Shown: positions 1 through 64,000 of the stretch, piece after piece
How the letters are laid out: every line of letters begins with the position of its first letter
How positions within the stretch are numbered: the first letter of the stretch is position 1
DNA from: a virus
IMG/VR virus record: IMGVR_UViG_3300046328_000321
Coordinates: 1 to 64,000 of that record
Direction: 5' to 3' (one strand)
Length of the DNA stretch: 64,000 bases
Position numbers and translations under genes: made by a program
Notes under the pieces: model-generated
Told to the model about the DNA's origin: nothing
Database searches by the model: none
The model's input: only the letters and a program-made list of their open reading frames with translations

Positions 1-1
1 A

Positions 2-181
2 GCCTGGTATCTGAATGGTCAATGTCATCGTGAAGATGGACCTGCTATCGAATATGCGAATGGTGATAAGCGTTGGTACGTTGAAGATAAGCTCCATCGT
101 ATCGATGGACCTGCTATCGAATATGCGAATGGTACTAAAGAATACTGGCTCCATGGTGTTGAACAGGATCCACCTGGTTAA
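2..181 (+). CDS. 3' end of HRxDGPAxE 22-aa repeat protein (partial, copy 1)
   Basis: Frame 2 reads AWYLNGQCHREDGPAIEYANGDKRWYVEDKLHRIDGPAIEYANGTKEYWLHGVEQDPPG*; same repeat and C-terminal cap as the other copies. Confidence 0.9.
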   Translation, partial: AWYLNGQCHREDGPAIEYANGDKRWYVEDKLHRIDGPAIEYANGTKEYWLHGVEQDPPG

Positions 182-190
182 CTGATATAA

Positions 191-230
191 ATATATACAC
201 AGCCTGATAAGCTGTGTATATTTTTTTTTT
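191..230 (+). terminator. Intrinsic terminator shared by repeat-protein cassettes
   Basis: tatacacagc-ctgataa-gctgtgtata followed by a T-run; near-identical at ~22570, ~32782, ~33348, ~46800. Confidence 0.85.
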
Positions 231-331
231 CCTGTTTGTAAACTATTTTAGTCACATATATTCTATTTGAGCTATCGCTGTAGTTTAATTCACATCTCTG
301 TGAAACTATCAGCCAAGGAGATAGACATGAC
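231..331 (+). promoter_or_regulatory. Repeated promoter + leader hairpin + RBS module (type B)
   Basis: tgtaaactat..gtcacatatattctatttgag...tatcagccaaggagatagacATGAC; second copy at 32819-32920. Confidence 0.7.
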
Positions 332-647
332 ACAAGCATACAAAGCTTTCTTTGGTGGTATCAACGCCACCTGTCAGTTTGGCAACGAGGGCGACATGGA
401 CTTCACCAAATCTGCTGAGGTGGTGATCATTGGAAACAAAGGTTCAGCATTTGCTGAGACTTATCTGGTCTTGGACAAGACCAATGGTAAGCTCGGTCGG
501 GCCACGAAGGCAGCAGATGATGAGATCACTGCAACATATTACTGCACCGACGCCCGTAAAATTGGACCCAACTGGTCCATTGACAAATGTCTGGTAAGTC
601 TCGGTTTTAGTGAAGTAATGTCTTCGGAAATTCAAACTCACATGTAA
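327..647 (+). CDS. Hypothetical early protein (106 aa)
   Basis: AAGGAG RBS before ATG at 327 (the TTG start at 267 lies in the regulatory module); followed by a terminator at 662-701. Confidence 0.7.
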   Translation: MTQAYKAFFGGINATCQFGNEGDMDFTKSAEVVIIGNKGSAFAETYLVLDKTNGKLGRATKAADDEITATYYCTDARKIGPNWSIDKCLVSLGFSEVMSSEIQTHM

Positions 648-705
648 AAACATGTGAGAAAATAACACCCTAGCCCAAAAGGCCGGGGGTGTTATTTTTT
701 TTTGT

Positions 706-2925
706 TTATGTGCGTGTTGCGTTTGTGGCGCCAGATGCCACAGAGCTGCTACCCACCATATTCTCTACGATATTACCAATCACGGTCCAAGATAGAGCGC
801 CTGTGGTTAAAGTATCATGTACCACAGAAGACCATTCGGCCATAGAAGACATTCTGTTTAATCTAAGCATATGTTTAGCTATTCTCATTTTAGCTTTTGG
901 GATAGCAAACATTTGACTATATAGATCTTGTCCAGCCAATACAGCCAGGTAATCAGTTAAGATATTATCATCATCTAACGTCATCTCGATCGTCTTACCA
1001 AACATACCAGACGTTGTCAAAGGCATATGCATAATAGATGAAAGATCGACAATATTAAAACTTACATCCAAAGCTAAGGCATTACCTTTAGTATTGAAAG
1101 GTAGTGTAGAAGTGCCTCTGGTGACAGAAACAGATTCTATAATACCTAATTTAATTTGACACCTACCTCTGTCATAAAGTTGACATAACATAGGACTGGC
1201 ATAAGCAGATCTACCTGCTGAAATAGGTAATGCTCCAGCTAAAATCATACACAGTGGTATATAAATATTTTGCATTTGAGACATCACATTCCCATAAGGA
1301 CTGATCAATCTCATTTTATAAGATCCACTTGGTAACTTAGCATTTGAATTTTGCCAGTGTTTAGGGATATCTATATAACCTGCACTCGCCAAACCTTGTA
1401 AAAAATCCGACATGCCAAACGTCACACCGCTGATCATACCCAGACTTAAATCCATAGCAGCACCAGCTACCTTCCCGATGGTGTTAGTAACAAAATTATC
1501 TATTAAGTTACCATCGGCCATAGAAAATCTAATATCTCTAATTTGAGAAGCTGTGCTGTTTAACTTTTGTGAGAGTTCAGATTCAGTCGTGACATTAGAA
1601 AAAGATTCTGAGACACTACCTGTACTATCTACTTTAAAAACAGCAAATTGAGAACCTTGACGAAACTCAGCATCAAAATATTCTGCAAAACCAGGAGGTG
1701 ACTCTTTTAATTCAGCACCTTCTTTGGAATCTTTATCTATACGAGGATCTAATTCAGACTGAGATTCTTTTACAGCGGGACCATCACCACTGGGTGATGT
1801 TGCATTTTTATTATCAGACTTACTGGTAAAATAGCTGCTGGTCATCAAGACACTATTTACCCAATTATAAAGACTGCTAATAACACCTGTATTAACCAAA
1901 TCACTTGTAAATACACTGTCTCGTTTTTTTAGATAACCCACCCATTCTTCCGCCGAGTCTATGTTTTGTGCTGCTTCATATTCTGCTTGAAAAACACGAT
2001 TAGCGGTTCTTTGCGCTTTAGAGGCAATTGCAAATACATCAATATAGTTAGCATTACCATTAACACCTGTAAACATATCAGGCATCAAAGCAGATATTTC
2101 TTTAAGGTATTCCAGATCTAACTCAAAAGGTTGACCGCCTAATTTCTGAGCTTTACCATCTCTTAAAATTTTAGGTAATAGACCTCTATTAATAGCGATG
2201 CTATTAACCAAAATGTTAACAGCTGACCAATACATGTGCATGGTTGGTTTCAATGTGTAAAACTTTGTAGTTGGTCTACCAAATACAGCAGTCGTCACAT
2301 TACCTAAAAATACAGCCAAAGCAATCGGTGGAAAGGCTCTGGCTCCTACAAATGTACCTACTGCATCTCCTAGGTTATAAAAGAAACCCATACCTCGACC
2401 TGTTTTAGCAAGTGTGGTCATATTAGCATCGTAGGCTCTGGCGAAGAAATTTAACAGTCCATTAAACTGAGGTACACCAAATCTCAGAAATATAGTTTGA
2501 CTGGGATCGTCTATAGCCTCTGAATAATAACGACCCATACCAGAATCTCTGACAGATCCCACACTGGGTAATTTAAAAACAGATTTATTTCTACCTTGTC
2601 TGATATCAGCATAAGGTGTAAATCCAGGTCTTGCGTTAATACCGATGTTATTACCTAGTTTCGTACTAGTGAACTTCATCGAAGCTGAAGTATAGTATCT
2701 ATTTTTCTTATCAGCAAGATCTGTAATAGCAGCATCGGAAACCATGAATGCTTGTTTGACCCAATCTTCATCTTTATAAAAAGAAGTTGTGTCTCTTGCT
2801 AGCTGTTGTGTGGGAAAGATACTCGTATTGTCTGTTGTTTCGACAATACGAGTATCAGGTGTCAAATTTTCTGCCATGATTTTACCTTTACGGATAAAGA
2901 TGGACAGGCTATATAGCCCGTCCAT
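706..2925 (-). CDS. Virion structural/baseplate-hub protein (phiKZ gp182-like)
   Basis: ~720-740 aa ORF directly downstream of the tape-measure lysin, matching phiKZ-type synteny; start may be 2877. Confidence 0.6.
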   Translation of the reverse strand: MDGLYSLSIFIRKGKIMAENLTPDTRIVETTDNTSIFPTQQLARDTTSFYKDEDWVKQAFMVSDAAITDLADKKNRYYTSASMKFTSTKLGNNIGINARPGFTPYADIRQGRNKSVFKLPSVGSVRDSGMGRYYSEAIDDPSQTIFLRFGVPQFNGLLNFFARAYDANMTTLAKTGRGMGFFYNLGDAVGTFVGARAFPPIALAVFLGNVTTAVFGRPTTKFYTLKPTMHMYWSAVNILVNSIAINRGLLPKILRDGKAQKLGGQPFELDLEYLKEISALMPDMFTGVNGNANYIDVFAIASKAQRTANRVFQAEYEAAQNIDSAEEWVGYLKKRDSVFTSDLVNTGVISSLYNWVNSVLMTSSYFTSKSDNKNATSPSGDGPAVKESQSELDPRIDKDSKEGAELKESPPGFAEYFDAEFRQGSQFAVFKVDSTGSVSESFSNVTTESELSQKLNSTASQIRDIRFSMADGNLIDNFVTNTIGKVAGAAMDLSLGMISGVTFGMSDFLQGLASAGYIDIPKHWQNSNAKLPSGSYKMRLISPYGNVMSQMQNIYIPLCMILAGALPISAGRSAYASPMLCQLYDRGRCQIKLGIIESVSVTRGTSTLPFNTKGNALALDVSFNIVDLSSIMHMPLTTSGMFGKTIEMTLDDDNILTDYLAVLAGQDLYSQMFAIPKAKMRIAKHMLRLNRMSSMAEWSSVVHDTLTTGALSWTVIGNIVENMVGSSSVASGATNATRT

Positions 2926-2932
2926 CTGTGAT

Positions 2933-5900
2933 TTAAGTGGCTCTTCTTCTGAGATCTAAAGCTGGATTAGGTAAAATTTCTTTACCTGCATTAGGTATGC
3001 GACCAGTGGAAGGAGTTTCCTGTACGGGAGTACTCTTTTCTCCACTACCAGATCTGTTAGACATAAGTCCATGTATTTTACTAAGAACTTCCAACATTTG
3101 TTTTTGGACATTCAGAGAATCACCTAGATTACTATTCACAGTATTAAGATCCACACCAATATTTTTACTGGCGTCTGCGACAGGTTTTGAAGCTGTCTGT
3201 AGATCTGGAGCTTGCTGGAACGTAGTAAAAGATTTCTTTTGAGGGACATCTTGTTGATATGAGGTATTCTGAAAACCCGCAGAATTACTTATAGGACCAT
3301 AAGACTGTTCTATAGTTGTAGAACCAGAATCAGTTAAAACTTTAGCAACAGGAACATTTGCTTCTTGTTTAGGTTTTAACATACCTGCTACTTTACCACC
3401 TGCCTTAACCACTTTCTTTTTAAAGATCTCATAGATCTCTGCAAGTGTGCGTGGTCTGCGACCTTCAAAGAATATTTCTTTATTAGACGATGCAGCAGCT
3501 GGAAATAGTTGCGAGCCTGGTACATTAGGATGAGTCGACAAGAATCTACTTGCTCCATTCACACCTAAAAAATGTGCTAGATAAAGATCTAAGTCGTCAG
3601 GATTTTCTTTGACTTTTTTCAATATCTCTATATTACTCTTTATATACTCGGCAGCCAATAAACTACTGGCTCTAGGGTCTGTGGGAGAAACATCACCTAA
3701 ACTATATTTTTTACCGTGTTTTCTAAGCTGCTCTCTCCAAGTGTCTCTGGTAAATTGAAATAAACCTGTAGCAGAAGACCTTGGATTCTTTGCGTCTGGA
3801 TTCATATTCGATTCAATTGTGGCAAATGTTTTTAATGTCTTTGCATCCACACCTGTTTGAGAAGCAGCTTTTTCAATAATACTACCAATGTCGGTGGATC
3901 CACTATCTTCAGAATTAGTTAATTTACCATCTTCTGAATATTTCAATATTGTAGAAGTAGCATCTTTTGCTACTTTAATAGAAGATTCACCATACATGCC
4001 TGTAAAATTACCCATGGCATCATGTATGCCAATATCACCAATAGAAACATTTTCTTTAATTGGTGTTTTAGTTTCCTTAGTGGTTGTAGTTTTATCATCA
4101 GTCTTAGATGTATTCATGGTCTTATTGACCAAACTAATTTCATTTTCAGTTAACTGATTGTTAATTGTACCTGTGGTAGTAGCTTCTAATAAAGCTCTTG
4201 CCATGTCATAATTTCTACCTTTGAGACCACCTTGCATGATGGTACCATAACCACCACCGCCTCTACCGACACCATATTGAATTAAATTGGTAGCTGTGTC
4301 TGGATCTTTTATAGATCCCGTTAGAGATAACTGAATACCAGCTGGTTCTACGTGCCAAGGTTCAGAACCCACAGGACGAGTAAATCCGTACTTCTTGGTC
4401 AGTCCCATTTTTTCTAATTCAGCCATGATACCTCTGTCGATATCCATAGCCAAACCAAATTCATGTAAAGATTTTCCAGGAGGTGCTGACGTGCCAGGAT
4501 TTCTTCTATATATCTCAGCTTGTTTAGCATAAGAACGATATGCATCATTGATAGTGATCTTCTTACCAGTGATCTCCCCATATTCTTGAGCCATAGCCAG
4601 AAGATTTTTATACATCTCTGGATTCATATTCTCTATATTAACACCAGTCTTCAAACTGATATATTGCATACCTGTGCTACCATCTCTCATCGCACCATTG
4701 GCCAAAGGAGGAGTCTTCACACCACCTACAGCACCGGTTTGATTACTTACAGCACCTGCTTTGTCATTTACCTTACCATCTTCAGAACCCAAAATGTTAG
4801 GATCTACTGAGATAGGTTTTTTTGGTTTAATAATATTTTTTTCTTCTGGTGTGGGCAGCATCGGAGTATGTTTCTTAGAAACTTTCTCGTCAGTATGACC
4901 GGTATTATTACCCATAGCGTCTGTTTCAGACATTGGCATTTTTATTTCATCAGAGACTTTAGCAATCAAAGTTTTGATGACAGATCTTACCAACTCTCTG
5001 TTGTCAGATAACGTGGGTATTTCATTTATAGGGCTAACGTTAGCATCGTGAGGACCATCGTCAAAAGCCGTTAGTTCCAGATACTTTTTACGCTCTTCTG
5101 GTTTTAACTTTTCAATTTTATTTAAGGGACTACCTTTTCTAATACTGTTTAAAACTCTTAAGTGGTTAATGAAGAAGAATTTAAAACGATCTTTAAACCA
5201 TGTTTGTAGTTTTTGAGTTTGTTCTTTATTTTCTTCACTGACTCCAAATATAGAAGCCACGTCTTTCCATTCCAAAGAAGTGTTAATTTTAACATCATTG
5301 CCTGAAACAACAACGTGTTTATCTAACAACATATTTTCAAGCTCTATCATTTTGTAATGATTCTGAGCATGTTTGGGTTCATTGTTTAAACCGTATTGAT
5401 GCACACGGTAGAGCTCATACTTAGACAGATTGTTTCTGGTCAGGTATTCATAACCTTTATAAGTACCATAAGCGGTAGCGCCTATAACCATAGCCGCAAG
5501 TACTGGAGGAGATAGCAATAAAGTCATAGCAGTTCCACCCACAGCAGCAATAGCGCCAAAGGTGCTACCCATGGTACCAGCAGCCAACACGCCTGTGATA
5601 GCTGGCAGAGCCTTGGCTATAGTAGGCAGGTTAGTAACAGCAGCGGTACCTAAAGTAAATATACCTTTATCTAGAAATTTACTTATAAAACCAACATCTT
5701 TTACTAAAGACCAGACACCACCAACAAGCGATCCTGCACCAGAAATAAGTATGCCAAGTTTATCTATGATCCCTTTAAGCATACTACCTTCTTTATACTT
5801 TACGGTCATATCTGGTTCAGCAGCATCTTTACTTTTTTTAGATTGAGTAACTTTACCATTACCAGCCTCAACACCGTTTCGCATTTTGGTCAGTCTGTCC

Positions 5901-8900
5901 AACCAAGATCCATCTCTGTTACCGCCTCCATCTTTGTCGTTCAATTTCTCTTTGGCTTTCTGACCGCGTTTAGCAGCGATACGAGCCATACGCTCTAACC
6001 TACTACCCTTGTCAGCTTTACCAGGTATAGCTATCTTCTCAGATGCTTTTTCATCGAGTTGATCCTTAATAGCTCCTACACGCTCTTTACCTTCTATGAT
6101 TTTGTCTTTGACAGACTTACTCATAGATCCTAAGAATCCCAAAGCTTTGCCAGTAAGAGACTTCTTATCAGGCATAGGTCCTATGAAAGATTCTTTATGG
6201 GCTTGGTAAGCTTGTAGTTTTTCTTGTACATGTTTCTCAGCACTTTCTGCTTTTGATCTCAAGTATTGTCTGATAGATCCAGGTTTGTTCTCAGTTTCTT
6301 TTTTATCTTCGGTCTTATCCTTAGACTTAAAGTACTTGTCTTTGAACTCTGAATATTTCTTACTGAAAGAGAATTTCTCTTCACCAGGCTGAGGACCGAC
6401 AAACTCTTCTTGAAACTTGGCTTGTTCCTTAATAGTCTTGCGTTCTTCTTTTCGTTTGGCTATATTAGCCAAACGTTCTTCTCTGGTGTCTTTTTCTTTT
6501 TTGACAGGTTTCTTATCTTGTTCAGTGGTTGTTTTTTGATCGCCTATACCAAAGTAACCACCTACTTTACTCAACAGACCTTTGGCTTGTTTACCTTGAT
6601 CTGTATCGTCGAACAATTTTCTTAAAGCTGAGAAAGACTTTTCAGTACCGCCTGTATTGGTGCCTTCTTTTACAACTTGTTCAGTTGTTTCAGAATCTTT
6701 TTCACCTTTACGTTTTTTCTTTTTACCCCAGTTCTTGAGTATGTCTTTAATCTCATTCAGGGTATCCAATATTTTCTTGTTACCGAATCCGATACCTAAG
6801 TTGCTTGTATCAAAACTTTTAAAGGCTTTATTGGCTAATTGCCAAGCACCAGAAGCCACAGCTCCTAACACCTTAGCACCGAACTTAACGATGGTTTTAC
6901 CACCTGTATAAAGGTTTCTTAAAGAAGATTTGATGGATCTTCCTTTGATATCCACAAGACCTCTAATGATATCAGCGTTAGAGAGTATGATGTTACCGGC
7001 TTTGTCTACGACTTCACCTTTGATATCAGAATACTTTTTTATCACGGTACCAGAAGCTTTGTCGTAATATTCACCAGATTCAGCCAAGATCTTTTTTATC
7101 TTGGGCATGGCTTCGCCCTTGACATAGATATCAGCATCAATAAAGACATCTCTCACTATACCAAGAACAGCACCTGCACCTTTGAAGACACTACTGGTTA
7201 TTCGTTCAAGACCTTTATAACCCATCTCACCGACGTTCATGATAAGGTCTTTACCGAGATTACCTACAGTTCTTACTGTCTTATCTATTTTATCTCTGGA
7301 TTCATAGATCTTGTTAACACCGGTACCTATGGTACTTAGAGTACCTTTAGTGACTTTACCAGCTAAAGATAAACCAAATCTACCTGTACCCAACACAGCA
7401 TCTTTGACAAGTCTGCCTGCTGTCACGGCTGAATCACCAAAAGAACCAAAGAAGTTTTTATCTATCGTTAGACCTGGTATGGACAATATAGTCAATTTAC
7501 CTAAAGCATCTAGCTTGTCTAACGATGTTTTTGTATGTTCTGAAATAAGTCTTAGGTATTCAGTCTGAGTACCAGCCATCTCCTTTAACCCATCCATATC
7601 CCCAGATTTAAGTTTAGATAGATCATCAACTTTTTGATTGACTTCTTGTATAGCCGCCATGTTCATACCGTTCATGGTAACCAGATCTATCTTTCTACCA
7701 TCTGGAGCGGCCTCTTCACCCAAGTTACGTTTAACGTCTTGAGCCATGGGTCCTATTTTAGGACTATTGGAATCTTCACCTAAACCTTGTTTATAATTCC
7801 AATTAAAAATTGGAACATTTTTCATAGATGATAAAATGGATCTTCCATTAAAACCAGGTATAACTCTACCATCGTACTTACTAATATTAGTTTTAGTATT
7901 TACGTCAGATGTTGCTATGCGTTGAGCAGCAGTTGTGTCTTTAATAAATTTTAAATATTTGTCCATAACGACGGTATATTTACCATCGCTATTCATTTTG
8001 ATAATACCTGCATTAATCAGTGCTTTATCTTGACCTGCTTCAAGATACTTACTAATGACATCCTGAACGTCAGGAGTAGCCCCTCTAATACTATCTATTT
8101 CGTTTGTAAAGGCAGTACTTGCTTTAAATCTATCTCGATTACCCTCAGCTTCCATCTTTCTAAAAATAGATTCAGCAACTTTTGCTCTGGTGCTGGAAGA
8201 CATCTTTTTGAAATCATCGTCTTCAATTATACTGTCTAAAGATGTATTATTATTTTTACCTGTAGCAAAATCAGCTAAGAATTGTTTAAACTCTTCACGC
8301 TCTGCTTCATCAGCATCTTCACCAAGTATTTTATCAGTTATATCGGCAATAGTCCTATTGAAACCATAAGAACGATTTTCAACAGCTTCTTTAATACTAT
8401 TTTGTATTTCAGCATCTAAGTCAGATTGAGTTTTAAATTCACCCTTGACCTGATCATAAACCAGAAGAGAACTGTTTCTTCCTTGAGTCCTTGTCATTCT
8501 CAATTCTTGATGAATTCTAGATAAATAACCAGGAATGATTTCAGTCACACTAAGTAACATACTACTATCTGACTGTGCCTTAGCACCAGGTACATCAGAA
8601 GCAAATAATTTCTTAGCATTTAGTCTATCCTCAGGACCTGTTTTATTCCCCATGTCTAATATCTCATCGAAGGTCTCGAATAGAAATCTCTTAAAGAAAT
8701 TGTTACTCTGTAAACCATTCTTCATATCCTGACTTTTCTTGAGCTTATCTATATACTTGTAAGGATTGGCAATCATACTCTGCCATTTCTCACCAGTCAT
8801 TTTAAGATCAGGGAATTCTTTTTCTAGTTGTTTTCTGAGTTCTGGAGTCAATAAGTTTCTGAGACTATTTATACCCATGGCACCCAATTGCTCACCAAAG

Positions 8901-9943
8901 AACTGAGCATTACTACCACCCATCTGACTGTTCATGTCCATACCCATCTCAACCATCTCTATACCAGAGACACCTTGTTGGATACCTTCAGATATTTCAG
9001 AAACTTTTTGACCAATATAAGGTGTCAATCTGTTGAAGAAGTTATCAACAAAGTTATTTTTACCAAATAACTTATCAGCTATTTTACCTGTAGTACGTTT
9101 AGCAAGTTCTTCTCTAAACAACTCATTCTTATGTATCTTTAAGAATTCAGGTAAAGCTGTATTCTTAGCAATTATATCGAACTGTTTGGTTGTAACTTCT
9201 TGATACTTACGACTATAGTCAACCAATTCTTTCTGAACAAAGAATGAGCGCATTTGTAACTCTAAACTTTTCTTTTGAAAAGCCTGAGTGATATTATCAT
9301 TGTAACTGGTTAGTCTGGCAATGTTATCATGGATACCACCTAACACACCAATCTCAGAATCAAAACGTTTCTTTTCAACACCTTCTCTGATGTTGTTTTG
9401 AGCGTTTTGCCTAGCTGTTATTTGACCCTGTACCTCCTGATTGGCCGCAAAGACTCCAGCGATAGTGCTTTGGATACTTTGCTCAAGTTGGTTATCACCG
9501 GATCCATTACTTATCTGATCTTTACCACCCGTGGCCTCAAGAAACTTATCGGTCATTCTTCGAAAGAAACCGTCTTCTTGAGGTACAAGCTTATCTATCT
9601 TTTTACCTAAGCTATTCAGCTGAGGTTTTAATTCCCGGATAGTTTCATCATATAGCCTGGTAGACCTACTGATAACTTTATCCGCTGTGGTAAAACTAGC
9701 ACCGTAAGACTCTGGCAGTACCTTTTCAAGTGTATCTGTCAGAAATTGAGGACTAGATAATTCACTGGCTGCTCCAGAGATAGTACCTTTGAATACCTCA
9801 GTAACAGGATTTCTGTTTTTAGGTTGTTGAGATTCAGGTGATAATTCACCTGAAAGATCATCCATACCAAAGTCATCTAAATCGAGATCGTCATCTAAAT
9901 CAAATTCATCTCGTTTTAGTTTTTTCTTAACGTCTTTAGCCAT
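2933..9943 (-). CDS. Tape-measure/tail-associated lysin (phiKZ gp181-like) with internal S74-like, M15 peptidase and lytic transglycosylase domains
   Basis: 2336 aa; SLT motif IESNMNPDAKNPRSSATGLFQF; M15 motifs SLHEFGLAMD and EPWH; divergent from the RNAP beta' gene as in phiKZ. Confidence 0.85.
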   Translation of the reverse strand: MAKDVKKKLKRDEFDLDDDLDLDDFGMDDLSGELSPESQQPKNRNPVTEVFKGTISGAASELSSPQFLTDTLEKVLPESYGASFTTADKVISRSTRLYDETIRELKPQLNSLGKKIDKLVPQEDGFFRRMTDKFLEATGGKDQISNGSGDNQLEQSIQSTIAGVFAANQEVQGQITARQNAQNNIREGVEKKRFDSEIGVLGGIHDNIARLTSYNDNITQAFQKKSLELQMRSFFVQKELVDYSRKYQEVTTKQFDIIAKNTALPEFLKIHKNELFREELAKRTTGKIADKLFGKNNFVDNFFNRLTPYIGQKVSEISEGIQQGVSGIEMVEMGMDMNSQMGGSNAQFFGEQLGAMGINSLRNLLTPELRKQLEKEFPDLKMTGEKWQSMIANPYKYIDKLKKSQDMKNGLQSNNFFKRFLFETFDEILDMGNKTGPEDRLNAKKLFASDVPGAKAQSDSSMLLSVTEIIPGYLSRIHQELRMTRTQGRNSSLLVYDQVKGEFKTQSDLDAEIQNSIKEAVENRSYGFNRTIADITDKILGEDADEAEREEFKQFLADFATGKNNNTSLDSIIEDDDFKKMSSSTRAKVAESIFRKMEAEGNRDRFKASTAFTNEIDSIRGATPDVQDVISKYLEAGQDKALINAGIIKMNSDGKYTVVMDKYLKFIKDTTAAQRIATSDVNTKTNISKYDGRVIPGFNGRSILSSMKNVPIFNWNYKQGLGEDSNSPKIGPMAQDVKRNLGEEAAPDGRKIDLVTMNGMNMAAIQEVNQKVDDLSKLKSGDMDGLKEMAGTQTEYLRLISEHTKTSLDKLDALGKLTILSIPGLTIDKNFFGSFGDSAVTAGRLVKDAVLGTGRFGLSLAGKVTKGTLSTIGTGVNKIYESRDKIDKTVRTVGNLGKDLIMNVGEMGYKGLERITSSVFKGAGAVLGIVRDVFIDADIYVKGEAMPKIKKILAESGEYYDKASGTVIKKYSDIKGEVVDKAGNIILSNADIIRGLVDIKGRSIKSSLRNLYTGGKTIVKFGAKVLGAVASGAWQLANKAFKSFDTSNLGIGFGNKKILDTLNEIKDILKNWGKKKKRKGEKDSETTEQVVKEGTNTGGTEKSFSALRKLFDDTDQGKQAKGLLSKVGGYFGIGDQKTTTEQDKKPVKKEKDTREERLANIAKRKEERKTIKEQAKFQEEFVGPQPGEEKFSFSKKYSEFKDKYFKSKDKTEDKKETENKPGSIRQYLRSKAESAEKHVQEKLQAYQAHKESFIGPMPDKKSLTGKALGFLGSMSKSVKDKIIEGKERVGAIKDQLDEKASEKIAIPGKADKGSRLERMARIAAKRGQKAKEKLNDKDGGGNRDGSWLDRLTKMRNGVEAGNGKVTQSKKSKDAAEPDMTVKYKEGSMLKGIIDKLGILISGAGSLVGGVWSLVKDVGFISKFLDKGIFTLGTAAVTNLPTIAKALPAITGVLAAGTMGSTFGAIAAVGGTAMTLLLSPPVLAAMVIGATAYGTYKGYEYLTRNNLSKYELYRVHQYGLNNEPKHAQNHYKMIELENMLLDKHVVVSGNDVKINTSLEWKDVASIFGVSEENKEQTQKLQTWFKDRFKFFFINHLRVLNSIRKGSPLNKIEKLKPEERKKYLELTAFDDGPHDANVSPINEIPTLSDNRELVRSVIKTLIAKVSDEIKMPMSETDAMGNNTGHTDEKVSKKHTPMLPTPEEKNIIKPKKPISVDPNILGSEDGKVNDKAGAVSNQTGAVGGVKTPPLANGAMRDGSTGMQYISLKTGVNIENMNPEMYKNLLAMAQEYGEITGKKITINDAYRSYAKQAEIYRRNPGTSAPPGKSLHEFGLAMDIDRGIMAELEKMGLTKKYGFTRPVGSEPWHVEPAGIQLSLTGSIKDPDTATNLIQYGVGRGGGGYGTIMQGGLKGRNYDMARALLEATTTGTINNQLTENEISLVNKTMNTSKTDDKTTTTKETKTPIKENVSIGDIGIHDAMGNFTGMYGESSIKVAKDATSTILKYSEDGKLTNSEDSGSTDIGSIIEKAASQTGVDAKTLKTFATIESNMNPDAKNPRSSATGLFQFTRDTWREQLRKHGKKYSLGDVSPTDPRASSLLAAEYIKSNIEILKKVKENPDDLDLYLAHFLGVNGASRFLSTHPNVPGSQLFPAAASSNKEIFFEGRRPRTLAEIYEIFKKKVVKAGGKVAGMLKPKQEANVPVAKVLTDSGSTTIEQSYGPISNSAGFQNTSYQQDVPQKKSFTTFQQAPDLQTASKPVADASKNIGVDLNTVNSNLGDSLNVQKQMLEVLSKIHGLMSNRSGSGEKSTPVQETPSTGRIPNAGKEILPNPALDLRRRAT

Positions 9944-9985
9944 TTTTTGGTAATCCTTATTAGGCTGATTAATTTCATAGGATCA

Positions 9986-12492
9986 ATGATGCCATCTTCT
10001 TCTCTACCCTTTAATTTAGATCTGCTAAACCTCACAGATATAGATATCAGAAGTCTACGACCTGTAAAAGTATTGGATATCACTGATGGTCTTAGTAAAA
10101 ACTTTCACCCTGATGGATTGTTCAGCACAGAAACATTTGGGATGATTGGTGAAGAGAAAAGAAATCGGATGTTCTCTTTTATAGAATTACATATACAAAT
10201 TCTTCACCCTATTGTTTTTAAAGCTGTGTATGATCTAAAAAGTCTATATGGTGACATCATGTCATCCAAAGGGTATGCTATTTTCGATCCTCAACTTAAG
10301 GACTTTGTTAAATCAGATCCTGTTGAAGGTAAAACAGGTTTTGATTTCTTTATTAAACATTTCAAAGAAATCAAATTTGAAGAAAGACCTTCTCCCAGAC
10401 GAGAGTTTAACATCAAGTTGGTGAATAAATATAGAGAAAAGGCACTGATCGATAAATTTGTAGTTATGCCTGCTGGGTTAAGAGACTACACTTTAGATGA
10501 GAATAACCAACCCAGCGAAGATGAAATCAATACTTTATATAGGAAGGTATTATCTTTAGCCGGTGTGATCGGTACAGTGGACTCTAAACTAAATGCTGAA
10601 TATTTTAACAATATGAGGTTTCAGTTACAGATTGCTTGTAACGAGATTTTTGAATATATTAAGAACTTGCTTGAAGGTAAAAGTAAACTTGTTCTAGGTA
10701 AATGGGCTGGAAGAAAAACTTTTCACTCTACTAGAAATGTGATTACTTCTTACGTAAGTAAAAACAAGAAACTATTTGGTCCTAATCATGTCTCTACCAA
10801 CCAGACTGTAGTTGGTCTTTATCAGTTTCTTAGAGCCACGTTACCTCTGTCTATTAAGAATGTCAGAGATGGTTACATGACTAAAGTATTTTCAGGTCCC
10901 AATACACCTATGATGTTAACGGATAAAAAAACACTAAAGAAAGTCATAGTACCCATTGATGGTAAGGAATACGATAAGTGGATGACCAATGAAGGTTTAG
11001 AGAAAGTGTTTGCTACTTACGGTCAAGAAAACTTAAGACACGATCATGTTGAAATAGCTGGTCATTATGCAGGACTTATTTTTAAAGGTAAGGATAATAC
11101 ATATCGTTTTCTACAAGACATAGATGAGTTACCTGAAAGATACAATAAAGAAGATGTATCGCCCATCACAGTGACAGAACTCATTATGTTAAGTGTTTAT
11201 GAAGGTTCCAGTGAAATACCTTGTTTTGTTACTCGTTATCCTGTCACAGGTTACGGCAGTATCTATCCAAGTTATGTTTATTTGAAATCTACGGTAGAGA
11301 ATGAAATTAGAATTTTGTTAGATGATAATTGGGAACCAACAGAACAAACATGTGCAGAATTTCCTACACCAGGTAGTGGTTTTTTTAATTCTTTCTCTGT
11401 GAGTAGTTCTCATTTAGGAAGATTGGGAGCTGATAAGAAGCAGTTTTTGGATATTTAAATTTGCTCTTTTACCTATAATGCGGTTTAATTAACGTTATGG
11501 TGAAAAGCATGTTTAAAAGATTTTTCCACACAGTTTTTTTGATTTACAACATTAACTGATGTGGAAAAAGCTTGAGATTGGTAATCTCATAAACAAAATT
11601 TGTTATGTCCTCTTAGGTAGTAATATCTAAAGAGTTTTTTCTTGAATTGCTAGAAAGCCTTTAGAGCTTTGTTAACCACTGCGAGACGAAAGTCAAAGCC
11701 AAGGTTTGAAAATAACAGAGATTAGGTAATCAGCAGCTAAGACGCTAAAGTCAGTTGTGAAATTGATCATGCGTAAAGTTCAACGACTAACCCTTAAGCA
11801 AGGTGTAGGAGATAGTATCTCCGAAGTGGGAAACACCCTACTGTTCTACAGAGGGTGAAGATATAGTCTGCTCCTTTGGGAAAGCCAAAGGCGGGTGTCA
11901 AAGCACACCGGGTTACTTTATGATAGGCTTGATGCCGAACGACTGTAACTGGACAATAGGTTCGATAAACGTGAATACTGATTCACAACTGTCGCCTGTG
12001 GAGGAAATACCACAGTGATAACTTCTTGAATTGCTGGGAACTCTTGTTAGACTGTTGAACTAAAGCGGAGTGTGAAAACACATACGTCTATGTTTGAAAA
12101 TCAGCAGGTAGAGACAATCAGCAGCTAAGCTCCTTTAAACTGGAGAAAGTTCAACGACCATCTCAGAAATGAGAGTAGGATCTAGTAGGTCCGAAGTGGG
12201 AAGCATCTAAACAGGTAAAGCTGAAGATGGTGATATGGTCTGTTCCTGTATGAGAATACAGGCGGGTGTCGAAGCATACCGGGTGTAAAGGGTAGGCTAT
12301 TATAGCTGAGCGGTTACATCGGACAACAAGGGTGACACGATGTCTTTGGTCTGTGTGATGAGTGAAGAATCCAAAGCAGAGATCAAAGACAAATTAAATT
12401 CTAGAAATTATTATATCGGAGTTAACAACAAGATGAATTTCAGTGGTAATGACGACATTTTGGATTTGACCTTGGCCAACATGACGAGTTAA
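9986..12492 (+). CDS. Virion RNA polymerase beta'-like catalytic subunit (phiKZ gp180-like); spliced exons 9986-11434, 11961-11966, 12331-12492 (~538 aa)
   Basis: DGLFSTETFG, TRYP motifs; joining the three exons restores LGAD-FD-GDTMSL, the DxDGD Mg-binding motif. Confidence 0.92.
11435..11960 (+). mobile_element. Group I intron 1 (no intact homing endonuclease)
   Basis: Upstream exon ends in T, intron ends in G; core motifs P gaattgctagaaa, Q aatcagcagc, R gttcaacgacta, S aagatatagtct; P7.1/P7.2 hairpins (IA-like). Confidence 0.9.
11961..11966 (+). other. 6-nt micro-exon TTCGAT (Phe-Asp of DFDGD)
   Basis: Lies exactly between the terminal G of intron 1 (ggacaatagG) and the start of intron 2; supplies the missing FD in frame. 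Confidence 0.88.
11967..12330 (+). mobile_element. Group I intron 2 (ORF-less)
   Basis: P gaattgctgggaa, Q aatcagcagc, R gttcaacgacca, S gatatggtct (P7 GACCA/TGGTC covaries with GACTA/TAGTC of the other introns); IGS GTCG pairs exon CGAT with a U.G wobble; ends ggacaacaaG before GGT GAC. Confidence 0.92.
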
Positions 12493-12496
12493 AAAT

Positions 12497-15400
12497 ATGC
12501 AAAAACTTTTTAGTCTTTTTTACAGAGAAGTAGGAGCTCGAAGAATACAAAACTTGGCCAGTCCTAAGTTGATAGACTTCAATAGCTTTCCTCGTAACTC
12601 TGTTTACCATTGTTTACAGCAGAATGACGCCAGAGATTTAGATGTATCTAAATTGTATTATAAAGGTTATAAGTCCAAGATCGCTGTGGACTATGTCATA
12701 GAAACCAATTATACAGAAGGCGGAGCTAAAAGAATTTCTTTTGTGCTCAAGAACGCTATTCGTATGTTTCATACTAAGAACAAACAATTTCAATACAGAC
12801 CAGATGCTATTTCCTTTGTAAAGGATAGTGGTGTATTGTTGGTGCAAAACTATAACTATCTGAATCAGTCTTATCGATACATGGACATGGCTTTAACGCC
12901 TTACTATATTTTTAAGAATCAATACAGCACGGTCTTGAAAACTATAGCTGATCAGATTAATAAATCTGATCGTCAGCATTTCATCTTCATAGATGTTCCC
13001 AGAGAAATACCTGCTGTTAGTTTTCTAGAACAATTTTCTAGAAATAAAGTCACAGCAGGTATGCTGTCTTTGTTCAACTCTGTGGAAAAGCTTTTAATTT
13101 TAGAACTCTATAAGTGGTTGGATAAAGAACATAGTGAAAATAGTATTTTTTCTATACTCAAAGACAAACAATTGGGCATGGTGAACTTGGTGTTCTTTAA
13201 TAAGAACGGAAAAGCTTCTGTGCTTAATTTAGGTTATATGTTCAGCTGGATCAAAGGTCATCAGAATATCATAGGCTTCACAGACACTGTACAACTTGAA
13301 GATACTCAATTACAGAGATTGTTTTTGAAGTTTCTTTTGGATATTAATACAGGCGACGATGCTGTAGAGATAGAAATACCTACCATAGATAGCATTGATC
13401 ATCCCAGAAACGAATCTGATTTGGATGAGTTTGAAGAATCTGAAACTAATTTTCCAGTCTCTGATGCTTTTATACATGGTGTCAGTAAAGATAAAAGTAA
13501 AGAAACTGTTTACAAAACTGCTGAGGTGTCTGACGATATAGACGATGGTTTAGAACAAACAGAAGATTTGGATATTATCTTAGCCAATATAGATCAGGAT
13601 TTAGAAGCCATAGATAAAGCACAGAAGACCAAACTCGCTAAAAAGGGTATGGTTATCACAGTCGATGGTAATCTGCAAGAGACTCATATTAAGAAAGAAG
13701 TTACAGAAGAAGAGGTAATGCTTGAGGTCTATGGAGATAAAACTTATCAAGAAAGTTTAAAAGCCTCTATAGATGCAGCTGCTGACACTGGTAGACTATC
13801 TGCTTCTGATTATAAGAAGTTGATTAAAGCTTCTCAAGAATTTGAAACGATGAGTAATCCTTACAATGGTAAAGAGTCTATCTCTGCCTCTAATAAGGTT
13901 ACAGTGGCTGATGTTACCATGAATGAAGAAGATAACATCATTATTGCGTCTGAATATCTTACAGACAAAACGATGAACCAATCTTCTTTACAAACTTTTG
14001 ATAAACAGTATATTAATACTGTTATGAAAAAAGACATGTTGATGTTGGTGTCTGGGTTACAAAAAGCTGGTGTACTTATTACCAATTATGAAATCCAAAG
14101 AGAAGTCAGTATCATGGGTAGTTATGATGTACACGAGGTGCAATTAAAACCTGTGGACGGTATGGCTTCAACCGTTAGATTCCGAGTACCTGTACCTGAT
14201 GAAAACGGAGTAATGAAAGTAGGTGGTAGCAGCTACAGTTATCGTAAACAGATTGTAGATTTACCTATACGCAAAATTGATCCTATCACGGTGGCTTTGT
14301 CGAGCTACTATGGTAAAACATTTGTGGCTGTTTCTGATAAAAAATCCAACAGTTCTTACGATTGGCTGTTGCGTAATATCTCTAAGATCAGCATCTCAGA
14401 CACACCGATTATTACAGACTTAGGTCCCGCTAATGTTTATAACAATCTGTTAAAAGCTCCGTATCTTTATAGTTTTTTATCTCAGAACTATAAAACGTTT
14501 AAGATTGAAGGTAATACGTTTATTTTTGATGAGCGTGAGCGTAACCTCATTATAGAAGATCATGCTAAGATCGAAAAAAACGGGAGTATCGTTTGTGGAT
14601 TTACAGCTAAACTTGAACCTATATTAATGTCAGAAACTGAAGAGTTTCTTATCTACAAAGCAGGTGGATATAACAACATCGGTCGTATCGAGGATATGTT
14701 AAAGTTAGACAAGACCAAAGCTCCTATAGACTTTACTGAACTTCGAGTCTTTGCCAAAACCATACCTGTAGGGGTTGTATTGGGTTACTATATTGGATTT
14801 GAGAAATTGTTAAAACTGACCAAAGCCAAGTATAGAATTATAGAAGGTCGCAAACAAAAAGATCTTCAGCAAGATGAGTATGCTCTGACCTTTGCAGATG
14901 TTTCGTATATTTTCACCAGAAATCAAAAAGTCACCAGTTTGATCATGTCTGGATTCTTGGAATATGAAAAAACATTAAAACAATACCCTGTTGAGTTATA
15001 TAACGATAAAGATGTTTATTTCAACTTGTTTGATAGTAAATCATTGTCTTCTTTATATATTAAAGAATTAGACATTTACAGGCAATTATTTATTGACGGT
15101 ATTACAAAGACCATCTTGGAACAGATGAACATGCCTGTGACATTCGAAGGATTGTTGGTAAAGTCAACTGAAATGTTGATTAATTATCATCATCCTGATA
15201 CTCAAGACATGGAACATATGCGTGTTCGCGGATATGAACGTTTGGCTGGTATAGTCTACAGTGAACTTTCGACAGCCATACGTCAGTTCAGAACCAAGAA
15301 TATATCCGGTAGAGCCAAGATTGACATGTCTCCGTTTGCCGTATGGTCGACGATCATGAAAGATCCAGCCATCAAGTTAGTAGAGGATATCAATCCTATA

Positions 15401-17369
15401 CAAAATATGAAAGAATCTGAGATCGTTACCTACGTAGGTGAAGGTGGTCGCGGTAAGGAATCTATGAACAAAGCCACCAGAGCTTATCATAGAAGTAACG
15501 TGGGTGTGGTATCTGAAGCTTCTGTAGATAGTGGGGATGTAGGTATTAACTTCTATCTCTCAGCCAATCCTAATTTTAAAGACATGCGTGGAGTCATCAA
15601 AACTGATAAAATAATGACTCCTTCATCCATGGTAACGACAGCTACTATGCTTGCACCAGGTAGCAGTAACGATGATTAACTGTATATAGTGAAAACTGTA
15701 TACGCTAGCTGTAATACGTTAAATTTTAAAACAGTCGAAAGATTCTTTCAATACAGAGTTTAGTCAGATAGTAAAGTGTTTTTCTCAGAAAAAATAAATC
15801 TGCTAAATATTACGGTAATGATAATAATGTTAAAGTAACAACTTTAAATTAGTGTCTTAATCAAAAAAAGTTAAAAGTTTCTTTTGCCAAACATAAATAT
15901 TCGTATTACAGTCAGCTAAGTCCTTTGAAAACGAAACTTTTCAAAGAATCTCTTTGAATTGCTAGAAAGCCTTTAGAGCTTTGTTAACCACTGCGAGACG
16001 AAAGTCAAAGCCAAGGTTTGAAAATAACAGAGATTAGGTAACCAGCAGCGAAGCTCCTTTAAACTGGAGAACGTTCAACGACTAGAGCCTTATCAGCTCG
16101 TAAAACCCCAAGCGGGGAAGAAGCGGAGAGCACCTTACTTTAACAGAAGGTGAAGATATAGTCTGTTCCTTTGGGAAAACCAAAGGTGGGTGTCGTTGCA
16201 CACCAGGTGTAAAAGGTAAGCTATATAGCTGAGCGCTTACATTGGACAATAAGGGTAAGAGAGTAAATTTTGTGCAAATTCAAATGTCTCATTTGATCGC
16301 CTGTAGGGATTATCATCAACCCATGGTAAGAACTGGTTATGAATATATCGTCTCGGGTAGAACAAGTGAACTCTTTGCTTGTAATGCCGATCAGGACGGT
16401 AAAGTATTGTCTGTGGATGATCGTGGTATCATTGTGCAATTTAAAGATGGTACTCAAAAGGGCATTCAACTGGGTCGCATTTACGGCAAGGCTGAAGGTA
16501 GTGTCTATCCCCATGATGTAAAAACACATTTATCACCAGGTGTTAAGTTCGTCAAAGGTGATAACTTGGCTTATAATTCTGGATTTTTTGAACAAGATAT
16601 ACTTGATCCCAAGCGTGTCGTGATGAAGAATTCCATGGTTATTAAAGTAGCTTTATCAGAAACTGCTCAAACACATGAGGACAGTTCTTCTGTTTCCCAT
16701 CGTGTATCAGGTATGGCTACTGCTAATACTACGAAAATGAAATCTGTCACAGTTTCTTTTAAACAGAATGTTCATAACGTAGTTCCATTTGGTAAAGAAA
16801 TTAAGCCTAATGACATCTTGATGGTATTGGAAGATGAAATCACTTCTACCGGACAATTTGATGAGGCGTCTTTATCGGTTCTAGCCGATTTATCAAAACA
16901 GACTATCAAGTCTAAATATGACGGTGTACTGGATAGAATTGAAGTTTATTACCACGGATCTAAAGAGGATATGAGTCCTTCTTTAAGAGCTTTAACTGAT
17001 AAAAGCGATAAGTTGATTTCATCTATTTGTAAGTCTACAGGGACTCCTGTTATTACAGGGGAGGTGAATGACGAGTATCGTGTTAGCGGTAGTAGACTCG
17101 GACTAGATAAGGCAGAAATCAAACTTTATATCACCATCGCTACTGATGTTGGTGTGGGTGATAAACTTGTGTTCGCTAATCAAATGAAGAGTGTGGTTGG
17201 TGAGGTTATGGATTATGATGTCCATACTGAAAGTGGTGAGCGTATAGATGCTATCTTTGGATTCAGGTCCATCATGGCTCGTGTCGTTAACTCTCCTTTT
17301 ATCATAGGTACCACTACTACGTTGTTAAGAAAAGTTGCTGAAAAAGCTGTCAAAGTTTATAAAGGTTAA
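12497..17369 (+). CDS. Virion RNA polymerase beta-like subunit (phiKZ gp178-like); spliced exons 12497-15676 and 16254-17369 (~1431 aa)
   Basis: Splicing gives SSNDD-GKRVNFVQIQMSH (equivalent to RpoB HDDANRALMGSNMQRQ); HEDS and GDKLVFANQMKSV RpoB-type motifs. Confidence 0.9.
15677..16253 (+). mobile_element. Group I intron 3
   Basis: Exon ends GAT, intron ends ggacaataaG; P gaattgctagaaa, Q aaccagcagc, R gttcaacgacta, S aagatatagtct. Confidence 0.92.
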
Positions 17370-17371
17370 TC

Positions 17372-17563
17372 ATGTCCATTCCTAATCTCAATATCCATAA
17401 TACAGTTGTTATTGCTAATGTAGGTCAAATCGTTAAAAGCGTTTTAACTAAAATTGCTGGTAACGATATCTCTAATGTTATCAATGGTTCTAAAGCCACT
17501 ACTGAAGTAATTCACACTTTGGTGAAACAGCGCATACGTTCCAAACTACTAGCTGGTAAGTAA
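17372..17563 (+). CDS. Small hypothetical protein
   Basis: 63-aa ORF abutting the RNAP gene, followed by a hairpin at ~17573-17610. Confidence 0.6.
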   Translation: MSIPNLNIHNTVVIANVGQIVKSVLTKIAGNDISNVINGSKATTEVIHTLVKQRIRSKLLAGK

Positions 17564-17637
17564 GTATTTTATACGACACCTAGCTAGATGATTCTAGCTA
17601 GGTGTTTTGTTTTCACATTCTCTTTTAGGATATCAAC

Positions 17638-19104
17638 ATGTTAGAAAAAGTTATTTTGACTTCTTCTTTTGAGCTGGGTGCTCATTACGCAAGTCAGAAA
17701 AAAGCATTAGTAGCTAATCCAAACAGTCTTTTGGGTCAATTGGTAAATCTGTCTTCTGGTCAAATCAGTGTAGACACATCAGTCATGGCTCCTGAACGAT
17801 TTACCCCTGAGTTTATCGATGGGATCTCCGAGCAAATCAGTTCTGTGACTCAGGGTACTTTGGAAACACCTACATTACACGATAATGCCATCGGTCAAAC
17901 CATCGACACGCTATCCGCTGCTGTGACTGGTCATATTTCTATAGCTCGCAATATCGTCAAGCCTCATGTTATAGAATTCATGACAGAATATGCCGAATAT
18001 TGTAATCGAACTAAATTAGTAGATCCTGCTGCTTCTTTTAATATAGTGCAAAAAGAACTACCTGCTGTTTTTGAAGATGAAAGTTTCATTGAACAGTTCA
18101 AGTATTATGAAGGCAAATCAGCTGTTATTCCTAAGACTTCTATAGATCTTGGGAATGCTGTAGTAGACGTATCTTCTTTATTAACTACAGGTTCTGCTCG
18201 CATTGACAAGCTGCTGAACGAAGCTTTGATGGAAATGGGTTCTGATTTTGCTCAGAATGTATTTGATACTTTTTTCACCATGAAGCTTAACAATTCGTTG
18301 GACATGTCTTATGCAGATATTGGTCAACGGAACTTATATGATGCTTTGTATGTTTGTCTGACTGTCTACGTCATGGCTCAAAAACTGTATGGAAATATTC
18401 CAGACAAAGCCGGTAATACTGAGTTGGTCACATATCAAGATCATATGATCCAAGTACGTGACTTTGCCGGTACCATGATCAACGTTCTAATTAAACGTGC
18501 CTACTTCATGATCAAAAACAATACCATGATTTTGAAGAACGACAGTGCTAAACGTACAATCTATGTACAAGGAGCAGTCTATCGTACTTTTCTTGAACAA
18601 GGTGGTAATGTCGAAATGGTATTAGGTGTTTGTGCCACAGATAGTGGGCTAACCTCTTTGACCTCTATTTTAGACAGTCGCGATATCCTCGTTCGTGGTT
18701 GGAACTCTTATTGCTCATTCACTGCTGTTTCAGGTGAAAATGCACGTTTGGATAACACTCGGTTATATCTCATGACTGTATTTAACACAGCCATGAGTAA
18801 TTTATCCCATGTGGAAAAAGAATATCTCACCAAAGATTCTCAGTACGTTCAAACCGCAAGTAAACTGGCTACTGAGTATGTGAAATGTTTAAAGATGAAT
18901 GACTTAGATCTTATCGGTGAGTTAAGTCTTAACTTGATGGCTCGCTGCCGATTCTATTTTACAGCAGGTTATCAAATTTTGTCTGGTATTGAACAAGCTA
19001 GTAAAATCAGCACTAATTTAGATCCACGCGAAGCTGCTTTGGTTTCGGCCATCAACTACGTGACTGATTTCTTAATTGATCAAATCACTCCTGTACAAGC
19101 ATGA
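17638..19104 (+). CDS. Conserved phiKZ-like hypothetical protein (gp177 position)
   Basis: 488-aa ORF with RBS, between the RNAP and protease genes. Confidence 0.6.
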   Translation: MLEKVILTSSFELGAHYASQKKALVANPNSLLGQLVNLSSGQISVDTSVMAPERFTPEFIDGISEQISSVTQGTLETPTLHDNAIGQTIDTLSAAVTGHISIARNIVKPHVIEFMTEYAEYCNRTKLVDPAASFNIVQKELPAVFEDESFIEQFKYYEGKSAVIPKTSIDLGNAVVDVSSLLTTGSARIDKLLNEALMEMGSDFAQNVFDTFFTMKLNNSLDMSYADIGQRNLYDALYVCLTVYVMAQKLYGNIPDKAGNTELVTYQDHMIQVRDFAGTMINVLIKRAYFMIKNNTMILKNDSAKRTIYVQGAVYRTFLEQGGNVEMVLGVCATDSGLTSLTSILDSRDILVRGWNSYCSFTAVSGENARLDNTRLYLMTVFNTAMSNLSHVEKEYLTKDSQYVQTASKLATEYVKCLKMNDLDLIGELSLNLMARCRFYFTAGYQILSGIEQASKISTNLDPREAALVSAINYVTDFLIDQITPVQA

Positions 19105-19814
19105 AATATACACGCTCTTCAGCATGTAAAGTCAATCTAGTAGATAACGGTAAGGGACAAATACTTACAAAACAAAATTGTAAGATACAAGTTCCTTTTC
19201 GTTATTCTACAAGAGGTCTTGGAGAAGTCAGTGTTGACACTCGTATCTATGGGTGTTTTCCTGTAATTTTTGAGAATGGACAATACACACTCTGTAATGT
19301 AACTTCTGTGATAGAAATCAATCCGTTTAAAACTTCTGTGGTTTTAATTGATGAAGTTGAATATCATCAATTTGAATTCAGAGCTGGAGACGTAGTTATA
19401 AAGAATACCGAAGTGGTGAGAGATGACTTATTGATGTATAACATCTTTGATGAGTTCATCTTTAAAGGTAAGATACCTTGGTATATGGGTTATGATGACT
19501 TAGGTAAGTTGTTCGATACAGCTGCAAGCCATGCTGGTAGCAATGTGGGTGATAATTATGAAGTGATTGAATTAATTGCTTCTATGGTAACCCGCAGTAA
19601 AGAAGACAGAAGTAAGTACATTAGATCTGTTGCTGAAACGTATGCCGATGTGTCCGATGGTAAAATAGATTACGTTCCTTTAAGCAGTGTTTTCTATTCA
19701 GTTAACAGTACAGTTAATAAAATTGCCGGTAGTTACTTCACAGACGGTGTTGTAAGTGCATTGGTAGTACCTACTGCCAAAGTCGATAAGATCGAAAGTA
19801 TTTTACGAGCTTAA
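19101..19814 (+). CDS. Conserved phiKZ-like hypothetical protein (gp176 position)
   Basis: 237 aa, ATGA overlap with the upstream gene; hairpin terminator at 19813-19846. Confidence 0.6.
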   Translation: MKYTRSSACKVNLVDNGKGQILTKQNCKIQVPFRYSTRGLGEVSVDTRIYGCFPVIFENGQYTLCNVTSVIEINPFKTSVVLIDEVEYHQFEFRAGDVVIKNTEVVRDDLLMYNIFDEFIFKGKIPWYMGYDDLGKLFDTAASHAGSNVGDNYEVIELIASMVTRSKEDRSKYIRSVAETYADVSDGKIDYVPLSSVFYSVNSTVNKIAGSYFTDGVVSALVVPTAKVDKIESILRA

Positions 19815-19896
19815 GTTATATGGGGTCATATGACCCCATATAACTTTTATGCTTTTAATTAAATCCAGTGGTAATATTTACTTGTATTTAATAAGG

Positions 19897-20670
19897 ATGA
19901 TCATGGGGCAAATTAAATTTACGTCTACCAGACTAGAAGGTACTGGTAAAAAAGGATTGCTTAAAGCTGATGCCGCTGGATATTATACACTACCTGTAGG
20001 TGGTCTTAATGTTTTTAATAGCGTAGGTCAATTCTATACAGCTGATGGTGCTAAAAAATTGTTTGAGTCCAGCAGCATCTTCATGCGTCGAGTTAAATCA
20101 GGTTGTTTAAAAGGTGAATCCGGTCACCCTAAACGGTTACCTGGTATGTCTATGGATGACTATCTAAATCGTATCTTAACCATTGAAGAAACCAATGTAG
20201 TTTGTCATTTTTCTGAGATTTGGTTAGATGAAGACTTTGGACGTAAACATCCTAAGTTCAATAATCCTAATTTAATCGCTATCATGGCTAGGGTAAAACC
20301 TGCTGGTCCCCATGCAAACTCTTTAGAGACTTCTTTAAATAATCCTGAAGAGGAAGTATGTTTTTCCATTAGGGCACTCACCAGAGACTTCTCATTCAAA
20401 GGTGTCACTCATCGTGTCTTGGAACAAATTGTTACATGGGATAATGTGGTGGAACCTGGATTGTCTTTAGCTAAAAAGACTTACAGTCCTGTATTAGAAT
20501 GTATGGTAGAACAAAATGTAAAAATTAGCCAATTAGAAAAACTGGCTAAGAACATAGGTGGTTTGGTGGCCACAGAATCTTCTTTGGAATTAGCTAAGGA
20601 AGCCTATGAGATAGCTACTCGTGCAAATGAAGTTAAACTAGTTACACTTCCCTCATTTTCACGTTGGTAA
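19897..20670 (+). CDS. Prohead maturation serine protease (phiKZ gp175-like)
   Basis: GESGHP (His), FSIRA (Ser), TWDNVVEPG (Asp) motifs; synteny; start 19897 or 19903 after AAGGA. Confidence 0.8.
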   Translation: MIMGQIKFTSTRLEGTGKKGLLKADAAGYYTLPVGGLNVFNSVGQFYTADGAKKLFESSSIFMRRVKSGCLKGESGHPKRLPGMSMDDYLNRILTIEETNVVCHFSEIWLDEDFGRKHPKFNNPNLIAIMARVKPAGPHANSLETSLNNPEEEVCFSIRALTRDFSFKGVTHRVLEQIVTWDNVVEPGLSLAKKTYSPVLECMVEQNVKISQLEKLAKNIGGLVATESSLELAKEAYEIATRANEVKLVTLPSFSRW

Positions 20671-20852
20671 ACCATATACGACTTCCTTCAGTGGAAGTCG
20701 TATATGGTGTGTATTTTTTACAATAGATGTAATTTATTATGGCTGAATATACACCAGCCTTTGTAAAAGCGTATAATCACTCATACTTTATCTGACTAAA
20801 TATAGTCAACTTTTGCAAAAGTCGTCTTTCAATTTAAACTTAAGGAACCATA

Positions 20853-21323
20853 ATGTCCGAATCCAAACTCAAAGAACGCATTCTTGACTTGGCAGCAAAA
20901 ATTGAATCTAGTATTAAATTAGACAAAGCCACCGGTGTTGGTGTCAGTGAGGGTGATGTCTATGGTGAAAACTTGCCTGAAGGTATTACGATAGATACAG
21001 TCAATACTGTAAACGCATACGATGCTGATTATGTCGCAGCTGGGACATATGCTTTTGGACGTATGTCGACTGAGGTTATGAAAGGTGTCAAGAAACTGAC
21101 CAAGACAGAAGTTGAAATCCCTATGGGACCAAACAAAATGTCAGTGACCTTCGACCGTCAACGTGAGTATACCAACTCTCTGGCTAAAGAAGGCGAACCT
21201 AATAAAATCGTAAAATACGGTGTAGCTACAACAACTTTTGAAGTTCGCGGCGGTAAGAATTCTGGTGAGTTGAAAAAAGCACGCCAAGAACTTAACCAGT
21301 TGGCTGAAAAGCTGTTGGGTTAA
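20853..21323 (+). CDS. Hypothetical protein
   Basis: Strong AAGGA RBS, own terminator at 21331-21380. Confidence 0.75.
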   Translation: MSESKLKERILDLAAKIESSIKLDKATGVGVSEGDVYGENLPEGITIDTVNTVNAYDADYVAAGTYAFGRMSTEVMKGVKKLTKTEVEIPMGPNKMSVTFDRQREYTNSLAKEGEPNKIVKYGVATTTFEVRGGKNSGELKKARQELNQLAEKLLG

Positions 21324-21411
21324 AATAAGTTATGTGGGTGACGTAGTAACAAATATAAGTTACTACGTCACCCATATTTTATCTTTAATAAAATTTTATT
21401 AGGTAACGATT

Positions 21412-22557
21412 ATGCCAACACACGGTAGAACATTTAATAGTCGGTTATTTGTTAACCAACAAAAAGATCAAAAAGTTGTTACCGACAAACAAAAAGCTTA
21501 TAAGTCAGAATATTGTTTACAAGAAATGTCAAAAGAACAGTTAATTACATTGATTAATATGCAAAAACAAGAACCCATTTCTGTAAAAATGTTACATAAT
21601 AATAGCTGTTTAAATGGATTTGATAACCTCAATAAAGTAGGATCTTTTATCAATATCCTAGGAATGGGATATTACCAAGGTTCTAAATCTAAACCTAATG
21701 TGTCTGTTATTTACCCGTATGTAAATGTAACTTCTGATTATTCTGTAAAGGAGAGTTTTTTCCCCAAGATATCTTTTTCAGATTCATTTGAACAACAATC
21801 TAATAAAATTGAATTTTCGTTACTTCAAGCTGAACGCAAAATTAACGAATTGCAACTTCTAATAGATGTGATGATCAATGAATTTAAACAGTATAAAACA
21901 ATAAATAACAAAAATTCCCATCTTGAAAATGTCCCTATTGTAAAATATGCAAGTGGTAATAAGCGTTGGTATCTGAACGGTAAGCTTCATCGTGAAGATG
22001 GACCTGCCATCGAAGATGCAGATGGTTATAAAGGCTGGTACCTAAACGACCAGCTTCATCGTACAGACGGACCTGCTGTTGAGCATATAAATGGTGATAA
22101 AGTCTGGTATGTCGATGATAAACTTCATCGCACAGATGGACCTGCTATCGAACGTGCAGATGGTACTAAAGAATGGTGGGTCAACGGCAAACGACACCGG
22201 ATCGATGGTCCTGCTGTCGAAGATGTGCATGGTTATAAAGCATGGTATCTGAACGGTAAGTATCACCGTGAAGATGGACCTGCTATAGAATGGGTAGATG
22301 GTAGTAAAGCCTGGTGGGTTGATGGTAAGCTCCATCGTACAGATGGACCTGCTATCGAATATGCACATGGTTATAAAGCCTGGTATCTGGATGGTCGATA
22401 CCATCGCACAGATGGACCTGCTGTGGAAGATGTGAACGGTTATAAAGCCTGGTATCTGGATGGTCAGCTCCATCATACTGATGGTCCCGCTATTGAACGT
22501 GCGAATGGTGGTAAAGAATACTGGCTCCATGGTGTTGAACAGGATCCACCTGGTTAA
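21412..22557 (+). CDS. Fusion of an unrelated N-terminal domain with ~9 HRxDGPAxE repeats (copy 2)
   Basis: Repeats from ~21940 ending EQDPPG*; shared terminator follows. Confidence 0.85.
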   Translation: MPTHGRTFNSRLFVNQQKDQKVVTDKQKAYKSEYCLQEMSKEQLITLINMQKQEPISVKMLHNNSCLNGFDNLNKVGSFINILGMGYYQGSKSKPNVSVIYPYVNVTSDYSVKESFFPKISFSDSFEQQSNKIEFSLLQAERKINELQLLIDVMINEFKQYKTINNKNSHLENVPIVKYASGNKRWYLNGKLHREDGPAIEDADGYKGWYLNDQLHRTDGPAVEHINGDKVWYVDDKLHRTDGPAIERADGTKEWWVNGKRHRIDGPAVEDVHGYKAWYLNGKYHREDGPAIEWVDGSKAWWVDGKLHRTDGPAIEYAHGYKAWYLDGRYHRTDGPAVEDVNGYKAWYLDGQLHHTDGPAIERANGGKEYWLHGVEQDPPG

Positions 22558-22671
22558 CTGATATAAATATATACACAGCCTGATAAGCTGTGTATATATT
22601 TTTTTTTTCTATTGTAATTCACTCTCCTCTAGACCTTTGGGTCTAGAGGAGAGTGGTCCTAACTGAATGTG

Positions 22672-23535
22672 TTAAGAAATAATAGCAGACTTACTTAAGT
22701 CGTCAGTACCCTTGAAATAACCTTCAGAATTATCCGCAATATTAGAATCCAATTTCTGAATGAAGGAAGGGCGAAGATATGGATTAGCATTAGTCAAGTT
22801 GATTTTATCAAGAATTGACTGAGCAAATTTGTTAGTTCCCAAGTTGAACTGAGAAATACCAGTAAAAGGAATCGTTAGAGTCAGAGTTTGACTCGCAGAT
22901 GTCAGATCACGCTTACCGCTGATTTCACCTGTTTCTTTAGGAAACATGTTTGTGGTTACCCAAGACTTAACCACACGGCGGTGAGTAGGATCGGGTTCAA
23001 AGAACAAGCAGCTTGCGGAGTACCAATCAGGCAACATGTCCGTAGGACGTTGTCCTTGTAGGGTACCGACCATGGCATACTTGGTATCAGGATCCATCAA
23101 GCCGTAGGTAATCCAGTTATATAGGAAAGTCTGGATAGGCATACCAGCTTTCTCGATGAAAGTGAACGAAGGTTCAGAACGTGCGCGGGTCACGTTAGTT
23201 ACTTCATCCTGCAACTCACCTGCACCACCTACAGGATGCGTATCAGTTTCAACAGTCAGGGCACCATTAAAACCCTCGATAGAACGTGCGTGTAGTTCCA
23301 TCAAAGATTTCAGCGTATCTACCCATTTTTGAGGATCAGGCATGAACTGAAAGAAACGAGGTGGTTCTAAAAGAACGCATACAAGATTACGAGGAACATA
23401 AGCTTGGTTACTGACCCATTCTGTTAGATTAGGTGCCCAACCAAACTGTCCACCATGAACCGTGTCCAACATATATTGGCTGGTATTCTTACCAAACGCT
23501 TTTTGATCTAGCAAAGCATCTGTGATTCGAGACAT
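22672..23535 (-). CDS. Tail tube protein (phiKZ gp30-like)
   Basis: 287 aa, directly downstream of the sheath; AGGAG RBS; terminator at 22620-22655. Confidence 0.75.
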   Translation of the reverse strand: MSRITDALLDQKAFGKNTSQYMLDTVHGGQFGWAPNLTEWVSNQAYVPRNLVCVLLEPPRFFQFMPDPQKWVDTLKSLMELHARSIEGFNGALTVETDTHPVGGAGELQDEVTNVTRARSEPSFTFIEKAGMPIQTFLYNWITYGLMDPDTKYAMVGTLQGQRPTDMLPDWYSASCLFFEPDPTHRRVVKSWVTTNMFPKETGEISGKRDLTSASQTLTLTIPFTGISQFNLGTNKFAQSILDKINLTNANPYLRPSFIQKLDSNIADNSEGYFKGTDDLSKSAIIS

Positions 23536-23600
23536 GTAAAAACTCCTGTGTTATGTTCAGTGAGAGGAAAACAGTTTATTATTTTCCTCTCTATTGCTTA

Positions 23601-25682
23601 TCAGACCGTAGGAAGATCGCTCAGACGATATGCTTGTACATATGTTGTCATTACTGTCTTCATAGAAGGGGCATACAATTTGATAGGTAGTGTCCAAGAA
23701 AAACCACGTACTTCGTCCATATCCGTAAACAATGCATCAGGTTGGACAATGAATCGACCATCAAACTTACCCTGAACACGTTCAGTCACAGAGTCGTTCA
23801 CTCGTGCAGCCAACTGTACATTGGACAGATGAGAAACTCCACTAAATTGACGCCATACGCTATTGGTCACTTTATTTAACTGACAGCAAGCCATCGCTGT
23901 GAAATAACTATTCAATACAGAAGTATCATTGTCATACACAGTTTTCAAGGCAGGGAAGAAATAAGAACTGCGGTCATAAGTTAAAACCCAGTTTAAACCC
24001 ACGTCCCAAAAACGATTGCGCACAGCAGCAGACACCCAGGTGATGTTGATATCGGTGAAATTATCAATCACAGAACCAGGAGCACCGTCAAAGTGAAAAC
24101 CGTTTTTCCAACGGCCGTCAGAAGAACCCATGTACTTGGCAGACTTGATCACAACTTCACCAGTCAAAGGCAAACGACCTGTATATTGACTGTTACGTAA
24201 AATGCCAGAACAACCCATTACCATACCACGCATCACAGGGGTGCCGAAATAATCGGACTCAGGATACATTTGTAAATGAGTGCGCAAAGCAATCGCCACG
24301 GACATTTCTTCGGACTGTGTAAGAGCACGATCGCCAGCAATATGAGTACCTAAGTTAACAAAGGTATCTTTACGATTGGCAATAATGGAACACAAATCTT
24401 TCTTGGTCTGAAGAGGGAATCCTGAATCATAGACAACAGATTCAACATGATAAGCCACATCCATCAATTCGTCACTAGGGTCTAGATAACGCAAGACCTC
24501 TGCAGAAGTCAAAGATGCATGAATGACATCAGACATTATACCATCGTTACCACTCTTAGCATAGATGTTGGTTACTTCGGACAAACGAGTTGAAATACTG
24601 TCATCTACGAATGTGAAACTGTGATATTTTACATTCTGGCTAGAAACACCAGATACGATGTTAAATAAATGTTTGCTGATTGGATCAGTCTGAATGTCAC
24701 TGAAGCTATCGATATGAGCAACCTCAGCAGCATGAAACTGAGTCAACAGAGTTTCCAGATTAGCCTGGTATACATGCAATCGTCCAAAATTACCAAATAG
24801 TTTAGGATAACGAGGATCCGTCAAATTTTGATAACTGTTTAAGAAAATGTCGTTTAAATTTAAAGACTTATCAGTCAAAGGATCGACTACATTTTCCTTT
24901 AGTGTAACCATCAAACGCTGTTCACCAAACAAAGTAGCTTTTACAGCAGCAGATGACTGTGCATCAGCGCGTTCAACTACAGAGATGTAATATGGATAAG
25001 CTTTTTCAGCTACCATCATCTTGTTTGGCATGGCCGATACCGATTTCACGGTAGGGGCCCAGAGACGAATGCCAGAATTATTACCCCATTCACCTTCGCT
25101 GGATGTTTCCAGTTCGAAGATAGGATAACGTTGAGATTGCAAACCAGCAACTGCATCAATCTGATCACCAGCGACAACACCATAAGAACCAAAACTAGAT
25201 TGATCCGCAGTTGTATTACGACTGGTAAAAACCCACTTAACCTTATGACCAGGAGTTGTACCTATAACTTCTGGCTGATTCAAAGCGTCTAAAAATAAAG
25301 AACCGTCTACATTTCGACGATATAAATCTACAGTAGTAGTCAGAACATCTAACCATGCCACAATGTTTGATTTAGGACCCATGTCTGTTGGAAACAGACG
25401 TTGAATCATACAAGCATTACCTTGAGCATTAGCTAGATTTGCAAAGACAGTCTGGTGATTTGCGTACTTACTACGATAATCAAAAGACGAAGTACCAAAA
25501 ATTCGATCACGTTCAGCACCCGAAACGAGTTGAGGGGTCCTTGGACCTTTCTGAGTGAACAGATAAAACTTTGGTAGATGTTGTGGAATTGCTTCCGGCA
25601 CCCGAGGAGGTTGACGTGTACTCAAGTCTTGAGTACCATACTCCACCACCATCGGTGCTGCATTGACAATTTGATTTGCCAT
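23601..25682 (-). CDS. Tail sheath protein (phiKZ gp29-like)
   Basis: 693 aa; N-terminal NAAP...GTQDLS...PQHLP..Y.FTQKGP and YDSGF motifs of phiKZ-type sheaths. Confidence 0.85.
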   Translation of the reverse strand: MANQIVNAAPMVVEYGTQDLSTRQPPRVPEAIPQHLPKFYLFTQKGPRTPQLVSGAERDRIFGTSSFDYRSKYANHQTVFANLANAQGNACMIQRLFPTDMGPKSNIVAWLDVLTTTVDLYRRNVDGSLFLDALNQPEVIGTTPGHKVKWVFTSRNTTADQSSFGSYGVVAGDQIDAVAGLQSQRYPIFELETSSEGEWGNNSGIRLWAPTVKSVSAMPNKMMVAEKAYPYYISVVERADAQSSAAVKATLFGEQRLMVTLKENVVDPLTDKSLNLNDIFLNSYQNLTDPRYPKLFGNFGRLHVYQANLETLLTQFHAAEVAHIDSFSDIQTDPISKHLFNIVSGVSSQNVKYHSFTFVDDSISTRLSEVTNIYAKSGNDGIMSDVIHASLTSAEVLRYLDPSDELMDVAYHVESVVYDSGFPLQTKKDLCSIIANRKDTFVNLGTHIAGDRALTQSEEMSVAIALRTHLQMYPESDYFGTPVMRGMVMGCSGILRNSQYTGRLPLTGEVVIKSAKYMGSSDGRWKNGFHFDGAPGSVIDNFTDINITWVSAAVRNRFWDVGLNWVLTYDRSSYFFPALKTVYDNDTSVLNSYFTAMACCQLNKVTNSVWRQFSGVSHLSNVQLAARVNDSVTERVQGKFDGRFIVQPDALFTDMDEVRGFSWTLPIKLYAPSMKTVMTTYVQAYRLSDLPTV

Positions 25683-25728
25683 ATTTTCCTCTTCAGCTAG
25701 GTTTCCTAAAAATCACAAAGGTTTCGTA

Positions 25729-26706
25729 ATGTCGATATACAAAGATGCTTACATGACTTCGATCGGATCTATGTATCCAACACGACAAATCGAAGTCTCC
25801 ATTAAAGAATCTCTGATTAAAGATCAGGGACTCAAAAATGAAAATCTAGGTCTTGTCAACAATGGTGAATACCAGGCTGTCTTTATCACCGGAAAATTTT
25901 CTAGTGAAGCCGATATACCATTATTCACTCATCCGATAACTATAAATAATTTTCAAGGAAAAAATTATTTAGTTACAGATTTAAGACTATTTTTAAATAA
26001 ATATAACTTAGATAGTAAGATTGAGGATCTCGTTAAAAACAGAACAGATTTTAACTTTGCTAAAAGCAGAGCTATGTTAAATCTTATTTGGCTGAACGAG
26101 AGTCCGTCTGTTGTAAAAAATAATTTAAACTTTTCAGCTACTGTATTTTCTGCTGTGATCAGTGAAACGATCAGTAGAGCATTTGCACTTGATTATAATG
26201 ATCTTATTACACTAGGTGTCCTTGCTGAAATTTACTACTATAGTCTCTTTTTAGAGTCTGAGAGTTTGTCAGACGATGACAAACAAAAGATTGTTGTCCA
26301 TATTATCAGATCGGGAAAAATTCGCGCTGATTACATATATGAAATAATGGATAAAATAGGTCCTATGAAGGACCTTAACGGATATTGTGAGAATGTGGTA
26401 AAGGTAATTGAGAATGTGAGGTTGAGTAAATTTAACTCAGCTATTCTTCTTAGCATCTTAGCTAACAGTTGGTATGGTACCAATGCCAAGGAAATCATCA
26501 GTGTTTCATTAGAGCATCCGCCTACATGGACAGCTTTGGTTTATACAGCTCTTTCAGAAAAAACTTTTAAATCCAGTGCTATTTTCAAAGCTGCTGAAAG
26601 ATTAGGTAAACGTGGTGTTGCTGATCAGTTCACAATGGCGTATACAGCTTTGGTTAAAAATCATACTGTAGTTGTAGAAGAATTAGTTATACGAGATTTT
26701 GAATAA
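25729..26706 (+). CDS. Virion structural protein (phiKZ gp28-like)
   Basis: 325 aa, divergent from the sheath; EHPPTW motif; synteny. Confidence 0.6.
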   Translation: MSIYKDAYMTSIGSMYPTRQIEVSIKESLIKDQGLKNENLGLVNNGEYQAVFITGKFSSEADIPLFTHPITINNFQGKNYLVTDLRLFLNKYNLDSKIEDLVKNRTDFNFAKSRAMLNLIWLNESPSVVKNNLNFSATVFSAVISETISRAFALDYNDLITLGVLAEIYYYSLFLESESLSDDDKQKIVVHIIRSGKIRADYIYEIMDKIGPMKDLNGYCENVVKVIENVRLSKFNSAILLSILANSWYGTNAKEIISVSLEHPPTWTALVYTALSEKTFKSSAIFKAAERLGKRGVADQFTMAYTALVKNHTVVVEELVIRDFE

Positions 26707-29294
26707 TGTTTAAATACCTGGTAGATCACGCGATAAAAAATGTCTGGTGCACACCAAGACAAGATAACAGTTATGTGTTTCAACCAGCCAGGATAAGTAA
26801 ACCAACAGGAGAGCTCAATCGTTTTCACCTCATGGGAAGACTTTTGACTTTACCTGTCCCCATGCTTAAAATGCACGTTTTCCAAATAGGACAGATCAAA
26901 CCTGAAATACTTGGATTAACCACTGACGATCCTGGCTGGCTCAGAGAATCATGGAAATTATTTTCCACAGTCATAAATGAAAGAGAAATTCAAGTCGATA
27001 TTTACAATGACAACGGTGTGCAAATACCGAGATATAAAGCTTGGTATATGTTTACACAGGAAAACAATTTATTAATTGCTATCTCTGAATCACAAAGACT
27101 ACCTGTTAGATATGACACAGATCATATTTATATAAGACTGTATAGCAACGCTTATTTTGAATCATTGAGATCAGATGGTCTAAGCAAAACTATTTGGACC
27201 AATGGCTATACTGTACAAAATAATCAAGACATTTTAAATCTTCAAAATGAAGAAACTCTAAACAGAACACTAACAGGGTCTATCAAGTCATATGTCAATG
27301 GATTTTCCGTTGATAAAATAGACATGTTAAATGTTGTCGTGGGTGATGAGGTTGAATATGTTTATGATGCCAGTGTCAAAACAGTAGTCACCTTCCCTTA
27401 CGACAGTTTGAATAATTTTACTTCTGTTTTAGATAATTGTTATAAATATCTATTAAGTTTTGATGGAGACGGTGAACAAATTGATTATCAAGATGATATC
27501 GATGTTTACATCTATAAAAAAACTGGTGTTAAATACAAAGGGGTCTATTTCTCCAGGAATTTAGCCAAGCATCACCGTATGGTCACACATAAAGACTATG
27601 CCATTGATCTGAGTCAAACTGAAAATCTGTTCCGGTATATGAGAGAAGTTTCTGGAGTGCAGATCAATTCAGACATGATGATTGAAGTCACCATACGTAA
27701 GTCTGGTTATGCAAGATCTTTGTTATATGAAAATAGTCGTATTTTTGAATTGTTTAAACTAGATCATAACACCAGAGTCAGAGCTTTACTGGGTTTAGAT
27801 TCTAATTTAGATATCTGGACAGCTGCTGCTCTTGAGAACAGTGGTTATACTGAATTAATGAGGACTGACATGAGTAATGTCAGTCAAGATATGGTGCAAA
27901 GAGCTTACGGATATAATTCTATCAGTAAACTAGTAGGTAACACACCCGTTAAAACTATACTTAAAAATAACAGACAGTATGCCCCAGTGCCTTATTTATT
28001 AGCAGAAAGTTCTACTGCATATGAGTACGATATAGATGGTTATCTGTTAGGTAATTATTACCATATGTCCGGTACTGATTATTATTGCCAGAATAATAAT
28101 ACTCGTTTAGTAGAAATGATTTCTGGTAAAGGTAGTGATACACCAAATATTATTTTTGGTAAAAATAACATACCTTTACCCATTTATCATAATTACCGTG
28201 TCTATATGTCCGGTGTAAATGGCGGTAATTCAGATGAAAATTGGATAGACATCACAAACAGTGATAAATACCACATTAATAACAATACCCTCATCTGGGA
28301 CAGTCCTATTTCTGACTATTTATTAATGATTCGCATCGACAGTGATTTCTTAGAATTTGATATAAATATGTTACCCATAGCCGGCAATCTTTTTTTCACA
28401 TTGTTTGAAAAAGAAGATCGAGGTAACGGTTTATTAACATACAGTTTACCAGTACCTATGGGTGAACTGGATGTATGGTTAAATGGTAAATCCCTGATAC
28501 GTGGATTAGACTATGTAATGGATTTTCCTAAGATATATATAGTCAATAAAAGATACTTAAATCAACCATCTGGGTCGACGATACAAACTATAAAAGTTAG
28601 GTTCACAGGTTTCTGTGACAGTTTTATGAAGTCAGATGTGGTTGATGACTATGGTTTTGTGGAACACAATTTTCTTTCCAATAACAACCGTTATGACATT
28701 AGGGATGATAAAGTAATGCGTATAACTGTAGGTGGTATGTTAAAGACCAGTGAGGATGTACTGTTTTCTGAAGAACATACTGGTATTAACATCACATCTG
28801 CTAACAATGGACTTCCTTATCAAATCAAAGATATCGTTGTACCATTGAAAGAATTAGTGAGTGAGAATACTTACAGCTTGCGCAATAAGTCTATGATTAT
28901 CGATAAGAAAGTCAGCGACTATATGACATTAAAGCTACCACAACCTATTCGAAATGGTGTGTCCGCTATATCTGGTAAGTATGAATTATTAAGTCCATTT
29001 TTCACACATTTGATCAATGACCTTGCCAGTGAACAAATTAACACAGCAACTGTGATAGATGCAGTTACTGACATGCAGGTTATGCAGGTTTGTGCTGCCT
29101 ATGAACCTTTGTTAAAATATGATCCAATCACATATAGAGATAATTTGGATTGGGATTATGTCGTACTTCATCCACACAACCTTACTAATGTGATAACTCT
29201 AACTCTTTATAAGTATAGATTTCTCACTAAAGTAACACGACTTTACGGACACGGATTAATAGATCTATCTTCGTTCGTTAATTTTAATGAATAA
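26706..29294 (+). CDS. Virion structural/baseplate protein (phiKZ gp27-like)
   Basis: 862 aa starting YLVDHAIKNVWCTPRQD; translationally coupled. Confidence 0.65.
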   Translation: MFKYLVDHAIKNVWCTPRQDNSYVFQPARISKPTGELNRFHLMGRLLTLPVPMLKMHVFQIGQIKPEILGLTTDDPGWLRESWKLFSTVINEREIQVDIYNDNGVQIPRYKAWYMFTQENNLLIAISESQRLPVRYDTDHIYIRLYSNAYFESLRSDGLSKTIWTNGYTVQNNQDILNLQNEETLNRTLTGSIKSYVNGFSVDKIDMLNVVVGDEVEYVYDASVKTVVTFPYDSLNNFTSVLDNCYKYLLSFDGDGEQIDYQDDIDVYIYKKTGVKYKGVYFSRNLAKHHRMVTHKDYAIDLSQTENLFRYMREVSGVQINSDMMIEVTIRKSGYARSLLYENSRIFELFKLDHNTRVRALLGLDSNLDIWTAAALENSGYTELMRTDMSNVSQDMVQRAYGYNSISKLVGNTPVKTILKNNRQYAPVPYLLAESSTAYEYDIDGYLLGNYYHMSGTDYYCQNNNTRLVEMISGKGSDTPNIIFGKNNIPLPIYHNYRVYMSGVNGGNSDENWIDITNSDKYHINNNTLIWDSPISDYLLMIRIDSDFLEFDINMLPIAGNLFFTLFEKEDRGNGLLTYSLPVPMGELDVWLNGKSLIRGLDYVMDFPKIYIVNKRYLNQPSGSTIQTIKVRFTGFCDSFMKSDVVDDYGFVEHNFLSNNNRYDIRDDKVMRITVGGMLKTSEDVLFSEEHTGINITSANNGLPYQIKDIVVPLKELVSENTYSLRNKSMIIDKKVSDYMTLKLPQPIRNGVSAISGKYELLSPFFTHLINDLASEQINTATVIDAVTDMQVMQVCAAYEPLLKYDPITYRDNLDWDYVVLHPHNLTNVITLTLYKYRFLTKVTRLYGHGLIDLSSFVNFNE

Positions 29295-29308
29295 CGGAAG
29301 TTTAAATT

Positions 29309-30988
29309 ATGCCTAATAATGCATCATTACTTGGAATCGTAGGTACGGATGGTTCAGTACCAGTTTTCACTCCAGATGGGAGGTGGTGTTGGTGGGGTCT
29401 GCATGAAATCTATGTGGGTGGTGTCGGTGCATCTATGTATGTACCTAAAGTTAAAGACTATGTGATGGATACCGAAACGTATACAGCATATGTGGTAGAT
29501 AATCTAGATCCTGTTACTTTAATACCTACTCTCAGAGAAATCAAACCTGCTAACATGTCTTTCAGTTTATCAACAACTGACGTGTTGTTTGGTACTGGAC
29601 CAGGTACTGCTTCTGAAACTTATCGTGTTTATATCGATAAGTCTGTTACACCACATGTTCTGTCTGTAGATGCCTCATTAAAGGTGGCTGGTACTCAGTG
29701 TCAATATGCCAAGATTTTTAAATCCACAGATGTTACATCAATGGGTACTGTGGTCAGTATGGTCTATGACAATTCTGGTAATTTAATCACCAACAATGTA
29801 CCGTTAGAATTAGCTGCTATGGACAGTCATGTGAACCATACTGTTAAAGTAGTAACTCCTTGTTATACCACTGCTAACTTAATAGATGGTGAGTTAGTGA
29901 CTGTTGTATTTTATAATACTGCTGGACATGTGGTTCATAAACGACAACTCATGGTAGAAGTTTCTTCTTTCATACGAAGTATTAATCTAGCTACTAAGTA
30001 CATTAGCCATATTTCTTTAGATACAGCTTTTCTATCACCTACTTTAGATCATGTGATCAATTTCCCTGTTAATATCCCATTAAACAGTTTAAACATGATG
30101 GGTATAGTTCATTATAGCGATGGCTCTACCCTTTCTTTACCTGTTGACGGTGTTAAATTTAAAATGCATGGGTTAGATCAATATGTATCTACGATTGTAG
30201 GACAACAGGTTAATTTGGTCTTGACCTATGAACTTAGTTCAGGAGAGGTTGCTTATAATGGCCTATCCGATGATAATAGATATATTAGTGAACCTTATAG
30301 CTTAGTCACTATCAATCCAAATAACAGTTACGCTGTTAAGCTGTTTGTTTATCCAGAATGGTTGAACGATACTGATGGGTATGGTCTTCGCTGGTGGATG
30401 TTCAATATGGATAGAAATGTTTATTTTGATGTAACTGGTCATGTCATGTTAAATAGTTTAACTGGGTCTTTTGTGCAAAAAGGTTACGGTTACCAACAAG
30501 TCAAAAATGTTAGCATCAATTTAAATAACGTATCCGCCATATTCAAGAATTTCATACACAGTCAAACAGTAGAAATTAATCTGTTTGGAAATCCTAATGA
30601 GTCATTTGATTCTTGGTCTGTTGGACATGAGTATATTGTAGGCAGACCCAATTATGGTGTTGGGTTGGTTTGTAAACTTATAGACAACTTCACTGTACGG
30701 TTAAAATCTAATATAAACACTTTTGTAGAATGGAAGCAGAAGGTGTATCTTAACACTTATCCTATTACAGATGTGTTAAATCAAACTACCGTACTCGAAC
30801 CAACTCACTTTGTACTTACTGTTGGTACTGTCAGTAAGGAATGCACTATCGATCAATGGGGTAATGATATTGTTTTACCTGCTGAGATTAATCAACATTT
30901 AAATAAAAACATCTATATTCGTTTTATTAGAAAAATAGGTTCTTTAGAATTACAATTGAGTATGGCAGCGATGGTTATTAAAATGTAA
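29309..30988 (+). CDS. Virion structural/baseplate protein (phiKZ gp26-like)
   Basis: 559 aa, beta-rich; synteny; terminator at ~30997-31028. Confidence 0.6.
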   Translation: MPNNASLLGIVGTDGSVPVFTPDGRWCWWGLHEIYVGGVGASMYVPKVKDYVMDTETYTAYVVDNLDPVTLIPTLREIKPANMSFSLSTTDVLFGTGPGTASETYRVYIDKSVTPHVLSVDASLKVAGTQCQYAKIFKSTDVTSMGTVVSMVYDNSGNLITNNVPLELAAMDSHVNHTVKVVTPCYTTANLIDGELVTVVFYNTAGHVVHKRQLMVEVSSFIRSINLATKYISHISLDTAFLSPTLDHVINFPVNIPLNSLNMMGIVHYSDGSTLSLPVDGVKFKMHGLDQYVSTIVGQQVNLVLTYELSSGEVAYNGLSDDNRYISEPYSLVTINPNNSYAVKLFVYPEWLNDTDGYGLRWWMFNMDRNVYFDVTGHVMLNSLTGSFVQKGYGYQQVKNVSINLNNVSAIFKNFIHSQTVEINLFGNPNESFDSWSVGHEYIVGRPNYGVGLVCKLIDNFTVRLKSNINTFVEWKQKVYLNTYPITDVLNQTTVLEPTHFVLTVGTVSKECTIDQWGNDIVLPAEINQHLNKNIYIRFIRKIGSLELQLSMAAMVIKM

Positions 30989-31129
30989 TAACCACAGATA
31001 CAGTAGACCATTAGGTCTACTGTATCTTATTTATTAAGTTTTCAATTATCATTTATGTAACAATTTGTTTAAATCTTTTACTTCCAATCCTGATAATTTG
31101 ATCTAACAGAAACAGAATTAACCAACACT

Positions 31130-31564
31130 ATGAATCAATCTGAAAATAATCTATACGGCATTCGTTTTTTCGACGATATGAAAACCACTGTATTTTTATT
31201 AGATGTACTTTGTAAAGCTAATATTTATAATCTTTTTGCGGCTTATAAGTATAGAAATCTTATAAAAAATTCAGAAGGCAATTATTATCTTTGCTCATTA
31301 ACTGATAAACAATTTATCAGTAAAATGCAAGATGGGACTTGCACACATTATTTTTTCCTAGTATCCGAATATGATAAGAAAATAATACACATAGACAATC
31401 GTAAAAATTTCTTCAAAGCAAAAGCTTCTGTTATGGAAACGTTAGAACCCCACATAGCTGAAAAAACGTTGCAATTTAAAGTACATTTAGTAGTAAATGT
31501 TAATGACCTCTATAATAAAACCTACTTATCAAATTTTGACCCAGAAGAATCAACACTTCATTAA
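31130..31564 (+). CDS. Hypothetical protein
   Basis: 144-aa AT-rich ORF. Confidence 0.55.
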   Translation: MNQSENNLYGIRFFDDMKTTVFLLDVLCKANIYNLFAAYKYRNLIKNSEGNYYLCSLTDKQFISKMQDGTCTHYFFLVSEYDKKIIHIDNRKNFFKAKASVMETLEPHIAEKTLQFKVHLVVNVNDLYNKTYLSNFDPEESTLH

Positions 31565-31566
31565 TT

Positions 31567-32100
31567 ATGTATATTTTACCATCTGTAAAACTTAACTTCG
31601 GTAAATCAATAATAACATCAGTATTGCCATCTATTTCTGATATCTTAACACTGTTTCACAATAACGGACATGAAGTTGTGTGTGATGTAAATCCATGTAT
31701 CCTTGATCTTCGTGTTATTGTAAATCAGGTTGTCGGTAATTCACCGTGGATGATGTTTGTATTGACAACAGACGGTCTAATTTGGATACTAGATACTACA
31801 GCTAAAGACGGAATATCATCTTCTGAATATGTTTTTAAAGCCAGTTGGTTAAGACCTTCACATCTTATTCTAATAAAAAATCAACTAAATGGATTAAATT
31901 TTATTCAACAATATCTTGATAAAATTTTAATTACAGATTCAAATATGCCTGCTAATTTAAGTCAGTTATTTGACTGGTATTTAGACTTAAATGAAGCCGA
32001 TAAATATCTTAACACAGGTTTAGAACGCTTTTTAGTAGAAACACAAATAGATCTTATAATAAATAACTATGTTAGTAGAAATGATATTATAAGTATATGA
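31567..32100 (+). CDS. Hypothetical protein
   Basis: 177-aa ORF; its stop codon lies in the repeated module that follows. Confidence 0.55.
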   Translation: MYILPSVKLNFGKSIITSVLPSISDILTLFHNNGHEVVCDVNPCILDLRVIVNQVVGNSPWMMFVLTTDGLIWILDTTAKDGISSSEYVFKASWLRPSHLILIKNQLNGLNFIQQYLDKILITDSNMPANLSQLFDWYLDLNEADKYLNTGLERFLVETQIDLIINNYVSRNDIISI

Positions 32101-32229
32101 ACATAAACATTCCCTTTATAACATATTTCAGCTATACATACTTTAACTGAGCTATTACAGTTTAAACTGATGTATCTGTCAGTACTGTTAATTAAAGGAG
32201 ATAAAGATGACTATCGTTACTAATGAAAA
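32094..32229 (+). repeat. Repeated promoter + leader hairpin + RBS + start module (type A)
   Basis: tatatgaacataaacattcc...ttacagtttaaactgatgtatctgtcagtactgttaattaaaggagataaagATGACTATCGTTACTAATGAA; copies at ~33383-33500 and ~46052-46185. Confidence 0.85.
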
Positions 32230-32770
32230 CGGTATCTTTTACTATAATGAAAAGGGTGAATATCACCGTGAGGATGGACCTGCTGTTGAATATCGAAATG
32301 GTGATAAAGAATGGTATCTGAATGATAAGCTTCACCGGATCGATGGTCCTGCTGTTGAATATGCGAATGGTGATAAAGTATGGTTCGTTAACGGTAAACG
32401 GCACCGGACCAATGGTCCTGCTGTGGAATATAGCAATGGTGATAAAATATGGTATGTCGATGGTCAGCGCCATCGTGTGGATGGTCCTGCTTTTGAAACA
32501 TTAGGTGGTTATAAAGCCTGGTATCTGAATGATAAGGTCCATCGTCTCGACGGTCCTGCTGTCGAAGATGTGAACGGTTATAAAGCCTGGTATGTCAATG
32601 ATCAATACCATCGCACAGATGGACCTGCTGTGGAAGATGTGAACGGTTACGGTTATAAAGCCTGGTATCTGCATGGTCAACGCCATCGTGTGGATGGTCC
32701 CGCTATTGAGCGGGCGGATGGTACTAAAGAATACTGGGTTAACGATATTCAACAGGATCCACCTGTTTAA
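32207..32770 (+). CDS. HRxDGPAxE repeat protein (copy 3)
   Basis: Tandem 22-aa repeats, QDPPV cap, AAGGAG RBS. Confidence 0.9.
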   Translation: MTIVTNENGIFYYNEKGEYHREDGPAVEYRNGDKEWYLNDKLHRIDGPAVEYANGDKVWFVNGKRHRTNGPAVEYSNGDKIWYVDGQRHRVDGPAFETLGGYKAWYLNDKVHRLDGPAVEDVNGYKAWYVNDQYHRTDGPAVEDVNGYGYKAWYLHGQRHRVDGPAIERADGTKEYWVNDIQQDPPV

Positions 32771-32915
32771 CTGATATAAATATACACACAGCTTATTAGA
32801 CTGTGTGTATTTTTTTGTTCCTGTTTGTAAACTATCTCAATCACTTATACTTTATTTGAACTATCGCTGTAGTTTAATCCATACATCTTTGGAACTATCA
32901 GCCAAGGAGATAGAC

Positions 32916-33335
32916 ATGACTGTGATTAAAAACCAGTATGGTACTTTTTATAGGAATGACGCAGATCAACTCCATCGTACCGATGGACCTGCTATCGAAT
33001 ACGCGAATGGTGATAAGCGTTGGCATCTGCACGGTCAGCTTCATCGTGAAGATGGACCTGCTGTGGAATATGTAGATGGTAGTAAATCATGGTTCGTTAA
33101 CGGTAAACGGCACCGGACCAATGGTCCTGCTGTGGAATCTGCAGATGGTTATAAAGCCTGGTTCGTCAATGGTCGACGACATCGTACTGACGGTCCTGCT
33201 GTGGAATGGGGAGATGGTAGTAAGTCATGGTGGGTCGACGATAAGCTCCATCGTGAAGATGGTCCTGCTGTGGAATATCCAGATGGTACTAAAGAATACT
33301 GGGTTAACGGTGTTAAACAAGATCCACCTGTTTAA
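32916..33335 (+). CDS. HRxDGPAxE repeat protein (copy 4)
   Basis: ATG at 32916 after AAGGAG in the type B module; repeats; QDPPV cap. Confidence 0.9.
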   Translation: MTVIKNQYGTFYRNDADQLHRTDGPAIEYANGDKRWHLHGQLHREDGPAVEYVDGSKSWFVNGKRHRTNGPAVESADGYKAWFVNGRRHRTDGPAVEWGDGSKSWWVDDKLHREDGPAVEYPDGTKEYWVNGVKQDPPV

Positions 33336-33477
33336 CTGATATAGATATATACACAGCCTGATAAGCTGTGTATATTTTTTTACCTTTTATAACATATTTC
33401 AGCTATACATACTTTAACTGGGTTATTACAGTTTAAACTGATGTATCTGTCAGTACTGTTAATTAAAGGAGATAAAG

Positions 33478-33984
33478 ATGACTATCGTTACTAATGAAAA
33501 GGGTGAACTTCATCGTGAAGATGGTCCTGCTGTAGAATATGCACATGGTTATAAAGTCTGGTATCTAAATGGTAAGTTCCATCGTGAAGATGGTCCCGCC
33601 ATCGAATATGCGAATGGTGATAAGCGTTGGTACATTGAAGATAAGCTCCATCGTGAAGATGGTCCTGCTGTAGAAGGTGCAGATGGTTATAAAGCATGGT
33701 GGGTCAATGGTCAACGACACAGGATGGACGGACCCGCTATCGAATATCCAGATGGTAGTAAAACTTGGTATCTGAACGATAAGGTCCATCGTACAGATGG
33801 TCCTGCTGTAGAAGGTGTAGATGGTACTAAAGAATGGTGGATCGATGATCAACTCCATCGTGAAGATGGTCCCGCCATCGAATATCCAGATGGTACTAAA
33901 GAATACTGGCTCCATGGTTATAAAGCCTGGTTTCTGAAAATATTAAACAAAATATTAACCAGGTATTCTTGTTTTAAATTTTAA
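33478..33984 (+). CDS. HRxDGPAxE repeat protein (copy 5, aberrant C-terminus)
   Basis: Repeats; lacks the QDPP cap and the shared terminator. Confidence 0.85.
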   Translation: MTIVTNEKGELHREDGPAVEYAHGYKVWYLNGKFHREDGPAIEYANGDKRWYIEDKLHREDGPAVEGADGYKAWWVNGQRHRMDGPAIEYPDGSKTWYLNDKVHRTDGPAVEGVDGTKEWWIDDQLHREDGPAIEYPDGTKEYWLHGYKAWFLKILNKILTRYSCFKF

Positions 33985-34046
33985 AACAAGAATTTTTTAC
34001 TTGGATTAACTTTAAGACAATTTAACTTTTATAAAGATAGTAAATC

Positions 34047-34952
34047 ATGAATATAAATGAAATTAATCCAAAACCTCTTATTCTTTTGACAAATGTTCAA
34101 GAGACAACCGTCAATACCGCTGTTAATAATGAGAAGAAATATGTCGCTAAATCGATTATTAACATGTTGGATAAACCAACATGTTGTATTGTATATAATC
34201 ATTTCAGTTTAGATGCCATGATGGCTGCTGCTGTTTATAAGACACAAACACCAGGTTCGGTTGTCTACAGTAGTATTAAACAAATACCCTCAGATATTGA
34301 TTTTTATATTGTTATTGGGATGCGTAAAGTTCAAAGTTTTTACAATCCCCTCAAACGTATTTTTAATTTTAATAATGCTAAATTAGACTACTCAGAAAAC
34401 ATAAAATGTTATTGGGTTGAAACAAAAGGACATGACTATATGTCAACACCTTCTTTATTTCATAAGGTCTGCGAAGAATTTGGTGTAGTTTCTGAAGTTA
34501 TTGATCAAATTAGTTATGCTGTTGGTCGGATTTATGAGAAGGATTTGACTTTGAGTCAATTAGTTCTGGTTTATGTGAATATGATGTTAGCACAAGCTGC
34601 TATCGTCGACACACGGCGTAACTATAAACCTCGCGATATTCTCAATGACGATAATACAATTCGAGGAACTGATATAGAAAACTTTCGTGCTTATGTGAAA
34701 GCAATTCAACACAAAGTCAACGGAAGCATCAACCTGAAATATTTTACAATCGGTAATAAAACGTATAAAACCATATTGACAAACATTACAGATGATTACT
34801 TTTGGTCCATGCGTTTGATTCGTATTGCTCACGAATATGTTGTGAATCTTGCAATAACACCTCGGGGTTATTTAATTGATAGTAACATTTCAGATGAAGA
34901 TTGTAAAAGCATTGAAGTTCAAATTGATTTTATAAAAGCTGAAACATTTTAA
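34047..34952 (+). CDS. Hypothetical protein, possible degenerate DHH-fold
   Basis: IVYNHFSLDAMMAAAV resembles DHH motif I; no DHH or GGGH motif. Confidence 0.5.
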   Translation: MNINEINPKPLILLTNVQETTVNTAVNNEKKYVAKSIINMLDKPTCCIVYNHFSLDAMMAAAVYKTQTPGSVVYSSIKQIPSDIDFYIVIGMRKVQSFYNPLKRIFNFNNAKLDYSENIKCYWVETKGHDYMSTPSLFHKVCEEFGVVSEVIDQISYAVGRIYEKDLTLSQLVLVYVNMMLAQAAIVDTRRNYKPRDILNDDNTIRGTDIENFRAYVKAIQHKVNGSINLKYFTIGNKTYKTILTNITDDYFWSMRLIRIAHEYVVNLAITPRGYLIDSNISDEDCKSIEVQIDFIKAETF

Positions 34953-35000
34953 TATAAAACATAATTCTACCTGACCTTATGGGTCAGGTAGAAGTTTGTT

Positions 35001-37133
35001 TTATATTTTTTTGTATTTTTTACTGTCTCGAATATTCTGTATCAGTTCATCAACAGACAATACCTTTTTATCTGCGTCTGTCAGATTAACGGCCAGATGT
35101 CTAAGTTTTTGTTCTAATCGATGTATCACATAAGGATCTTTTTCCATACGAATTTGATCAACTGTATTTTCAATCGTCAAACGTAATTGAGATTGCTGTT
35201 GCTGCTGTCTTATTTTAACAGGATCATTATCTTGATTATTTTGTTTGTTAGAAGACAAAATATCTCTGACATTAATACCATAATAAGAAAGACCCGTACC
35301 TTTGGTTATAAACCAGAATGACAGCAACCAAGTAATCACCAGGTCATCATGTCCTCCTTCAGCATGGTCGACTCTACCATTTCTAATAACTAAAGATAAT
35401 ATCTGATCAATTATCTTAACATCATATACACTATCTGATGTTAATCTAACAGCATTCTGTAAAGTGTTACTATAAAGATCTGTGCGACTGGTCAGTCCAG
35501 TACCAGAAGTAGTAAAACCAAAGTGTTTTTTATACTCTACAAGAAGATCAGGTAAAGCCAATAAATTATACCTAAGTAATTTCTCTATACGAGTTAAGTC
35601 CGTAGGGTCTTCTACAGATTTTTGTACGACTGTATTATAAAGTCTTTTAAATGGATTAATACCTTTAGTGGGTAACATCAATAATAAATAATCAATAATG
35701 GCTGATCCTGAAGATCTTCTTTCAATGATGCAGGTAAAGTTTTCATATTTGACAAACCATTCTACCAACCACTGAGCAAACATAATTAAATTGGTTTCGT
35801 TGTAGTTACCAGCAGCTATGACTTCCCCAGTTTGTATATCTCGCATTGTCAGTCCGATATCATCCCCACCGACAGCATCACTGGTATCTATAGCCATACT
35901 GTAATGCCCTCTTACCATTCTAGAGGAAATTTCATTCTCAGATATATACCATCTGGTTATGTAACCAAATTGCTGAGACATTTCAGCATAATGGTCTAAT
36001 CTTTCAGATTTACGTATTCTCTCAGATTGTTCCACTGATAATGGGGAAGTCAAACTACCGGATGTCCAAATATTAAAAAAATCACGATCCGCGTCCTCTC
36101 CTTTAGCACCGGTGATTTCTAATGTTTCTTTTAACCACTGATCGGTATAACCCAACTGTCTATGGTTAAACGTGCAGTTTACACGAGCCTCTCCTTTTGG
36201 AGAATTTCGTCGGATTATTTTATATAGATCATTTATATCTACAGCGTCTAATAGTTTTTCATTCCAAACAGCTGAACCTTGTACTAATTCGTGAGTAAAC
36301 TTACCGTCAGGGTCGTCTTTTTTACCTGACGTTGTGGTAAAAATATTACCATACGGCTCATTCTTTCTTTTAGCTAATGAACGTGCTGCTGTTGTGGATG
36401 CCAGTGCTGCTGGTAAGGTAATACTAATATTAGGTAAGAATGCTATTTCATCAACTTTAAATACAGGCGATGTCAAACCCCGTCCTACATTTAAAGCCAT
36501 TTTCATAGATTTATTCGGGAGGTGACCTTCGTAAGCATTATTCAGATTACCTACGACTAACTTCTCTGTATTGGATACATCCCCTCTTTTTCTTTGATTT
36601 AAATAAAAAGGTAACTCATCAATAATATCTTTTAACCGTATTAAGTTAGCAGATCGGAGTTTATCGTCTTTGGTTAACAAGTTAATCTTACCAAAAGTCA
36701 TGCCTATATTTAATAAATAGGTATCTAATACATCGGAAGAAAAAGATTTACCTGTTTGACGTGGTTGTATGAGAAACAGAGTTACATGATTAAAAAATAA
36801 CCATGGTAAAGCAATACCACCGCGATTAGCGCGATATGATATTGGATCTGAAATGGAACCTCCAGGTACTCTTACAATTTCTCGAAGATAGTACCAATAG
36901 TTAATTTTACATTCAAAAACTATAGCCGCCATGCGTTCCACAGTTAGATTAGCAAAGTCGTATGGATCGACTCCCTGTAATTCTGGGTTATGTAATGCTA
37001 AAACAAAAGCATGGTTCTTTATACCCATGTCTCTGTATAAAGCAGCCATTCTTAAAAATGAAACATTCTTAGTTTTATGATCGACTATCGCATCGGGATA
37101 GTTCTTCCAATCATCAGCAAACAGTATAGTCAT
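35001..37133 (-). CDS. Terminase large subunit (phiKZ gp25-like)
   Basis: Walker A PRQTGKS, Walker B FKVDE, nuclease motifs AIDTSD and GHDD. Confidence 0.9.
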   Translation of the reverse strand: MTILFADDWKNYPDAIVDHKTKNVSFLRMAALYRDMGIKNHAFVLALHNPELQGVDPYDFANLTVERMAAIVFECKINYWYYLREIVRVPGGSISDPISYRANRGGIALPWLFFNHVTLFLIQPRQTGKSFSSDVLDTYLLNIGMTFGKINLLTKDDKLRSANLIRLKDIIDELPFYLNQRKRGDVSNTEKLVVGNLNNAYEGHLPNKSMKMALNVGRGLTSPVFKVDEIAFLPNISITLPAALASTTAARSLAKRKNEPYGNIFTTTSGKKDDPDGKFTHELVQGSAVWNEKLLDAVDINDLYKIIRRNSPKGEARVNCTFNHRQLGYTDQWLKETLEITGAKGEDADRDFFNIWTSGSLTSPLSVEQSERIRKSERLDHYAEMSQQFGYITRWYISENEISSRMVRGHYSMAIDTSDAVGGDDIGLTMRDIQTGEVIAAGNYNETNLIMFAQWLVEWFVKYENFTCIIERRSSGSAIIDYLLLMLPTKGINPFKRLYNTVVQKSVEDPTDLTRIEKLLRYNLLALPDLLVEYKKHFGFTTSGTGLTSRTDLYSNTLQNAVRLTSDSVYDVKIIDQILSLVIRNGRVDHAEGGHDDLVITWLLSFWFITKGTGLSYYGINVRDILSSNKQNNQDNDPVKIRQQQQQSQLRLTIENTVDQIRMEKDPYVIHRLEQKLRHLAVNLTDADKKVLSVDELIQNIRDSKKYKKI

Positions 37134-37238
37134 GTTAAATTACCTCAAAACATAGTATGTAAAATCTGGGTAAAAAGACATCTACCAGCCCTTGTGAGGC
37201 TGGTAGATGTACTATAAATAAAGACCTTTTACATATCT

Positions 37239-37682
37239 TTATTTTTGTTTTTCGATAAGGTTCTTAAAAAACTCTATGTACTGAGATAAAAGTTCCCTAT
37301 CAAGGTCATCTTCAAATTTTCCTACTAAAGAATCGTATTTAAATACTATTTTCAAATTATTGTGTTGACGTATAAATTCAGGCATAGTTTCATCAACCTG
37401 CATGCGGATTGAATAAGCTACATATTGCACTTCATCTATACGACCGAATCTTTTGACATAATCAGTAAATACTTCTCTGTAAAAGAAAAATTCAACGCTC
37501 TGACCACCTACAGTTGTAAATTCAGATTTTTTGAATTCTGGCTGTAATGGTATTCTCTCTGTGGTGTAAAAGCGAATGCCTTTAAACATCACATAGAGTT
37601 TTATTATTAGTCTTTTGAACATTTGATCCTCTCTAGATAACCATAGGATCAAGAATTTCGACCTATCAAAGCTCTCAGACAA
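37239..37682 (-). CDS. Hypothetical protein
   Basis: ORF; start probably 37622. Confidence 0.5.
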   Translation of the reverse strand: MSESFDRSKFLILWLSREDQMFKRLIIKLYVMFKGIRFYTTERIPLQPEFKKSEFTTVGGQSVEFFFYREVFTDYVKRFGRIDEVQYVAYSIRMQVDETMPEFIRQHNNLKIVFKYDSLVGKFEDDLDRELLSQYIEFFKNLIEKQK

Positions 37683-38866
37683 ATATAAAGTATCAAAGAA
37701 GTTCTAGTAGCCATCAGTAAACTTTCAGAGAACTTACTTTTAGTGGAAAGTTTAACTATCTTACTACCCATGTCTCGTATCTTTATTAATTCTGGATCTG
37801 TGGATCGAGTAGATAAATAAAGATTTTTTAAATTAGTTAACACCATTGGGTAATCTCGCATATTACCAATAGAGTTCTGATGTAATAAATGATAACTATA
37901 AATAACTACTCTTTGTACGAACTCTTGCATCAAAACAGCATTTTCATTAATGCTGCCTTCATGCACTAGTTGTAAAACGATGTTAAGCATCTTATTAGAA
38001 CTATTTTTGTTGATACTGGCTATAACCTGTACCAACTCCTGCTTTATAAAACTGTTACGATCACTTAATATCTGTAGCATGTATTGAACATCAGTTTCTA
38101 CAGACTTTGTTTTATCTTTTAAAGTCTCTTCACCGTCTGCATCATAGAAAGTACCTCCGGTAGTATTTATTCTACCACCTGACTCTCTAACCAACATAAA
38201 CTCAGCATAATAATTCTTGATCATATCTCTGATACGACCTTGACTATCGGACACTGCATAAGTAACAGTAGAATCATCGGCAAATTTATGGAGATTATTA
38301 AGATGTATACTGTTTTTACCCGTCAGTTCATCAGAACGATAATCCACCACAGCGTGCCAACTACCAAGTTTCTTTATAAGATATTTGTTACTCAGATTAG
38401 CATATGTCATCTGAGCCACATGTGGATCGGCAGGATATTTGAAATAATGACTGAATAAAGCAGCTAAACATCTACAGAAGAAAATAACAGCCACGTCATA
38501 AGTAGCTCTCTTTTTCTTAGCCTCATTTATTAGATTACTTCTTAAAAACCCATGTATGAGATACATGCATGTCAGATTCATAATGTCACTACCGACTTTA
38601 TGACTGTGATCGATGGTATCGACAGATCTTATATCTTGAGTCAACTCAGCCAGACTTACGTCAAGCGCATCTTCATAAAATCTCTTCAGATCACTGTCTT
38701 TAAATCTAACGACATGTACACCTAACAAATTCCCACCAAAAAACTGTAAGTGTTCAGAATTTTGGTTGATGTATCCGATTTGAAACTTATACAGCTTATC
38801 AGCTAACTTAGCATCAAACTTCACATGTGCAAAATTCTTCTGAAAAGCTTCATATAAGTTTTTCAT
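37649..38866 (-). CDS. Conserved phiKZ-like virion protein
   Basis: 405 aa; FFGGNLLGVHVVRF and YLIKKLGSW segments recalled from phiKZ-like core proteins. Confidence 0.6.
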   Translation of the reverse strand: MKNLYEAFQKNFAHVKFDAKLADKLYKFQIGYINQNSEHLQFFGGNLLGVHVVRFKDSDLKRFYEDALDVSLAELTQDIRSVDTIDHSHKVGSDIMNLTCMYLIHGFLRSNLINEAKKKRATYDVAVIFFCRCLAALFSHYFKYPADPHVAQMTYANLSNKYLIKKLGSWHAVVDYRSDELTGKNSIHLNNLHKFADDSTVTYAVSDSQGRIRDMIKNYYAEFMLVRESGGRINTTGGTFYDADGEETLKDKTKSVETDVQYMLQILSDRNSFIKQELVQVIASINKNSSNKMLNIVLQLVHEGSINENAVLMQEFVQRVVIYSYHLLHQNSIGNMRDYPMVLTNLKNLYLSTRSTDPELIKIRDMGSKIVKLSTKSKFSESLLMATRTSLILYICLRALIGRNS

Positions 38867-39393
38867 TTCAAATAACCTTTCATACTCTCTATGGCAGCTT
38901 TTCTGTTAAATACTACGTCAATACCCATACTGGTAGCCATGTCGTGTAGTAAAGCTACCTTACGAGTAGGGGTCACACATTCTACAGCCAAGATGACTTT
39001 TTTGTATTTTTTACTGTCAAGAGCAAGACGAAGTTTATCACTCGCCTGTACCATCTCCTGACCATCCATTTTGCTTCCATCAGTCGTGTAGACGTAAAGA
39101 TCTTTCTCATCGGCAGTTCCTGCTTGCTCATCCATTAATTCCATATCTTCAGGGTTCAACATATTCATGACTGATTCTTTACCGTAAGCTAGATTTAAAG
39201 CTTCACTGTAAATCTTACTCAAAGGACCCGTCATCACAACATTCTTACCTTTATTACCAGCAGCGTTGTCGGTAGCAGCAGGGGTAGCAGGTTCAGTACC
39301 TATTTTTACATCCGGTACTGGGTCAGTAGGATTCTTAACTGCCTTACTGACATTCTCAGTTGTAGATATGTTACTTATGTTAAAGATACCCAT
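38863..39393 (-). CDS. Putative head/virion protein
   Basis: Likely start MGIFNI at 39393 after GGAG; GPLSKIYSEALN segment. Confidence 0.55.
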   Translation of the reverse strand: MGIFNISNISTTENVSKAVKNPTDPVPDVKIGTEPATPAATDNAAGNKGKNVVMTGPLSKIYSEALNLAYGKESVMNMLNPEDMELMDEQAGTADEKDLYVYTTDGSKMDGQEMVQASDKLRLALDSKKYKKVILAVECVTPTRKVALLHDMATSMGIDVVFNRKAAIESMKGYLK

Positions 39394-39962
39394 GCTAGTA
39401 CTCCATAGTGTAGAAAGGAAAAAGTTACACACTGTGTGTAAACAGTTATCATAGCATAAATCGTTAGATCTTCTAAAAAATAAAAAAAAATATTTAAGGA
39501 TATAACTATGGGGGTCATATTTATAGGACATGCTATAAGGGGCTCCGCCCCTTATAGTAGCTGTTCCTTATTGAGATGCTCCTCTTCTAGGCTATATTAG
39601 CTTCATCGTTCCGTTACACTACACTTACGTCGACTTATGACTGCGACATAATATATATCTGAGTATAAATAAAAAATAATGAGTGTGTAAAAATAAAGGA
39701 CTCATGAGAATGTCTATAACAGTTATATCTTTATAATTGATGTAACTTCACTACTGTCTTATAAACATTTATTAAAATATAAGTTTATAAGTATAAACTA
39801 TCTATAGTAACAAATGTAGCATCCACCTTTCTATAGAGATTTTTTTTTTCGATTTTTTAGAAAAAAGGACTTTCTAGATAAGTTCAGTAACTTAAACTTT
39901 ACGTGAGACAATCCCAATCTTATACTGGGTAAGACACTCAGCAACATTCTGAAAGGAAACTG

Positions 39963-40457
39963 ATGAAAAAGCTGATCGCAATATTTGTTATATTACTCAC
40001 ACTCTTTCCCATGAAAGCAAGCGGTGATATAACAGAATACCTAAACGATCGCTGTGGTAAAAAATGTTTTCATGTTAACACCATGATTAATGAAGCTGTG
40101 CAAATAGCTTCGGAATCACATAAGGTTAATCCCGATGTGATAATCGCAGTGATGCAGGTAGAATCTAAATTTAATCCTAAAGCTGAAAACATGAGCAGCA
40201 AAGGACTGATGCAGGTGAACCTGAGGTATCATCGAAAAAAGTTCTCAGGAACTAATCCGTTTAACATATACGCTAACGTGTATGTAGGAACATCCATACT
40301 GAAAGAATGTATGGATAGAAGAGGGAATAACCTCACCAGAGCACTTAAATGCTATAATGGTGGTGGTGATCCCGGTTATGTGAAAAAAGTGATGACGGCT
40401 TTAAATAACGTCAGATCTCAAAAACTTATTGTAACACAAGGAAATCAAAATGGCTAA
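39963..40457 (+). CDS. Lytic transglycosylase (SLT family) with N-terminal signal peptide
   Basis: MKK + hydrophobic stretch; VESKFNPKA, GLMQV and YNGG motifs. Confidence 0.88.
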   Translation: MKKLIAIFVILLTLFPMKASGDITEYLNDRCGKKCFHVNTMINEAVQIASESHKVNPDVIIAVMQVESKFNPKAENMSSKGLMQVNLRYHRKKFSGTNPFNIYANVYVGTSILKECMDRRGNNLTRALKCYNGGGDPGYVKKVMTALNNVRSQKLIVTQGNQNG

Positions 40458-41427
40458 GCAAAACACAATCGCAGTTTACGGTGCCGGTGGCTTTGGTATC
40501 AATATCGCAAGTCAATTTACTCGATTTGTTGGTAAGACAGATCCTGGTTTCGCTAAGATCATGCCTTACTTTATTGATACTAGCAAATCTAATTTGTTGG
40601 AAAGTGTTCCGCCTAACACATATTTGGTAGAAGGACTTGATGGTTCAGGTAAATTGCGTAATAGTAATTACGGTATAATTTCTGAAAAGAGTAAAGAAAT
40701 CTTGCATCAATTCCGTCCTGGTGATGTGAATGTAGTCGTACATTCAGGAGGTGGAGGATCAGGATCAGTGATTGGTCCAGTTCTTGTCAGCGAGTTGTTG
40801 GCTCGTGGTGAAACTGTTATTGTGTTGATCGGTGGTTCTACTTCATCTCGCATTGAAACAGAGAATACTAAAAAGACTTTGCAATCTTACGAAGTGATCT
40901 CACAAAGACGTGACAAACCTGTCATTTGTTTCTATCGTGAAAATACCAAAGATACTCCTCGTGGCGTTGTAGATAATCAGATGCAAGTAGCAGTTGTTGT
41001 GTTGGCAGCTATTTTCTCTGGTGCTAATCGGGAATTGGAATCTGCTGACTTGAGTAATTGGATCAACTATAATAAAGTGACAAGTTATTCTCCTAAACTT
41101 AATCTTCTAGAATTCCATTCTGGTGATGTGAAATTGGGTAAGGGTCAATCTCTGATCTCTTTGGCTACTTTGACAGATGACAATCACATCTCTGACATCG
41201 ACACACCTGTCGAATATCAGTGTGTAGGATACGTTGGCGAACAAGCTCAGAAAGCTATTTCCATGGAGATGCCTATTCATGCTTGTATTGTCGGCGGTGT
41301 CTTCAATGAAACGGTTAATCGTCTTGAAGAAAAAATTGCTGTGTTTGACGAAATTCGTGCTGTGGTGGTAGAGAAATCTATTATCAAATCCAACACTGTG
41401 TCTACCGATGATGGTTTGATCTTCTAA
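40450..41427 (+). CDS. phuZ: Phage tubulin PhuZ
   Basis: GAGGFGINI, IDTS and GGGSGS tubulin signatures; acidic C-terminal DDGLIF tail; 325 aa. Confidence 0.92.
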   Translation: MAKQNTIAVYGAGGFGINIASQFTRFVGKTDPGFAKIMPYFIDTSKSNLLESVPPNTYLVEGLDGSGKLRNSNYGIISEKSKEILHQFRPGDVNVVVHSGGGGSGSVIGPVLVSELLARGETVIVLIGGSTSSRIETENTKKTLQSYEVISQRRDKPVICFYRENTKDTPRGVVDNQMQVAVVVLAAIFSGANRELESADLSNWINYNKVTSYSPKLNLLEFHSGDVKLGKGQSLISLATLTDDNHISDIDTPVEYQCVGYVGEQAQKAISMEMPIHACIVGGVFNETVNRLEEKIAVFDEIRAVVVEKSIIKSNTVSTDDGLIF

Positions 41428-41559
41428 TTAAAAATACACTCTGGCCTGTAATAGCCAGAGTGTATTTTTTTTTTAGTTACATTAAGGCCTTTAAAAAGTA
41501 CTGTGATAATACATACTTTGATTGATAATACCTGATTCATCAATCCAAAGGAAAGTAAC

Positions 41560-41931
41560 ATGACCAATAGCATTTTAACGGTTTATACCACTTATGTGGT
41601 ATCAATTGCTACCATGCGAATCAGATTCACACAAGATCTACCAGTACTGATTCTTACTTATTTGTTAAAATCTGATGAATATGAGCATTTGTTTGACTGG
41701 TTAATACAGCGCGCATATCTAGATTTGTTACACGATAACAAGTTTGGATTACAACAACATTACCAACACGATGTATTCGAAATGATTTACGACAATCATT
41801 ATAAATACGTTTTACCTACTTACATAGCAGATCGTCTCAGAGACATACATGTACTCCACCCAAGTCATGAAAAGACAATACATAAATTAATGGTTTGTGG
41901 TGATATAGTTTTTATTTCAAAAGGAAAGTAA
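41560..41931 (+). CDS. Hypothetical protein
   Basis: ORF with RBS downstream of the phuZ terminator. Confidence 0.6.
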   Translation: MTNSILTVYTTYVVSIATMRIRFTQDLPVLILTYLLKSDEYEHLFDWLIQRAYLDLLHDNKFGLQQHYQHDVFEMIYDNHYKYVLPTYIADRLRDIHVLHPSHEKTIHKLMVCGDIVFISKGK

Positions 41932-41934
41932 TCC

Positions 41935-42639
41935 ATGTATGATTATAAAAACCCAAGAGAACTATTGACCAAGGTCAGTGGTGTGATGGTAATCGATTTA
42001 GTTGACAAAATCCCATTATTAGAAGACTTTGTTCAAACCATCAAACCCTTGGAAGAAGGTATCTATGATGCAATAAGCAACAAACTGATTTTCTCTCCAA
42101 GTAAATACAGTTATGAAGATGTTGATTCTAAAGGTATCAGTAGATCTTTAAAGACATTAAAAGATTTTCAACAAGCCAAAGGTGTCATCCTTTCAAAGAA
42201 TTTCACTCAAAAGCCTGATAAAAAATCTTTAATCATCAGGAAAAATTTAACAAATAAACCGTTTACGGACACACGTCTTATCTCAGTAATTGAAAAAGTG
42301 ATTGACGATCATTTTTATAGACTTTGTCCTTATACGAAAACAACTTATAACAGTTTTAATATTGAAAATCTGATTCTGGATAAATATTCAGAAGATGAAA
42401 AAATATCTATCGCCGATGAAGTTCAATTTACATTGGCATCTGTTATGGAGCAAATTAATGAATTCATTGGACTCGACACTTGGCATTTCTATTTTACACA
42501 AAGACGTGGTAATGCTTTAGTCATCTCTAAAACAGTCGATTATCGTATTTATGATTGGTACAGAATGAAATGGGAAGCTGAAGGTAAAAGTATAGATGAA
42601 GAGGCAGAAGCTGATATCTTCAGTGTTTTGGCAGGATAA
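41935..42639 (+). CDS. Conserved phiKZ-like hypothetical protein
   Basis: 234 aa; C-terminal DYRIYDW. Confidence 0.6.
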   Translation: MYDYKNPRELLTKVSGVMVIDLVDKIPLLEDFVQTIKPLEEGIYDAISNKLIFSPSKYSYEDVDSKGISRSLKTLKDFQQAKGVILSKNFTQKPDKKSLIIRKNLTNKPFTDTRLISVIEKVIDDHFYRLCPYTKTTYNSFNIENLILDKYSEDEKISIADEVQFTLASVMEQINEFIGLDTWHFYFTQRRGNALVISKTVDYRIYDWYRMKWEAEGKSIDEEAEADIFSVLAG

Positions 42640-42640
42640 T

Positions 42641-43099
42641 ATGAATCAAATACTCTATACTGTAGATATGAGATCGGTGATAGAGTATTACAGAACAGTT
42701 AAAGAACTTCAAAAGGCGTACTCAGTGGTTACACTGAGTACGCTTATGGTTTTTATTTTAACTGTACCTGGTAATATGGATGATGAAGAATATTTTTGGC
42801 AAGTCATAGAACCCTATATTGTAGGAAGACCTGATGTATTTACAGATGAATTTATAATCGACGAACTGCAATTTTGGCTCGATGATTTAAAATTCTCTAT
42901 AGATCAGGAAGTTATTCGACAAACACCATATGGAGTAGACCCAGGTGAATCTTATTTCGTTCAATGGGTGGACCATACTACAGTTTTATTGAGATCTGTC
43001 ATATGTCTCCCGAATCAAAACTTAAACTTTATGTCTCGGACCTTAGCATCTCCGTTGACAATCTCGACTTACAATCATACACAGATGAATCTGATATGA
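42641..43099 (+). CDS. Hypothetical protein
   Basis: Likely start MNQILY after AGGA. Confidence 0.55.
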   Translation: MNQILYTVDMRSVIEYYRTVKELQKAYSVVTLSTLMVFILTVPGNMDDEEYFWQVIEPYIVGRPDVFTDEFIIDELQFWLDDLKFSIDQEVIRQTPYGVDPGESYFVQWVDHTTVLLRSVICLPNQNLNFMSRTLASPLTISTYNHTQMNLI

Positions 43100-43377
43100 C
43101 TAATGATGACTGGATAAAACTTATTTGGTTATGTCTTATTAGAAACAGAGAATTGATTTTAAAAGATACCTCTCATAAATCTCTACCTACCATTAACACA
43201 ATCCAGAAAATTCTAAACGGTTTTACCATTAAAGACTGTAGTTTAGACTTCGCTGAGGCCTATGATCAATTATATCAGATAGTCAAGACCCGCATCATAC
43301 AAGCTAAAATAGACCCTAAAAAGATCAGAGGTATGACCATGACATCACCCAACAATCTTTACATATACCATGTCTAA
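43003..43377 (+). CDS. Hypothetical protein
   Basis: ORF in operon; start uncertain. Confidence 0.45.
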   Translation: MSPESKLKLYVSDLSISVDNLDLQSYTDESDMTNDDWIKLIWLCLIRNRELILKDTSHKSLPTINTIQKILNGFTIKDCSLDFAEAYDQLYQIVKTRIIQAKIDPKKIRGMTMTSPNNLYIYHV

Positions 43378-43822
43378 GCAAAGTGTAGTTGTCTTGGTGG
43401 GTATAAATGATAACTTAGGACAGATATTACAAAGCCATATAACAGAAATGTTATACATGTTACTCGGTAACACATTTCCCAGATACATTTTAAATGAAAC
43501 TTGTAGAGAAACTTATAGAAATCTAGTTAAGCAAATTATTGATAATACATCCGATGATTATTCTGATTTTTGTTTAAACTTATTGTCTTTACCAAATTTC
43601 AATGGACTTCCTTACGTCCATGGAGAACATCATCCGTTTGCTTACTGTGATGAGAAACATATGGCTGGACTTAATTTTGCCATAAGGCAATTAGGTACTT
43701 CTCTATTCTTTTCTATTGCTAAAAACAAACCTTCTGGTATGTATTTGAATAATATCAACTACATAGATACTGATACCATTGGTCTGCTCTACAAACAAAT
43801 GGTTGTGGAGTCCGTACTCTGA
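43370..43822 (+). CDS. Hypothetical protein
   Basis: 150 aa; overlaps the upstream stop. Confidence 0.55.
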   Translation: MSKQSVVVLVGINDNLGQILQSHITEMLYMLLGNTFPRYILNETCRETYRNLVKQIIDNTSDDYSDFCLNLLSLPNFNGLPYVHGEHHPFAYCDEKHMAGLNFAIRQLGTSLFFSIAKNKPSGMYLNNINYIDTDTIGLLYKQMVVESVL

Positions 43823-43832
43823 AAGCAACAAA

Positions 43833-44231
43833 ATGGATTTTCAACTCAATAAAGTTTATAGCTTTGTCACACGAGCACCTAGTCTTTTAGGCGCTTCTAT
43901 CATTAATGCCAAGTTGGTCGGTATCATGATAGCAGAGACAGCACGAAAAACTCATAACGTGGATATGCAATATCGTAAGATATTTCCATTACTTCCACCA
44001 AATACACCTGACGATATTGAAAGTTGTGTGTTCTATGAATTCATAGGACAGTCTGGTGATCGTGTTATTTACGCTGACCAATGGATCGATATGACCAGCG
44101 TGGAGATCGTTGACCATATTCGTATTGTGACTACTGTTGTCAATGCATCTTTGAACGATGTTGGTCGCATTCGTGATGTCCTTAATGCCATGGGGTATCG
44201 TGACTTCACAGTAGAAGTCACAACACCATAG
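43833..44231 (+). CDS. Conserved phiKZ-like hypothetical protein
   Basis: Likely start MDFQLNKVYSF...APSLLG. Confidence 0.6.
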   Translation: MDFQLNKVYSFVTRAPSLLGASIINAKLVGIMIAETARKTHNVDMQYRKIFPLLPPNTPDDIESCVFYEFIGQSGDRVIYADQWIDMTSVEIVDHIRIVTTVVNASLNDVGRIRDVLNAMGYRDFTVEVTTP

Positions 44232-44267
44232 TAGTAATATCATTTATTTAAACATATTGAAATTATA

Positions 44268-44669
44268 ATGCCTTATTTTAAAGACTCATATGCAGATATA
44301 GGTCGTGATGAGTTGGTGCTCACACCAGAACCTATTGCCGGTTATATTGTTAATAAATTTGATAAAAATAAATTTACATATTTAATAATGTCAACCGGAC
44401 TTATTTATGTGCGTGAAATAGATATTAATTTGAAACCACACGTAGGTTGGGTGTATCTTCATGAGTCTTGTATCAATGAAATTTTTCCTAATGATAGACC
44501 CTATGTTTTGTTTGATATAGAATGTGTCAATCTAATTAACCATTACAGAGATGGACTTAGTATAAATAGCATGAATTTTCAAAAATTTTATCAGCAGCTT
44601 TTTAATAAATATGGAGTTCAAAAGCTCCATGAAGATTTTTTTGATAATTTTAACATTTTATCTTTTTAA
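44268..44669 (+). CDS. Hypothetical protein
   Basis: 133-aa ORF. Confidence 0.5.
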   Translation: MPYFKDSYADIGRDELVLTPEPIAGYIVNKFDKNKFTYLIMSTGLIYVREIDINLKPHVGWVYLHESCINEIFPNDRPYVLFDIECVNLINHYRDGLSINSMNFQKFYQQLFNKYGVQKLHEDFFDNFNILSF

Positions 44670-44670
44670 T

Positions 44671-45030
44671 ATGAAGCACATAGACAACTGGTTAGACTCA
44701 CCACCTTTTCAACAATCAGAAAATATAATCTATGCAAAATGGGTTATTAACTATTTTAGATTACCAGCTGGTTTAAAAATACAGTTTAATAAGTTCATGA
44801 TTGGATTTCATCTTTTTGCAGAATGGAAAGGAAACGTTTATCGAGTCACAGGTGCTTCTCGTATGGGTGATGTTTGGTTATCTGAGGACTTTAATCGTGA
44901 AAACGGTTACGATCTTCGTGTGGAAGTAAGTGAGCTAACCAACTGGTCTAATAAACCAGATGGTTCTTACGATCCGAATCTTTTTCCTACAAAGCCGTCT
45001 TATGATACGAGTCAGATGGTCACGGCATGA
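44671..45030 (+). CDS. Phage hypothetical protein
   Basis: Likely start MKHIDNWLD; YRVTGASRMGDVWL segment. Confidence 0.6.
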   Translation: MKHIDNWLDSPPFQQSENIIYAKWVINYFRLPAGLKIQFNKFMIGFHLFAEWKGNVYRVTGASRMGDVWLSEDFNRENGYDLRVEVSELTNWSNKPDGSYDPNLFPTKPSYDTSQMVTA

Positions 45031-45385
45031 AGGTTATGAGGTAAGTTCTAAAGGTGATAAAAGATTCTCTGCTTTAAACGCCATCTTACCAGAAGGTAGA
45101 AGTATAGAGCAGATTTATCAGCTTGACTGTAAAGGCTTTGACCCCGGTGGTACAAATTGGAGACTGGGAAAAGGAAAATCTCCTCTTAATCCTGATATCG
45201 ATTTGTACAGAGCTTACCTAGATCTTTGGAAGTGTTGGACGCTTCACAACTTCGATCTTATCTGTGAGTTGAACAGACTTGCTTATGAGAATAACAATTG
45301 CTTGAGAGACAGATTCGCTTCCACGGATATTAATCAGGCAAGAGCTTTAGCAGAAATACCGACCATACTGAGAAACAGGTCTTAA
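45002..45385 (+). CDS. Hypothetical protein, possibly NADAR-like
   Basis: YEVSSKGDKRFSAL...SIEQIYQLDCKG; likely start MIRVRW. Confidence 0.5.
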   Translation: MIRVRWSRHEGYEVSSKGDKRFSALNAILPEGRSIEQIYQLDCKGFDPGGTNWRLGKGKSPLNPDIDLYRAYLDLWKCWTLHNFDLICELNRLAYENNNCLRDRFASTDINQARALAEIPTILRNRS

Positions 45386-45401
45386 CTCAAGGAATAGTAA
45401 A

Positions 45402-46058
45402 ATGATTAAATCAGACAAATGGATTCGTGAAGAATCTCTTCTTCGTGATATGATTGTTCCATTCTACATGGAAAGTATCAACAAAATCACAGTACATGGT
45501 GAAGAAAAGAAAATACCCAGCTATGGACTATCCTCTTATGGATACGATGTAAGATTGGGTGGTAATTTCACATTCTTCCGTGGTCCGCGTGAGCAGATTG
45601 TTCGTAATAGTTCTTACGACGGTGACGGACTTCCTGTTAACACAGTGGTTCCAGCAGGTACCCATGATGGTTTTATCGATATTGCTGATTTCACAAACAC
45701 CTGTGAAATCACAATGATTGAAAACGTTGCTTGGATCGAATTACCTCCCAAGAGTTTTTGTTTAGGACACACTCTTGAGCGTATAAGAATGTTACGCAAC
45801 GTAACGGCAATTTGTATGGGTAAATCTACAATAGCTCGTGCCGGCATCATCGTAACTGTAACACCTATTGAATCTGAATGGTCTGGATTTATAACATTGG
45901 AGATAGCTAATACCACAGATATCCCAGTACGTATTTATACCGGTATGGGTATTACTCAACTTCAATTTTTCCAATCGGACGAAGATTGTCTGGTGAGTTA
46001 CGCTGATCGTAATGGTAAATATCAGAATCAATTAGCTGTTCCTGTAACAGCTATATGA
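45402..46058 (+). CDS. dcd: dCTP deaminase
   Basis: MIKSDKWI, SYGLSSYGYDVR, GKSTIARAG, WSGFITLEI, YADRNGKYQ motifs. Confidence 0.93.
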   Translation: MIKSDKWIREESLLRDMIVPFYMESINKITVHGEEKKIPSYGLSSYGYDVRLGGNFTFFRGPREQIVRNSSYDGDGLPVNTVVPAGTHDGFIDIADFTNTCEITMIENVAWIELPPKSFCLGHTLERIRMLRNVTAICMGKSTIARAGIIVTVTPIESEWSGFITLEIANTTDIPVRIYTGMGITQLQFFQSDEDCLVSYADRNGKYQNQLAVPVTAI

Positions 46059-46163
46059 ACATAAACATTCCTTTTATAACATATTTCAACCACTTATACT
46101 TTATTTGGGTTATTACAGTTTAAACTGATGTATCTGTCAGTACTGTTAATTAAGGAGATGAAG

Positions 46164-46790
46164 ATGACTATCGTTACTAATGAAGAATGTACCTTTCATT
46201 ATAATGAAAAGAATGAGCTCCATCGTGAAGATGGACCTGCCATCGAAGATACAGATGGTTATAAAGCATGGTGGGTTAACGGTAAACGACACCGGACCAA
46301 TGGACCTGCTATCGAAGGTGCGGATGGTAGTAAGTCATGGTGGGTTAATGATCAACGCCATCGTACAGATGGACCTGCTGTGGAATATGTAAATGGTGAT
46401 AAACTATGGTTTGTTAATGATCAGCGCCATCGTGTGGATGGTCCCGCTGTCGAATATAACAATGGTTATAAAGCCTGGTATGTCGATGGTCAGCGTCATC
46501 GTGTGGATGGTCCCGCTGTCGAAGAAGCAGATGGTGGTAAAGTATGGTATCTGTATGGTCAACGACATCGTGAAGATGAACCTGCTGCAGAAGGTGCCAA
46601 TGGTAGTAAGTCATGGTGGGTTAACGGTCAACGACACCGGATCGACGGTCCTGCTGTAGAGCGAATAGACGGCCATAAAGAATGGTTCGTTAACGGTGAA
46701 CCCCATCGTGTAGATGGTCCCGCCATCGAATACCCAGATGGTACTAAAGAATACTGGCTCCATGGTGTTAAACAGGATCCACCTGTTTAA
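46164..46790 (+). CDS. HRxDGPAxE repeat protein (copy 6)
   Basis: Type A module, repeats, QDPPV cap, shared terminator. Confidence 0.9.
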   Translation: MTIVTNEECTFHYNEKNELHREDGPAIEDTDGYKAWWVNGKRHRTNGPAIEGADGSKSWWVNDQRHRTDGPAVEYVNGDKLWFVNDQRHRVDGPAVEYNNGYKAWYVDGQRHRVDGPAVEEADGGKVWYLYGQRHREDEPAAEGANGSKSWWVNGQRHRIDGPAVERIDGHKEWFVNGEPHRVDGPAIEYPDGTKEYWLHGVKQDPPV

Positions 46791-46928
46791 CTGATAGATA
46801 TATACACAGCCTGATAAGCTGTGTATATATTTTTTTTACCTTTTGTAAACTATTTCAGTCACATATATTCTATTTGAGCTGTGGTTTAACTTAACATTTA
46901 GTTGAGACTATTAGTTCAAGGAGTTATC

Positions 46929-46985
46929 ATGGAAGCATATGAAATCATTTTAACCGAAGAAGAGTGGAATTTCTTCTTCGGTTAA
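46929..46985 (+). CDS. 18-aa minigene MEAYEIILTEEEWNFFFG
   Basis: AAGGAG RBS, promoter-like motif at ~46844-46880, terminator at 46985-47016. Confidence 0.65.
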   Translation: MEAYEIILTEEEWNFFFG

Positions 46986-47092
46986 AAGGAGAGGTCTTTA
47001 CGACCTCTCCTTTTTTATAATCAATCATTTGAACATACTTTATTTTTTTTTTGTAAAGTATGTTTACCTATCATTCTAAGTCGGATAGTTAA

Positions 47093-47515
47093 ATGAAAGA
47101 ACATGATTTTGTCAAAGTTTTAGTCTTAAGTACTTTCAATAATCAATTTGGAAAACATTTAAATGATAATGATTTTAATATAATTTGCATCCCTAAGAAA
47201 CAAGATTTTCCCATAGCCTTTGAAATTTATACGAATCGAACAGATGATTTTCTTCGTCTGAGAGTTTATTTACAAATTGGTAAATCTGATTACTTGCAAA
47301 CTTTTAAACTTGAAGTTAATCCACCATTTCATAATTCAACTGTTGAAGATGAAGTATGGGTGACTTTAGGAAGTATCGATGTCTATCATTTAGAATCCAG
47401 ATATTTAAAAGAAGAGTACCTTTACAATTGTCCAGAACAAACATCGTCAATTATCCTCACTGAAGATGGATTTCCTATCCTTTCTGAGGATGGATCCTAT
47501 GTTCTGACAGAATAG
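47093..47515 (+). CDS. Putative virion structural protein
   Basis: C-terminal ILTEDG..ILSEDG..VLTE motif. Confidence 0.5.
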   Translation: MKEHDFVKVLVLSTFNNQFGKHLNDNDFNIICIPKKQDFPIAFEIYTNRTDDFLRLRVYLQIGKSDYLQTFKLEVNPPFHNSTVEDEVWVTLGSIDVYHLESRYLKEEYLYNCPEQTSSIILTEDGFPILSEDGSYVLTE

Positions 47516-47605
47516 TAATACAATATATAATTCGTCAAATCTAAAACACATCCGGATAGATGGGAATCCTATGATAATATTTTACATTACGGCAAGGGTG
47601 TTATT

Positions 47606-48175
47606 ATGAGTTCAAGAAAAATAAGTGATATGTTACTATTACCCACACCGATGGGTCTAGAACAAACAGTAGTTGCTGTAAATGGTGTTAACTACCGTGT
47701 TACACTAAACGCTATTAAATCACTGGTAACAAAAGCGGATCTAGGATTAGGGAATGTCGACAACACAAGTGACATGGGTAAACCTATATCCACACTTATG
47801 TTAACTGCTTTAAATAATAAATCAGATACTTCGCATTCACATTCAATATCTGATGTAGTGGGTTTAATACAGTATATAACAGACCAACTGTCTATTCTAG
47901 CTGCATCTATGGCAAGTCTAGGACATACACATCAAGTATCAGATATTTTAGATTTAGTAAACCAGTTAAATAATAAAGTCAACATAAATGACTTAACAGC
48001 AATATCTATTTCCATAGATAATCTAAATACTGCTTTGTTAAATAAAACAAATATAGGACATTCACATACATCTAATGATATCTCAGACTTTGTTACCGAA
48101 GTCCAAAACATCGTCAATGCTATGGGGTTCGGAACACTGTTAAATGTCGTTACGATTGGTGACATACAGTGGTAA
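47606..48175 (+). CDS. Putative fibre-like structural protein
   Basis: VTKADLGLGNVDNTSD segment and three HxH repeats typical of trimeric phage fibres. Confidence 0.6.
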   Translation: MSSRKISDMLLLPTPMGLEQTVVAVNGVNYRVTLNAIKSLVTKADLGLGNVDNTSDMGKPISTLMLTALNNKSDTSHSHSISDVVGLIQYITDQLSILAASMASLGHTHQVSDILDLVNQLNNKVNINDLTAISISIDNLNTALLNKTNIGHSHTSNDISDFVTEVQNIVNAMGFGTLLNVVTIGDIQW

Positions 48176-48227
48176 ATTTAATCCACTCACGATATTTTAT
48201 TCTTTCATAATTCCGTAGGAGTTAAGC

Positions 48228-48800
48228 ATGGCACAATTAAAGATTTCTAAGGTCACAAGTCTTCCAGGCACTTTTGATCCATCGACCCTTTATCTGGTTT
48301 CAGATGCGGTTCGCACAGATGATGTCAACATCTATGTTTCTAACAGTGCTGGTACTGCTGTCAAGCATGTGCCAACCTTTGCCGAATTAGAAACAATGGT
48401 AGATACCAAGATAGCTGCTGGTATTTCAGCCGCCTCAGCTTTACGAGTCGTTGCAGATATTACTGCTCGTAATGCATTGAATCCAACGGTCACTACTTTG
48501 GCACTTGTGTTGGACGCCACTGATGATATTTCGGTAACATCCGGTGCCGCTACTTATGTCTTCACAAATAATGGTGAAGATCCATGGACGAAGATCACTG
48601 AATATGAATCGCTCGATGTTGCAATTCAGTGGGACAATATTCTTTACAAACCAGCATCTACTGTTACAGATATAGATGATGCTGTCACCAAGCGTCACAC
48701 ACATACCAATAAAGCTGTATTAGATTTATTGACGTTCACTACCGTACTTGAATACAATGGTCAACCTGTTGTACCTCAACTGGTCGCTGAGCAATGGTGA
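48228..48800 (+). CDS. Putative virion structural protein
   Basis: VVADITARNAL..LVLDATDD and HTHTNK motifs; AGGAG RBS; terminator at 48821-48853. Confidence 0.55.
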   Translation: MAQLKISKVTSLPGTFDPSTLYLVSDAVRTDDVNIYVSNSAGTAVKHVPTFAELETMVDTKIAAGISAASALRVVADITARNALNPTVTTLALVLDATDDISVTSGAATYVFTNNGEDPWTKITEYESLDVAIQWDNILYKPASTVTDIDDAVTKRHTHTNKAVLDLLTFTTVLEYNGQPVVPQLVAEQW

Positions 48801-48976
48801 TCATAATAATTTAAATTTAACATAGATAGAGCCATATGGCTCTATCTATGTTTATTATGTTTGTAAATTATTTCAGTCACATATACTTCACTTGAGCTAT
48901 ACTCTAGTTCAATCGAGATTAACTCGATAGCCTATAGACAGTTGGGTTTTATTTACTGTCATTGAGGAGACGAGAC

Positions 48977-49228
48977 ATGGTGGTAACAACCTCAACTCAG
49001 TTACAGACTGAGGCAACAGCATTGGCCAAAGAGCTAATGATAGTGGCAAGGAGGATTGTGAACATGTTTGAAAAGTTATCAAAAGACAAACGCTACGATG
49101 CAATTGTCATTGAAGACTTTCATCGAAGTCTCAAAGCTGACCCATCGATCATGGGTCAGCTAAAGGCTATTGACATTATCATCGATGTCAGTTACATCGA
49201 TGAGATGGAAAAACTGATTAATCAGTAG
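48977..49228 (+). CDS. Hypothetical early protein in a self-contained cassette
   Basis: Promoter-like motif at ~48862, GAGGAG RBS, terminator at 49236-49274. Confidence 0.65.
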   Translation: MVVTTSTQLQTEATALAKELMIVARRIVNMFEKLSKDKRYDAIVIEDFHRSLKADPSIMGQLKAIDIIIDVSYIDEMEKLINQ

Positions 49229-49350
49229 CCTGAATAAAATCCCCTAAGTCAAAAGCTTAGGGGATTTTTTTTTTCAACACCTTGCTATAATTTTTTGGTC
49301 ATATAAATTTTACTTGACTTATTGTGCCATCTCACCTAAAGGAAAGTATC

Positions 49351-49779
49351 ATGTCAATAACCGATAAAGTAAAATCGTTGCAAACAATTGTGGATTCTCA
49401 GTTTGTTAAGACACTTTGTCTTATGGAACATGAGGATGTGTTAGAACTGGTAAATGAACATAGTTTTAATAATGAATTTAAACAAGCCATTCTTGCTATG
49501 GATGCAGCAATCCATGCAGTATTATGGTCTCGTGGTACTTATGATGCTCTGACCATATCTCATTTTAATCAAATTCAATCTGATAAGAATATAAAACTAG
49601 CGATGAGGAATGTATCTGTAACAGATGCATTCATGGAACGAAACCGTGAGAAGTTAAATTCAGCTCCTTCTCATGTTGCTCGCTGGCAAATTATTCTTGA
49701 ATCTGAATTTAATAACGTTGTGTTGATGGATCGTACCGTTGCTATTATTTTGAAAGGTGAAAAAAATGGTAAAAGGTAA
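49351..49779 (+). CDS. Hypothetical protein
   Basis: Likely start MSITDK after AAGGA. Confidence 0.6.
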   Translation: MSITDKVKSLQTIVDSQFVKTLCLMEHEDVLELVNEHSFNNEFKQAILAMDAAIHAVLWSRGTYDALTISHFNQIQSDKNIKLAMRNVSVTDAFMERNREKLNSAPSHVARWQIILESEFNNVVLMDRTVAIILKGEKNGKR

Positions 49780-50488
49780 ATTAATCGTTATAGAGGGTGT
49801 GGACGGTGTGGGTAAAAACACACAAGCTAAATTCATGACAACCTTGTTATCAGAGATAGTTCCTGTAAGGTTTTTCTCATTTCCTCAATACCATACAGAA
49901 ACTGGATTAGAGATTTCAAAATATCTTAACGGCAAAGCATCTGATCTTACAAGAATGCAAATTGCTGAACTCTATGCTAATGACAGGTTAGCTGTAAGAG
50001 ATGAAATCAATGAATGTCTTGACAAAGGTATTTTTGTAATATGTGATCGATACGTCATGTCTAACATAGCGTTTCAATCATCTTGGTATCTTAGCCGTGA
50101 TGGAGCTGGTGAGGAACAAGTCAAACTAGCTCAGAAAATAATTAACGATATTGATGAGTTAGAATATCAGCAAAATCAAATGCCTGTTCCTGATTTGACA
50201 TTGAGTTTGATTCTACCTGTAGATGTAACTATGGTTAGGGTTACAGGTAAAGATAGACGAGAATACACAGATGCAATTCAAGATATTCACGAAGTAGATG
50301 TGAAGTTACAAACACATGCTGCTGATTTTTTCAGTAAGATGGCTAACATGGGATTTTCAGAAACAATTAAAGTGATCAATTGTTGGAATTTTGTTAAAAA
50401 AGAACAATATTCTAAACAAGAGATTCATGAGAAAATTTGGTTTCCAAATGTTGTCAACCTCATTAAGAGTGTACGCGGGGATCGGTAA
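49766..50488 (+). CDS. tmk: Thymidylate kinase
   Basis: P-loop IEGVDGVGKNTQ, FP, LYANDR and ICDRY motifs. Confidence 0.9.
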   Translation: MVKGKLIVIEGVDGVGKNTQAKFMTTLLSEIVPVRFFSFPQYHTETGLEISKYLNGKASDLTRMQIAELYANDRLAVRDEINECLDKGIFVICDRYVMSNIAFQSSWYLSRDGAGEEQVKLAQKIINDIDELEYQQNQMPVPDLTLSLILPVDVTMVRVTGKDRREYTDAIQDIHEVDVKLQTHAADFFSKMANMGFSETIKVINCWNFVKKEQYSKQEIHEKIWFPNVVNLIKSVRGDR

Positions 50489-50993
50489 CAGAGATACACC
50501 TGAGTTCTACCTGAATAGAATGCGTAAAATAGCAACCCTTCTAGAGTTGCGAGGTTATGTGTTGCGATCAGGTGGGGCAGATGGAGCAGACTCTGCTTTC
50601 TACGAAGGTCTGTCAGACAAAGCCAACGCTGAGATATATTTGCCATGGGATGGTTATAATGGTCATTCCCATAAAGCATGTATCCCAGCGGAAGCTTACA
50701 GATTGGTGGAAAATCTGGTGCCAGACTTTCAATACAGATCACAAGCTGTACAACATCTGTTTGCCGGAAATGCGCAACAGATATTGGGTAAAGATCTGGA
50801 TTCACCTTCTGAATTTGTGATCTGTTATACCAGAGATGGTTATACAGGTCCTCACGACAGGAGCTTCAGGACAGGTGGTACCAAGATAGCCATAGACTTA
50901 GCAGTCAGTATAGGTATACCTGTGTTTAATATAAAAAGGATAGATCATCATAATACAGTGGTGAACTACTTCAACGATGATCACCTCCTTTAA
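50448..50993 (+). CDS. SLOG/DprA-like Rossmann-fold nucleotide-binding protein
   Basis: YAGIGNRDTP, LRSGGADGAD, YLPW and GGT motifs. Confidence 0.75.
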   Translation: MLSTSLRVYAGIGNRDTPEFYLNRMRKIATLLELRGYVLRSGGADGADSAFYEGLSDKANAEIYLPWDGYNGHSHKACIPAEAYRLVENLVPDFQYRSQAVQHLFAGNAQQILGKDLDSPSEFVICYTRDGYTGPHDRSFRTGGTKIAIDLAVSIGIPVFNIKRIDHHNTVVNYFNDDHLL

Positions 50994-51084
50994 ATCCCCT
51001 TTGTAAAAATACATAGTCATATATACTATACTTGACAATTGGGTCAATTTTTAATTGATACGGTTATTAAATGAGTGAAAACTT

Positions 51085-51157
51085 AGTCGTAATTCTCTGA
51101 TGAGTTCTGCGACTTTAAATAAAAGAACGAAACACCGTCCACAAGACGGTGTAAGAA
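51085..51157 (+). ncRNA. Type I hammerhead ribozyme with loop II pseudoknot; predicted cleavage after 51153
   Basis: UUCU-CUGAUGA-GUUCU[GCGACUUUAAAUAAA]AGAAC-GAAA-CACCGUC[CACAA]GACGGUG-UA^AGAA; loop II GCGACU pairs with upstream AGUCGU (51085-51090). Confidence 0.9.
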
Positions 51158-51482
51158 ATGTGTTAGCTTACGGTGATTACACACCATAAATCTTATTGGC
51201 TTATGGTCTAGCTGATGTTCTAACCAAACGTCAAACCGTGTGTCTATAGTTAGTTTCGCGAAAGAATACCCTTGGTCGGGATCTTAGCGCCGCTTCTATA
51301 GAAAGTTGTAAACTCTGGACTTGATCGCTCTAGAGAGCAGCCTATCATCCATTCGTATCTAATATGAGTGGATTTTAGAGTGCTATAAGATCTTACCGAC
51401 TATCAATCTACAGAACAATGTCAGCAGTTTATTCTGCGAAAATGACTTTGGTTCTTGATTGATAGTCGGTATTTTTTTTTTT
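51154..51482 (+). ncRNA. Unknown structured ncRNA downstream of the hammerhead
   Basis: No ORF of 60 aa or more; four nested stem domains; ends in a 15-bp perfect stem (51394-51408/51457-51471) plus a T-run. Confidence 0.65.
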
Positions 51483-51541
51483 CTTTGGAAATATAAATAG
51501 TACCATACGGAGCATCTGCTCCGTATGGTACTTTATTATGT

Positions 51542-52126
51542 TTATGTATAAGTAAATGAAGTATCCTGACCTTCATGTAACTGGACTATTAACCCAGTAG
51601 CATCTGTACCAGCACTTACAACATCGATGGATATAATATCATCATCGTTTATAACAATACCGTTAGAAGGTAATGAATTGTTAAAATTTACAACAGCTGT
51701 TAGACTTGAGGTTTCATTAGCGTCAATAGACAGTAATGTACTTCCAGCTATATTAACACCATTCAAATTTACTTGTATGGTTACAAGTCCCATATTTGAA
51801 GGTATAAAAACACTGGCTCTTACATGTTTTAACAAGAAAGTTCGTGGAGATCTTAAATAAGCTACATTAACGCCTGCGGTTATAAACGTAGTAGTGTCTT
51901 TATACGCTAAAGCTAAAACTAGAGGATTAAAGATAGGTGAGTATTTTTTAACTGTGTCAGATCGAAGTCGTTCACTTGAAATATCAAGTAATGCTGTCGC
52001 ATTAACATCTGAGATATATGCATCTGTTTTATACTCATTACCGGTTTTAACATAGTAAAGAGTGGAAGCCTGTATGGCTGAAAGTAACGGTTTAGTCAAA
52101 ACCTTAGCTATACTAAGAATGTTCAT
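51542..52126 (-). CDS. Putative virion/tail-fibre-associated protein
   Basis: Beta-rich C-terminus (DDDIISIDVVSAGTDATGL); terminator at 51498-51533. Confidence 0.55.
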   Translation of the reverse strand: MNILSIAKVLTKPLLSAIQASTLYYVKTGNEYKTDAYISDVNATALLDISSERLRSDTVKKYSPIFNPLVLALAYKDTTTFITAGVNVAYLRSPRTFLLKHVRASVFIPSNMGLVTIQVNLNGVNIAGSTLLSIDANETSSLTAVVNFNNSLPSNGIVINDDDIISIDVVSAGTDATGLIVQLHEGQDTSFTYT

Positions 52127-52138
52127 ATTGTTCCTTTT

Positions 52139-55100
52139 TTATTTATTCCAAACTCTAGTACAGTTTATCTCAACAGTTTTACCTTCATCAGTGGGATGAA
52201 AAGTTAAAGTTAGAGAATCTGTATCTAAAGATATTTCACCTGGAGATGGTAAGGCACCAGATATGATTACAGGGACCGTGTTATTATTAAGTTTGCCAGA
52301 AATAGCTGTATCTATAACCACTTCTTTACAGTTCATATCGAAAGATTCGGTACCCTGTAATTCATTTCCTAACTTAATGGCATTATCACTACCATTTGAA
52401 ACTATGGTTGTAACACCACAGAACTTATCAGATACCACATGGTCATTGGTACCATCGTATCCCAAACCAAACATAACATCAAGTCTACTATCTGCTTGCC
52501 TTATTGCTGAAACGACTATTGTATAAACAGTGTTACCATTTTTAGTAATAAATATTGTTGTACCAATGCGTTTTATACCGACATTATCCGAACTTGAAAC
52601 AGAGAACGATGAAATACCGGCAACAGCTCCATTTTTATTTGAGCTATCTCTAATGCTATAATGTAAGACGTCACTTGTACATATGTTAACAGTAGAAGAT
52701 GTGCTGAATAGTAAATAAATAAGTGGTCTATCACCACGCTTATGTTTACCCACACCTACAAAAGTAAATCTATTTAAAATATTTGACATATCTGCACATG
52801 ACACAGTCAACTCAAAATCACCCGTGACTTGTTTATCACCTACAGCAAATTGACCTACATTGTTACCAGGAAAAGTAACTCTATTGGATCCATCTAAATA
52901 AACATCTTTAGATTTAAATACAGAGTGCGCACTCACGATACCAGTGGGTAAATTGGATAATGCAGGTACTGTATTGCTTGTAAGTACAGGTACACCAGTT
53001 TCTGTTCTTGTAAAGAATGTAGGTACTTTGATACTCAGCCTTGTAGCGTTATCTTTTAAAACACCTTCAGCTAAACCAAATTTATAATAATTACCAGAAA
53101 TAAAAGATGTACCAGAAACACCGTTGGTAAAAGCTATGTTAATGCCGTATGCTAAGGGTTCAGGAGTCGACGATGTTAATTTAGAACCACTGTGATCGAG
53201 TTCCCAATTAGTCCCATTCCAACCATAATTCTTAGTACATATCCATCTAGAAGCACCACCGTGTGGGGTGTTGTTTAACCCAGCTGTAATAACACCAGCT
53301 CTGAAAGAGTACTTATCAATATTCAGATGTGCTATGAACATAGTGAATAAAACACCATCACTCAGCATAAATGACATTTGGCAATCGTAATTTGAAGAAT
53401 CAGAGACAATGTTACTACGTAACGTAGCATAGCTACCAGACGAATTATCGATCGATCTTAATATCGACATTACAGGGTAACCATAACCATTGTTACCACG
53501 TATCACTGTGTTGATAGTACCATCTAAATTAATAAGGTTATAACCTTCATTATTTTCAACTGTAAATCTATACCAAACACCATTATTTTTTACAAAATTG
53601 TAAGTTGATATAGACTTGTCACTTGAACTTGGGTAATTTGTTTTATTTACAGGTGATGTTGTTTGTCCAAATGTCATATAACTAACATGATTGTACAACC
53701 AATGTCCTTGTAAACCGTATATTTGACCTTTATTTCTTTTACAATCCTGATAATAACTGGTTACATAGTTAGATGTTTCAACAACGGTTGTATCTACCGA
53801 CCACCAGAATCCCAGTTTGGTACTAGATTCTGTCTTATAAACACAAAGCATCTGATCTGCACTAGATTCGAAGTCAACAACTAGATAGTTGATATATGTA
53901 TAATCAACAGGTATGAAAGGATTAGTCGTTGTGGAATCATAAAGGGTCCAACTTGTACCATCAAACGAAGCTAACGCGTCTAAACCAACTGCCCATATTT
54001 TATTATCATAACCAATGGCAACACCATTACAAGAACTAAAATTAGCATTTCTGTAACCTGTTACTGTGACTTGCTGCGCGGTTAAAGAGACTCTCGGATT
54101 AACAGTCCATAATCCAGTATCCCGACAAGCTATAAACACAACATCGTTTCTAACTGCTATTTGATGTATGTTAGTAAACGAACCAGTTATTCTCCAATAT
54201 CTAGATCCAGGTATCGAATAAAGAATAATCTCATTTTTTTTCGGTAATAAAACACTAGAAGCATCGTATGGTTTAGCTGCGGATATTTGTTCAGGTCCGT
54301 AAATATCAGGACTGACAACACCCATAACACCTTTGTTATTGTGAACAACAGCATAATCTGTGTCACTTAAAAGACCCGTGATAAGTTCAGGAACCTGTTT
54401 ATTTTTAGGTATGAGATTATACCCACTAACATAATCAACACCATTACTAACCTTAATAAAAGGTTGTACGCTATATTTATAAGAAGCTGATCCTACTGGA
54501 CCACCCGTTGTAATTTCTAAAGAGATTCGTTTTGCAAAGTCTTTCCTAAAATATAGATTAGGATTATTTGTAATTTCCTCATTCTCCCAGTCTCCAGTTA
54601 ACTGTATGGATCCGGAACCATTTGCAAGTGCGTCTATATCTAAGAAGTAGTCAGAATTAGTGTTACTACTTTCAAAAGCATAACCAAATATGTTTTGTAT
54701 CTTAGATCTGTTTCTATATACGTCTGAAAAATGTGTAAAATTTTGAACACGTTCTTCTCTGGTACCAATAGAGTTAAAAATACATCCTGATCTTTGATTG
54801 AAACCTAGATTCACAGAACCATCTGCGTGTTTTAAAGAATAATTTCTTTTATTTATAACAGGAAGATTAATATTTGGAATTATGGTTTCAGTGTAACACG
54901 ATGTTGTATTAGGGTGTGATCTAGTTGTTACTCTTACTATGTCTTCAGAAGAGTTTATATTTAAAATTGGAAAACAACTATAAGAATCAAAATAACCTAA
55001 AGTATTAGAATAAAAATTGTTAACCAACAGATTTTTTATCATTGACTTGTAAATTACCCAAGGGATTCCATTTGGGACATCAGTGTAGTCAAAAATAATT

Positions 55101-55546
55101 CTATAATAAATATCGTAATATTGACTTGTAGTTTGAATGCAAGGAGTAGCTAATTCAGTCAGTGTTAATAATTTTCCACTGCTACTTTCTAACATCACAG
55201 ATTTGATGGTTCTAGATACAGTTGAAGGAGGAGCAAAACGTGCCGAATATTGAAGTATCGCTGGTGTTGATTGTGTTTCATCAATGAAAGACCAGGCGGG
55301 GACACCAAATACATCACCAGAACGAACTAAAGACTCAAATCCATTTGAATCATTTGTATGAACAGTATATGGATACAAAGTAGGTTTATAAATCGCTGTG
55401 GATAATCGGACATTTAACTGTAGATTTCCACCCTCGACAGTAAAGTTTCTAATAAATCCATCACCTATGATGTTTTTACATTCAAATTCATTTTCTACTT
55501 CACTGGTTTGAATATTTACAGCTTTGATTGTAATGATACCTTGCAT
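52139..55546 (-). CDS. Large virion structural/receptor-binding-like protein
   Basis: 1135 aa, S/T/N/G/Y-rich, propeller-like segments (IWAVG..ALASFDGTSW). Confidence 0.55.
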   Translation of the reverse strand: MQGIITIKAVNIQTSEVENEFECKNIIGDGFIRNFTVEGGNLQLNVRLSTAIYKPTLYPYTVHTNDSNGFESLVRSGDVFGVPAWSFIDETQSTPAILQYSARFAPPSTVSRTIKSVMLESSSGKLLTLTELATPCIQTTSQYYDIYYRIIFDYTDVPNGIPWVIYKSMIKNLLVNNFYSNTLGYFDSYSCFPILNINSSEDIVRVTTRSHPNTTSCYTETIIPNINLPVINKRNYSLKHADGSVNLGFNQRSGCIFNSIGTREERVQNFTHFSDVYRNRSKIQNIFGYAFESSNTNSDYFLDIDALANGSGSIQLTGDWENEEITNNPNLYFRKDFAKRISLEITTGGPVGSASYKYSVQPFIKVSNGVDYVSGYNLIPKNKQVPELITGLLSDTDYAVVHNNKGVMGVVSPDIYGPEQISAAKPYDASSVLLPKKNEIILYSIPGSRYWRITGSFTNIHQIAVRNDVVFIACRDTGLWTVNPRVSLTAQQVTVTGYRNANFSSCNGVAIGYDNKIWAVGLDALASFDGTSWTLYDSTTTNPFIPVDYTYINYLVVDFESSADQMLCVYKTESSTKLGFWWSVDTTVVETSNYVTSYYQDCKRNKGQIYGLQGHWLYNHVSYMTFGQTTSPVNKTNYPSSSDKSISTYNFVKNNGVWYRFTVENNEGYNLINLDGTINTVIRGNNGYGYPVMSILRSIDNSSGSYATLRSNIVSDSSNYDCQMSFMLSDGVLFTMFIAHLNIDKYSFRAGVITAGLNNTPHGGASRWICTKNYGWNGTNWELDHSGSKLTSSTPEPLAYGINIAFTNGVSGTSFISGNYYKFGLAEGVLKDNATRLSIKVPTFFTRTETGVPVLTSNTVPALSNLPTGIVSAHSVFKSKDVYLDGSNRVTFPGNNVGQFAVGDKQVTGDFELTVSCADMSNILNRFTFVGVGKHKRGDRPLIYLLFSTSSTVNICTSDVLHYSIRDSSNKNGAVAGISSFSVSSSDNVGIKRIGTTIFITKNGNTVYTIVVSAIRQADSRLDVMFGLGYDGTNDHVVSDKFCGVTTIVSNGSDNAIKLGNELQGTESFDMNCKEVVIDTAISGKLNNNTVPVIISGALPSPGEISLDTDSLTLTFHPTDEGKTVEINCTRVWNK

Positions 55547-55558
55547 GATTTTCCTTAT

Positions 55559-56542
55559 TTAACCCAAAGAAGAGTATTCGAAAGCTTTGACTTCTACAAC
55601 AGATTGAGATCCCAGAACATAACCGATAGATGAAAATAACATATCGTTAGCAGTATTATTGGATACAAGTTGTCGTTCAATGACTTCTAAAACATTAGAT
55701 ATTGATTCAACATATGTTAAATTTGTTACAATACCATGTTCTGAATCTGATGTATAAGTGGATTCTATGGTTCGCGTAACAGTTTCTAAAACCTCATTTA
55801 TACCAGATGTGTATTTAATAGATGTATTTACAGTAGTATCATCAGTTATACCTAAATCAGGATCTGTTATAAAATTCAGAGAGGAATAACTTTTAGCAGA
55901 CGTTTGACTTGCTTCGTAATTAGTACGTGAATAAAATTTATAACTAACATCAGTTAACAATCCGTTTAGATATAGCAATACAGATGATGCATCATTATAG
56001 AAAGTTGTACTTATAATAACATCATTACCATTTAATAGTTGGGTTAGCAATACGTCAGAACCAACCACCTTAGAGTTTGTGACAAGCACAGCACGTTGTA
56101 TGTCATTCAATGCTGCGGAACCAGGCGGTCTAAATGATGGTATTAAATCACTGAACGCATCATCTATGTACAATCCAGATTGGTGTGGCCCGTCTCTATA
56201 CCCTAAATAAGTCTTTAAAATATCAGTAGGTACTGCGCTGACTAAAATCTGTCTAGACTTAACTATACTTGTACCACGATCTAAAGTAAATTTAAATACT
56301 TTATTGTCTCGAACAGCAGGTTGTTGAAATAACACAGTCTGTTGATTTTGCGGCTCCAACCAAATAACAGGAGTTCCAGTTAACTGTTCCCAAAGAAATG
56401 TATGATTTGTTAGATCTCCTATCAGCGTTGCATTTAATGTAATGATATCATCGCAAGAAACAGTCATGACTGCATCAAGCTGTATAGAAATGTTATCGAG
56501 AACGTTTCTAAATATATGACTTTGTGGATTGACAAATGGCAT
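55559..56542 (-). CDS. Virion structural protein with PKD/Ig-like domain
   Basis: FLWEQLTGTPV motif; likely start MPFVNP after GAGGG. Confidence 0.55.
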   Translation of the reverse strand: MPFVNPQSHIFRNVLDNISIQLDAVMTVSCDDIITLNATLIGDLTNHTFLWEQLTGTPVIWLEPQNQQTVLFQQPAVRDNKVFKFTLDRGTSIVKSRQILVSAVPTDILKTYLGYRDGPHQSGLYIDDAFSDLIPSFRPPGSAALNDIQRAVLVTNSKVVGSDVLLTQLLNGNDVIISTTFYNDASSVLLYLNGLLTDVSYKFYSRTNYEASQTSAKSYSSLNFITDPDLGITDDTTVNTSIKYTSGINEVLETVTRTIESTYTSDSEHGIVTNLTYVESISNVLEVIERQLVSNNTANDMLFSSIGYVLGSQSVVEVKAFEYSSLG

Positions 56543-56884
56543 AAATCCCTCTTTATTTACTATCAAGTAATCACAAGATGATCGTAAAATCAAGACTGCT
56601 TGACATTAATAGTTTAACAGAGAATGTCGGTACCGACTTCCTGTATTTTTTTTTTTCTGTCTTTTAGAGAATATATTAATACTACATACTTTATTTGAAC
56701 TAACTTTAAAAAGGGTTCAAATGGTTAAATGATTATCAGGTTCAAATCTTACAGCCTAAAATATCGAATCTCACCAATGTGTTTCAACGTTTTTCAAAAT
56801 GGTGGATACCCAAGATTTAAATATAAACATTTTAGACAATTTATTCAACACGCTGGAATGTTGAAAAACCATAAAGAAAGTAAC

Positions 56885-57337
56885 ATGACAATAGAAATCA
56901 AATTTAAAACCCGTAGAGTTGTTAAGAAGAGGTATAAGACTTACAACCCTGTGACCTTTGCTGTTCCCAAAGAACTAAAGGATAAGATCCGTCGGGTATT
57001 TGAGTTGACGATCGCAGCGATCAAGACTAACACTGGTACTGTCACGGATTGGTACAACGTTGCCTTTCGCACCAAGCATGCTCTTGAGATAGCCAAAGTA
57101 GTCTATACAGATGAAACTGTTAAAGAATTTCAAACCATCTTTGACATGTTGGTATTGAAAGCTTCTGAACATGAATCGAATCTCAACTGGTTTCGATTCA
57201 ATGAAAACGAAGTGGCGTTGGTAGAAGACATGCATGAAGCCATGTGTGTGATGGAAGACGATGTTACCAGACGTATACAGTTAGAAACCATACACATAAC
57301 TGACAGGTACATGAAACAGTTTATAAACAAATCATGA
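56885..57337 (+). CDS. Hypothetical protein
   Basis: Likely start MTIEIK; basic N-terminus. Confidence 0.55.
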   Translation: MTIEIKFKTRRVVKKRYKTYNPVTFAVPKELKDKIRRVFELTIAAIKTNTGTVTDWYNVAFRTKHALEIAKVVYTDETVKEFQTIFDMLVLKASEHESNLNWFRFNENEVALVEDMHEAMCVMEDDVTRRIQLETIHITDRYMKQFINKS

Positions 57338-57729
57338 ATCAATTAAATTTATTTACCAAACAGACAGGTAAACCCAAAAACAATTTACTAAAACCAGTTC
57401 TATCTCCTTCTAATATTAAACCCACTGCTTCAGGTTTATTTTATACAAGTATTGATAAAACATATAGTTGGGCCAATCGAATAAGAACTAACTATTGTTT
57501 TACGATTAAGGATAAAATTTCATTTGGAAAAGTTAAAATAGTTGAGTTGATTTTAAACCAAGATATTTTATCTGCTGAAGAATATAGTAAGCTTTCTAAA
57601 TGGGAAAAAAGAAATGTAGATCATTGGTTAAATGAAGATAAAACAAAAGCCATGATTAAAACACCTATGACAGTCAGAGTTCTGACAGAAACAGAAGCTT
57701 GGTACTACTGGGTAACTAAAGATTTTTAA
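57334..57729 (+). CDS. Hypothetical protein
   Basis: ATGA overlap with the upstream gene. Confidence 0.55.
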   Translation: MNQLNLFTKQTGKPKNNLLKPVLSPSNIKPTASGLFYTSIDKTYSWANRIRTNYCFTIKDKISFGKVKIVELILNQDILSAEEYSKLSKWEKRNVDHWLNEDKTKAMIKTPMTVRVLTETEAWYYWVTKDF

Positions 57730-57783
57730 AATAAATAAACATATTTTACAAGACTGAGCCACATTTGGCTCAGTCTTGTATAT

Positions 57784-57999
57784 TTATTTTTTTACATTAT
57801 CATTCTGCTGCCATTTATCATCAATTGTGGCAAACCCTATATATGTTCCCACCACACCCATAACAAAAATATAAAAAGGACCAGCAACAGCACCTAATTG
57901 CGTATTGTTGCTATATAACAACAGCAATGGAAATCCTAAACCAGCGAGTAGTGATAACCAAGCCATTCGTCTTCTATTTCTCCATCTGTCTTGTTGCAT
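57784..57999 (-). CDS. Small two-TM membrane protein (holin-like)
   Basis: RWRNRRRMAW followed by two hydrophobic segments; GAGG RBS. Confidence 0.55.
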   Translation of the reverse strand: MQQDRWRNRRRMAWLSLLAGLGFPLLLLYSNNTQLGAVAGPFYIFVMGVVGTYIGFATIDDKWQQNDNVKK

Positions 58000-58156
58000 A
58001 TAACCTCTTTGAAAATAATGAGTATACTTTATACTCAAAAAATTTATCATAAATTAACTGTTTGTAAATTATTTTGACCACATGTATTTTAATTGAAGTT
58101 TGGTATTTCACCAAGCATTATTAACACATAGGCTAATAACCAACTGTGTTTAAATC

Positions 58157-58528
58157 ATGGCAATTTTTTACAAGGGTGTTTTACGCTCATTGTTGAATGA
58201 TAACTTTCGTCCTGGCACTGTGACGAAAGACTTCAAAGAAGCGTTGCGGTGGGCAGAACGTATCAAAGGATCTGTTAAGAAGGGGCCTTCGCGACACATC
58301 AGTCATGGTAAGTCATGTGTCATCGAGATCATTTTTGATGAAAGAAAACTTCATCACCATGATGAGTTTCAAAAGTCAGGAGTGTCTGAACATGATCGAA
58401 AAAATTGTTGGACTTCAATAGCACATGTCAAAGCTCAGATCAACTCCAAAGTTGAATATCGAGTACTGACAGATGAAGAAGTCTGGGACATGTTTACTCT
58501 CAACACGAGTCAATCATGTTTATTTTGA
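58157..58528 (+). CDS. Hypothetical protein
   Basis: Downstream of a promoter-like motif at ~58063. Confidence 0.6.
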   Translation: MAIFYKGVLRSLLNDNFRPGTVTKDFKEALRWAERIKGSVKKGPSRHISHGKSCVIEIIFDERKLHHHDEFQKSGVSEHDRKNCWTSIAHVKAQINSKVEYRVLTDEEVWDMFTLNTSQSCLF

Positions 58529-58761
58529 TTTTCACCCGTCACAAAGATCCTAAATGGATTAACAAAATTGTGGTCTGCGATATCAGAACCCTTTTCAATC
58601 TTGCAAAAAGTCTGGACAGTTCTTCTGAAATAAAATCTTGGAACATACCAGAAATTCAGCGAAAAGGTGGAGTTAAGAAAGTTTTTGGTTGGAACGATAG
58701 GTCGGATCATTGGAAAAAATTCGACCTTAGTCTCACAGATGATGTCAGCGTAGTCTCTTAA
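58516..58761 (+). CDS. Hypothetical protein
   Basis: 81-aa ORF in operon. Confidence 0.5.
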   Translation: MFILIFTRHKDPKWINKIVVCDIRTLFNLAKSLDSSSEIKSWNIPEIQRKGGVKKVFGWNDRSDHWKKFDLSLTDDVSVVS

Positions 58762-58778
58762 AACAGAAAGGATCAATC

Positions 58779-59702
58779 ATGGAACGTTTCTATGGAAAGA
58801 AAGTGGAGATTCATTTCCACAAAAATTGTAAAGATGGTTTTACCTCAGCATATCTGTTCTACAGATATATGACAAATGTTTGCCGAGAAATCATCTTTAC
58901 ACCTGTTCAATATGACATGAGTCCTCCTATGTTGGCTGATGATGTTGATGCCTTGGTGATTGTCGATTTCAGTTATTCTGTTGAACAAACAGAAAAGTAC
59001 AGAACTGAAGTTAAGAACCTTGTCTTCATGGACCATCACCTCAAAGCAGCTAAAGACCATGGAGGTTATTGTTTTTGTGAAGTGAAGAGTGAATTTGGTC
59101 TATTCACAAAGATCATCAAAGAAGAGCGTTCAGGCGCTGGTCTCATGATGGATTTTTTGGAAGATATTGGGTTCGACATCATCGACATTCATAAAGAGGT
59201 AGCCCTCGCTGTGGAAGATCGGGATTTGTGGAATTTTAAACTTCCAAAAACAAAGTACTGGACACAAGTCTTGAACAACGTACATATGACGTTTGAGGCT
59301 TGGGATCAACTCTTAAATAACAAGGTTGCTTTGTCAGATGCATTTTCAAAGGCAGTTATTCAGGTAGAACAGTATGAGTTTATGGTGGCAGGTTATGTCA
59401 AACATTCTGTGACTGTTAATACATCTGAGGGACCTATGGCTTTGATCAATTGTGCTTCTAACTTTGCATCTTCTGTTGGTGAGACTTTGAGTAAAACCCA
59501 TGCATTTGCTTGCATGTTCATTGTTTCACCTAAGGACAAAATTGTAATTTGTTCTCTGAGAAGTGACAAAGAAACAGGTGTGGACGTGTGCGCAATCGCC
59601 GAAAAACATGGTGGTGGCGGACATCGCAATGCTGCTGGATTCTCATTCAGCTTATCTGACACCATGACTATGGCTAAGTTGATGGACGGATCTTTGTTTT
59701 AA
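58779..59702 (+). CDS. DHH/DHHA1 phosphoesterase (NrnB/oligoribonuclease-like)
   Basis: HKNCKDGF, IVDFS, MDHH, SLRS and GGGGHRNAAGF motifs. Confidence 0.9.
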   Translation: MERFYGKKVEIHFHKNCKDGFTSAYLFYRYMTNVCREIIFTPVQYDMSPPMLADDVDALVIVDFSYSVEQTEKYRTEVKNLVFMDHHLKAAKDHGGYCFCEVKSEFGLFTKIIKEERSGAGLMMDFLEDIGFDIIDIHKEVALAVEDRDLWNFKLPKTKYWTQVLNNVHMTFEAWDQLLNNKVALSDAFSKAVIQVEQYEFMVAGYVKHSVTVNTSEGPMALINCASNFASSVGETLSKTHAFACMFIVSPKDKIVICSLRSDKETGVDVCAIAEKHGGGGHRNAAGFSFSLSDTMTMAKLMDGSLF

Positions 59703-59755
59703 CAAACTGTAAAAAAGAAGAGGGTAAACCTCTTCTTTTTTATTAAAGGATTAAA

Positions 59756-60142
59756 ATGAAACTATATTTTACCACAGATTTTCTTTGTGAGTTGATAGAC
59801 CGTACTACCAAGAAAGTATTTTTCTCAGAAATAATTAGAATTAAACACATAGGTTACATTCATGAAGGTCAAAACATTGATAATTTTGATTTCACAAAAA
59901 ACATAGGAGTAACTTTAGATTTTAAGAATGTGATATTATCAGCATTAGATGACCGTAGTAAATTTGTTCCGTCTTTGAAAAACACAGTAAAAACAAAAAA
60001 TTTTTATATTGACATTTGTCAGCTGTCAAATACCACGCATACTGTTGAGACAGATGTAAAAAACGACAACAATCCATATCTGATAAAAATTGTTGACAAT
60101 TATTGCATAGTAAACATGTCTGACCTTTTTTTATCAAAGTAA
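59756..60142 (+). CDS. Hypothetical protein
   Basis: AAGGA RBS; flanked by hairpins. Confidence 0.6.
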   Translation: MKLYFTTDFLCELIDRTTKKVFFSEIIRIKHIGYIHEGQNIDNFDFTKNIGVTLDFKNVILSALDDRSKFVPSLKNTVKTKNFYIDICQLSNTTHTVETDVKNDNNPYLIKIVDNYCIVNMSDLFLSK

Positions 60143-60209
60143 CCTACATTGTGGAAATAAAAATTTCCACAATGTAGGTCAATCTTTTAGAAGGAAACAA
60201 AAGGACAAA

Positions 60210-60647
60210 ATGCATTCATTTATAATAGATAAGACATTACCAGACTTTAAAGACTGTACGTGTCTTACAACATTTTTCAATTTAATTGGTGAATATCTAT
60301 TTCTGTGTTTCAGCAATGATACAGATGATGTTTATTTGTTTGATGGAAATTTTAGAATTTTAATGGAGTTTTCATCGGGCGGTGAGGTGTACTCTATAGC
60401 TACTGACTGTAAAACAAAAATAAAACTTGGATCATTTACAGCTCCACACAGCAATAAATGGGACAGTCAGTTAGAATTCACACCAAATTCTTCATTCAGT
60501 TTAATATTAAATGTTTTTCAACAACATGCTGAAGCCTACATAGAAAGAGAAAAGAAACTTTGTAAGTTTCTAATAAATGGTAAAGATCCACAGATCTTAA
60601 AAGATTTTATAGCTGGACATTGGGATAAATTCCCTAAGAAAGGTTAG
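60210..60647 (+). CDS. Hypothetical protein
   Basis: AAGGA RBS. Confidence 0.6.
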   Translation: MHSFIIDKTLPDFKDCTCLTTFFNLIGEYLFLCFSNDTDDVYLFDGNFRILMEFSSGGEVYSIATDCKTKIKLGSFTAPHSNKWDSQLEFTPNSSFSLILNVFQQHAEAYIEREKKLCKFLINGKDPQILKDFIAGHWDKFPKKG

Positions 60648-60648
60648 T

Positions 60649-60879
60649 ATGTTCATCGTTTTCGATATTCTTTATAAAAGTAATGGTGTTGAACGAATCG
60701 AAATGGCTGTATCTTCAGCTAAAGAAGCTGTGACAACTATCTGCTTACTATATGATCATCCCAGGGTCAAGGCTTTCAAAATGAGTCAATTTAGCCCTTC
60801 TGATTTGGGTATGGGTCCGAACGAAAATTATGAAAAATATCGTAAAGATAGTTTCACACAGCAAGACTATCGAGATTAA
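60649..60879 (+). CDS. Hypothetical protein
   Basis: Coupled ORF. Confidence 0.55.
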   Translation: MFIVFDILYKSNGVERIEMAVSSAKEAVTTICLLYDHPRVKAFKMSQFSPSDLGMGPNENYEKYRKDSFTQQDYRD

Positions 60880-60891
60880 AAGAAAAATAAC

Positions 60892-61350
60892 ATGGAAAAC
60901 GTTTTGAGAATGTACAAACAGCAACTTGATGAAATCATCCGGGAAGCTGAAAGCGACGGTGTGGTTCTGACCATTGAGTTGGTCAGCAAAAAGCCATTAG
61001 CTATGGGTAATCACCGTATGGTTTCGTTTGTTCGTGAAAAACGAAAATTAGCCACAGCGAATTCTGAGATGCATAAAGCATTAGATGAATCTGTTAAACA
61101 GGCTGGTAGTGTTTTAGCCGGTGATTCTGTTAAAGAACCCCCGTTTAAAATTTCCAAGTCCTCTATCGATCTGTATAGATGTGTATATCCCAGCAACCCC
61201 GCACTTCGTTTGGGTCAAACTTTTCACCAGTATTTCAAACTGGAAAAAATCACCAATCCCGAAGCTAAGGTACTTGCCGATCGTATTTACAACGCTGACG
61301 AGGTTGAGATCAAAGATTTGATTGACTACATCACAGATTGGAGCAATTGA
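60892..61350 (+). CDS. Hypothetical protein
   Basis: 152-aa ORF; LRLGQ segment. Confidence 0.6.
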   Translation: MENVLRMYKQQLDEIIREAESDGVVLTIELVSKKPLAMGNHRMVSFVREKRKLATANSEMHKALDESVKQAGSVLAGDSVKEPPFKISKSSIDLYRCVYPSNPALRLGQTFHQYFKLEKITNPEAKVLADRIYNADEVEIKDLIDYITDWSN

Positions 61351-61586
61351 TGATTCCGAAAAGCAGGATCGCTGATGCGTGGAACAGATTCTTCAACATT
61401 CCACCCTTTAAAGACTATAAAGTCAAAGCCAGCAGTGAAGAAGAGCGTACGGCCATTTCACAAACTGTGGATCAAAAGAAACTTGCTTGCGACTACGACA
61501 AAATAGCCATGTCAGACAAGTGTACTTTCTATCTCACAGATGGTGAAGTGGTTTGCGCTACATGTGGCAAGACTATCAGAGTCTAA
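61350..61586 (+). CDS. Small protein with C-terminal CxxC zinc ribbon
   Basis: CATCGK; TGATG coupling with the upstream stop. Confidence 0.5.
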   Translation: MIPKSRIADAWNRFFNIPPFKDYKVKASSEEERTAISQTVDQKKLACDYDKIAMSDKCTFYLTDGEVVCATCGKTIRV

Positions 61587-61637
61587 AGAAGAACAGGCCG
61601 AAGCCTGTTCTTCTTTTTCATTTAAATAAGGTAACAC

Positions 61638-61964
61638 ATGCATACGTATGAAGAATTGATGGCCTGTGACAAGTTCACTTTGGTTGAATACATCAAAGAT
61701 CTGGAAACAGAACTTGAAGGATTAAGCACCAGAATAGGTCCTCTTATCATGTCAAAAGAATCTTACGATAGAGTAGAGGTGGTGTTCCCTGACAATGTTT
61801 ACAAACCTTTTGAAGAAATCATAGGTAAAGCTGTTTGGGAAATGCAAAATTTGTTACAACTGCGTGAAGCAGCAGCTGTGTCAGGAGCCATGCGTTGGTC
61901 TTGGTCCCAAGAAGCTGGTATTGTTTCCGATAATCCATCAGTTAAAAAGTTTCGTTATGTCTAA
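61638..61964 (+). CDS. Hypothetical protein
   Basis: AAGGT RBS, after a terminator at 61585-61618. Confidence 0.6.
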   Translation: MHTYEELMACDKFTLVEYIKDLETELEGLSTRIGPLIMSKESYDRVEVVFPDNVYKPFEEIIGKAVWEMQNLLQLREAAAVSGAMRWSWSQEAGIVSDNPSVKKFRYV

Positions 61965-62087
61965 ATGAGAGAGATCTATTTTACTTATTCAGAAGTTCAA
62001 CATGGAATTTCATAAGGTCCGTGAAGTCAAATAAGGTAAATTTTATATATCTGAACAAGAATCCAGACTGACATCTTTAAGAAGAAG

Positions 62088-62915
62088 GTGTCAAATACTG
62101 ACTTACTATCGTTACCACCTCATCGAGAAAAGCAAATCGTGAAAATTCAATTTGACAACGAACAAACCTCAGTACGCCCACCTATGGATATCGATCTGTA
62201 TAACAGGTGTGTTGATAAAACAATGGAATTTCTGAACTTCAAAGAAGATCCTAAAGATAAACGCAAACTCGACAGGTACATCAAAACCAAGTTACCTAAT
62301 CTGATTAAACTTCTCACCTATCCTGAACCAGGTGCCTTTACAGCCGTCAAACTGACGATCTCAGACATGATGCATCTTAATGACGCAGGTGTCTTGAAAC
62401 ATCTGACAGAAGGATCAGCTATCGATAAAGCCAAGACTTATGTGTCTGAGTTGAAAATTATCGGAGAAGAGACTCTTGCTACAGGTAAAGTTCTACCTGT
62501 TTACTGTTATCACCCTACAGTGGAACATATGGTGAATTATTTTACCCATTGTTTCAACAACCATAAAGGTGACTTGATGGCCAGAGACCTTTTGTTCTTT
62601 AGCCCCATGGGGTTGATTAACAAAGAAGGTAATGTGTTGTCTGAACTTGAAGTAGCAGATACTATGATCTCAGGTACTTATAAACTTAACGGTAAGTGGA
62701 GAGAATTCTCATCATGGATGGTTGCTCATAATAAAACTGTTAATAATACATTCAGCAGGGTTAAATATATAAAATTGTTAAAAATGATGCTGGCCATGTT
62801 GACTATAAAGGTTATATGGGATACCAAACAAAATGATAAAATGACTGATATAAGTATTATGAACCATGTTGAGTTTATTTTATCAAGTGTAACTAAAGAC
62901 TGGTTATATGCATAA
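62088..62915 (+). CDS. Hypothetical protein
   Basis: ~260-275-aa ORF. Confidence 0.6.
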   Translation: MSNTDLLSLPPHREKQIVKIQFDNEQTSVRPPMDIDLYNRCVDKTMEFLNFKEDPKDKRKLDRYIKTKLPNLIKLLTYPEPGAFTAVKLTISDMMHLNDAGVLKHLTEGSAIDKAKTYVSELKIIGEETLATGKVLPVYCYHPTVEHMVNYFTHCFNNHKGDLMARDLLFFSPMGLINKEGNVLSELEVADTMISGTYKLNGKWREFSSWMVAHNKTVNNTFSRVKYIKLLKMMLAMLTIKVIWDTKQNDKMTDISIMNHVEFILSSVTKDWLYA

Positions 62916-63008
62916 CCCTTTCTAAAAAGACACAATCATATAAACTATAATTGGTAATCTATCTCGGATAATTTTTATTCCGAGATATTATCTAATGAAG
63001 AACAGATT

Positions 63009-63035
63009 GGGCGGATGGCGAAATAGGTAGACGCA
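63009..63035 (+). pseudogene. 5' fragment (acceptor strand + D-arm) of a disrupted Leu-type tRNA
   Basis: GGGCGGA-TG-GCGAAATAGGTAGACGC-A; acceptor partner TCTGCCC-A-CCA lies at 63971-63981. Confidence 0.75.
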
Positions 63036-63038
63036 AAA

Positions 63039-63536
63039 ATGGATAAAGAAAAACTTCTTGGATTATATCCAGGTTACACTTCTGTTTTGGGACCTTACAC
63101 AAGGCCGGACGGTAGAAAACACGTTATACTTAATAATTCTAACGCTTCTAACGGAACTAAGGGTAAGACTAAAACTATCTCTTACCCCAAAGCCTTAATG
63201 GAAGTTGAATTAAATAAGAAACTCAATCCAGATGAAACTGTCGATCACCATGACAGAGATTTCACTAACGATAACAGTATTAATTTAAAAGTGAAGACGC
63301 GCTCTTTACACGCGTCTGAAGATGCTTTACGAATTAAGGTAGAAGATATTAGATGTCCACAATGTGGAAAATATTTTACACCTAGTGTAAGTCAAAGAAA
63401 TAAAGTAAACAGTATAATTGCTGGTCCATTTTGTAGTAAACAGTGTTCCGGGTTATATGGAACAAATATTCAAAAAGGTATGCAGCCTTTTAAGAGAACA
63501 GAAATTAGAAAATATTACTATCGTAAAGATAAATAA
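63039..63536 (+). CDS. Free-standing HNH endonuclease with C-terminal zinc finger
   Basis: ETVDHHDRDFTNDNSINL....RSLH HNH motif; CPQC and FCSKQC. Confidence 0.85.
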   Translation: MDKEKLLGLYPGYTSVLGPYTRPDGRKHVILNNSNASNGTKGKTKTISYPKALMEVELNKKLNPDETVDHHDRDFTNDNSINLKVKTRSLHASEDALRIKVEDIRCPQCGKYFTPSVSQRNKVNSIIAGPFCSKQCSGLYGTNIQKGMQPFKRTEIRKYYYRKDK

Positions 63537-63559
63537 ATATTTTATTAGAGAACATTGGT

Positions 63560-63889
63560 GGCCCGCTGATGAAATTGGTAGACATAACGGAAAACCAGAA
63601 AGTTAGTCCGCCTTTACTAGTAATAGTAAAGTAAACTGTGGGTGAACTCAGGAGAATCTAAAGCGCAAGCCATGATAATCGTGAGCCAAGCTAGAAGTAC
63701 ACTTCTAGAAGGTGCAGAGACTACTGGAAAGGTAAAGTCCTTTTAATAACCAGCTAGAGCGCCCACTACCGTAATAGAATTTCTATCGGTAAAGAGATAG
63801 TCCATGTCCATTGGAAACTTTGGAACACATGCTTAAAATCCGTCGCTTCCGAAAGGAGCATTCCGGTTCGATTCCGGAGCGGGCCACCA
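63560..63889 (+). tRNA. trnL: tRNA-Leu(UAA), intron-containing (exons 63560-63591 and 63832-63889)
   Basis: Acceptor GGCCCGC/GCGGGCC, anticodon stem ACGGA/TCCGT with loop CTTAAAA, long variable arm, T-arm TCCGG-TTCGATT-CCGGA, A73 and encoded CCA. Confidence 0.88.
63592..63831 (+). mobile_element. Group I intron in tRNA-Leu
   Basis: P3 gtgggtg/cgcccac, P gaactcaggagaa, Q aatcgtgagc, R gtgcagagacta, S aagagatagtcc; terminal G at 63831. Confidence 0.85.
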
Positions 63890-63911
63890 ATGTTCTCTTC
63901 AATCTTTAATA

Positions 63912-63981
63912 CTGCTCGTAGTTAAATGGATATAAAGCTTCTAAGTTTTAGTTCCAAGTTCGATTCCCGTTCTGCCCACCA
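63912..63981 (+). pseudogene. Chimeric pseudo-tRNA: degenerate tRNA-Arg(UCU)-like 5' part joined in the T-loop to the 3' end of the broken tRNA
   Basis: gctcgtagttaaatggatataa..cttctaa..ccaagttcgattc then ccgttctgcccacca; T-stem and acceptor strands do not pair internally. Confidence 0.65.
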
Positions 63982-64000
63982 TGTATTATTGTTTATTAAT

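Follow-up and report, generated by a model that had tools for sequence, protein, structure and literature searches.

Small MORN-like repeat genes of a phiKZ-like giant phage form a mosaic and accessory family

We found that a phiKZ-like giant phage carries a dispersed family of small genes built from a MORN-like repeat, at least 12 genes with 57 repeat units in all across a contig of 113,368 bp, every one of them on the plus strand. On balance we think it somewhat probable that the genes make up a mosaic, accessory and early-expressed multigene family whose products, small soluble MORN-like proteins, would act as adaptors most plausibly against host proteins. The window analysed is a stretch of 64,000 nt beginning at the contig start, and its features up to position 46,928 are collected in Table 1. 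The contig is a metagenome assembly corresponding to about 43% of a genome, and both of its ends break inside repeat genes. The first-pass annotation had described six loci (G1–G6) as a dispersed family encoding the scaffold HRxDGPAxExxxGxKxW with variable positions, and all six do encode the repeat in the frames assigned to them; the repeat length of 22 aa was in error, however, because the spacing and the table of 57 units give a period of 69 nt, or 23 aa. Most free-standing copies hold 1–8 units between an N-cap and a C-cap. The units are mostly unique (mean pairwise identity 0.68, maximum 0.96), and throughout the repeat genes of the contig the caps stay position-specific, unlike the internal units, which have been exchanged. 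For the N-terminal domain of G2, no homologue was found anywhere searched.

Most free-standing copies have the same arrangement, in which a conserved promoter-like motif is followed by a leader with the strong ribosome site AAGGAGAT and then by the N-cap, the units and the C-cap; every copy has its own ribosome site. Among the six window copies, to which the terminator analysis was applied, five are closed by hairpin terminators (z -4.8 to -7), the exception being G5, which is probably co-transcribed with the downstream ORF301. The contig scan assigned the promoter-like motif, an AT-rich element of 39 nt, to 25 sites, all on the plus strand. Seven of these precede the start of a repeat gene by about 53–55 nt, and one more, at 20760, heads the unit containing G2, a gene located among virion genes and without a strong motif of its own; for G9 and G11 the motif was not detected. 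The motif found on most repeat copies is also common to many small accessory genes. The phage encodes an RNA polymerase, represented by the beta-like genes phrog_2986 and phrog_3148, and a multisubunit polymerase together with an AT-rich motif before many small genes of the same strand is the combination that characterizes early units of RNAP-encoding jumbo phages, in which conserved upstream motifs proved to be early promoters (PMC7598289). The earlier proposal of early expression therefore survives as a prediction that draws on the strand-specific 39-nt motif, the presence of the polymerase genes and a generalization from those phages; the cassettes would be transcribed early by the virion RNA polymerase.

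Table 1. Repeat genes and associated signals in positions 1 to 46,928 of the window
Feature	Position	Strand	Remarks
G1, 3' part of a repeat gene truncated by the contig start	2..181	+	2 units and C-cap
Terminator hairpin and U-run after G1	189..232	+	-14.5 kcal/mol, z -5.3; family D5
39-nt promoter-like motif for the next transcription unit	235..273	+	family D4
Weaker promoter-like motif	20760..20798	+	score 32.6; upstream of ORF 20853-21323 and G2; heads the ORF156-G2 unit
G2	21412..22557	+	unique 188-aa N-terminal domain, then 8 units and C-cap
Terminator after G2	22565..22608	+	-18.1 kcal/mol, z -6.2
G3 promoter-like motif	32115..32153	+	
G3	32207..32770	+	7 units; GY insertion in unit 6, common to G11
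Terminator after G3	32778..32821	+	z -5.3
G4 promoter-like motif	32824..32862	+	
G4	32916..33335	+	5 units
Terminator after G4	33343..33386	+	z -4.8
G5 promoter-like motif	33386..33424	+	family D6; G5 leader 97% identical to G3 leader
G5	33478..33984	+	6 units, aberrant C-terminus, without terminator (z -0.7)
ORF301	34047..34952	+	conserved gene; weak DHH-fold lead
G6 promoter-like motif	46073..46111	+	
G6	46164..46790	+	8 units; protein used for the structure model
Terminator after G6	46796..46841	+	z -7.0
Promoter-like motif of the unit after G6	46842..46880	+	

Two relatives with 76% identity in a core protein, G001 and G002, have no cassette at any of the three loci checked, while the flanking gene order of G2, the G3–G5 cluster and G6 matches on both sides. 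In both relatives nothing occupies the G2 slot, the G3–G4 cassettes are absent, and the G6 slot in G002 is occupied by an unrelated 83-aa ORF; this has shown that the cassettes are accessory, their slots being empty or filled with other small genes. Repeat copies number 0 in G001 and 1 in G002 (lower bounds, the relatives being 44–60% complete), and thus far more copies are present here than in the two sampled relatives. The sole copy in one relative is fused to the orthologue of ORF301, the gene beside G5, and orthologues of ORF301 in relatives, which adjoin the terminase gene, either stand alone or begin with 3, 4 or 5 repeat units. The expectation that the family varies among relatives was borne out in both these respects, the presence or absence of cassettes and the unit number of the fused orthologue. 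Since close relatives have the core genes without the cassettes, and a conserved gene anchors one copy, the family seems to consist of accessory, probably early, binding proteins that were gained and reshuffled recently.

The same locus is the starting point for an intraviral role, in which the repeat proteins would act on the phage's own proteins, such as the DHH-like product of ORF301 or virion components, tethering or titrating them as adaptors or regulators, or would self-assemble into scaffolds in the manner of MORN1. In relatives the conserved ORF301 orthologue has repeats at its N-terminus, no terminator separates G5 from ORF301, G2 is flanked by virion genes, one family member is fused to a tail-collar domain, and MORN1 proteins dimerise and oligomerise (PMC7725318). 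On the other hand, 10 of the 12 copies stand without a fused domain and are not adjacent to ORF301, the motif of most copies is one common to many small accessory genes, and absence from close relatives having the same core genes is unusual for conserved parts of a machine. We thus regard a purely intraviral role as possible, with the chances clearly against it. The model of the ORF301 product was poor (pLDDT 62), and gave only weak matches to the DHH fold (E 0.008–0.06).

How the copies of this family became different from each other can be examined at the nucleotide level. The three exact blocks pointed out in the first-pass annotation were reproduced base for base, namely 22398-22442 = 32605-32649 (45 nt), 32380-32429 = 33089-33138 (50 nt) and 136-221 = 22512-22597 (86 nt), and only about half of the last is coding, as it takes in 43 nt at the end of the coding sequence together with the stop codon and terminator hairpin. 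Between loci, exact matches of at least 24 nt number 123, and none is longer than 86 nt. Tested against a null weighted by position, exact runs were in excess on 52 of the 395 in-register diagonals at p<=0.01 (4 expected), and on 19 at the stricter p<=0.002 (0.8 expected). A two-codon GY insertion is common to the sixth unit of G3 and the second unit of G11 and lies inside a 66-nt identical block, and therefore represents real exchange rather than convergence. None of the 45 adjacent unit pairs is collinear with another copy, and unit identity within genes (0.680) equals that between genes (0.685); these two results rule out whole-gene duplication, as well as tandem duplication with concerted evolution, and sustain the original view of mosaics made by recombination or gene conversion. 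It is thus shown that dispersed copies have exchanged internal units, in short pieces some 25–86 nt long, probably through ectopic homologous recombination or gene conversion that keeps the 69-nt register.

A short-read assembler switching paths at k-mers common to paralogues could produce some or all of such a pattern, since both contig ends lie inside repeat genes and the exact blocks, at 86 nt or less, are within the k-mer range of assemblers; the unit order within the tandem G3–G5 cluster was read from the metagenome assembly alone. A mis-join would, however, shift the unique flanks too, and the flanks of G2, G3–G5 and G6 match those of the relatives; moreover, the units are mostly unique, and whole-unit differences in copy number occur in natural proteins from other samples. 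We therefore consider an artefact very unlikely. Near-identical assemblies in which unit order might vary were not found by exact-pattern scans of viral and metagenome contigs, and profile scans brought up nothing beyond G002, already known as a relative, and a 1.3-kb fragment. At the amino acid level, units of the window match other internal units at best at 18.7 of 23 positions and external units at 18.0 of 23.

The MORN-like fold proposed earlier, with similar models in large viruses, is matched by the predicted structures. The AlphaFold2 model of the G6 protein has a pLDDT of 97.8, and all of the top 20 PDB matches found by Foldseek are MORN proteins (probability 1.00), the best being TbMORN1 (6t68, E 1e-7), with TgMORN1, junctophilins, radial-spoke MORN proteins and MORN4 also present. 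TM-scores against these solved proteins are only 0.43–0.45, because the curvature of long solenoids differs. The MORN repeat is a 23-residue beta-hairpin with a role in protein-protein interaction (PMC7725318), and here too the period is 23 residues and each unit is modelled as a beta-hairpin in an elongated sheet. The strand alternation in the DSSP assignment of the model implies that the variable positions 14 and 16 would point away from the invariant K15 and W17. Membership of the Pfam families MORN, MORN_2 or YwqK was rejected, as neither PF02493 nor PF07661 matched any of the six proteins at E<=0.01, and PF07661 is present in a few distant homologues. At the same threshold NCBIfam gave no YwqK or MORN model, the MiiA-motif match being sub-threshold and confined to G5; a sequence search of the PDB gave nothing, and PHROGs gave only fragmentary matches to families of unknown function.

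The classical idea for MORN repeats is that they bind membranes, and such modules might direct the phage proteins to the membrane or cell wall of the host, in keeping with the resemblance to junctophilin MORN domains and with very weak fold matches to glucan- or cell-wall-binding hairpin repeats (E 0.06–0.14). Those cell-wall matches are not significant, however, lipid binding by MORN repeats was not supported when re-examined (PMC7725318), and the proteins are mildly acidic (pI 5.4–6.5) with no signal peptide or hydrophobic segment, which makes membrane or envelope binding quite improbable. A DNA mimic was also considered and rejected, since this pI is not strongly acidic.

Selection on the unit was estimated codon by codon. 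Scaffold codons have dN/dS of 0–0.07 at pS of 0.2–0.4, which shows strong purifying selection on the H, R, D, G, P, A, K and W positions that keeps the fold, and the six variable positions, 3, 10, 11, 14, 16 and 23, have dN/dS of 0.58–1.49 depending on the divergence bin and drift about neutrally. Non-synonymous change, whose enrichment had been anticipated, thus does not rise above neutrality at these six positions, and no clear positive selection was found. Their variability may be a simple lack of constraint, because the same non-scaffold positions vary across the consensus of the whole family. A dedicated diversification machine in place of ordinary recombination, such as a diversity-generating retroelement, would also leave variable codons within a fixed scaffold, and is extremely improbable, given that no reverse transcriptase (PF00078) was found in the 113-kb contig (about 43% of the genome) while positive controls worked, that the variation spans more than one base type, and that the exchanged tracts match other paralogues exactly, which is what homologous exchange leaves behind.

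Comparison with known systems places this family more precisely. The best structural matches (TbMORN1/TgMORN1, 6t68, 6t69 and 6t4r; junctophilins, 7rxe and 7rw4; MORN4-Myo3a, 6jle; radial-spoke proteins) share its 23-residue period, one beta-hairpin per unit, elongated sheet and aromatic-x-x-G-K-x-H core, and the solved members are modules of protein-protein interaction or oligomerisation (PMC7725318), a role extended here by analogy; the phage copies differ in having HRxDGPAxE in place of the GxG and YEGEW motifs and in being tiny and stand-alone with dedicated N- and C-caps. Giant eukaryotic viruses (Pandoravirus, Marseillevirus, Mimivirus R871, megaviruses) also have a MORN paralogue family in a large genome, with predicted structures matching the phage model at TM 0.7–0.8, whereas here the host is bacterial, a phiKZ-like phage carries the genes as promoter-terminator cassettes, and mosaic exchange and absence from close relatives are shown directly. 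DUF6745 (PF20530) is the only Pfam model scoring on the repeat proteins, and does so on many homologues, but of its 206 profile positions only those from about 47 to 88 are aligned, through summed weak matches (whole-protein scores 18.6–47.2 bits against a cut-off of 27, no single stretch passing), and the rest of the domain is absent. As an analogy of mechanism only, bacterial surface-antigen families likewise swap short in-register tracts between dispersed paralogues on a fixed scaffold; the phage family, in contrast, has no expression site with silent donors, its copies mostly having their own motif, and neither programmed or high-frequency switching nor a signal of selection is in evidence.

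The repeat class has 26,030 cluster representatives at E<=1e-3, its atlas neighbours being mostly tailed-phage proteins, and a single-protein scan of genome contigs hit just three loci, in bacterial MAGs. The domains fused to family members are of many kinds, as would be the case for a generic interaction module. No paper dealing with DUF6745 or with jumbo-phage MORN repeats was found, nor any study of this repeat class, which is among the larger unstudied phage protein modules.

In the explanation we prefer, that of accessory early binders, most free-standing copies would be autonomous cassettes, running from a phage promoter-like motif to an intrinsic terminator, and in-register exchange between copies would generate genes differing in unit number and order, one copy being linked to a conserved gene with which it is fused in relatives. 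Transcribed early, presumably by the virion RNA polymerase, the products may serve as protein-binding or oligomerising adaptors like the solved MORN proteins, and their most plausible targets would be host proteins, for takeover or counter-defence. Searches with padloc gave chance-level matches only, with no known defence or anti-defence model matched, and no literature on such a role of the repeat was found. A bolder proposal, which we put forward as doubtful, is that HRxDGPA cassettes are a general phage device, a recombination-fed repertoire of early MORN-like binders; it is similarly speculative that by reshuffling its units this repertoire acquires new specificities, directed at host defence or housekeeping proteins. 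If true, viruses would have their own equivalent of cassette-based binder libraries, which would account for the tens of thousands of metagenomic protein clusters with this module. Because relatives keep the core genes without the cassettes, the contig is a clean natural experiment, and the questions can be tested with cultured carriers, namely Celeribacter phage P12053L, whose homologue is among small genes upstream of replication genes, and Agrobacterium phage Atu_ph07. If the targets were identified, a new class of host-takeover or counter-defence factors might emerge, or a new adaptor system acting within jumbo-phage infection.

The first-pass annotation had described six loci of one repeat family, and translation of each of them indeed gives a tandem array of units built on the scaffold H-R-x-D-G-P-A-x-E-x-x-x-G-x-K-x-W. 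The three exact nucleotide blocks that it quoted as recurring between loci are identical base for base; the repeat length of 22 aa, on the other hand, had to be corrected to 23 aa (a period of 69 nt). The whole contig contains 57 units in twelve genes (G1-G12), all on the + strand, and these genes are its sole expanded family according to BLAST clustering. The other BLAST clusters were rejected as further families, because they were shadow frames of the repeat genes themselves; such long shadow ORFs show up as spurious "families" in an all-against-all comparison and do not merit annotation as genes. Beyond the repeat genes, the contig has just two paralogue pairs: 57334-57729 with 58157-58528, and 50427-50993 with 101061-101918 (-).

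Coordinates of the repeat genes and other features (window positions unless the contig is named)
Feature	Position	Strand	Remarks
Repeat gene G1	2-181	+	
Repeat gene G2	21412-22557	+	
Repeat gene G3	32207-32770	+	
Repeat gene G4	32916-33335	+	
Repeat gene G5	33478-33984	+	
Repeat gene G6	46164-46790	+	
Repeat genes G7-G12	contig 68.4, 73.2, 96.8, 97.2, 97.6, 113.1 kb	+	
Shadow ORFs	22042-22530, 32192-32473, 33565-33915	-	antisense to repeat genes
Shadow ORFs	33076-33339, 46180-46659	+	out of frame with repeat genes
Motif sites	235, 20760, 32115, 32824, 33386, 39871, 46073, 46842, 48860, 49282, 51000, 56663, 58061, 62919	+	39-nt promoter-like motif
ORF301	34047-34952	+	conserved in this phage group
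Group I introns	11590-11890, 11967-12262, 15897-16186		Rfam RF00028, 64-86 bits
RNA polymerase beta-like ORFs	9947-11458, 12497-15679, 16242-17369		split by the three introns
2,336-aa ORF	2933-9943	-	SLT transglycosylase, VanY peptidase and Peptidase_S74 (intramolecular chaperone) domains

The proposed MORN-like beta-hairpin fold is supported by the AlphaFold2 model of G6 (69 aligned sequences; pLDDT 97.8, pTM 0.86), in which short strands recur strictly every 23 residues. All 20 PDB structures matching it at E<=0.001 are MORN proteins, with TbMORN1 and TgMORN1 at the top (E ~1e-7), followed by junctophilins, radial-spoke and axonemal MORN proteins, and MORN4. The viral models most similar to that of G6 come from uncultured tailed phages (55% identity, TM 0.80) and from giant viruses, namely Marseillevirus, megaviruses, Mimivirus (R871) and Orpheovirus. 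MORN is defined as a 23-residue hairpin unit with a role in protein-protein interaction and oligomerisation, lipid binding being unsupported (PMC7725318). At the sequence level, however, the contig repeats have only an aromatic-x-x-G-K-x-H core in common with MORN proteins; the Pfam models MORN and MORN_2 do not match the repeat proteins, and DUF6745 scores on them only as a fragment.

Mean pairwise identity of the units is 0.684, and recent tandem duplication or concerted evolution can be dismissed because identity is equal within genes (0.680) and between genes (0.685). The last units cluster together (identity 0.78), indicating that the caps hold their position. The exchange of units by recombination, as the first-pass annotation had supposed, is borne out by several observations: the nearest neighbours of adjacent units are adjacent in another gene in 0 of 45 pairs, exact tracts of 26-86 nt tie each repeat gene to many others, and, in a runs test that weights mismatches by position, 52 of 395 diagonals reach p<=0.01 where 4 are expected. 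The nearest matches of the five G10 units, for example, lie in G6, G5, G1, G3 and G4, and G11 resembles G6 and G2 at its 5' end and G3 in units 2-3, having a two-codon insertion in common with G3. Such a mosaic might also result from mis-assembly between dispersed loci, but this is unlikely because the gene order flanking G2, G3-G5 and G6 agrees with that of relatives on both sides, an argument that covers the dispersed loci, the order inside the tandem G3-G5 cluster being as assembled.

Synonymous sites of the scaffold codons have diverged substantially (pS 0.2-0.4), yet dN/dS there is 0-0.07, so that the fold is kept by selection and the repeat genes are functional. At the six most variable positions of the unit (3, 10, 11, 14, 16 and 23), dN/dS rose with the divergence of the pairs compared, from 0.58 through 0.90 and 1.11 to 1.49, the last value being inflated by saturation and binning, and recombination among units bars a proper site test of selection. 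These positions thus appear to evolve near neutrality, and the non-synonymous enrichment anticipated there was not found.

The source contig (IMG/VR; linear, 113,368 bp; CheckV completeness estimate 43%), whose initial 64 kb make up the window, belongs to a phiKZ-like jumbo phage, and carries genes for a phiKZ gp29-type protein, DUF7193, tail tube protein, virion proteins and large terminase, as well as beta-like genes of a multisubunit RNA polymerase, into which group I introns are inserted. Direct repeats of 66-100 nt (D7-D9) are common to the three introns of the polymerase genes. A fourth group I intron lies at 63576-63824 (62 bits); ARAGORN found no tRNA in the window, and any tRNA gene hosting this intron would therefore be intron-split. 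The product of the 2,336-aa ORF is probably a virion-associated cell-wall-degrading protein. Both contig ends fall within repeat genes (window 1-181 and contig 113104-113368) with no terminal overlap, and further copies therefore probably exist beyond them.

The nearest phage-collection records have only ~37% DUF7193 identity, and two IMG/VR contigs, G001 (164 kb) and G002 (120 kb), have 76%. G001 has no repeat copy and G002 has one; in neither is there a gene in the slot that G2 fills between a 156-aa ORF and the tail tube gene, and in G002 the slot of G6, with its flanking genes unchanged, is taken by an unrelated 83-aa ORF. The G002 counterpart of G3-G4-G5 plus ORF301, a conserved gene adjoining the terminase gene, is a single 413-aa gene, in which four scaffold-matching units and a degenerate N-terminal one are fused to a domain with 63% identity to ORF301. 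Across metagenomes, ORF301 orthologues stand alone at 284-306 aa or have three, four or five units at 367, 390-391 and 413 aa, differing from one another by whole units. These fused orthologues and empty slots show that both unit number and cassette presence vary in nature, as had been expected. The AF2 model of ORF301 is poor (pLDDT 62), and its best fold matches (family II pyrophosphatase, DhhP, RecJ/Cdc45 and NrnA; E 0.008-0.06) are all DHH-family phosphoesterases, a weak but consistent lead toward a DHH fold. Separately, a 218-aa ORF (45402-46058) has as its G002 orthologue a 552-aa open frame (L027, G002:109807-112974), with an insertion of ~315 aa between the conserved halves that the window's copy does not have and that looks like an intein with endonuclease.

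Most free-standing copies have a shared build: the 39-nt promoter-like motif, whose AT-rich core contains ..CATATACTTTAYTTGA.., a conserved leader with a AAGGAGAT ribosome site, an N-cap (MT[IV]VTN..G.FHYNEKGE), 1-8 units and a C-cap (KEYW..GVKQDPP[VG]). The motif has 25 sites in the contig, every one on the + strand; seven are ~53-55 nt 5' of repeat-gene starts (the genes listed are G3-G8, G10 and G12), a weaker one heads the unit of the 156-aa ORF and G2, and the remaining ones head other small transcription units. No motif was found upstream of G9 and G11. Among the window copies G1-G6, to which the terminator test was applied, a hairpin and U-run terminator follows G1, G2, G3, G4 and G6 (z -4.8 to -7). 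Two copies are exceptional. In G2 the units are preceded by a unique N-terminal domain of 188 aa, and the weaker motif is one that this gene shares with its upstream ORF. In G5 the C-terminus is aberrant and the terminator is lacking (z -0.7), ORF301 beginning 62 nt downstream.

The wider family is large: the number of cluster representatives in a full HMMER pass was 26,030 at E<=1e-3 and still 13,142 at E<=1e-10, and proteins of this repeat class reach ~1,900 aa. Fusion partners are varied and each rare (tail collar, LRV/HEAT, EF-hand, RING and primase C-terminal domain), and atlas neighbours are for the most part Uroviricota. The cultured Celeribacter phage P12053L has a homologue among small hypothetical genes upstream of its replication genes. 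Our literature search turned up no publication that deals with DUF6745 or with jumbo-phage MORN repeats.

In all RNAP-encoding jumbo phages profiled to date, motifs of this sort that had been found by bioinformatics turned out to be early promoters (PMC7598289), and the motif upstream of the repeat genes would, on this generalisation, point to their early expression. The fold is consistent with a binding or adaptor role of the products. A host-directed role is suggested by the accessory status of the genes, their cassette architecture and their genomic setting; none of the defence-related models match the repeat proteins, and we regard host defence or takeover factors as targets with low confidence, as a rather doubtful possibility. 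The structural and evolutionary parts of our reading are held with high confidence, and we moderately favour it as a whole: ectopic recombination would diversify the repeat genes of this phage, and their products would be early-expressed, MORN-like binding adaptors.

Follow-up and report, generated by a model that had tools for sequence, protein, structure and literature searches.

The codons for the catalytic ADFDGD motif of a predicted phage RNA polymerase subunit appear to be interrupted by two independent group I introns only six bases apart, neither of which carries an open reading frame (ORF). We favor the reading that each intron is spliced locally and that the arrangement came about through crowding of mobile introns, and we put the probability of this reading at roughly 0.85. 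The layout, judged by sequence, is real and conserved, and it is an extremely tight version of something that mobile introns are already known to do.

Results

The window, the whole 64,000-nucleotide stretch of DNA that we analyzed, derives from an uncultured phiKZ-like giant (jumbo) phage; its record is a metagenome fragment that is 43% complete. The gene at 9986 to 12492 (plus strand, as are all features below) is predicted to encode a homologue of phiKZ gp180, the N-terminal beta'-like catalytic subunit of the virion RNA polymerase. Exon 1 (9986 to 11434), the beta'-N portion, matches PHROG 2986, a profile of the RNA polymerase beta' type, with an E value of 7e-167. Its ORF is open from 9947, with a probable start at the ATG at 9986, and it ends in frame on GCT GAT (GAT, 11432 to 11434), which closes ...LGAD with the first catalytic aspartate; past this point there is an in-frame TAA at 11456 to 11458. 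Exon 3 (GDTMSLVCVMSEES...ANMTS plus stop, 12331 to 12492), supported by PHROG 2986 and by pN/pS, starts with GGT GAC and contributes the third catalytic aspartate; it reads GGTGACACG from 12331 and stays in frame to the TAA at 12490 to 12492. A tblastn search with the exon 1 product matched 313 jumbo-phage records, and a near-identity DNA search of the phage collection gave no match. Promoter and terminator counts in a scan of 9800 to 12700 were within about 2 standard deviations of shuffled sequences.

Between exons 1 and 3, which fill PHROG 2986 positions 4 to 484 and 487 to 539, exactly two positions (FD) are left vacant. Both are supplied by TTCGAT (11961 to 11966), a micro-exon coding for Phe-Asp that includes the second catalytic aspartate, so that the three catalytic aspartates are distributed over three exons. 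The joined product is ...SSHLGRLGADFDGDTMSL..., and its LGADFDGDT arises from the double splice only. An uninterrupted ...LG(R/K)LGADFDGDT... is found at the matching place in Ralstonia phage RP31, Bacillus phage AgentSmith and Burkholderia phage FLC9, whose genes have no intron there. Both the profile match and the ADFDGD motif, the latter after double splicing only, identify the product as a multisubunit RNA polymerase beta' of the phiKZ gp180 type. Removal of both introns would join GCUGAU-UUCGAU-GGUGAC and yield a 538-aa protein with an intact DFDGD. The predicted peptide over the joined junctions is LGADFDGDTMSL, and an unspliced beta' fragment would end ...LGADKKQFLDI.

Both intervening stretches align with the full length (1 to 253) of the Rfam group I model RF00028 and exceed its curated cut-off of 50 bits, catalytic core (P3 to P9) included. 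Intron 1 (11435 to 11960; 526 nt) lies at AD/FD, between Asp1 and Phe (the slash marks the insertion point), and scores 76.5 bits over 11590 to 11890 (E value, 1e-17); intron 2 (11967 to 12330; 364 nt) lies at FD/GD, between Asp2 and Gly, and scores 63.9 bits over 11967 to 12262 (E value, 7e-14). Each ends in a terminal G (G11960 and G12330), and its excision restores the frame. When intron 2 was folded together with its orthologues and paralogues, the consensus had 88 pairs, 34 of which showed compensatory changes on both sides. The core motifs UUCAACGACUA and GAAGAUAUAGUC, common to phage IA-type introns, are present in the window introns. We conclude that introns 1 and 2 are, by these features, independent ORF-less group I introns of the phage IA type, and we infer that they self-splice.

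We rejected an assembly duplicate as the origin of the pair: the two introns match over 141 nt only, at 71% identity, and the layout recurs in three independent metagenome contigs. A twintron was likewise rejected, as the introns stand side by side, each with its own P1 and terminal G, and DFDGD needs the six coding bases that separate them.

Each intron would fold by itself, and the 5' splice sites would be recognized through very short P1 helices, GAU with UGUC for intron 1 and CGAU with UGUCG for intron 2. The putative internal guide of intron 1 (UGUC, 11606 to 11609) sits directly 5' of P2 and is proposed from RNAfold together with a comparison of AD/FD-site introns: GUC stands just before P2 in the introns at this site in L007, L042, L073, L106 and phiKZ. 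Its pairs would be G11607.U11434, U11608-A11433, C11609-G11432 and U11606-A11435. RNAfold closes the equivalent helix (GAU/AA with UUGUC) in L006 and L007; in the window it favors pairing of GGGAGCUG with CAGUUUUU in a local hairpin, where the U at the splice site stays unpaired. An alternative helix of 7 bp with UUUGUUA (11599 to 11605) is present in the window and L006 and absent from L007. The candidate guide of intron 2 (UGUCG, 11990 to 11994) gave the best helix in a scripted search and is kept as UUGUCGC or CUGUCGC in all orthologues; the pairs are G11991.U11966, U11992-A11965, C11993-G11964 and G11994-C11963, and the guide also pairs with A11967. The exon side of this P1 would fall wholly within the 6-nt exon. 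The helices have 3 and 4 exon base pairs, and in each the last exon base takes part in the canonical U.G wobble (U11434.G11607 and U11966.G11991). Within this family of introns, the guide tracks the exon end that it faces: GGUUGC with GCAAU, GGCAU with GUGCU, GCCAUC with GAUGGU, and (U)GUC(G) with (C)GAU. A by-eye search of guide-adjacent bases against the 3' exon found no convincing P10 for either intron and none conserved in the three orthologues. A guide-to-tail helix from RNAalifold (UGUC with the conserved 3' tail GACA) was dropped; it had no compensatory change and was broken in two paralogues.

A preliminary description of this DNA had proposed that DFDGD is assembled from three exons around a 6-nt micro-exon, and its coordinates, from 11434 and TTCGAT to G12330 and the GGT GAC that follows, are correct to the base. 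The profile arithmetic and the intron-less homologues agree with that proposal and with its claim that only the double splice gives LGADFDGDT, and the Rfam scores bear out the two full group I cores that it saw. The rule that the exon ends in U and the intron in G holds at both introns, and the suggested pairing of intron 2 with CGAU of the micro-exon fits the pairs at G11991 to G11994 and the conserved guide.

Three IMG/VR contigs (L006, L007 and L008) with 80 to 85% protein identity have the identical layout, each intron scoring 78 to 82 bits in Rfam (79 to 80 for the intron 2 orthologues). TTCGAT is unchanged in L006 (5856 to 5861), L007 (5897 to 5902) and L008. Intron 1 is 88 to 89% identical over aligned columns to its orthologues in L006 and L007. 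Against the same two contigs, exon 3 gave pN/pS of 0.10 to 0.21 with pS of 0.65 to 0.93, that is, 65 to 93% of synonymous sites changed; exon 3 is under purifying selection. A degenerate pattern of the junctions hit 30 IMG/VR loci, with introns only in the three known contigs; the other loci were chance matches in coding DNA.

In the window, the P1 loop of intron 1 contains about 116 additional nt (11442 to 11560), which the alignment shows to be missing from the three related contigs; P1 of this intron, with its three exon base pairs, would have to close over about 170 nt, insertion included. By position, the insertion is possibly a remnant of a lost endonuclease gene. In tblastn, HNH proteins of relatives had no similarity to it, and no second copy was seen in the genome stretches examined. 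The HNH ORF of phiKZ, L069 and L088 sits at the same place. Neither window intron has an ORF of at least 40 aa, and hence neither has the homing endonuclease of a mobile intron.

How common are introns at this motif? We surveyed 79 IMG/VR relatives for an uninterrupted D[FY]DGD pattern. It was found in 63, and 4 more had uninterrupted variants (HDGD, YDGD and MDGD); 3 of the 63 and L107 are broken just after DGD. In the remaining relatives the break follows Asp1, except in L045, where it follows Asp2. In phiKZ-like phages, three insertion sites are used here, after Asp1, Asp2 and Asp3, each behind a GAU codon, and some other contigs combine sites to leave 12-nt exons. The guide core GUC is common to the introns at the sites checked, and the intron cores themselves are mosaics. 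HNH genes lie within introns of L069, L088, L089 and L107, and HNH_3 genes occur in relatives' introns at the first and third sites (AD/FD and DGD/). Four introns lie in tandem in the second RNA polymerase beta' gene of the window's genome, with exons of 12 and 9 nt among them, and the exon arithmetic of this gene agrees with PHROG 2987. Going beyond the preliminary description, we conclude from this comparison that phiKZ-like phages as a group have an intron hot spot at the DFDGD codons. The arrangement in the window would be a by-product of mobile introns crowding into an essential gene where its DNA is most conserved, rather than a designed device, and its insertion history may be read in these terms.

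The closest known system is phiKZ itself, whose gp180 and gp55 genes contain group I introns (Ceyssens 2014 and Mesyanzhinov 2002, as cited in PMC11512511). Gene 180 is the same gene, beside a gp181-like tail protein of 2,300 aa, and has the same insertion point (...LGAD/FDGD...): gp180 ends ...APLGAD there, gp179 follows, and the 3' exon begins FDGDTVSF. The guide is of the same kind, with GUCC directly before P2, and the intron scores 92 bits in Rfam. However, phiKZ has this single intron, with a 1-kb HNH gene (gp179) in the P1 loop, whereas the window has an ORF-less version of it plus a second intron six bases downstream, which leaves Phe-Asp alone on its own exon.

A micro-exon also seems to exist in a paralogous polymerase gene of a cultured phage. 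In Escherichia phage Goslar (NC_048170), the non-virion RNA polymerase beta' is laid out as gp247, Intron_gpI HOV27_gs001, HNH gp186 and gp185, and the gene looks to be cut at ...NADF/DGDA/MNNH..., which leaves a 13-nt exon. Unlike the window case, this is the other polymerase, the sites differ, and the first intron has an HNH gene. One intron is annotated; the second stretch was above an E value of 0.001 in the Rfam search and so is no match at that threshold. Our literature search found no paper describing the Goslar micro-exon.

Among organellar genomes, fungal mitochondria have exons of 3 bp and placozoan cox1 has one of 1 nt (cited in PMC8208691 and PMC12308204). These too have adjacent self-splicing introns, exons of a few bases and a highly conserved gene, but they are mitochondrial, and their splicing often depends on maturases and host proteins; the window has a bacteriophage mRNA, two small ORF-less ribozymes and an exon with a catalytic residue. 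In nucleus-forming jumbo phages, transcription and translation are kept apart. The T4 introns of td, nrdB and sunY, of the phage IA type, are also small self-splicing introns at conserved codons of essential phage genes and share UUCAACGACUA and GAAGAUAUAGUC with the window introns, but there is one per gene, in long exon contexts. In T4, splicing and translation of the preceding exon are coupled (cited in PMC10914365).

Discussion

In what order would the two introns be removed? The preliminary description had suggested that splicing may be ordered. Because each P1 uses only 3 to 4 exon bases beside its own splice site, neither intron should need prior removal of the other, and since each P1 is local, either order should be possible. 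The sequence reveals no order, though intron 1 first is likelier from the order of transcription. The same description had held that each intron disrupts the homing site of the other; this is reasonable, but it is moot here, as both introns are without an endonuclease gene and it is relatives' neighboring sites that have HNH genes.

How the introns came to occupy neighboring sites admits a more elaborate account, which we consider speculative and unlikely. The GAU codons might be three equivalent landing sites for one ribozyme family that reads GAU, the family having spread from AD/FD to FD/GD, DGD/ and GAU/GGU of the beta gene by guide-directed (reverse-splicing) hopping rather than by endonuclease homing, with interchangeable 5' splice sites that could let the phage make a tunable fraction of exon-skipped, dominant-negative beta'.

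Skipping of the micro-exon, with an in-frame, catalytically dead product, had also been proposed as a possible regulatory switch. In a fuller version of this idea, the two ribozymes would compete or cooperate so that a controlled fraction of transcripts joins exon 1 straight to exon 3, and the dead ...LGAD-GDT... subunit would serve as a switch or put a dominant-negative brake on the virion polymerase. The mechanism allows for skipping, since GAU/AA is found at both 5' splice sites and UGUC in both guides. Exon 1 could be bound by the intron 2 guide, with two wobbles in the pairing of UGAU with GUCG, the cores are homologous (71% over 141 nt), and, judging from the Rfam alignments, cross-pairing could occur between GACUA, the 5' P7 strand in intron 1, and UGGUC, the 3' strand in intron 2. 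There is also precedent for exon skipping by neighboring homologous ribozymes in orf142 of Staphylococcus phage Twort, whose three similar, tandem group I introns are related and ORF-less within one phage protein gene (Landthaler and Shub 1999, as cited in PMC11878797 and PMC3073962). However, orf142 is a structural gene rather than a polymerase active site, and skipping is reported there and a possibility in the window. Nothing points to regulation. Intron spacing varies by lineage (6, 9, 12 and 13 nt), as expected from independent insertions and unlike a conserved switch, most relatives are intron-free at the motif, and a dead catalytic subunit would cost the phage. The comparative data fit crowding of selfish introns, and we consider a regulated switch very improbable.

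We give still less credence to a decaying gene, in which one or both introns are dead for splicing and the contig holds a pseudogene. Such a reading could draw on the 116-nt insertion between the intron 1 splice site and its guide, on the weak predicted P1 and on the record being a 43%-complete metagenome fragment. Yet purifying selection on exon 3 is strong across three lineages, and both cores are well over the Rfam cut-off with helices maintained by compensatory changes. The virion polymerase is essential in phiKZ-like phages. Moreover, a P1 that closes over a long distance is normal for this intron lineage, as phiKZ and relatives have an endonuclease gene of more than 1 kb at that point of the loop. 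Finally, phiKZ-type polymerases have their beta and beta' pieces as separate proteins, and an ATG at 12340, just inside exon 3 and behind a Shine-Dalgarno-like AAGGG, could start a 50-aa C-terminal peptide that assembles with a 496-aa N-terminal product without splicing, but such an enzyme would be missing four residues (F, D2, G and D3) of the universal DFDGD, each intervening stretch is a complete group I intron, and TTCGAT lies exactly between them and fills exactly the two absent profile positions, which makes this split gene hardly credible.

Two local introns brought together by crowding, the reading we prefer, have consequences for annotation. From genes of this kind, gene callers produce one truncated ORF and one small orphan ORF, and the catalytic motif is lost; therefore, essential jumbo-phage polymerase subunits are mis-annotated in metagenomes. 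The public Goslar record, with one intron only, and phiKZ gp180, ending ...GAD, are examples. In terms of RNA biology, each of the two ribozymes has to keep hold of a six-base exon and ligate it, and intron 2 would recognize this exon by four bases only, a natural test of the minimum 5' exon for a group I intron and of fidelity among neighboring homologous ribozymes. For evolution, this would be a clear case of selfish introns accumulating at those codons of an essential gene that are least free to mutate: a span of 12 bases has at least three insertion sites, and one phage has both of its polymerases struck at the same motif.

A micro-exon in the active-site motif

The preliminary description proposed that an RNA polymerase active-site motif, DFDGD, is assembled from three exons, and every base it named at the junctions (11423-12345) was borne out when we read the sequence over 11100-12700. 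On the plus strand, exon 1 is open from 9947, with a likely ATG start at 9986, and ends in GGA GCT GAT at 11434; an in-frame TAA lies just past it at 11456. The micro-exon TTCGAT (11961-11966) directly follows G11960, and exon 3 (GGT GAC ACG ATG...) directly follows G12330 and stays in frame to a TAA at 12490. The two full group I cores that had been claimed both matched the full Rfam model above its 50-bit cut-off, intron 1 at 11590-11890 (76.5 bits) and intron 2 at 11967-12262 (63.9 bits), again on the plus strand. Two more Rfam group I matches lie inside the window, at 15897-16186 and, in a tRNA region, at 63576-63824 (62.4 bits).

It had also been claimed that only the double splice yields the motif. 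Exon 1 aligned to positions 4-484 of PHROG 2986 (annotated as RNA polymerase beta subunit) and exon 3 to positions 487-539, with exactly two positions absent between them. Joining exon 1, TTCGAT and exon 3 fills these positions and gives ...SSHLGRLGADFDGDTMSL..., while no alternative joining of the three pieces restored the motif. The gene is intron-less in Ralstonia phage RP31, Bacillus phage AgentSmith and Burkholderia phage FLC9, where the uninterrupted motif stands at the equivalent place (...LG(R/K)LGADFDGDT(A/I)S...), and its C-terminal end there falls at a similar length to that of the joined product. We conclude, as far as sequence can tell, that a split gene with introns in its active-site motif is real and that the three-exon reading is well supported; splicing itself is predicted.

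The gene adjoins a divergently transcribed 2,336-aa ORF, and a beta-like gene lies downstream. This order mirrors gp181, gp180 and gp178 of phiKZ, which identifies the predicted product as the beta'-N subunit of the virion polymerase. The beta-like gene has an intron of its own (15677-16253; 86.3 bits, Rfam), placed after ...GAT GAT and before a 3' exon beginning GGT AAG, the same GAU/GGU context as intron 2. It is 72% identical to intron 2 over 245 nt and contains an additional 220 nt or so close to its 5' end.

Conservation among close relatives

The closest relatives are three IMG/VR contigs (80-85% protein identity). All three have the layout GCTGAT, intron, TTCGAT, intron, GGTGAT, with 78-82 bits per intron in Rfam. 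Against two of these contigs, L006 and L007, exon 3 has a pN/pS of 0.10-0.21, with 65-93% of synonymous sites changed, which marks this as the frame in which the C-terminal piece is read. Identity between the introns and their counterparts is 77-89% over aligned columns, and 34 of the 88 pairs of the consensus fold, drawn from orthologues and two paralogues, have been kept by changes on both sides. TTCGAT is invariant, in only three independent lineages. Its last four bases are all paired in the predicted guide-exon helix (P1) of intron 2, and this pairing may be the reason that synonymous change is absent from so small a sample. Group I matches number nine in the window's genome fragment, three to seven in its three close relatives and zero in the next closest relative (58% identity, 216-kb contig).

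Guide helices and splicing order

Intron 2 P1 had been said to pair with CGAU of the micro-exon, and the predicted helix does so: UUCGAU/AA... pairs with (U/C)UGUCG (UGUCG at 11990-11994), immediately 5' of P2, through four exon pairs, including a G11991.U11966 wobble, and one or two intron pairs. P2 shows compensatory changes (CUGUGG/CCACAG in the window versus ACAGAA/UUCUGU in L006, one of the three close relatives). In intron 1 of L006 and of a second close relative, L007, RNAfold closed GAU/AA with UUGUC around a long hairpin whose inner helix, GGAUA(A/U) with (U/A)UAUCC, has a compensatory change. In the window, UGUC lies at 11606-11609, separated from the splice site by about 116 extra nt, and RNAfold predicted a competing local hairpin at P1. 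GUC stands immediately 5' of P2 in AD/FD-site introns of L007, of the distant phages L042, L073 and L106, and of phiKZ. The best evidence for the P1 assignments comes from paralogous introns of the same genome, where the guide varies with the exon end (GGUUGC with GCAAU, GGCAU with GUGCU, and GCCAUC with GAUGGU). We saw no convincing P10 helix in either intron. Both P1 helices are local, each no more than 3-4 bases from the splice site it serves, so base pairing imposes no splicing order; co-transcriptional folding would favor removal of intron 1 first.

Known systems and paralogous introns

Jumbo-phage polymerase genes with single introns have been published, and active-site codons are expected intron locations (PMC12908238). 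In phiKZ, gp180, for which an intron is stated in PMC11512511, ends in ...APLGAD; after it come gp179, a group I core of 92 bits and the 3' exon FDGDTVSF.... By this arrangement, intron 1 is an ORF-less relative of the known phiKZ intron. One Twort gene has three introns and shows exon skipping, as summarized in PMC11878797 and PMC3073962, and organellar introns separated by exons of 1-3 bases are reported in work cited in PMC8208691 and PMC12308204. Our literature search found no published description of a micro-exon within a phage polymerase motif. The non-virion beta' gene of Goslar, a cultured Escherichia phage (NC_048170; L119 3760-5565), is apparently split as ...NADF, CGACGGTGACGCT (13 nt) and MNNHIV.... 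Its first intron holds the HNH gene gp186 inside a long stem; the second stretch is group-I-like in appearance and falls below Rfam significance (E 0.001), and the record annotates just one intron in the gene. The apparent 13-nt micro-exon of Goslar is in the paralogous polymerase gene, whereas the 6-nt one of the window is in the virion polymerase gene.

The second beta' gene of the source phage lies outside the window (79059-80581 of its genome record; 3061-4581 of locus L004) and contains four tandem Rfam group I matches. Its exons, as we read them, are a long exon A of 381 aa ending in ...LQRN, exon B of 102 nt (PSL...TVRA), two short exons C and D of 12 nt and 9 nt that encode PNAD and FDG, and a final exon E of 55 aa (DALNVS..., to the stop). 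Exons A, B and E cover PHROG 2987 positions 1-380, 381-413 and 422-475, and the remaining seven residues are PNADFDG. One of its introns sits at the AD/FD point, as in the window. With exons C to E set beside the window layout, the three aspartates are spread over three exons in the predicted genes of both polymerases of this phage. The introns of the source genome are mosaics of each other (window 11435-12330 and 15677-16253 compared with L004): over P4-P5, intron 2 and the third intron of the second beta' gene are nearly the same, but the P6 region of that third intron matches intron 1 instead.

An intron hot spot at three aspartates

A profile-guided search gave 79 relatives. The D(F/Y)DGD pattern was uninterrupted in 63, and four others (L083, L085, L095 and L110) have the uninterrupted variants HDGD, YDGD or MDGD. 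Single introns follow the first Asp in L042, L069, L071, L073 and L106 and the third in L104, L089/L090 and L107. Two unrelated lineages have introns after the first and third Asp with a 12-nt exon, encoding FDGD or YDGD, between them, L044 (4950-5956; TTCGACGGAGAT; first intron just 32.9 bits in Rfam) and L088 (4956-6860; TACGACGGCGAT). Introns after the first and second Asp, with a 6-nt exon between, were confined among the 79 to the window clade. Every insertion site is immediately preceded by a GAU codon, and HNH endonuclease genes lie within introns of L069, L088 (in its first intron), L089 and L107.

A further relative, L045 (4932-5420; IMGVR_UViG_3300023440_000005), reads ADFD, 46 nt, GGTGAT (GD), a group-I-like intron without an Rfam match at E 0.01, and TISF.... 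The 46-nt piece begins after GAU, ends in G and contains an 8-bp hairpin, and is far below ribozyme size. It may be a core-less FD/GD-site remnant that relies on its neighbor; alternatively, the gene could be broken.

Might skipping of the micro-exon act as a regulatory switch, as the preliminary description suggested? Both introns have GAU/AA splice sites and UGUC guides, which makes skipping mechanistically plausible. In the comparative pattern, sites and spacing vary, endonuclease genes survive in relatives, and most genes here are intron-free. Selfish introns crowding an immutable target would fit this pattern better than a regulatory device, and the shared GAU/AA sites and UGUC guides hint that introns may have spread from one of the three Asp codons to another, directed by their guides.

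Follow-up and report, generated by a model that had tools for sequence, protein, structure and literature searches.

The window analysed here is a 64,000-nt stretch, positions 1 to 64,000 of the IMG/VR virus record IMGVR_UViG_3300046328_000321, a fragment of 113,368 bp with a CheckV completeness of 43%. The phage encodes a multisubunit RNA polymerase beta subunit (ORF 12497-15679), and nine group I introns are found within the 113 kb (window 11590-12262, 15897-16186 and 63576-63824; L020 15059-16515; L021 7769-8093). Three of these introns flank the beta-subunit ORF, two just upstream and one just downstream, and four further introns lie in tandem within 1.5 kb. No tRNA or tmRNA was detected in the window. 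At the locus of interest, a thymidylate kinase ORF (49757-50488) is followed by a DprA-like ORF (50391-50993; phrog_768) that overlaps it by 98 nt, the true start of the DprA-like protein probably lying later because its match begins at residue 26. A gap of 548 nt separates the end of this plus-strand gene at 50993 from a minus-strand gene at 51542-52126, and it was in this gap that the initial annotation had placed a pseudoknotted hammerhead ribozyme.

The ribozyme motif occupies 51085-51157 of the plus strand, where the core, three stems and a 6-bp pseudoknot could all be read off the sequence. The 5' arm of the pseudoknot, AGUCGU (51085-51090), and an AA spacer (51091-51092) precede stem I, a helix of 4 bp formed by UUCU (51093-51096) and AGAA (51154-51157). 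Core nucleotides C3-A9 (CUGAUGA, 51097-51103) lead into stem II, which comprises 5 bp including G10.1-C11.1 (GUUCU 51104-51108 with AGAAC 51124-51128) and is closed by a 15-nt loop II consisting of GCGACU (51109-51114) and an A-rich remainder (51115-51123) ending in UUAAAUAAA. Core nucleotides G12-A13-A14 (51129-51131) are followed by stem III, an 8-bp hairpin (ACACCGUC 51132-51139 with GACGGUGU 51145-51152, loop CACAA) in which A51132-U51152 corresponds to the A15.1-U16.1 pair. H17 is A51153, the last base of a GUA triplet, giving a predicted cleavage site at 51153/51154 in agreement with standard hammerhead numbering. The core elements (CUGAUGA, GAAA and the GUA triplet), the stems and this cut position are those named in the initial annotation, and each was located where it had been proposed.

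Several features place the motif in type I. Stems II and III are loop-closed and stem I is open, the three helices are flush with the core, and the invariant core, the A15.1-U16.1 pair and a non-G H17 are all present, as is the complete extended consensus CUGAUGAG-U...A-CGAAAC...GUA. The tertiary contact that links loop II to the stem I side in type I hammerheads would be provided by the pseudoknot, in which nucleotides 1-6 of loop II are complementary to the 5' arm through five Watson-Crick pairs and one G.U. This pairing, also claimed in the initial annotation, was verified in the sequence, and its register is that of four related hammerheads (L014, L015, L016 and L028) described below.

The layout of the gap suggests that the ribozyme belongs to a transcription unit of its own. 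A recurring promoter-like motif had been reported upstream, and we found six copies of it in the record, all on the plus strand and each of ~40 nt (236, 46843, 48861, 51001, 68099 and 97984), with the ribozyme 49 nt downstream of the copy at 51001-51040. The motif reads TTGTAAA-N8-AGTCAYATATA...TTGA (TTGTAAA-N8-AGTCAYATATAYTCTATTTGAGCTAT). The copies at 236, 46843, 48861 and 97984 directly follow a hairpin and T-run; those at 236, 48861 and 97984 lie ~85-110 nt before a Shine-Dalgarno (SD) sequence and start codon, and the copy at 46843 precedes a short SD-led ORF only. This placement is typical of a promoter and points to promoter activity, and given the phage's own RNA polymerase subunit the motif may represent a promoter class of the phage polymerase. 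A short leader (51041-51084, plus strand) would connect the presumed start site to the ribozyme and contains no ORF with a ribosome-binding site. A 29-aa ORF at 51100-51189, whose AUG falls inside the catalytic core, was rejected as a gene as it also has no ribosome-binding site.

Downstream of the predicted cut, the body of the putative released RNA extends over 51154-51393 of the plus strand, with no credible ORF in this interval and with the 3' strand of stem I as its first 4 nt. It runs into a plus-strand terminator at 51394-51486, in which a 15-bp outer stem (51394-51408 with 51457-51471) is followed by T11 and CTTT, the T-run being present on the plus strand only. A second, perfect 15-bp hairpin at 51499-51532 is a two-way terminator and lies directly after the minus-strand gene 51542-52126. 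The 240-nt body had a fold z-score of -3.35, which became about -10 with the terminators included, and the plus strand was more stable than the minus strand by 8 kcal/mol for the body and by 8-13 kcal/mol across the folds compared.

Sister hammerheads were retrieved by scanning IMG/VR for the pattern CTGATGAGTTC-N10-30-GAACGAAAC, which was derived from the window sequence. The pattern leaves stems I and III and the pseudoknot free, whereas the core and three pairs of stem II are prescribed by it, and agreement of the sisters there is by construction. The scan yielded eight loci (L010-L017), in each of which stems I and III form and complete a type I hammerhead. When applied to 596 Gb of bacterial and archaeal genomes, the same pattern gave 30 matches against ~23 expected by chance, most of which fail type I closure and a few of which are type III. 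Separately, an exact 17-mer from the ribozyme had eight IMG/VR matches, all of them chance matches in unrelated sequence.

The stems of the sisters were parsed by script, and a MAFFT alignment of the nine hammerheads was left unused because stems III and I were misaligned in it. Six of the eight sisters, together with a hammerhead from a cyanobacterial MAG (L028), share one layout, in which a pseudoknot of 4-6 bp begins at loop II nucleotide 0-1, spacer and stem I together measure ~6 nt, and the spacer is 2 nt long where stem I has 4 bp and 1 nt long where it has 5 bp. The window ribozyme has a 6-bp pseudoknot at loop II offset 0, a 2-nt spacer and a 4-bp stem I, the arrangement also seen in L015, L016 and L028. 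L014 has a 5-bp pseudoknot at offset 1 with the same spacer (2 nt) and stem I (4 bp), and L017 and L011 each combine a 4-bp pseudoknot, at offsets 0 and 1 respectively, with a 1-nt spacer and a 5-bp stem I. The pseudoknot sequences themselves are mutually unrelated (AGUCGU/GCGACU in the window, UUAGGC/GCCUGA, ACGUCG/CGACGU, CAGGC/GCCUG and others). The summed number of register-constrained pairs was 39, compared to 19.3 +/- 3.2 in 5000 flank shuffles, and 33 compared to 17.4 when the window was left out; in neither case did any of the 5000 shuffles attain the observed sum. Since the register-constrained pairing exceeds all shuffles even though the paired sequences differ, the window fits a structural sub-class whose pseudoknot covaries across non-orthologous members. 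Pseudoknots of this kind were shown experimentally to be required for fast cleavage, and they occur in about 40% of hammerheads, in all three types, and constrain the lengths of the stems (Perreault et al. 2011, PMC3088659).

We examined what lies directly downstream of the sister hammerheads. In four of the eight (L010, L011, L013 and L014) the predicted cut falls 379-394 nt upstream of an Rfam match to the 3' domain of GOLLD RNA, and the four GOLLD 5' domains lying between cut and match align with one another and contain conserved blocks. In these four unrelated viral contigs the cut site of the pseudoknotted type I hammerhead marks the 5' boundary of the complete GOLLD RNA. Hammerhead-led GOLLD regions were delimited at L011:6186-7094 (minus strand), L013:5724-6581 (minus strand), L018 (G006:1625-2550) and L019 (G004:877-1782), and of the papers searched only three mention both hammerhead and GOLLD, with no connection drawn between them. 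Transfer RNAs were found behind other members. The L015 hammerhead (6034-6129, minus strand) cuts 8 nt before a tRNA-Lys within an array of 28 tRNAs, and a second L010 hammerhead (1425-1510, plus strand; core CUGACGA) uses the acceptor strand of tRNA-His as its stem I, its predicted cut lying one base before the called tRNA-His start and leaving G-1. L016 and L017, both from jumbo phages of ~220-230 kb, are followed by ~300 nt of ORF-free RNA that had no match among cultured phages. The remaining sister, L012, stands ~60 nt before an SD-led ORF, so the sub-class is not confined to non-coding RNAs. In the same 51-kb phage a Pistol ribozyme (L012:7407-7472, minus strand; 42.1 bits, above cut-off) lies ~1 kb upstream of the type I hammerhead and on the same strand.

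The RNA behind the window ribozyme appears to be uncatalogued. No Rfam family matched 51154-51482, and GOLLD in particular gave no gathering-score match in the whole record and none at E<=10 locally. A nhmmer profile built from the four GOLLD 5' domains likewise had no match in 51154-51482, and blastn of the released RNA against the regions downstream of the sister hammerheads returned none. In global alignments scored against a shuffle background, the released RNA reached z 3.1 with the L017 RNA and z 0.7 with the L016 RNA; the resemblance to the L017 RNA is too weak to support a claim of homology. The sequence GAGCAGCCTAT at 51335-45 is similar to GCAGCCTGT, a motif of the RNAs that follow the L016 and L017 hammerheads.

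A functional hammerhead at this position might act mainly on transcripts reading through from the thymidylate kinase and DprA-like genes, in which case it would fix the 3' end and the stability of their mRNA or keep the two units insulated. This would be consistent with the lack of any plus-strand terminator from the DprA-like stop codon (50993) to the ribozyme, with the well-known occurrence of hammerheads between phage operon genes (PMC3088659) and with the position of the L012 sister before a protein-coding ORF. However, a promoter-like motif separates the ribozyme from the DprA-like gene, the ~330 nt downstream lack ORFs, are folded and end in a terminator of their own, and most sisters stand directly before stable RNAs. 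We therefore regard read-through cutting as unlikely to be the main role, while noting that it is compatible with maturation of the downstream RNA. Because no terminator separates the DprA-like gene from the ribozyme, read-through transcripts would also be cut, and the RNA would consequently have one defined 5' end whichever promoter was used.

The motif might also be a look-alike that arose by chance, and its rarity was assessed with a stringent type I descriptor. This asks for CUGANGA, GAAA and U-H, for flush stems I and II with no fewer than 4 bp each, and for a stem III of 5 bp or more that includes its A-U pair. Searched in both orientations, the 113,368-bp record had a single match to it, the site at 51085-51157. 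The descriptor matched nothing in 300 genomes simulated with a first-order Markov model and nothing in 492 kb of reversed real sequence, in which hairpins are preserved, and in the forward direction the same real sequence gave the expected hammerheads only. An analytic estimate for the minimal descriptor was ~0.002 chance matches per genome, and the all-Watson-Crick stems observed here are far rarer by chance than that estimate. Taken alone, the window pseudoknot is modestly significant, being equalled in the same register by 1.7% of flank shuffles.

One property of the site makes this calculation less stringent. Read on the minus strand, stem III (51152-51132) and the adjoining T-rich stretch TTCGTTCTTT (T 5/8) were flagged as terminator-like by a simple terminator scan, and because stem III doubles as such a site, the GAAA beside the hairpin is less surprising than a naive calculation would imply. 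In a non-catalytic reading, 51132-51152 would be a back-up minus-strand terminator whose A-rich side happens to supply GAAA, and 51085-51114 would be an ordinary hairpin. The minimum-energy fold of 51080-51165, which consists merely of two hairpins, is compatible with such a reading, and by our estimate a few look-alikes beside terminators are expected over many thousand windows. The minus-strand gene, however, already ends at a stronger hairpin, the perfect 15-bp terminator at 51532-51499, 350 nt upstream of 51152-51132, and no minus-strand unit ends at 51152-51132 itself.

Insignificant Rfam scores would also be expected of a look-alike. The search with Rfam hammerhead models that the initial annotation had proposed as a check returned no significant hammerhead match. 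The type I model (RF00163) had no match at E<=10 in the whole record. The best score came from RAGATH-1 (RF03152), at 18.8 bits against a cut-off of 56.3 and with an E-value of 0.26 for the 96 nt searched, although the sequence was aligned to this model in exactly the proposed architecture; type III (RF00008) scored 13.9 bits against a cut-off of 48.5 over the same 96 nt. By the Rfam gathering threshold, then, 51085-51157 falls outside type I, and the only gathering-score Rfam matches in the window are four group I introns. Yet none of the eight clear sister hammerheads (L010-L017) reaches the Rfam gathering score either, and the best RF00163 score anywhere in five sister records was 22.1 bits. 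The negative result says little, because eight clear hammerheads fail the same cut-offs, and the Rfam 15 hammerhead models are insensitive for all nine of these type I pseudoknotted phage hammerheads (L010-L017 and the window).

A look-alike would likewise be consistent with the lack of a conserved orthologue among the sequences searched. Searches with megablast and blastn against cultured phages gave no match to the locus. In tblastn, the 194-aa neighbour protein had a single distant match at 38% coverage and the DprA-like protein had 1330 distant matches, none of them close, and searching the neighbour protein or its alignment against IMG/VR and GTDB genomes revealed no related locus. Homologues of the neighbour protein (P0001, P0004 and P0005) are 57-72% identical. 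In the one metagenomic relative compared, L001, whose neighbour protein is 67% identical, the matching place is occupied by an 86-nt spacer with two hairpins and a different gene, and the hammerhead-led unit is absent. Under the look-alike reading, CUGAUGA, U16.1-H17, a flush stem I and a flush 5-bp stem II containing G10.1-C11.1 would nevertheless all have arisen by chance, together with a pseudoknot in the exact register of independent hammerheads, on a strand with its own promoter-like motif and T11 terminator. We consider this quite improbable, and conclude that 51085-51157 is very probably a genuine hammerhead of the kind known from phages.

Stems I and II are both absent from the minimum-energy fold of 51080-51165, where U51108 pairs with A51091 rather than with A51124 and a 7-bp hairpin (51085-91/51108-14) competes with stem II. 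Programs restricted to nested structures cannot represent pseudoknots, so any pseudoknotted hammerhead is expected to fold without its stem II in such predictions; when the pseudoknot 5' arm was omitted, stems II and III became the minimum-energy fold. A decayed or regulated hammerhead, which would misfold through the competing hairpin and remain largely uncut or be cut under particular conditions, could account for this fold and for a stem I of merely 4 bp, but it is highly improbable given that the fold is the expected outcome for a pseudoknotted ribozyme and that four independent sisters likewise combine a 2-nt spacer with a stem I of 4 bp.

The best explanation, which we consider likely on the sequence evidence assembled here, is that a pseudoknotted type I hammerhead at this locus gives a downstream RNA of ~330 nt its 5'-OH end. 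Transcription would start from the promoter-like motif at 51001-40, probably with additional read-through from the upstream thymidylate kinase and DprA-like genes, which lack a terminator of their own. The fold would be braced by pseudoknot pairing of the first loop II nucleotides with those just 5' of stem I, and the RNA would cut itself between A51153 and A51154. That 51085-51157 does self-cleave we hold to be highly likely. Nearly the whole ribozyme would remain on a discarded 5' piece ending in a 2',3'-cyclic phosphate, and the ORF-free structured RNA, from 51154 to ~51482, would be freed with a uniform 5'-OH end and a 4-nt scar and would end at its own terminator. Cleavage of a type I hammerhead leaves the catalytic body with the 5' fragment, so that the released RNA would carry only a few stem I nucleotides. 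Such near-scarless release makes the arrangement suited to 5'-end maturation.

The fuller picture, of a ribozyme that makes the 5' end of an uncatalogued ~330-nt structured RNA, itself served by a dedicated promoter and terminator, in a giant phage encoding its own multisubunit RNA polymerase, is more tentative, and we would put its chances a little short of even. As a ribozyme, the element is ordinary: intergenic phage hammerheads with pseudoknots were already known in 2011. Its interest lies in what it would mark, namely the precise 5' boundary of a phage RNA gene that had no annotation, so that its RNA would be easy to clone and study. The locus is also further evidence that hammerheads of this sub-class regularly stand at the head of stable RNAs in phages (GOLLD, tRNAs and uncatalogued RNAs). 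Since Rfam's type I model does not pick up the sub-class, annotations of phage genomes under-report these ribozymes. If the proposed role is correct, the locus would suggest, together with the hammerhead-led GOLLD RNAs and tRNAs, that large phages generally use pseudoknotted type I hammerheads to give stable RNAs exact 5' ends without host RNases.

Among known systems, close counterparts are the pseudoknotted type I hammerheads of bacteria and phages (Perreault et al. 2011, PMC3088659; RF00163), with which the window ribozyme shares an identical core, an open stem I, the three-stem layout, a 6-bp pseudoknot joining loop II to the stem I side, and a phage intergenic location. It differs from them in scoring below the Rfam cut-off and in its setting, a promoter-to-terminator unit of its own ahead of a non-coding RNA, whereas theirs lie between protein genes. 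RAGATH-1 (RF03152) shares the type I element order, the CUGAUGAG...CGAAAC...GU-H consensus and a long hairpin as stem III, but in its model stem II is vestigial and positions 1-25 form an additional 5' element with no match in the window ribozyme, and with 18.8 bits against the 56.3-bit cut-off the window ribozyme is not a RAGATH-1 member. HDV-like theta ribozymes, reported next to phage tRNAs (PMC10879173), are comparable in that a small self-cleaving ribozyme with a presumed processing role stands beside a structured phage RNA; they have another ribozyme fold and are tied to suppressor tRNAs, unlike the window hammerhead. A further parallel is with the hammerheads that lead GOLLD RNAs and tRNA arrays (L010, L011, L013, L014 and L015). 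The ~330-nt window RNA matches neither the GOLLD 3' domain nor the four-sequence 5'-domain profile, and in contrast to the tRNA-array hammerheads the window ribozyme lies 12 kb from its own phage's tRNA genes. In all of these, as in the window, a hammerhead of the same sub-class stands directly 5' of a stable structured RNA on which it would leave almost no ribozyme scar.

What the first reader, a model, noticed from the sequence alone, without database searches (positions are those of the whole stretch)
51154..51482. Unexplained ~320-nt four-domain ncRNA matured by the hammerhead (candidate new phage RNA system)
Seen: no protein-length ORF, but dense nested pairing. D1: agaa..tgttagct/agctgatg-ttct with inner accataa/ttatggt. 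D2 is closed by accaa/ttggt. D3: ggatctta-gcgc/gtgc-ta-taagatct encloses actctgga/tttagagt, gctct/agagc and atccattcgtat/atatgagtggat. D4: a perfect 15-bp stem encloses agaac/gttct, gtca/tgac and gcag/ctgc, then a T-run. After cleavage the freed AGAA can re-pair with UUCU at 51218-51221, so the ribozyme strand doubles as the closing stem of the product. I do not recognise tmRNA, RNase P, SRP, 6S, group II or riboswitch signatures. Inference: a promoter-ribozyme-RNA-terminator unit producing a stable RNA, perhaps a decoy, antitoxin or scaffold against host defences.
Basis: partly seen in the sequence, partly recalled or inferred. Interest (0 to 1): 0.85.

Follow-up and report, generated by a model that had tools for sequence, protein, structure and literature searches.

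The report
Hammerhead-trimmed folded RNA gene, jumbo phage
An uncultured freshwater giant phage of the phiKZ type carries a small gene that makes no protein but a roughly 240-base folded RNA, cut free at its front end by a self-cleaving hammerhead ribozyme. Two related phages keep the same unit, it matches no catalogued RNA family, and its job is unknown.

Summary
The feature is real. The window is a phiKZ-like (Chimalliviridae-type) jumbo phage from freshwater metagenomes. At 50998-51482 there is a complete non-coding unit:
- a copy of the phage's recurring promoter motif;
- a type I, pseudoknotted hammerhead that cleaves after 51153;
- a folded RNA core of about 240 nt (51154 to about 51392);
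- an 82-nt hairpin followed by a T-run, acting as terminator.

Two IMG/VR relatives (tail sheath 85% identical in one) keep promoter motif, hammerhead and core. The core is 69% identical, with invariant blocks of 11-15 nt. Compensatory changes occur in the ribozyme stems, its pseudoknot and several core helices.

The D3 outer stem, the D1 outer stem, gctct/agagc and the AGAA "re-pairing" idea are not conserved.

Nothing in Rfam 15 matches the core. No further homologue turned up in 26 related phage records, IMG/VR pattern scans or GTDB genomes. No RNA run was listed among the holders, so function is open. My best guess is a stable, trans-acting, early-made RNA whose 5'-OH end is set by the ribozyme.

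This scan has already noted hammerhead-led orphan RNAs in other phages, so the kind is not new, but this family is. Interest is moderate.

The parts
50998..51038 (+). Copy of the phage's recurring promoter motif (TTTGTAAA-N9-TCAyATATAC-TtTAyTTGA). By analogy with other phages that encode their own RNA polymerases, this is probably the early promoter read by the virion RNA polymerase. Inferred start of transcription is near 51040.
   Evidence: Repeat families D4, D5 and D9. Alignment of 11 copies, all on the + strand. Pattern counts: 12 forward and 0 reverse in G001, 0 to 1 in controls. PMC7598289 describes such motifs, centred near -10, as the early promoters of these phages.
51085..51153 (+). 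Type I hammerhead ribozyme.
- Pseudoknot 5' strand: 51085-51090
- Stem I 5' strand: 51093-51096
- CUGAUGA: 51097-51103
- Stem II: 51104-51108 with 51124-51128
- Loop II, holding the pseudoknot 3' strand: 51109-51114
- GAAA: 51129-51132
- Stem III: 51133-51139 with 51145-51151
- U16.1 and A17: 51152-51153
- Cleavage falls between 51153 and 51154.
   Evidence: Read directly from the sequence. Covariation against G001 and G002:
- Stem II: U-A becomes C-G.
- Pseudoknot: AGUCG/CGACU becomes AGCCUU/AAGGCU, with two double changes.
- Stem I: UUCU/AGAA becomes UCUAU/AUAGA.
- Stem III is 7 bp in the window and 5 bp in the relatives, with the same CACAA loop.
Rfam scores are below threshold.
51154..51392 (+). 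Conserved folded RNA core of about 240 nt, carrying a 5'-OH after cleavage.
- H1: 51170-51174 with 51235-51239
- H2: 51183-51189 with 51201-51207
- H3: 51214-51219 with 51227-51232, invariant loop CUAACCA at 51220-51226
- Long hairpin H4/H5: 51243-51302, with CCC/GGG and the invariant loop UUGGUC at 51272-51277
- Invariant single strand AAGUUGUAAAC: 51303-51313
- H6: 51313-51319 with 51329-51335, loop with UUGAUC
- H7: 51336-51384, with a variable apical hairpin
   Evidence: BLAST match of 69% identity over about 290 nt in G001 and G002. Alignments A3, A4 and A6. RNAalifold found 11 pairs with compensatory change. Pair counts gave 5 double changes against 1.7 in shuffles and 0 to 1 in slid controls. 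The three sequences, folded independently, give the same architecture.
51395..51482 (+). Intrinsic terminator. A branched hairpin closed by a 15-bp stem (51395-51470) is followed by a run of 11 Ts (51472-51482). It is specific to this phage and is not part of the conserved RNA.
   Evidence: Minimum-free-energy fold. The relatives have no counterpart.
51499..51532 (.). Second, two-way terminator hairpin (15 bp) between the RNA unit and the convergent gene 51542-52126 (minus strand).
   Evidence: Terminator scan, found on both strands.

Best explanation
This is a stand-alone gene for a stable non-coding RNA of a phiKZ-like jumbo phage.

How it works, as I read it:
1. Transcription starts at a copy of the phage's own recurring promoter motif, inferred to be the early class read by the injected virion RNA polymerase.
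2. The first structured element made is a type I hammerhead, held in its active shape by a pseudoknot between loop II and the 5' flank.
3. The hammerhead cuts after the A at 51153. This discards the promoter-proximal leader together with almost the whole ribozyme. It leaves a ~240-nt RNA that begins with a 5'-OH at a fixed nucleotide.
4. In this phage the RNA ends at a long hairpin terminator.
5. The core folds into a multi-helix body: a 5' three-helix domain, a long hairpin and two 3' hairpins, joined by invariant single strands.
6. Two invariant hairpin loops (ACCA in CUAACCA, UGGU in UUGGUC) can pair with each other.

Shown here: the parts, their order, their conservation and the covariation.

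Inferred, not shown:
- that the ribozyme actually cleaves;
- the promoter class and the start site;
- that the point of the ribozyme is to uncouple the RNA's 5' end from the promoter's initial sequence, and to replace a triphosphate with a 5'-OH that is a poor entry point for 5'-end-dependent RNases;
- that the RNA acts in trans, most likely as a binding platform for a protein or another RNA early in infection. I put about 0.3 on that last functional guess.
For: PHAGE TYPE
- Split multisubunit RNA-polymerase beta genes, plus a tail sheath 46% identical to Burkholderia phage FLC9 and 43% to Ralstonia phage RP12.

A UNIT OF ITS OWN
- The promoter motif recurs 10 or more times on one strand in the window.
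- It lies directly upstream of the hammerhead both here and in G001, about 20 nt from the ribozyme there (with sequence).
- The terminator and the convergent downstream gene rule out a leader role here.

RIBOZYME
- All core nucleotides are present, and stems I and II and the pseudoknot covary.

RNA BODY
- 69% identity to relatives whose neighbouring DprA-like protein is only 58% identical.
- Invariant blocks of 11-15 nt.
- 5 of 38 tested pairs changed on both sides, against 1.7 in shuffles and 0 to 1 in slid controls.
- Hairpins H2 and the H7 apex are replaced by different sequences that still pair.
- No conserved ORF.
- One copy per genome record.
Against: - There are only three sequences from two lineages, and G001 and G002 are nearly identical. 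The covariation statistics are therefore thin, and the invariant loops and strands cannot be tested.
- The Rfam hammerhead models do not reach their thresholds. The window scores 13.9 bits on RF00008 against a cut-off of 48.5. The relatives score 16.1 bits on RF00163 against 34.
- In G001 and G002 no terminator follows the core. About 350 nt of further hairpins run up to the next ORF, so a leader role there is not excluded.
- The minus strand folds as well as the plus strand.
Confidence: 0.72

Rival explanations
1. A self-assembling or tRNA-end-related RNA. One form: the two invariant loops (ACCA and UGGU) pair between molecules, so the RNA forms dimers or rings, as phage-associated ROOL and GOLLD RNAs and phi29 pRNA do. 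Another form: the UGGU loop binds the NCCA 3' end of tRNAs while the ACCA loop mimics it, giving a tRNA-linked sensor or decoy.
For: - The two hairpin loops are invariant and complementary in all three sequences (duplex -4.2 kcal/mol).
- In the relatives the unit lies at the end of the tRNA gene island.
- ROOL and GOLLD use kissing loops to form RNA-only cages (PMC12286853).
Against: - The loops never vary, so nothing tests the contact or tells intra- from intermolecular pairing. Four base pairs arise easily by chance.
- The UUGGU segment has a second conserved partner option, G(U/C)CAA.
- In the window the unit is about 12 kb from the tRNA region.
- The RNA is far smaller than ROOL or GOLLD and matches no model of them.
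Confidence: 0.1
2. A cis-acting element. It would be a 3' UTR or processing signal of the upstream DprA-like gene, or a 5' leader with a ribozyme for the gene downstream, as seen with some hammerheads inside phage operons.
For: - The unit follows the DprA-like gene in all three phages: directly in the window, and after the tRNA island in the relatives.
- In G001 and G002 the next ORF (122 aa) lies about 350 nt downstream on the same strand, with no clear terminator between.
Against: - The unit has its own promoter motif in both lineages.
- In the window it ends at a strong terminator and the next gene is convergent.
- The 122-aa ORF of the relatives has no counterpart in the window's genome record.
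- The conserved part is the RNA body, not the junction with any gene.
Confidence: 0.1
3. A relic of a mobile RNA element. This genome is rich in group I introns and in HNH genes inserted into tRNA genes, so the stretch could be a decayed intron or a ribozyme-bearing selfish element with no present function.
For: - Four group I introns lie in the window, and one more lies in the tRNA region of G002.
- ORFs interrupt tRNA genes in the relatives next to the unit.
- Self-cleaving ribozymes are common in selfish elements (PMC3088659).
Against: - The group I model that scores the four introns at 62-86 bits finds nothing here even at E of 10 or less.
- There are no flanking exon halves, no repeats and no second copy.
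- Purifying selection is visible as invariant blocks together with compensated helices.
Confidence: 0.05
4. The hairpins are a chance product of an AT-rich spacer plus a terminator, and there is no functional RNA body.
For: - The core alone is only moderately more stable than shuffles in the window (z -3.4).
- The minus strand folds equally well.
Against: - The core is more conserved than the neighbouring protein gene and carries compensatory changes.
- The same architecture appears in three independent folds.
- A conserved ribozyme sits in front of it.
Confidence: 0.03

Closest known systems
Type I hammerhead ribozymes with a stem I/II pseudoknot in phage and prophage intergenic regions (Rfam RF00163, clan CL00010; Perreault et al. 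2011, PMC3088659)
   Same: - The core is the same: CUGAUGA, GAAA and a GUA cleavage triplet.
- Stems II and III are capped and stem I is open.
- A 5-6 bp pseudoknot takes the place of loop-loop contacts.
- The setting is a phage intergenic region.
   Different: - It scores below Rfam's cut-offs, with a 15-nt loop II and a long stem III.
- It sits directly behind a promoter, so it removes the very start of a primary transcript rather than separating genes or unit-length repeats.
Phage T4 small stable RNAs RNAC and RNAD of the tRNA gene cluster (function still unknown; PMC9697503)
   Same: These are also phage-encoded, non-tRNA folded RNAs of unknown function linked to a tRNA gene region. In the two relatives, the unit lies at the end of the tRNA island.
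   Different: - blastn found no similarity to any phage record.
- This RNA is about twice as long.
- It is matured by a ribozyme rather than by host tRNA-processing enzymes.
- It has its own promoter, and in the window it lies away from the tRNA genes.
GOLLD, ROOL and OLE 'ornate' RNAs (Rfam; cryo-EM in Kretsch et al. 2025, PMC12286853)
   Same: These are also orphan, highly structured RNAs, often carried by phages or prophages. Kissing loops are a major architectural device in them. The present RNA has two invariant complementary loops.
   Different: - Those RNAs are 500-800 nt or more, against about 240 nt here.
- No Rfam model matches.
- Oligomerisation is untested here.
- This family has a very narrow distribution: three records.
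Engineered hammerhead-guide RNA cassettes (promoter, then a 5' hammerhead, then the functional RNA). From general knowledge, not checked in a paper here.
   Same: The logic is the same. A 5' type I hammerhead frees an RNA from whatever the promoter forces at its start and gives a precise 5'-OH end.
   Different: This one is natural and phage-encoded. No 3' ribozyme is present, and a terminator sets the 3' end in the window.

Membership tests
Hammerhead ribozyme, type I (RF00163 / CL00010) | Conserved catalytic core: C3-U-G-A-U-G-A9, G12-A-A14, the A15.1-U16.1 pair, and H17 at the cleavage site | tested here: met
   CUGAUGA at 51097-51103, GAAA at 51129-51132, U at 51152 and A at 51153. All are invariant in G001 and G002.
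Hammerhead ribozyme, type I (RF00163 / CL00010) | Three helices around the core, with stems II and III capped and stem I open, kept by compensatory change | tested here: met
   Stem II changes U-A to C-G. Stem I changes UUCU/AGAA to UCUAU/AUAGA. Stem III is 7 bp against 5 bp, with the same loop.
Hammerhead ribozyme, type I (RF00163 / CL00010) | [quoted passage not shown] | tested here: met
   AGUCG(U) at 51085-51090 pairs with (G)CGACU at 51109-51114. In the relatives this becomes AGCCUU with AAGGCU, which is two double changes. PMC3088659 shows that such pseudoknots are needed for fast cleavage.
Hammerhead ribozyme, type I (RF00163 / CL00010) | Score at or above Rfam's gathering threshold | tested here: not met
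   In the window, RF00163 gives no hit, and RF00008 gives 13.9 bits against a cut-off of 48.5. G001 and G002 score 16.1 bits on RF00163 against 34. This is a limit of the models, given the large loop II, and is not a missing core feature.
Hammerhead ribozyme, type I (RF00163 / CL00010) | Self-cleavage that gives a 2',3'-cyclic phosphate and a 5'-OH | not testable with these tools
   This needs in vitro transcription, or RNA reads that map the ends.
Any Rfam 15 family, for the RNA body | A match of sequence and structure to a curated covariance model. This covers tmRNA, RNase P, 6S, SRP, T-box, riboswitches, group I and II introns, pRNA, GOLLD, ROOL, HEARO and the rest. | tested here: not met
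   No hit at gathering score across the window. Only noise at E of 10 or less on 50900-51600. Nothing on the relatives' copies at E of 1 or less.
GOLLD / ROOL type ornate RNAs | Large size (over 500 nt), with homo-oligomeric assembly through conserved intermolecular contacts | tested here: not met
   The core is about 240 nt, so the size criterion fails. Oligomerisation could not be tested with these tools. Only a complementary, invariant loop pair is seen.
T4 RNAC/RNAD-like small RNAs of phage tRNA clusters | Encoded inside the tRNA gene cluster and co-processed with the tRNAs | tested here: inconclusive
   In G001 and G002 the unit lies downstream of tRNA-Thr and tRNA-Leu on the same strand, but with its own promoter motif. 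In the window it is a separate unit about 12 kb from the tRNA region.
Cis-regulatory leader or riboswitch | Lies in the 5' UTR of the gene it controls, on the same strand | tested here: not met
   In the window the RNA ends at a terminator and the next gene is convergent.
6S-like promoter mimic | An RNA that imitates the open promoter bound by the polymerase | tested here: inconclusive
   There is only a 9-nt identity (TTGTAAACT) between the invariant single strand and the upstream block of the phage promoter motif. I estimate the chance of such a match at a few per cent. There is no 6S-like bubble and no Rfam 6S match.

The most novel reading that the evidence does not exclude
The RNA may be an early-infection effector of a nucleus-forming phage whose invariant ACCA and UGGU loops are its working parts. 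In one version they link copies of the RNA into a defined oligomer, a small relative in principle of the ROOL and GOLLD cages. In the other they engage the CCA ends of tRNAs or the proteins that bind them. That would tie the RNA to the tRNA island it accompanies in related phages, and to the tRNA-directed arms race between phages and hosts.
Probability: 0.1. Interest if true: 0.8.

Novelty: new variant of a known kind. Interest (0 to 1): 0.5.

Why it matters
Structured non-coding RNAs of jumbo phages are almost unexplored. For phiKZ itself, a dedicated transcriptome study predicted a single small RNA and could not confirm it (PMC8244752).

This locus is a compact and unusually legible example. 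It has a recognisable phage promoter, a ribozyme that sets the 5' end, a conserved body with a few invariant surfaces, and a terminator.

The layout shows that phages use the same trick as synthetic biologists: a 5' hammerhead that frees an RNA from what the promoter imposes on its start.

If the RNA proves to act early in infection of a nucleus-forming phage, it would add an RNA player to a takeover programme so far described only through proteins.

The limits are plain. The family is known from three uncultured genomes, no expression data exist, and the scan has already met several other hammerhead-led orphan RNAs in phages.

Tried and rejected
SEARCHES THAT FOUND NOTHING
- Rfam at gathering and at permissive thresholds, on the window and on the relatives, gave nothing for the body.
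- ARAGORN found no tRNA or tmRNA in the window.
- blastn of the window's copy and of the G001 copy against 50,697 phage records gave no match.
- Single-protein searches of IMG/VR with the two flanking proteins found nothing.
- The profile of the 194-aa protein also found nothing.

SEARCHES THAT WERE BLOCKED OR FELL SHORT
- The protein database holds closer relatives of both flanking proteins: P0001-P0005 at 57-72% identity and P0006-P0009 at 60-83%.
It returned only distant DprA-like loci plus G001 again.

PATTERN AND MODEL SCANS
- Four IUPAC patterns built from invariant blocks found only G001 and G002. The other matches were chance hits in coding or unrelated DNA. These were L098 and L143 in IMG/VR and 14 loci in GTDB genomes, none of which matches model R1.
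- Covariance model R1 gave no hit beyond G001 and G002 over 26 phage records, which include seven estimated 93-100% complete. A separate R1 search of Burkholderia phage FLC9 also gave none.
- Rfam RF00163 run over related phages gave two hits in Ralstonia phage RP12. Both lie in coding sequence and are chance matches.

SEQUENCING RUNS
- No RNA holder was listed among the sequencing runs.
- The four DNA runs laid on the stretch held only short, identical contig pieces. They gave no variants to test pairing.

IDEAS CONSIDERED AND DROPPED
- Promoter-mimic idea: the RNA shares only 9 nt with the promoter motif, so the evidence is weak. My first pattern for that motif used the wrong spacer and falsely gave zero hits. 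This was corrected.
- Antisense idea: the best complementarity to the phage's own genome is one 14-mer near 55996 on the minus strand. About 0.2 such matches are expected by chance, and the 5' half of that segment is not conserved.
- Circular RNA: there is only one ribozyme, and in the window a terminator sets the 3' end.

Full report
WHAT THE WINDOW IS

The window is the first 64 kb of a 113-kb IMG/VR virus record, estimated 43% complete. Three things mark it as a phiKZ-like, Chimalliviridae-type jumbo phage:
- It carries split multisubunit RNA-polymerase beta genes interrupted by group I introns.
- Its tail sheath is 46% identical to that of Burkholderia phage FLC9 and 43% to that of Ralstonia phage RP12.
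- It has other phiKZ-type virion proteins.

Near-identical DNA occurs in many freshwater metagenome runs. No RNA run was listed.

THE OBSERVATION

The stretch 51154-51482 has no ORF of 40 aa or more on the + strand. It folds much better than shuffled sequence, with z -7.5. Much of that signal comes from the 3' hairpin, because the conserved core alone gives z -3.4. The minus strand folds equally well, so folding energy does not assign the strand.

Immediately upstream lies a complete hammerhead:
- CUGAUGA at 51097-51103;
- stem II, 51104-51108 with 51124-51128;
- GAAA at 51129-51132;
- stem III, 51133-51139 with 51145-51151;
- U and A at 51152-51153;
- stem I, formed by 51093-51096 with 51154-57.

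Cleavage therefore falls between 51153 and 51154. With stems II and III capped and stem I open, this is a type I hammerhead. Almost the whole ribozyme leaves with the 5' fragment.

RELATIVES

blastn against 50,697 phage records found nothing. The flanking proteins have closer relatives in the large protein database.

A profile of the upstream DprA-like protein did retrieve two IMG/VR records. These are G001 (120 kb) and G002 (73 kb), whose DprA-like protein is 58% identical. The G001 tail sheath is 85% identical to the window's.

A DNA search of those whole records found the hammerhead plus about 250-290 nt of the RNA at 69% identity. In both records the unit lies on the same strand as the DprA-like gene, but 1.3-1.9 kb further on, after a tRNA island. 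That island holds tRNA-Thr, tRNA-Leu(UAA), inserted endonuclease ORFs, and in G002 a group I intron.

THE RIBOZYME IS GENUINE

Between the window and the relatives:
- Every core nucleotide is invariant.
- Stem II changes U-A to C-G.
- Stem I changes from UUCU/AGAA to UCUAU/AUAGA.
- Stem III shortens from 7 to 5 bp around an identical CACAA loop.
- The pseudoknot between the 5' flank and loop II changes from AGUCG/CGACU to AGCCUU/AAGGCU, which is two pairs changed on both sides.

Such pseudoknots are a known way to hold stems I and II parallel, and they are needed for fast cleavage (PMC3088659).

The Rfam models stay below threshold: 13.9 bits against 48.5 for RF00008 in the window, and 16.1 bits against 34 for RF00163 in the relatives. 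I attribute this to the 15-nt loop II and the long stem III, not to any missing feature.

A DEDICATED TRANSCRIPTION UNIT

The window holds a recurring motif of about 40 nt, TTTGTAAA-N9-TCAyATATAC-TtTAyTTGA, always on the + strand, in front of many genes. One copy lies at 50998-51038, right after the stop codon of the DprA-like gene.

The motif is shared by the relatives. G001 has 12 forward and 0 reverse copies, against 0 in the reversed-pattern controls. One G001 copy ends about 20 nt before its hammerhead, and G002 has the same arrangement with three mismatches.

In phages with their own multisubunit polymerases, a conserved AT-rich motif centred near -10 upstream of presumed early operons is the early promoter used by the virion polymerase (PMC7598289). 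I therefore infer that the RNA is an early transcript starting near 51040. In G001 the transcript would begin practically with the ribozyme.

A ribozyme placed at the very start of a primary transcript makes most sense as a device that removes the promoter-dictated first nucleotides and the 5' triphosphate. That is inference, not shown.

THE RNA BODY

The conserved part runs from 51154 to about 51392 (alignments A3 and A4). The three sequences, folded independently, give the same layout:
- H1 (51170-51174 with 51235-51239) encloses H2 and H3.
- H2 is 51183-51189 with 51201-51207.
- H3 is 51214-51219 with 51227-51232, with an invariant CUAACCA loop.
- A long irregular hairpin, H4/H5, spans 51243-51302 and is capped by CCC-UUGGUC-GGG.
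- An invariant single strand AAGUUGUAAAC follows.
- H6 is 51313-51319 with 51329-51335, with a loop containing UUGAUC.
- H7 spans 51336-51384. Its base is invariant (AGCAGCCUAU...UUUAGAGUGCU) and its apical hairpin is replaced entirely in the relatives, yet still pairs.
- A short helix joins the 5' and 3' ends of the core in each sequence, but in a different register.

RNAalifold found 11 pairs with compensatory change. On a conservative 38-pair structure, 94% of cells pair and 5 pairs changed on both sides. Shuffles gave 1.7 such pairs and slid controls gave 0 to 1. G001 and G002 also differ from each other by compensated changes inside H4 and by a paired extension of the H7 apex.

With three sequences from two lineages this is supportive evidence, not proof.

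WHAT DOES NOT HOLD

- The D1 outer stem competes with H3, which covaries.
- gctct/agagc has no counterpart in the relatives.
- ACUCUGGA/UUUAGAGU can form in all three sequences, but so can H6. H6 is more stable in the relatives (-9.7 against -4.7) and has one double change.
- The proposed re-pairing of the freed AGAA is a contact of 3-4 bp with no covariation.
- D4 (51395-51470 plus the T-run) is a window-specific intrinsic terminator. The relatives have other hairpins for about 350 nt up to the next ORF, with no clear terminator.
- accaa/ttggt involves two hairpin loops and is invariant. It is a candidate loop-loop contact, within one molecule or between molecules, and it cannot be tested with these data.

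DISTRIBUTION

The following found no further member:
- four block patterns scanned over IMG/VR and GTDB genomes;
- a 187-position covariance model run over 26 related or DprA-linked phage records and, in a separate search, cultured phage FLC9;
- a search of the window's own whole record.

Other pattern hits were chance matches in coding DNA. On present evidence the family is confined to a narrow clade of freshwater phiKZ-like phages, one copy per record. The unfetched Logan and JGI contigs probably hold more members.

WHAT IT IS NOT

- No Rfam 15 family matches, even at permissive thresholds. The group I model that scores the window's four introns at 62-86 bits is silent here.
- No ORF is conserved.
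- It is not a leader in the window, because of the terminator and the convergent downstream gene.
- Neighbouring genes give no functional hint: a thymidylate kinase and a DprA-like protein upstream, and unannotated, probably structural, proteins downstream.

MOST LIKELY MECHANISM AND STANDING

I read this as a stand-alone, probably early, phage RNA gene whose product is trimmed by its own hammerhead to a fixed 5'-OH end. The product folds into a compact multi-helix body that displays a handful of invariant loops and strands. Most likely these act in trans as a binding surface for a protein or another RNA.

The closest known things are:
- phage hammerheads with pseudoknots (PMC3088659);
- the still unexplained T4 RNAs RNAC and RNAD (PMC9697503);
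- in spirit, the ornate phage-associated RNAs ROOL and GOLLD (PMC12286853).

It is a member of none of the RNA-body families. Earlier agents of this scan reported other hammerhead-led or tRNA-island RNAs in phages, including nucleus-forming ones, on unrelated DNA. The kind therefore recurs, but this sequence family had no look-alike in the scan's index.

Noticed in passing
window 226-275, 20758-20796, 32104-32145, 32815-32864, 33377-33426, 46064-46113, 46833-46882, 48851-48900, 49273-49322, 50998-51036, 58052-58101: A strongly conserved ~40-nt motif, TTTGTAAA-N9-TCAyATATAC-TtTAyTTGA, recurs and is always on the + strand. G001, G002 and G006 share it (12, 5 and 8 copies, all on one strand). It is probably the early promoter read by the virion RNA polymerase in this phage clade.
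   Followed up: partly
window 51306-51314, compared with 236-244, 32825-32833 and 46843-46851: The RNA's invariant single strand contains TTGTAAACT, which is identical to the upstream block of the promoter motif. This could be chance (a few per cent by my estimate) or a hint of promoter mimicry.
   Followed up: partly
window 11590-11890, 11967-12262, 15897-16186, 63576-63824: Four group I introns score 62-86 bits. Three lie between or beside the RNA-polymerase beta-subunit ORFs (9947-11458, 12497-15679 and 16242-17369). One lies in the tRNA region.
   Followed up: no
L003 3597-4160 (G001); L004 3597-3671 and 3770-4270 (G002); L092 2459-2750: In the relatives the tRNA island after the DprA-like gene is riddled with insertions. 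In G001 a 170-aa ORF splits the tRNA-Thr gene, which is intact in G002. In G002 an ORF and a group I intron interrupt the neighbouring tRNA, which in G001 is an intact tRNA-Leu(UAA).
   Followed up: partly
L093 900-1455 and 1790-2140 (G001): About 550 nt of ORF-free sequence lies between tRNA-Leu and the promoter motif. About 350 nt of hairpin-rich, ORF-free sequence follows the conserved core; core and tail folded together (586 nt) give z -6.2. These could hold further non-coding RNAs that the window's phage lacks.
   Followed up: no
window 55996-56009 (minus-strand gene 55559-56593): A 14-nt perfect complementarity exists to the RNA segment 51297-51310 (UAUAGAAAGUUGUA). About 0.2 such matches are expected by chance, and the 5' half of the segment is not conserved in the relatives.
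   Followed up: partly
window 21914-22627, 32190-33943, 46147-46791: Several genes are built from 69-nt (23-aa) tandem repeats. They share leaders and terminators, and they are driven by the same promoter motif as the RNA unit.
   Followed up: no
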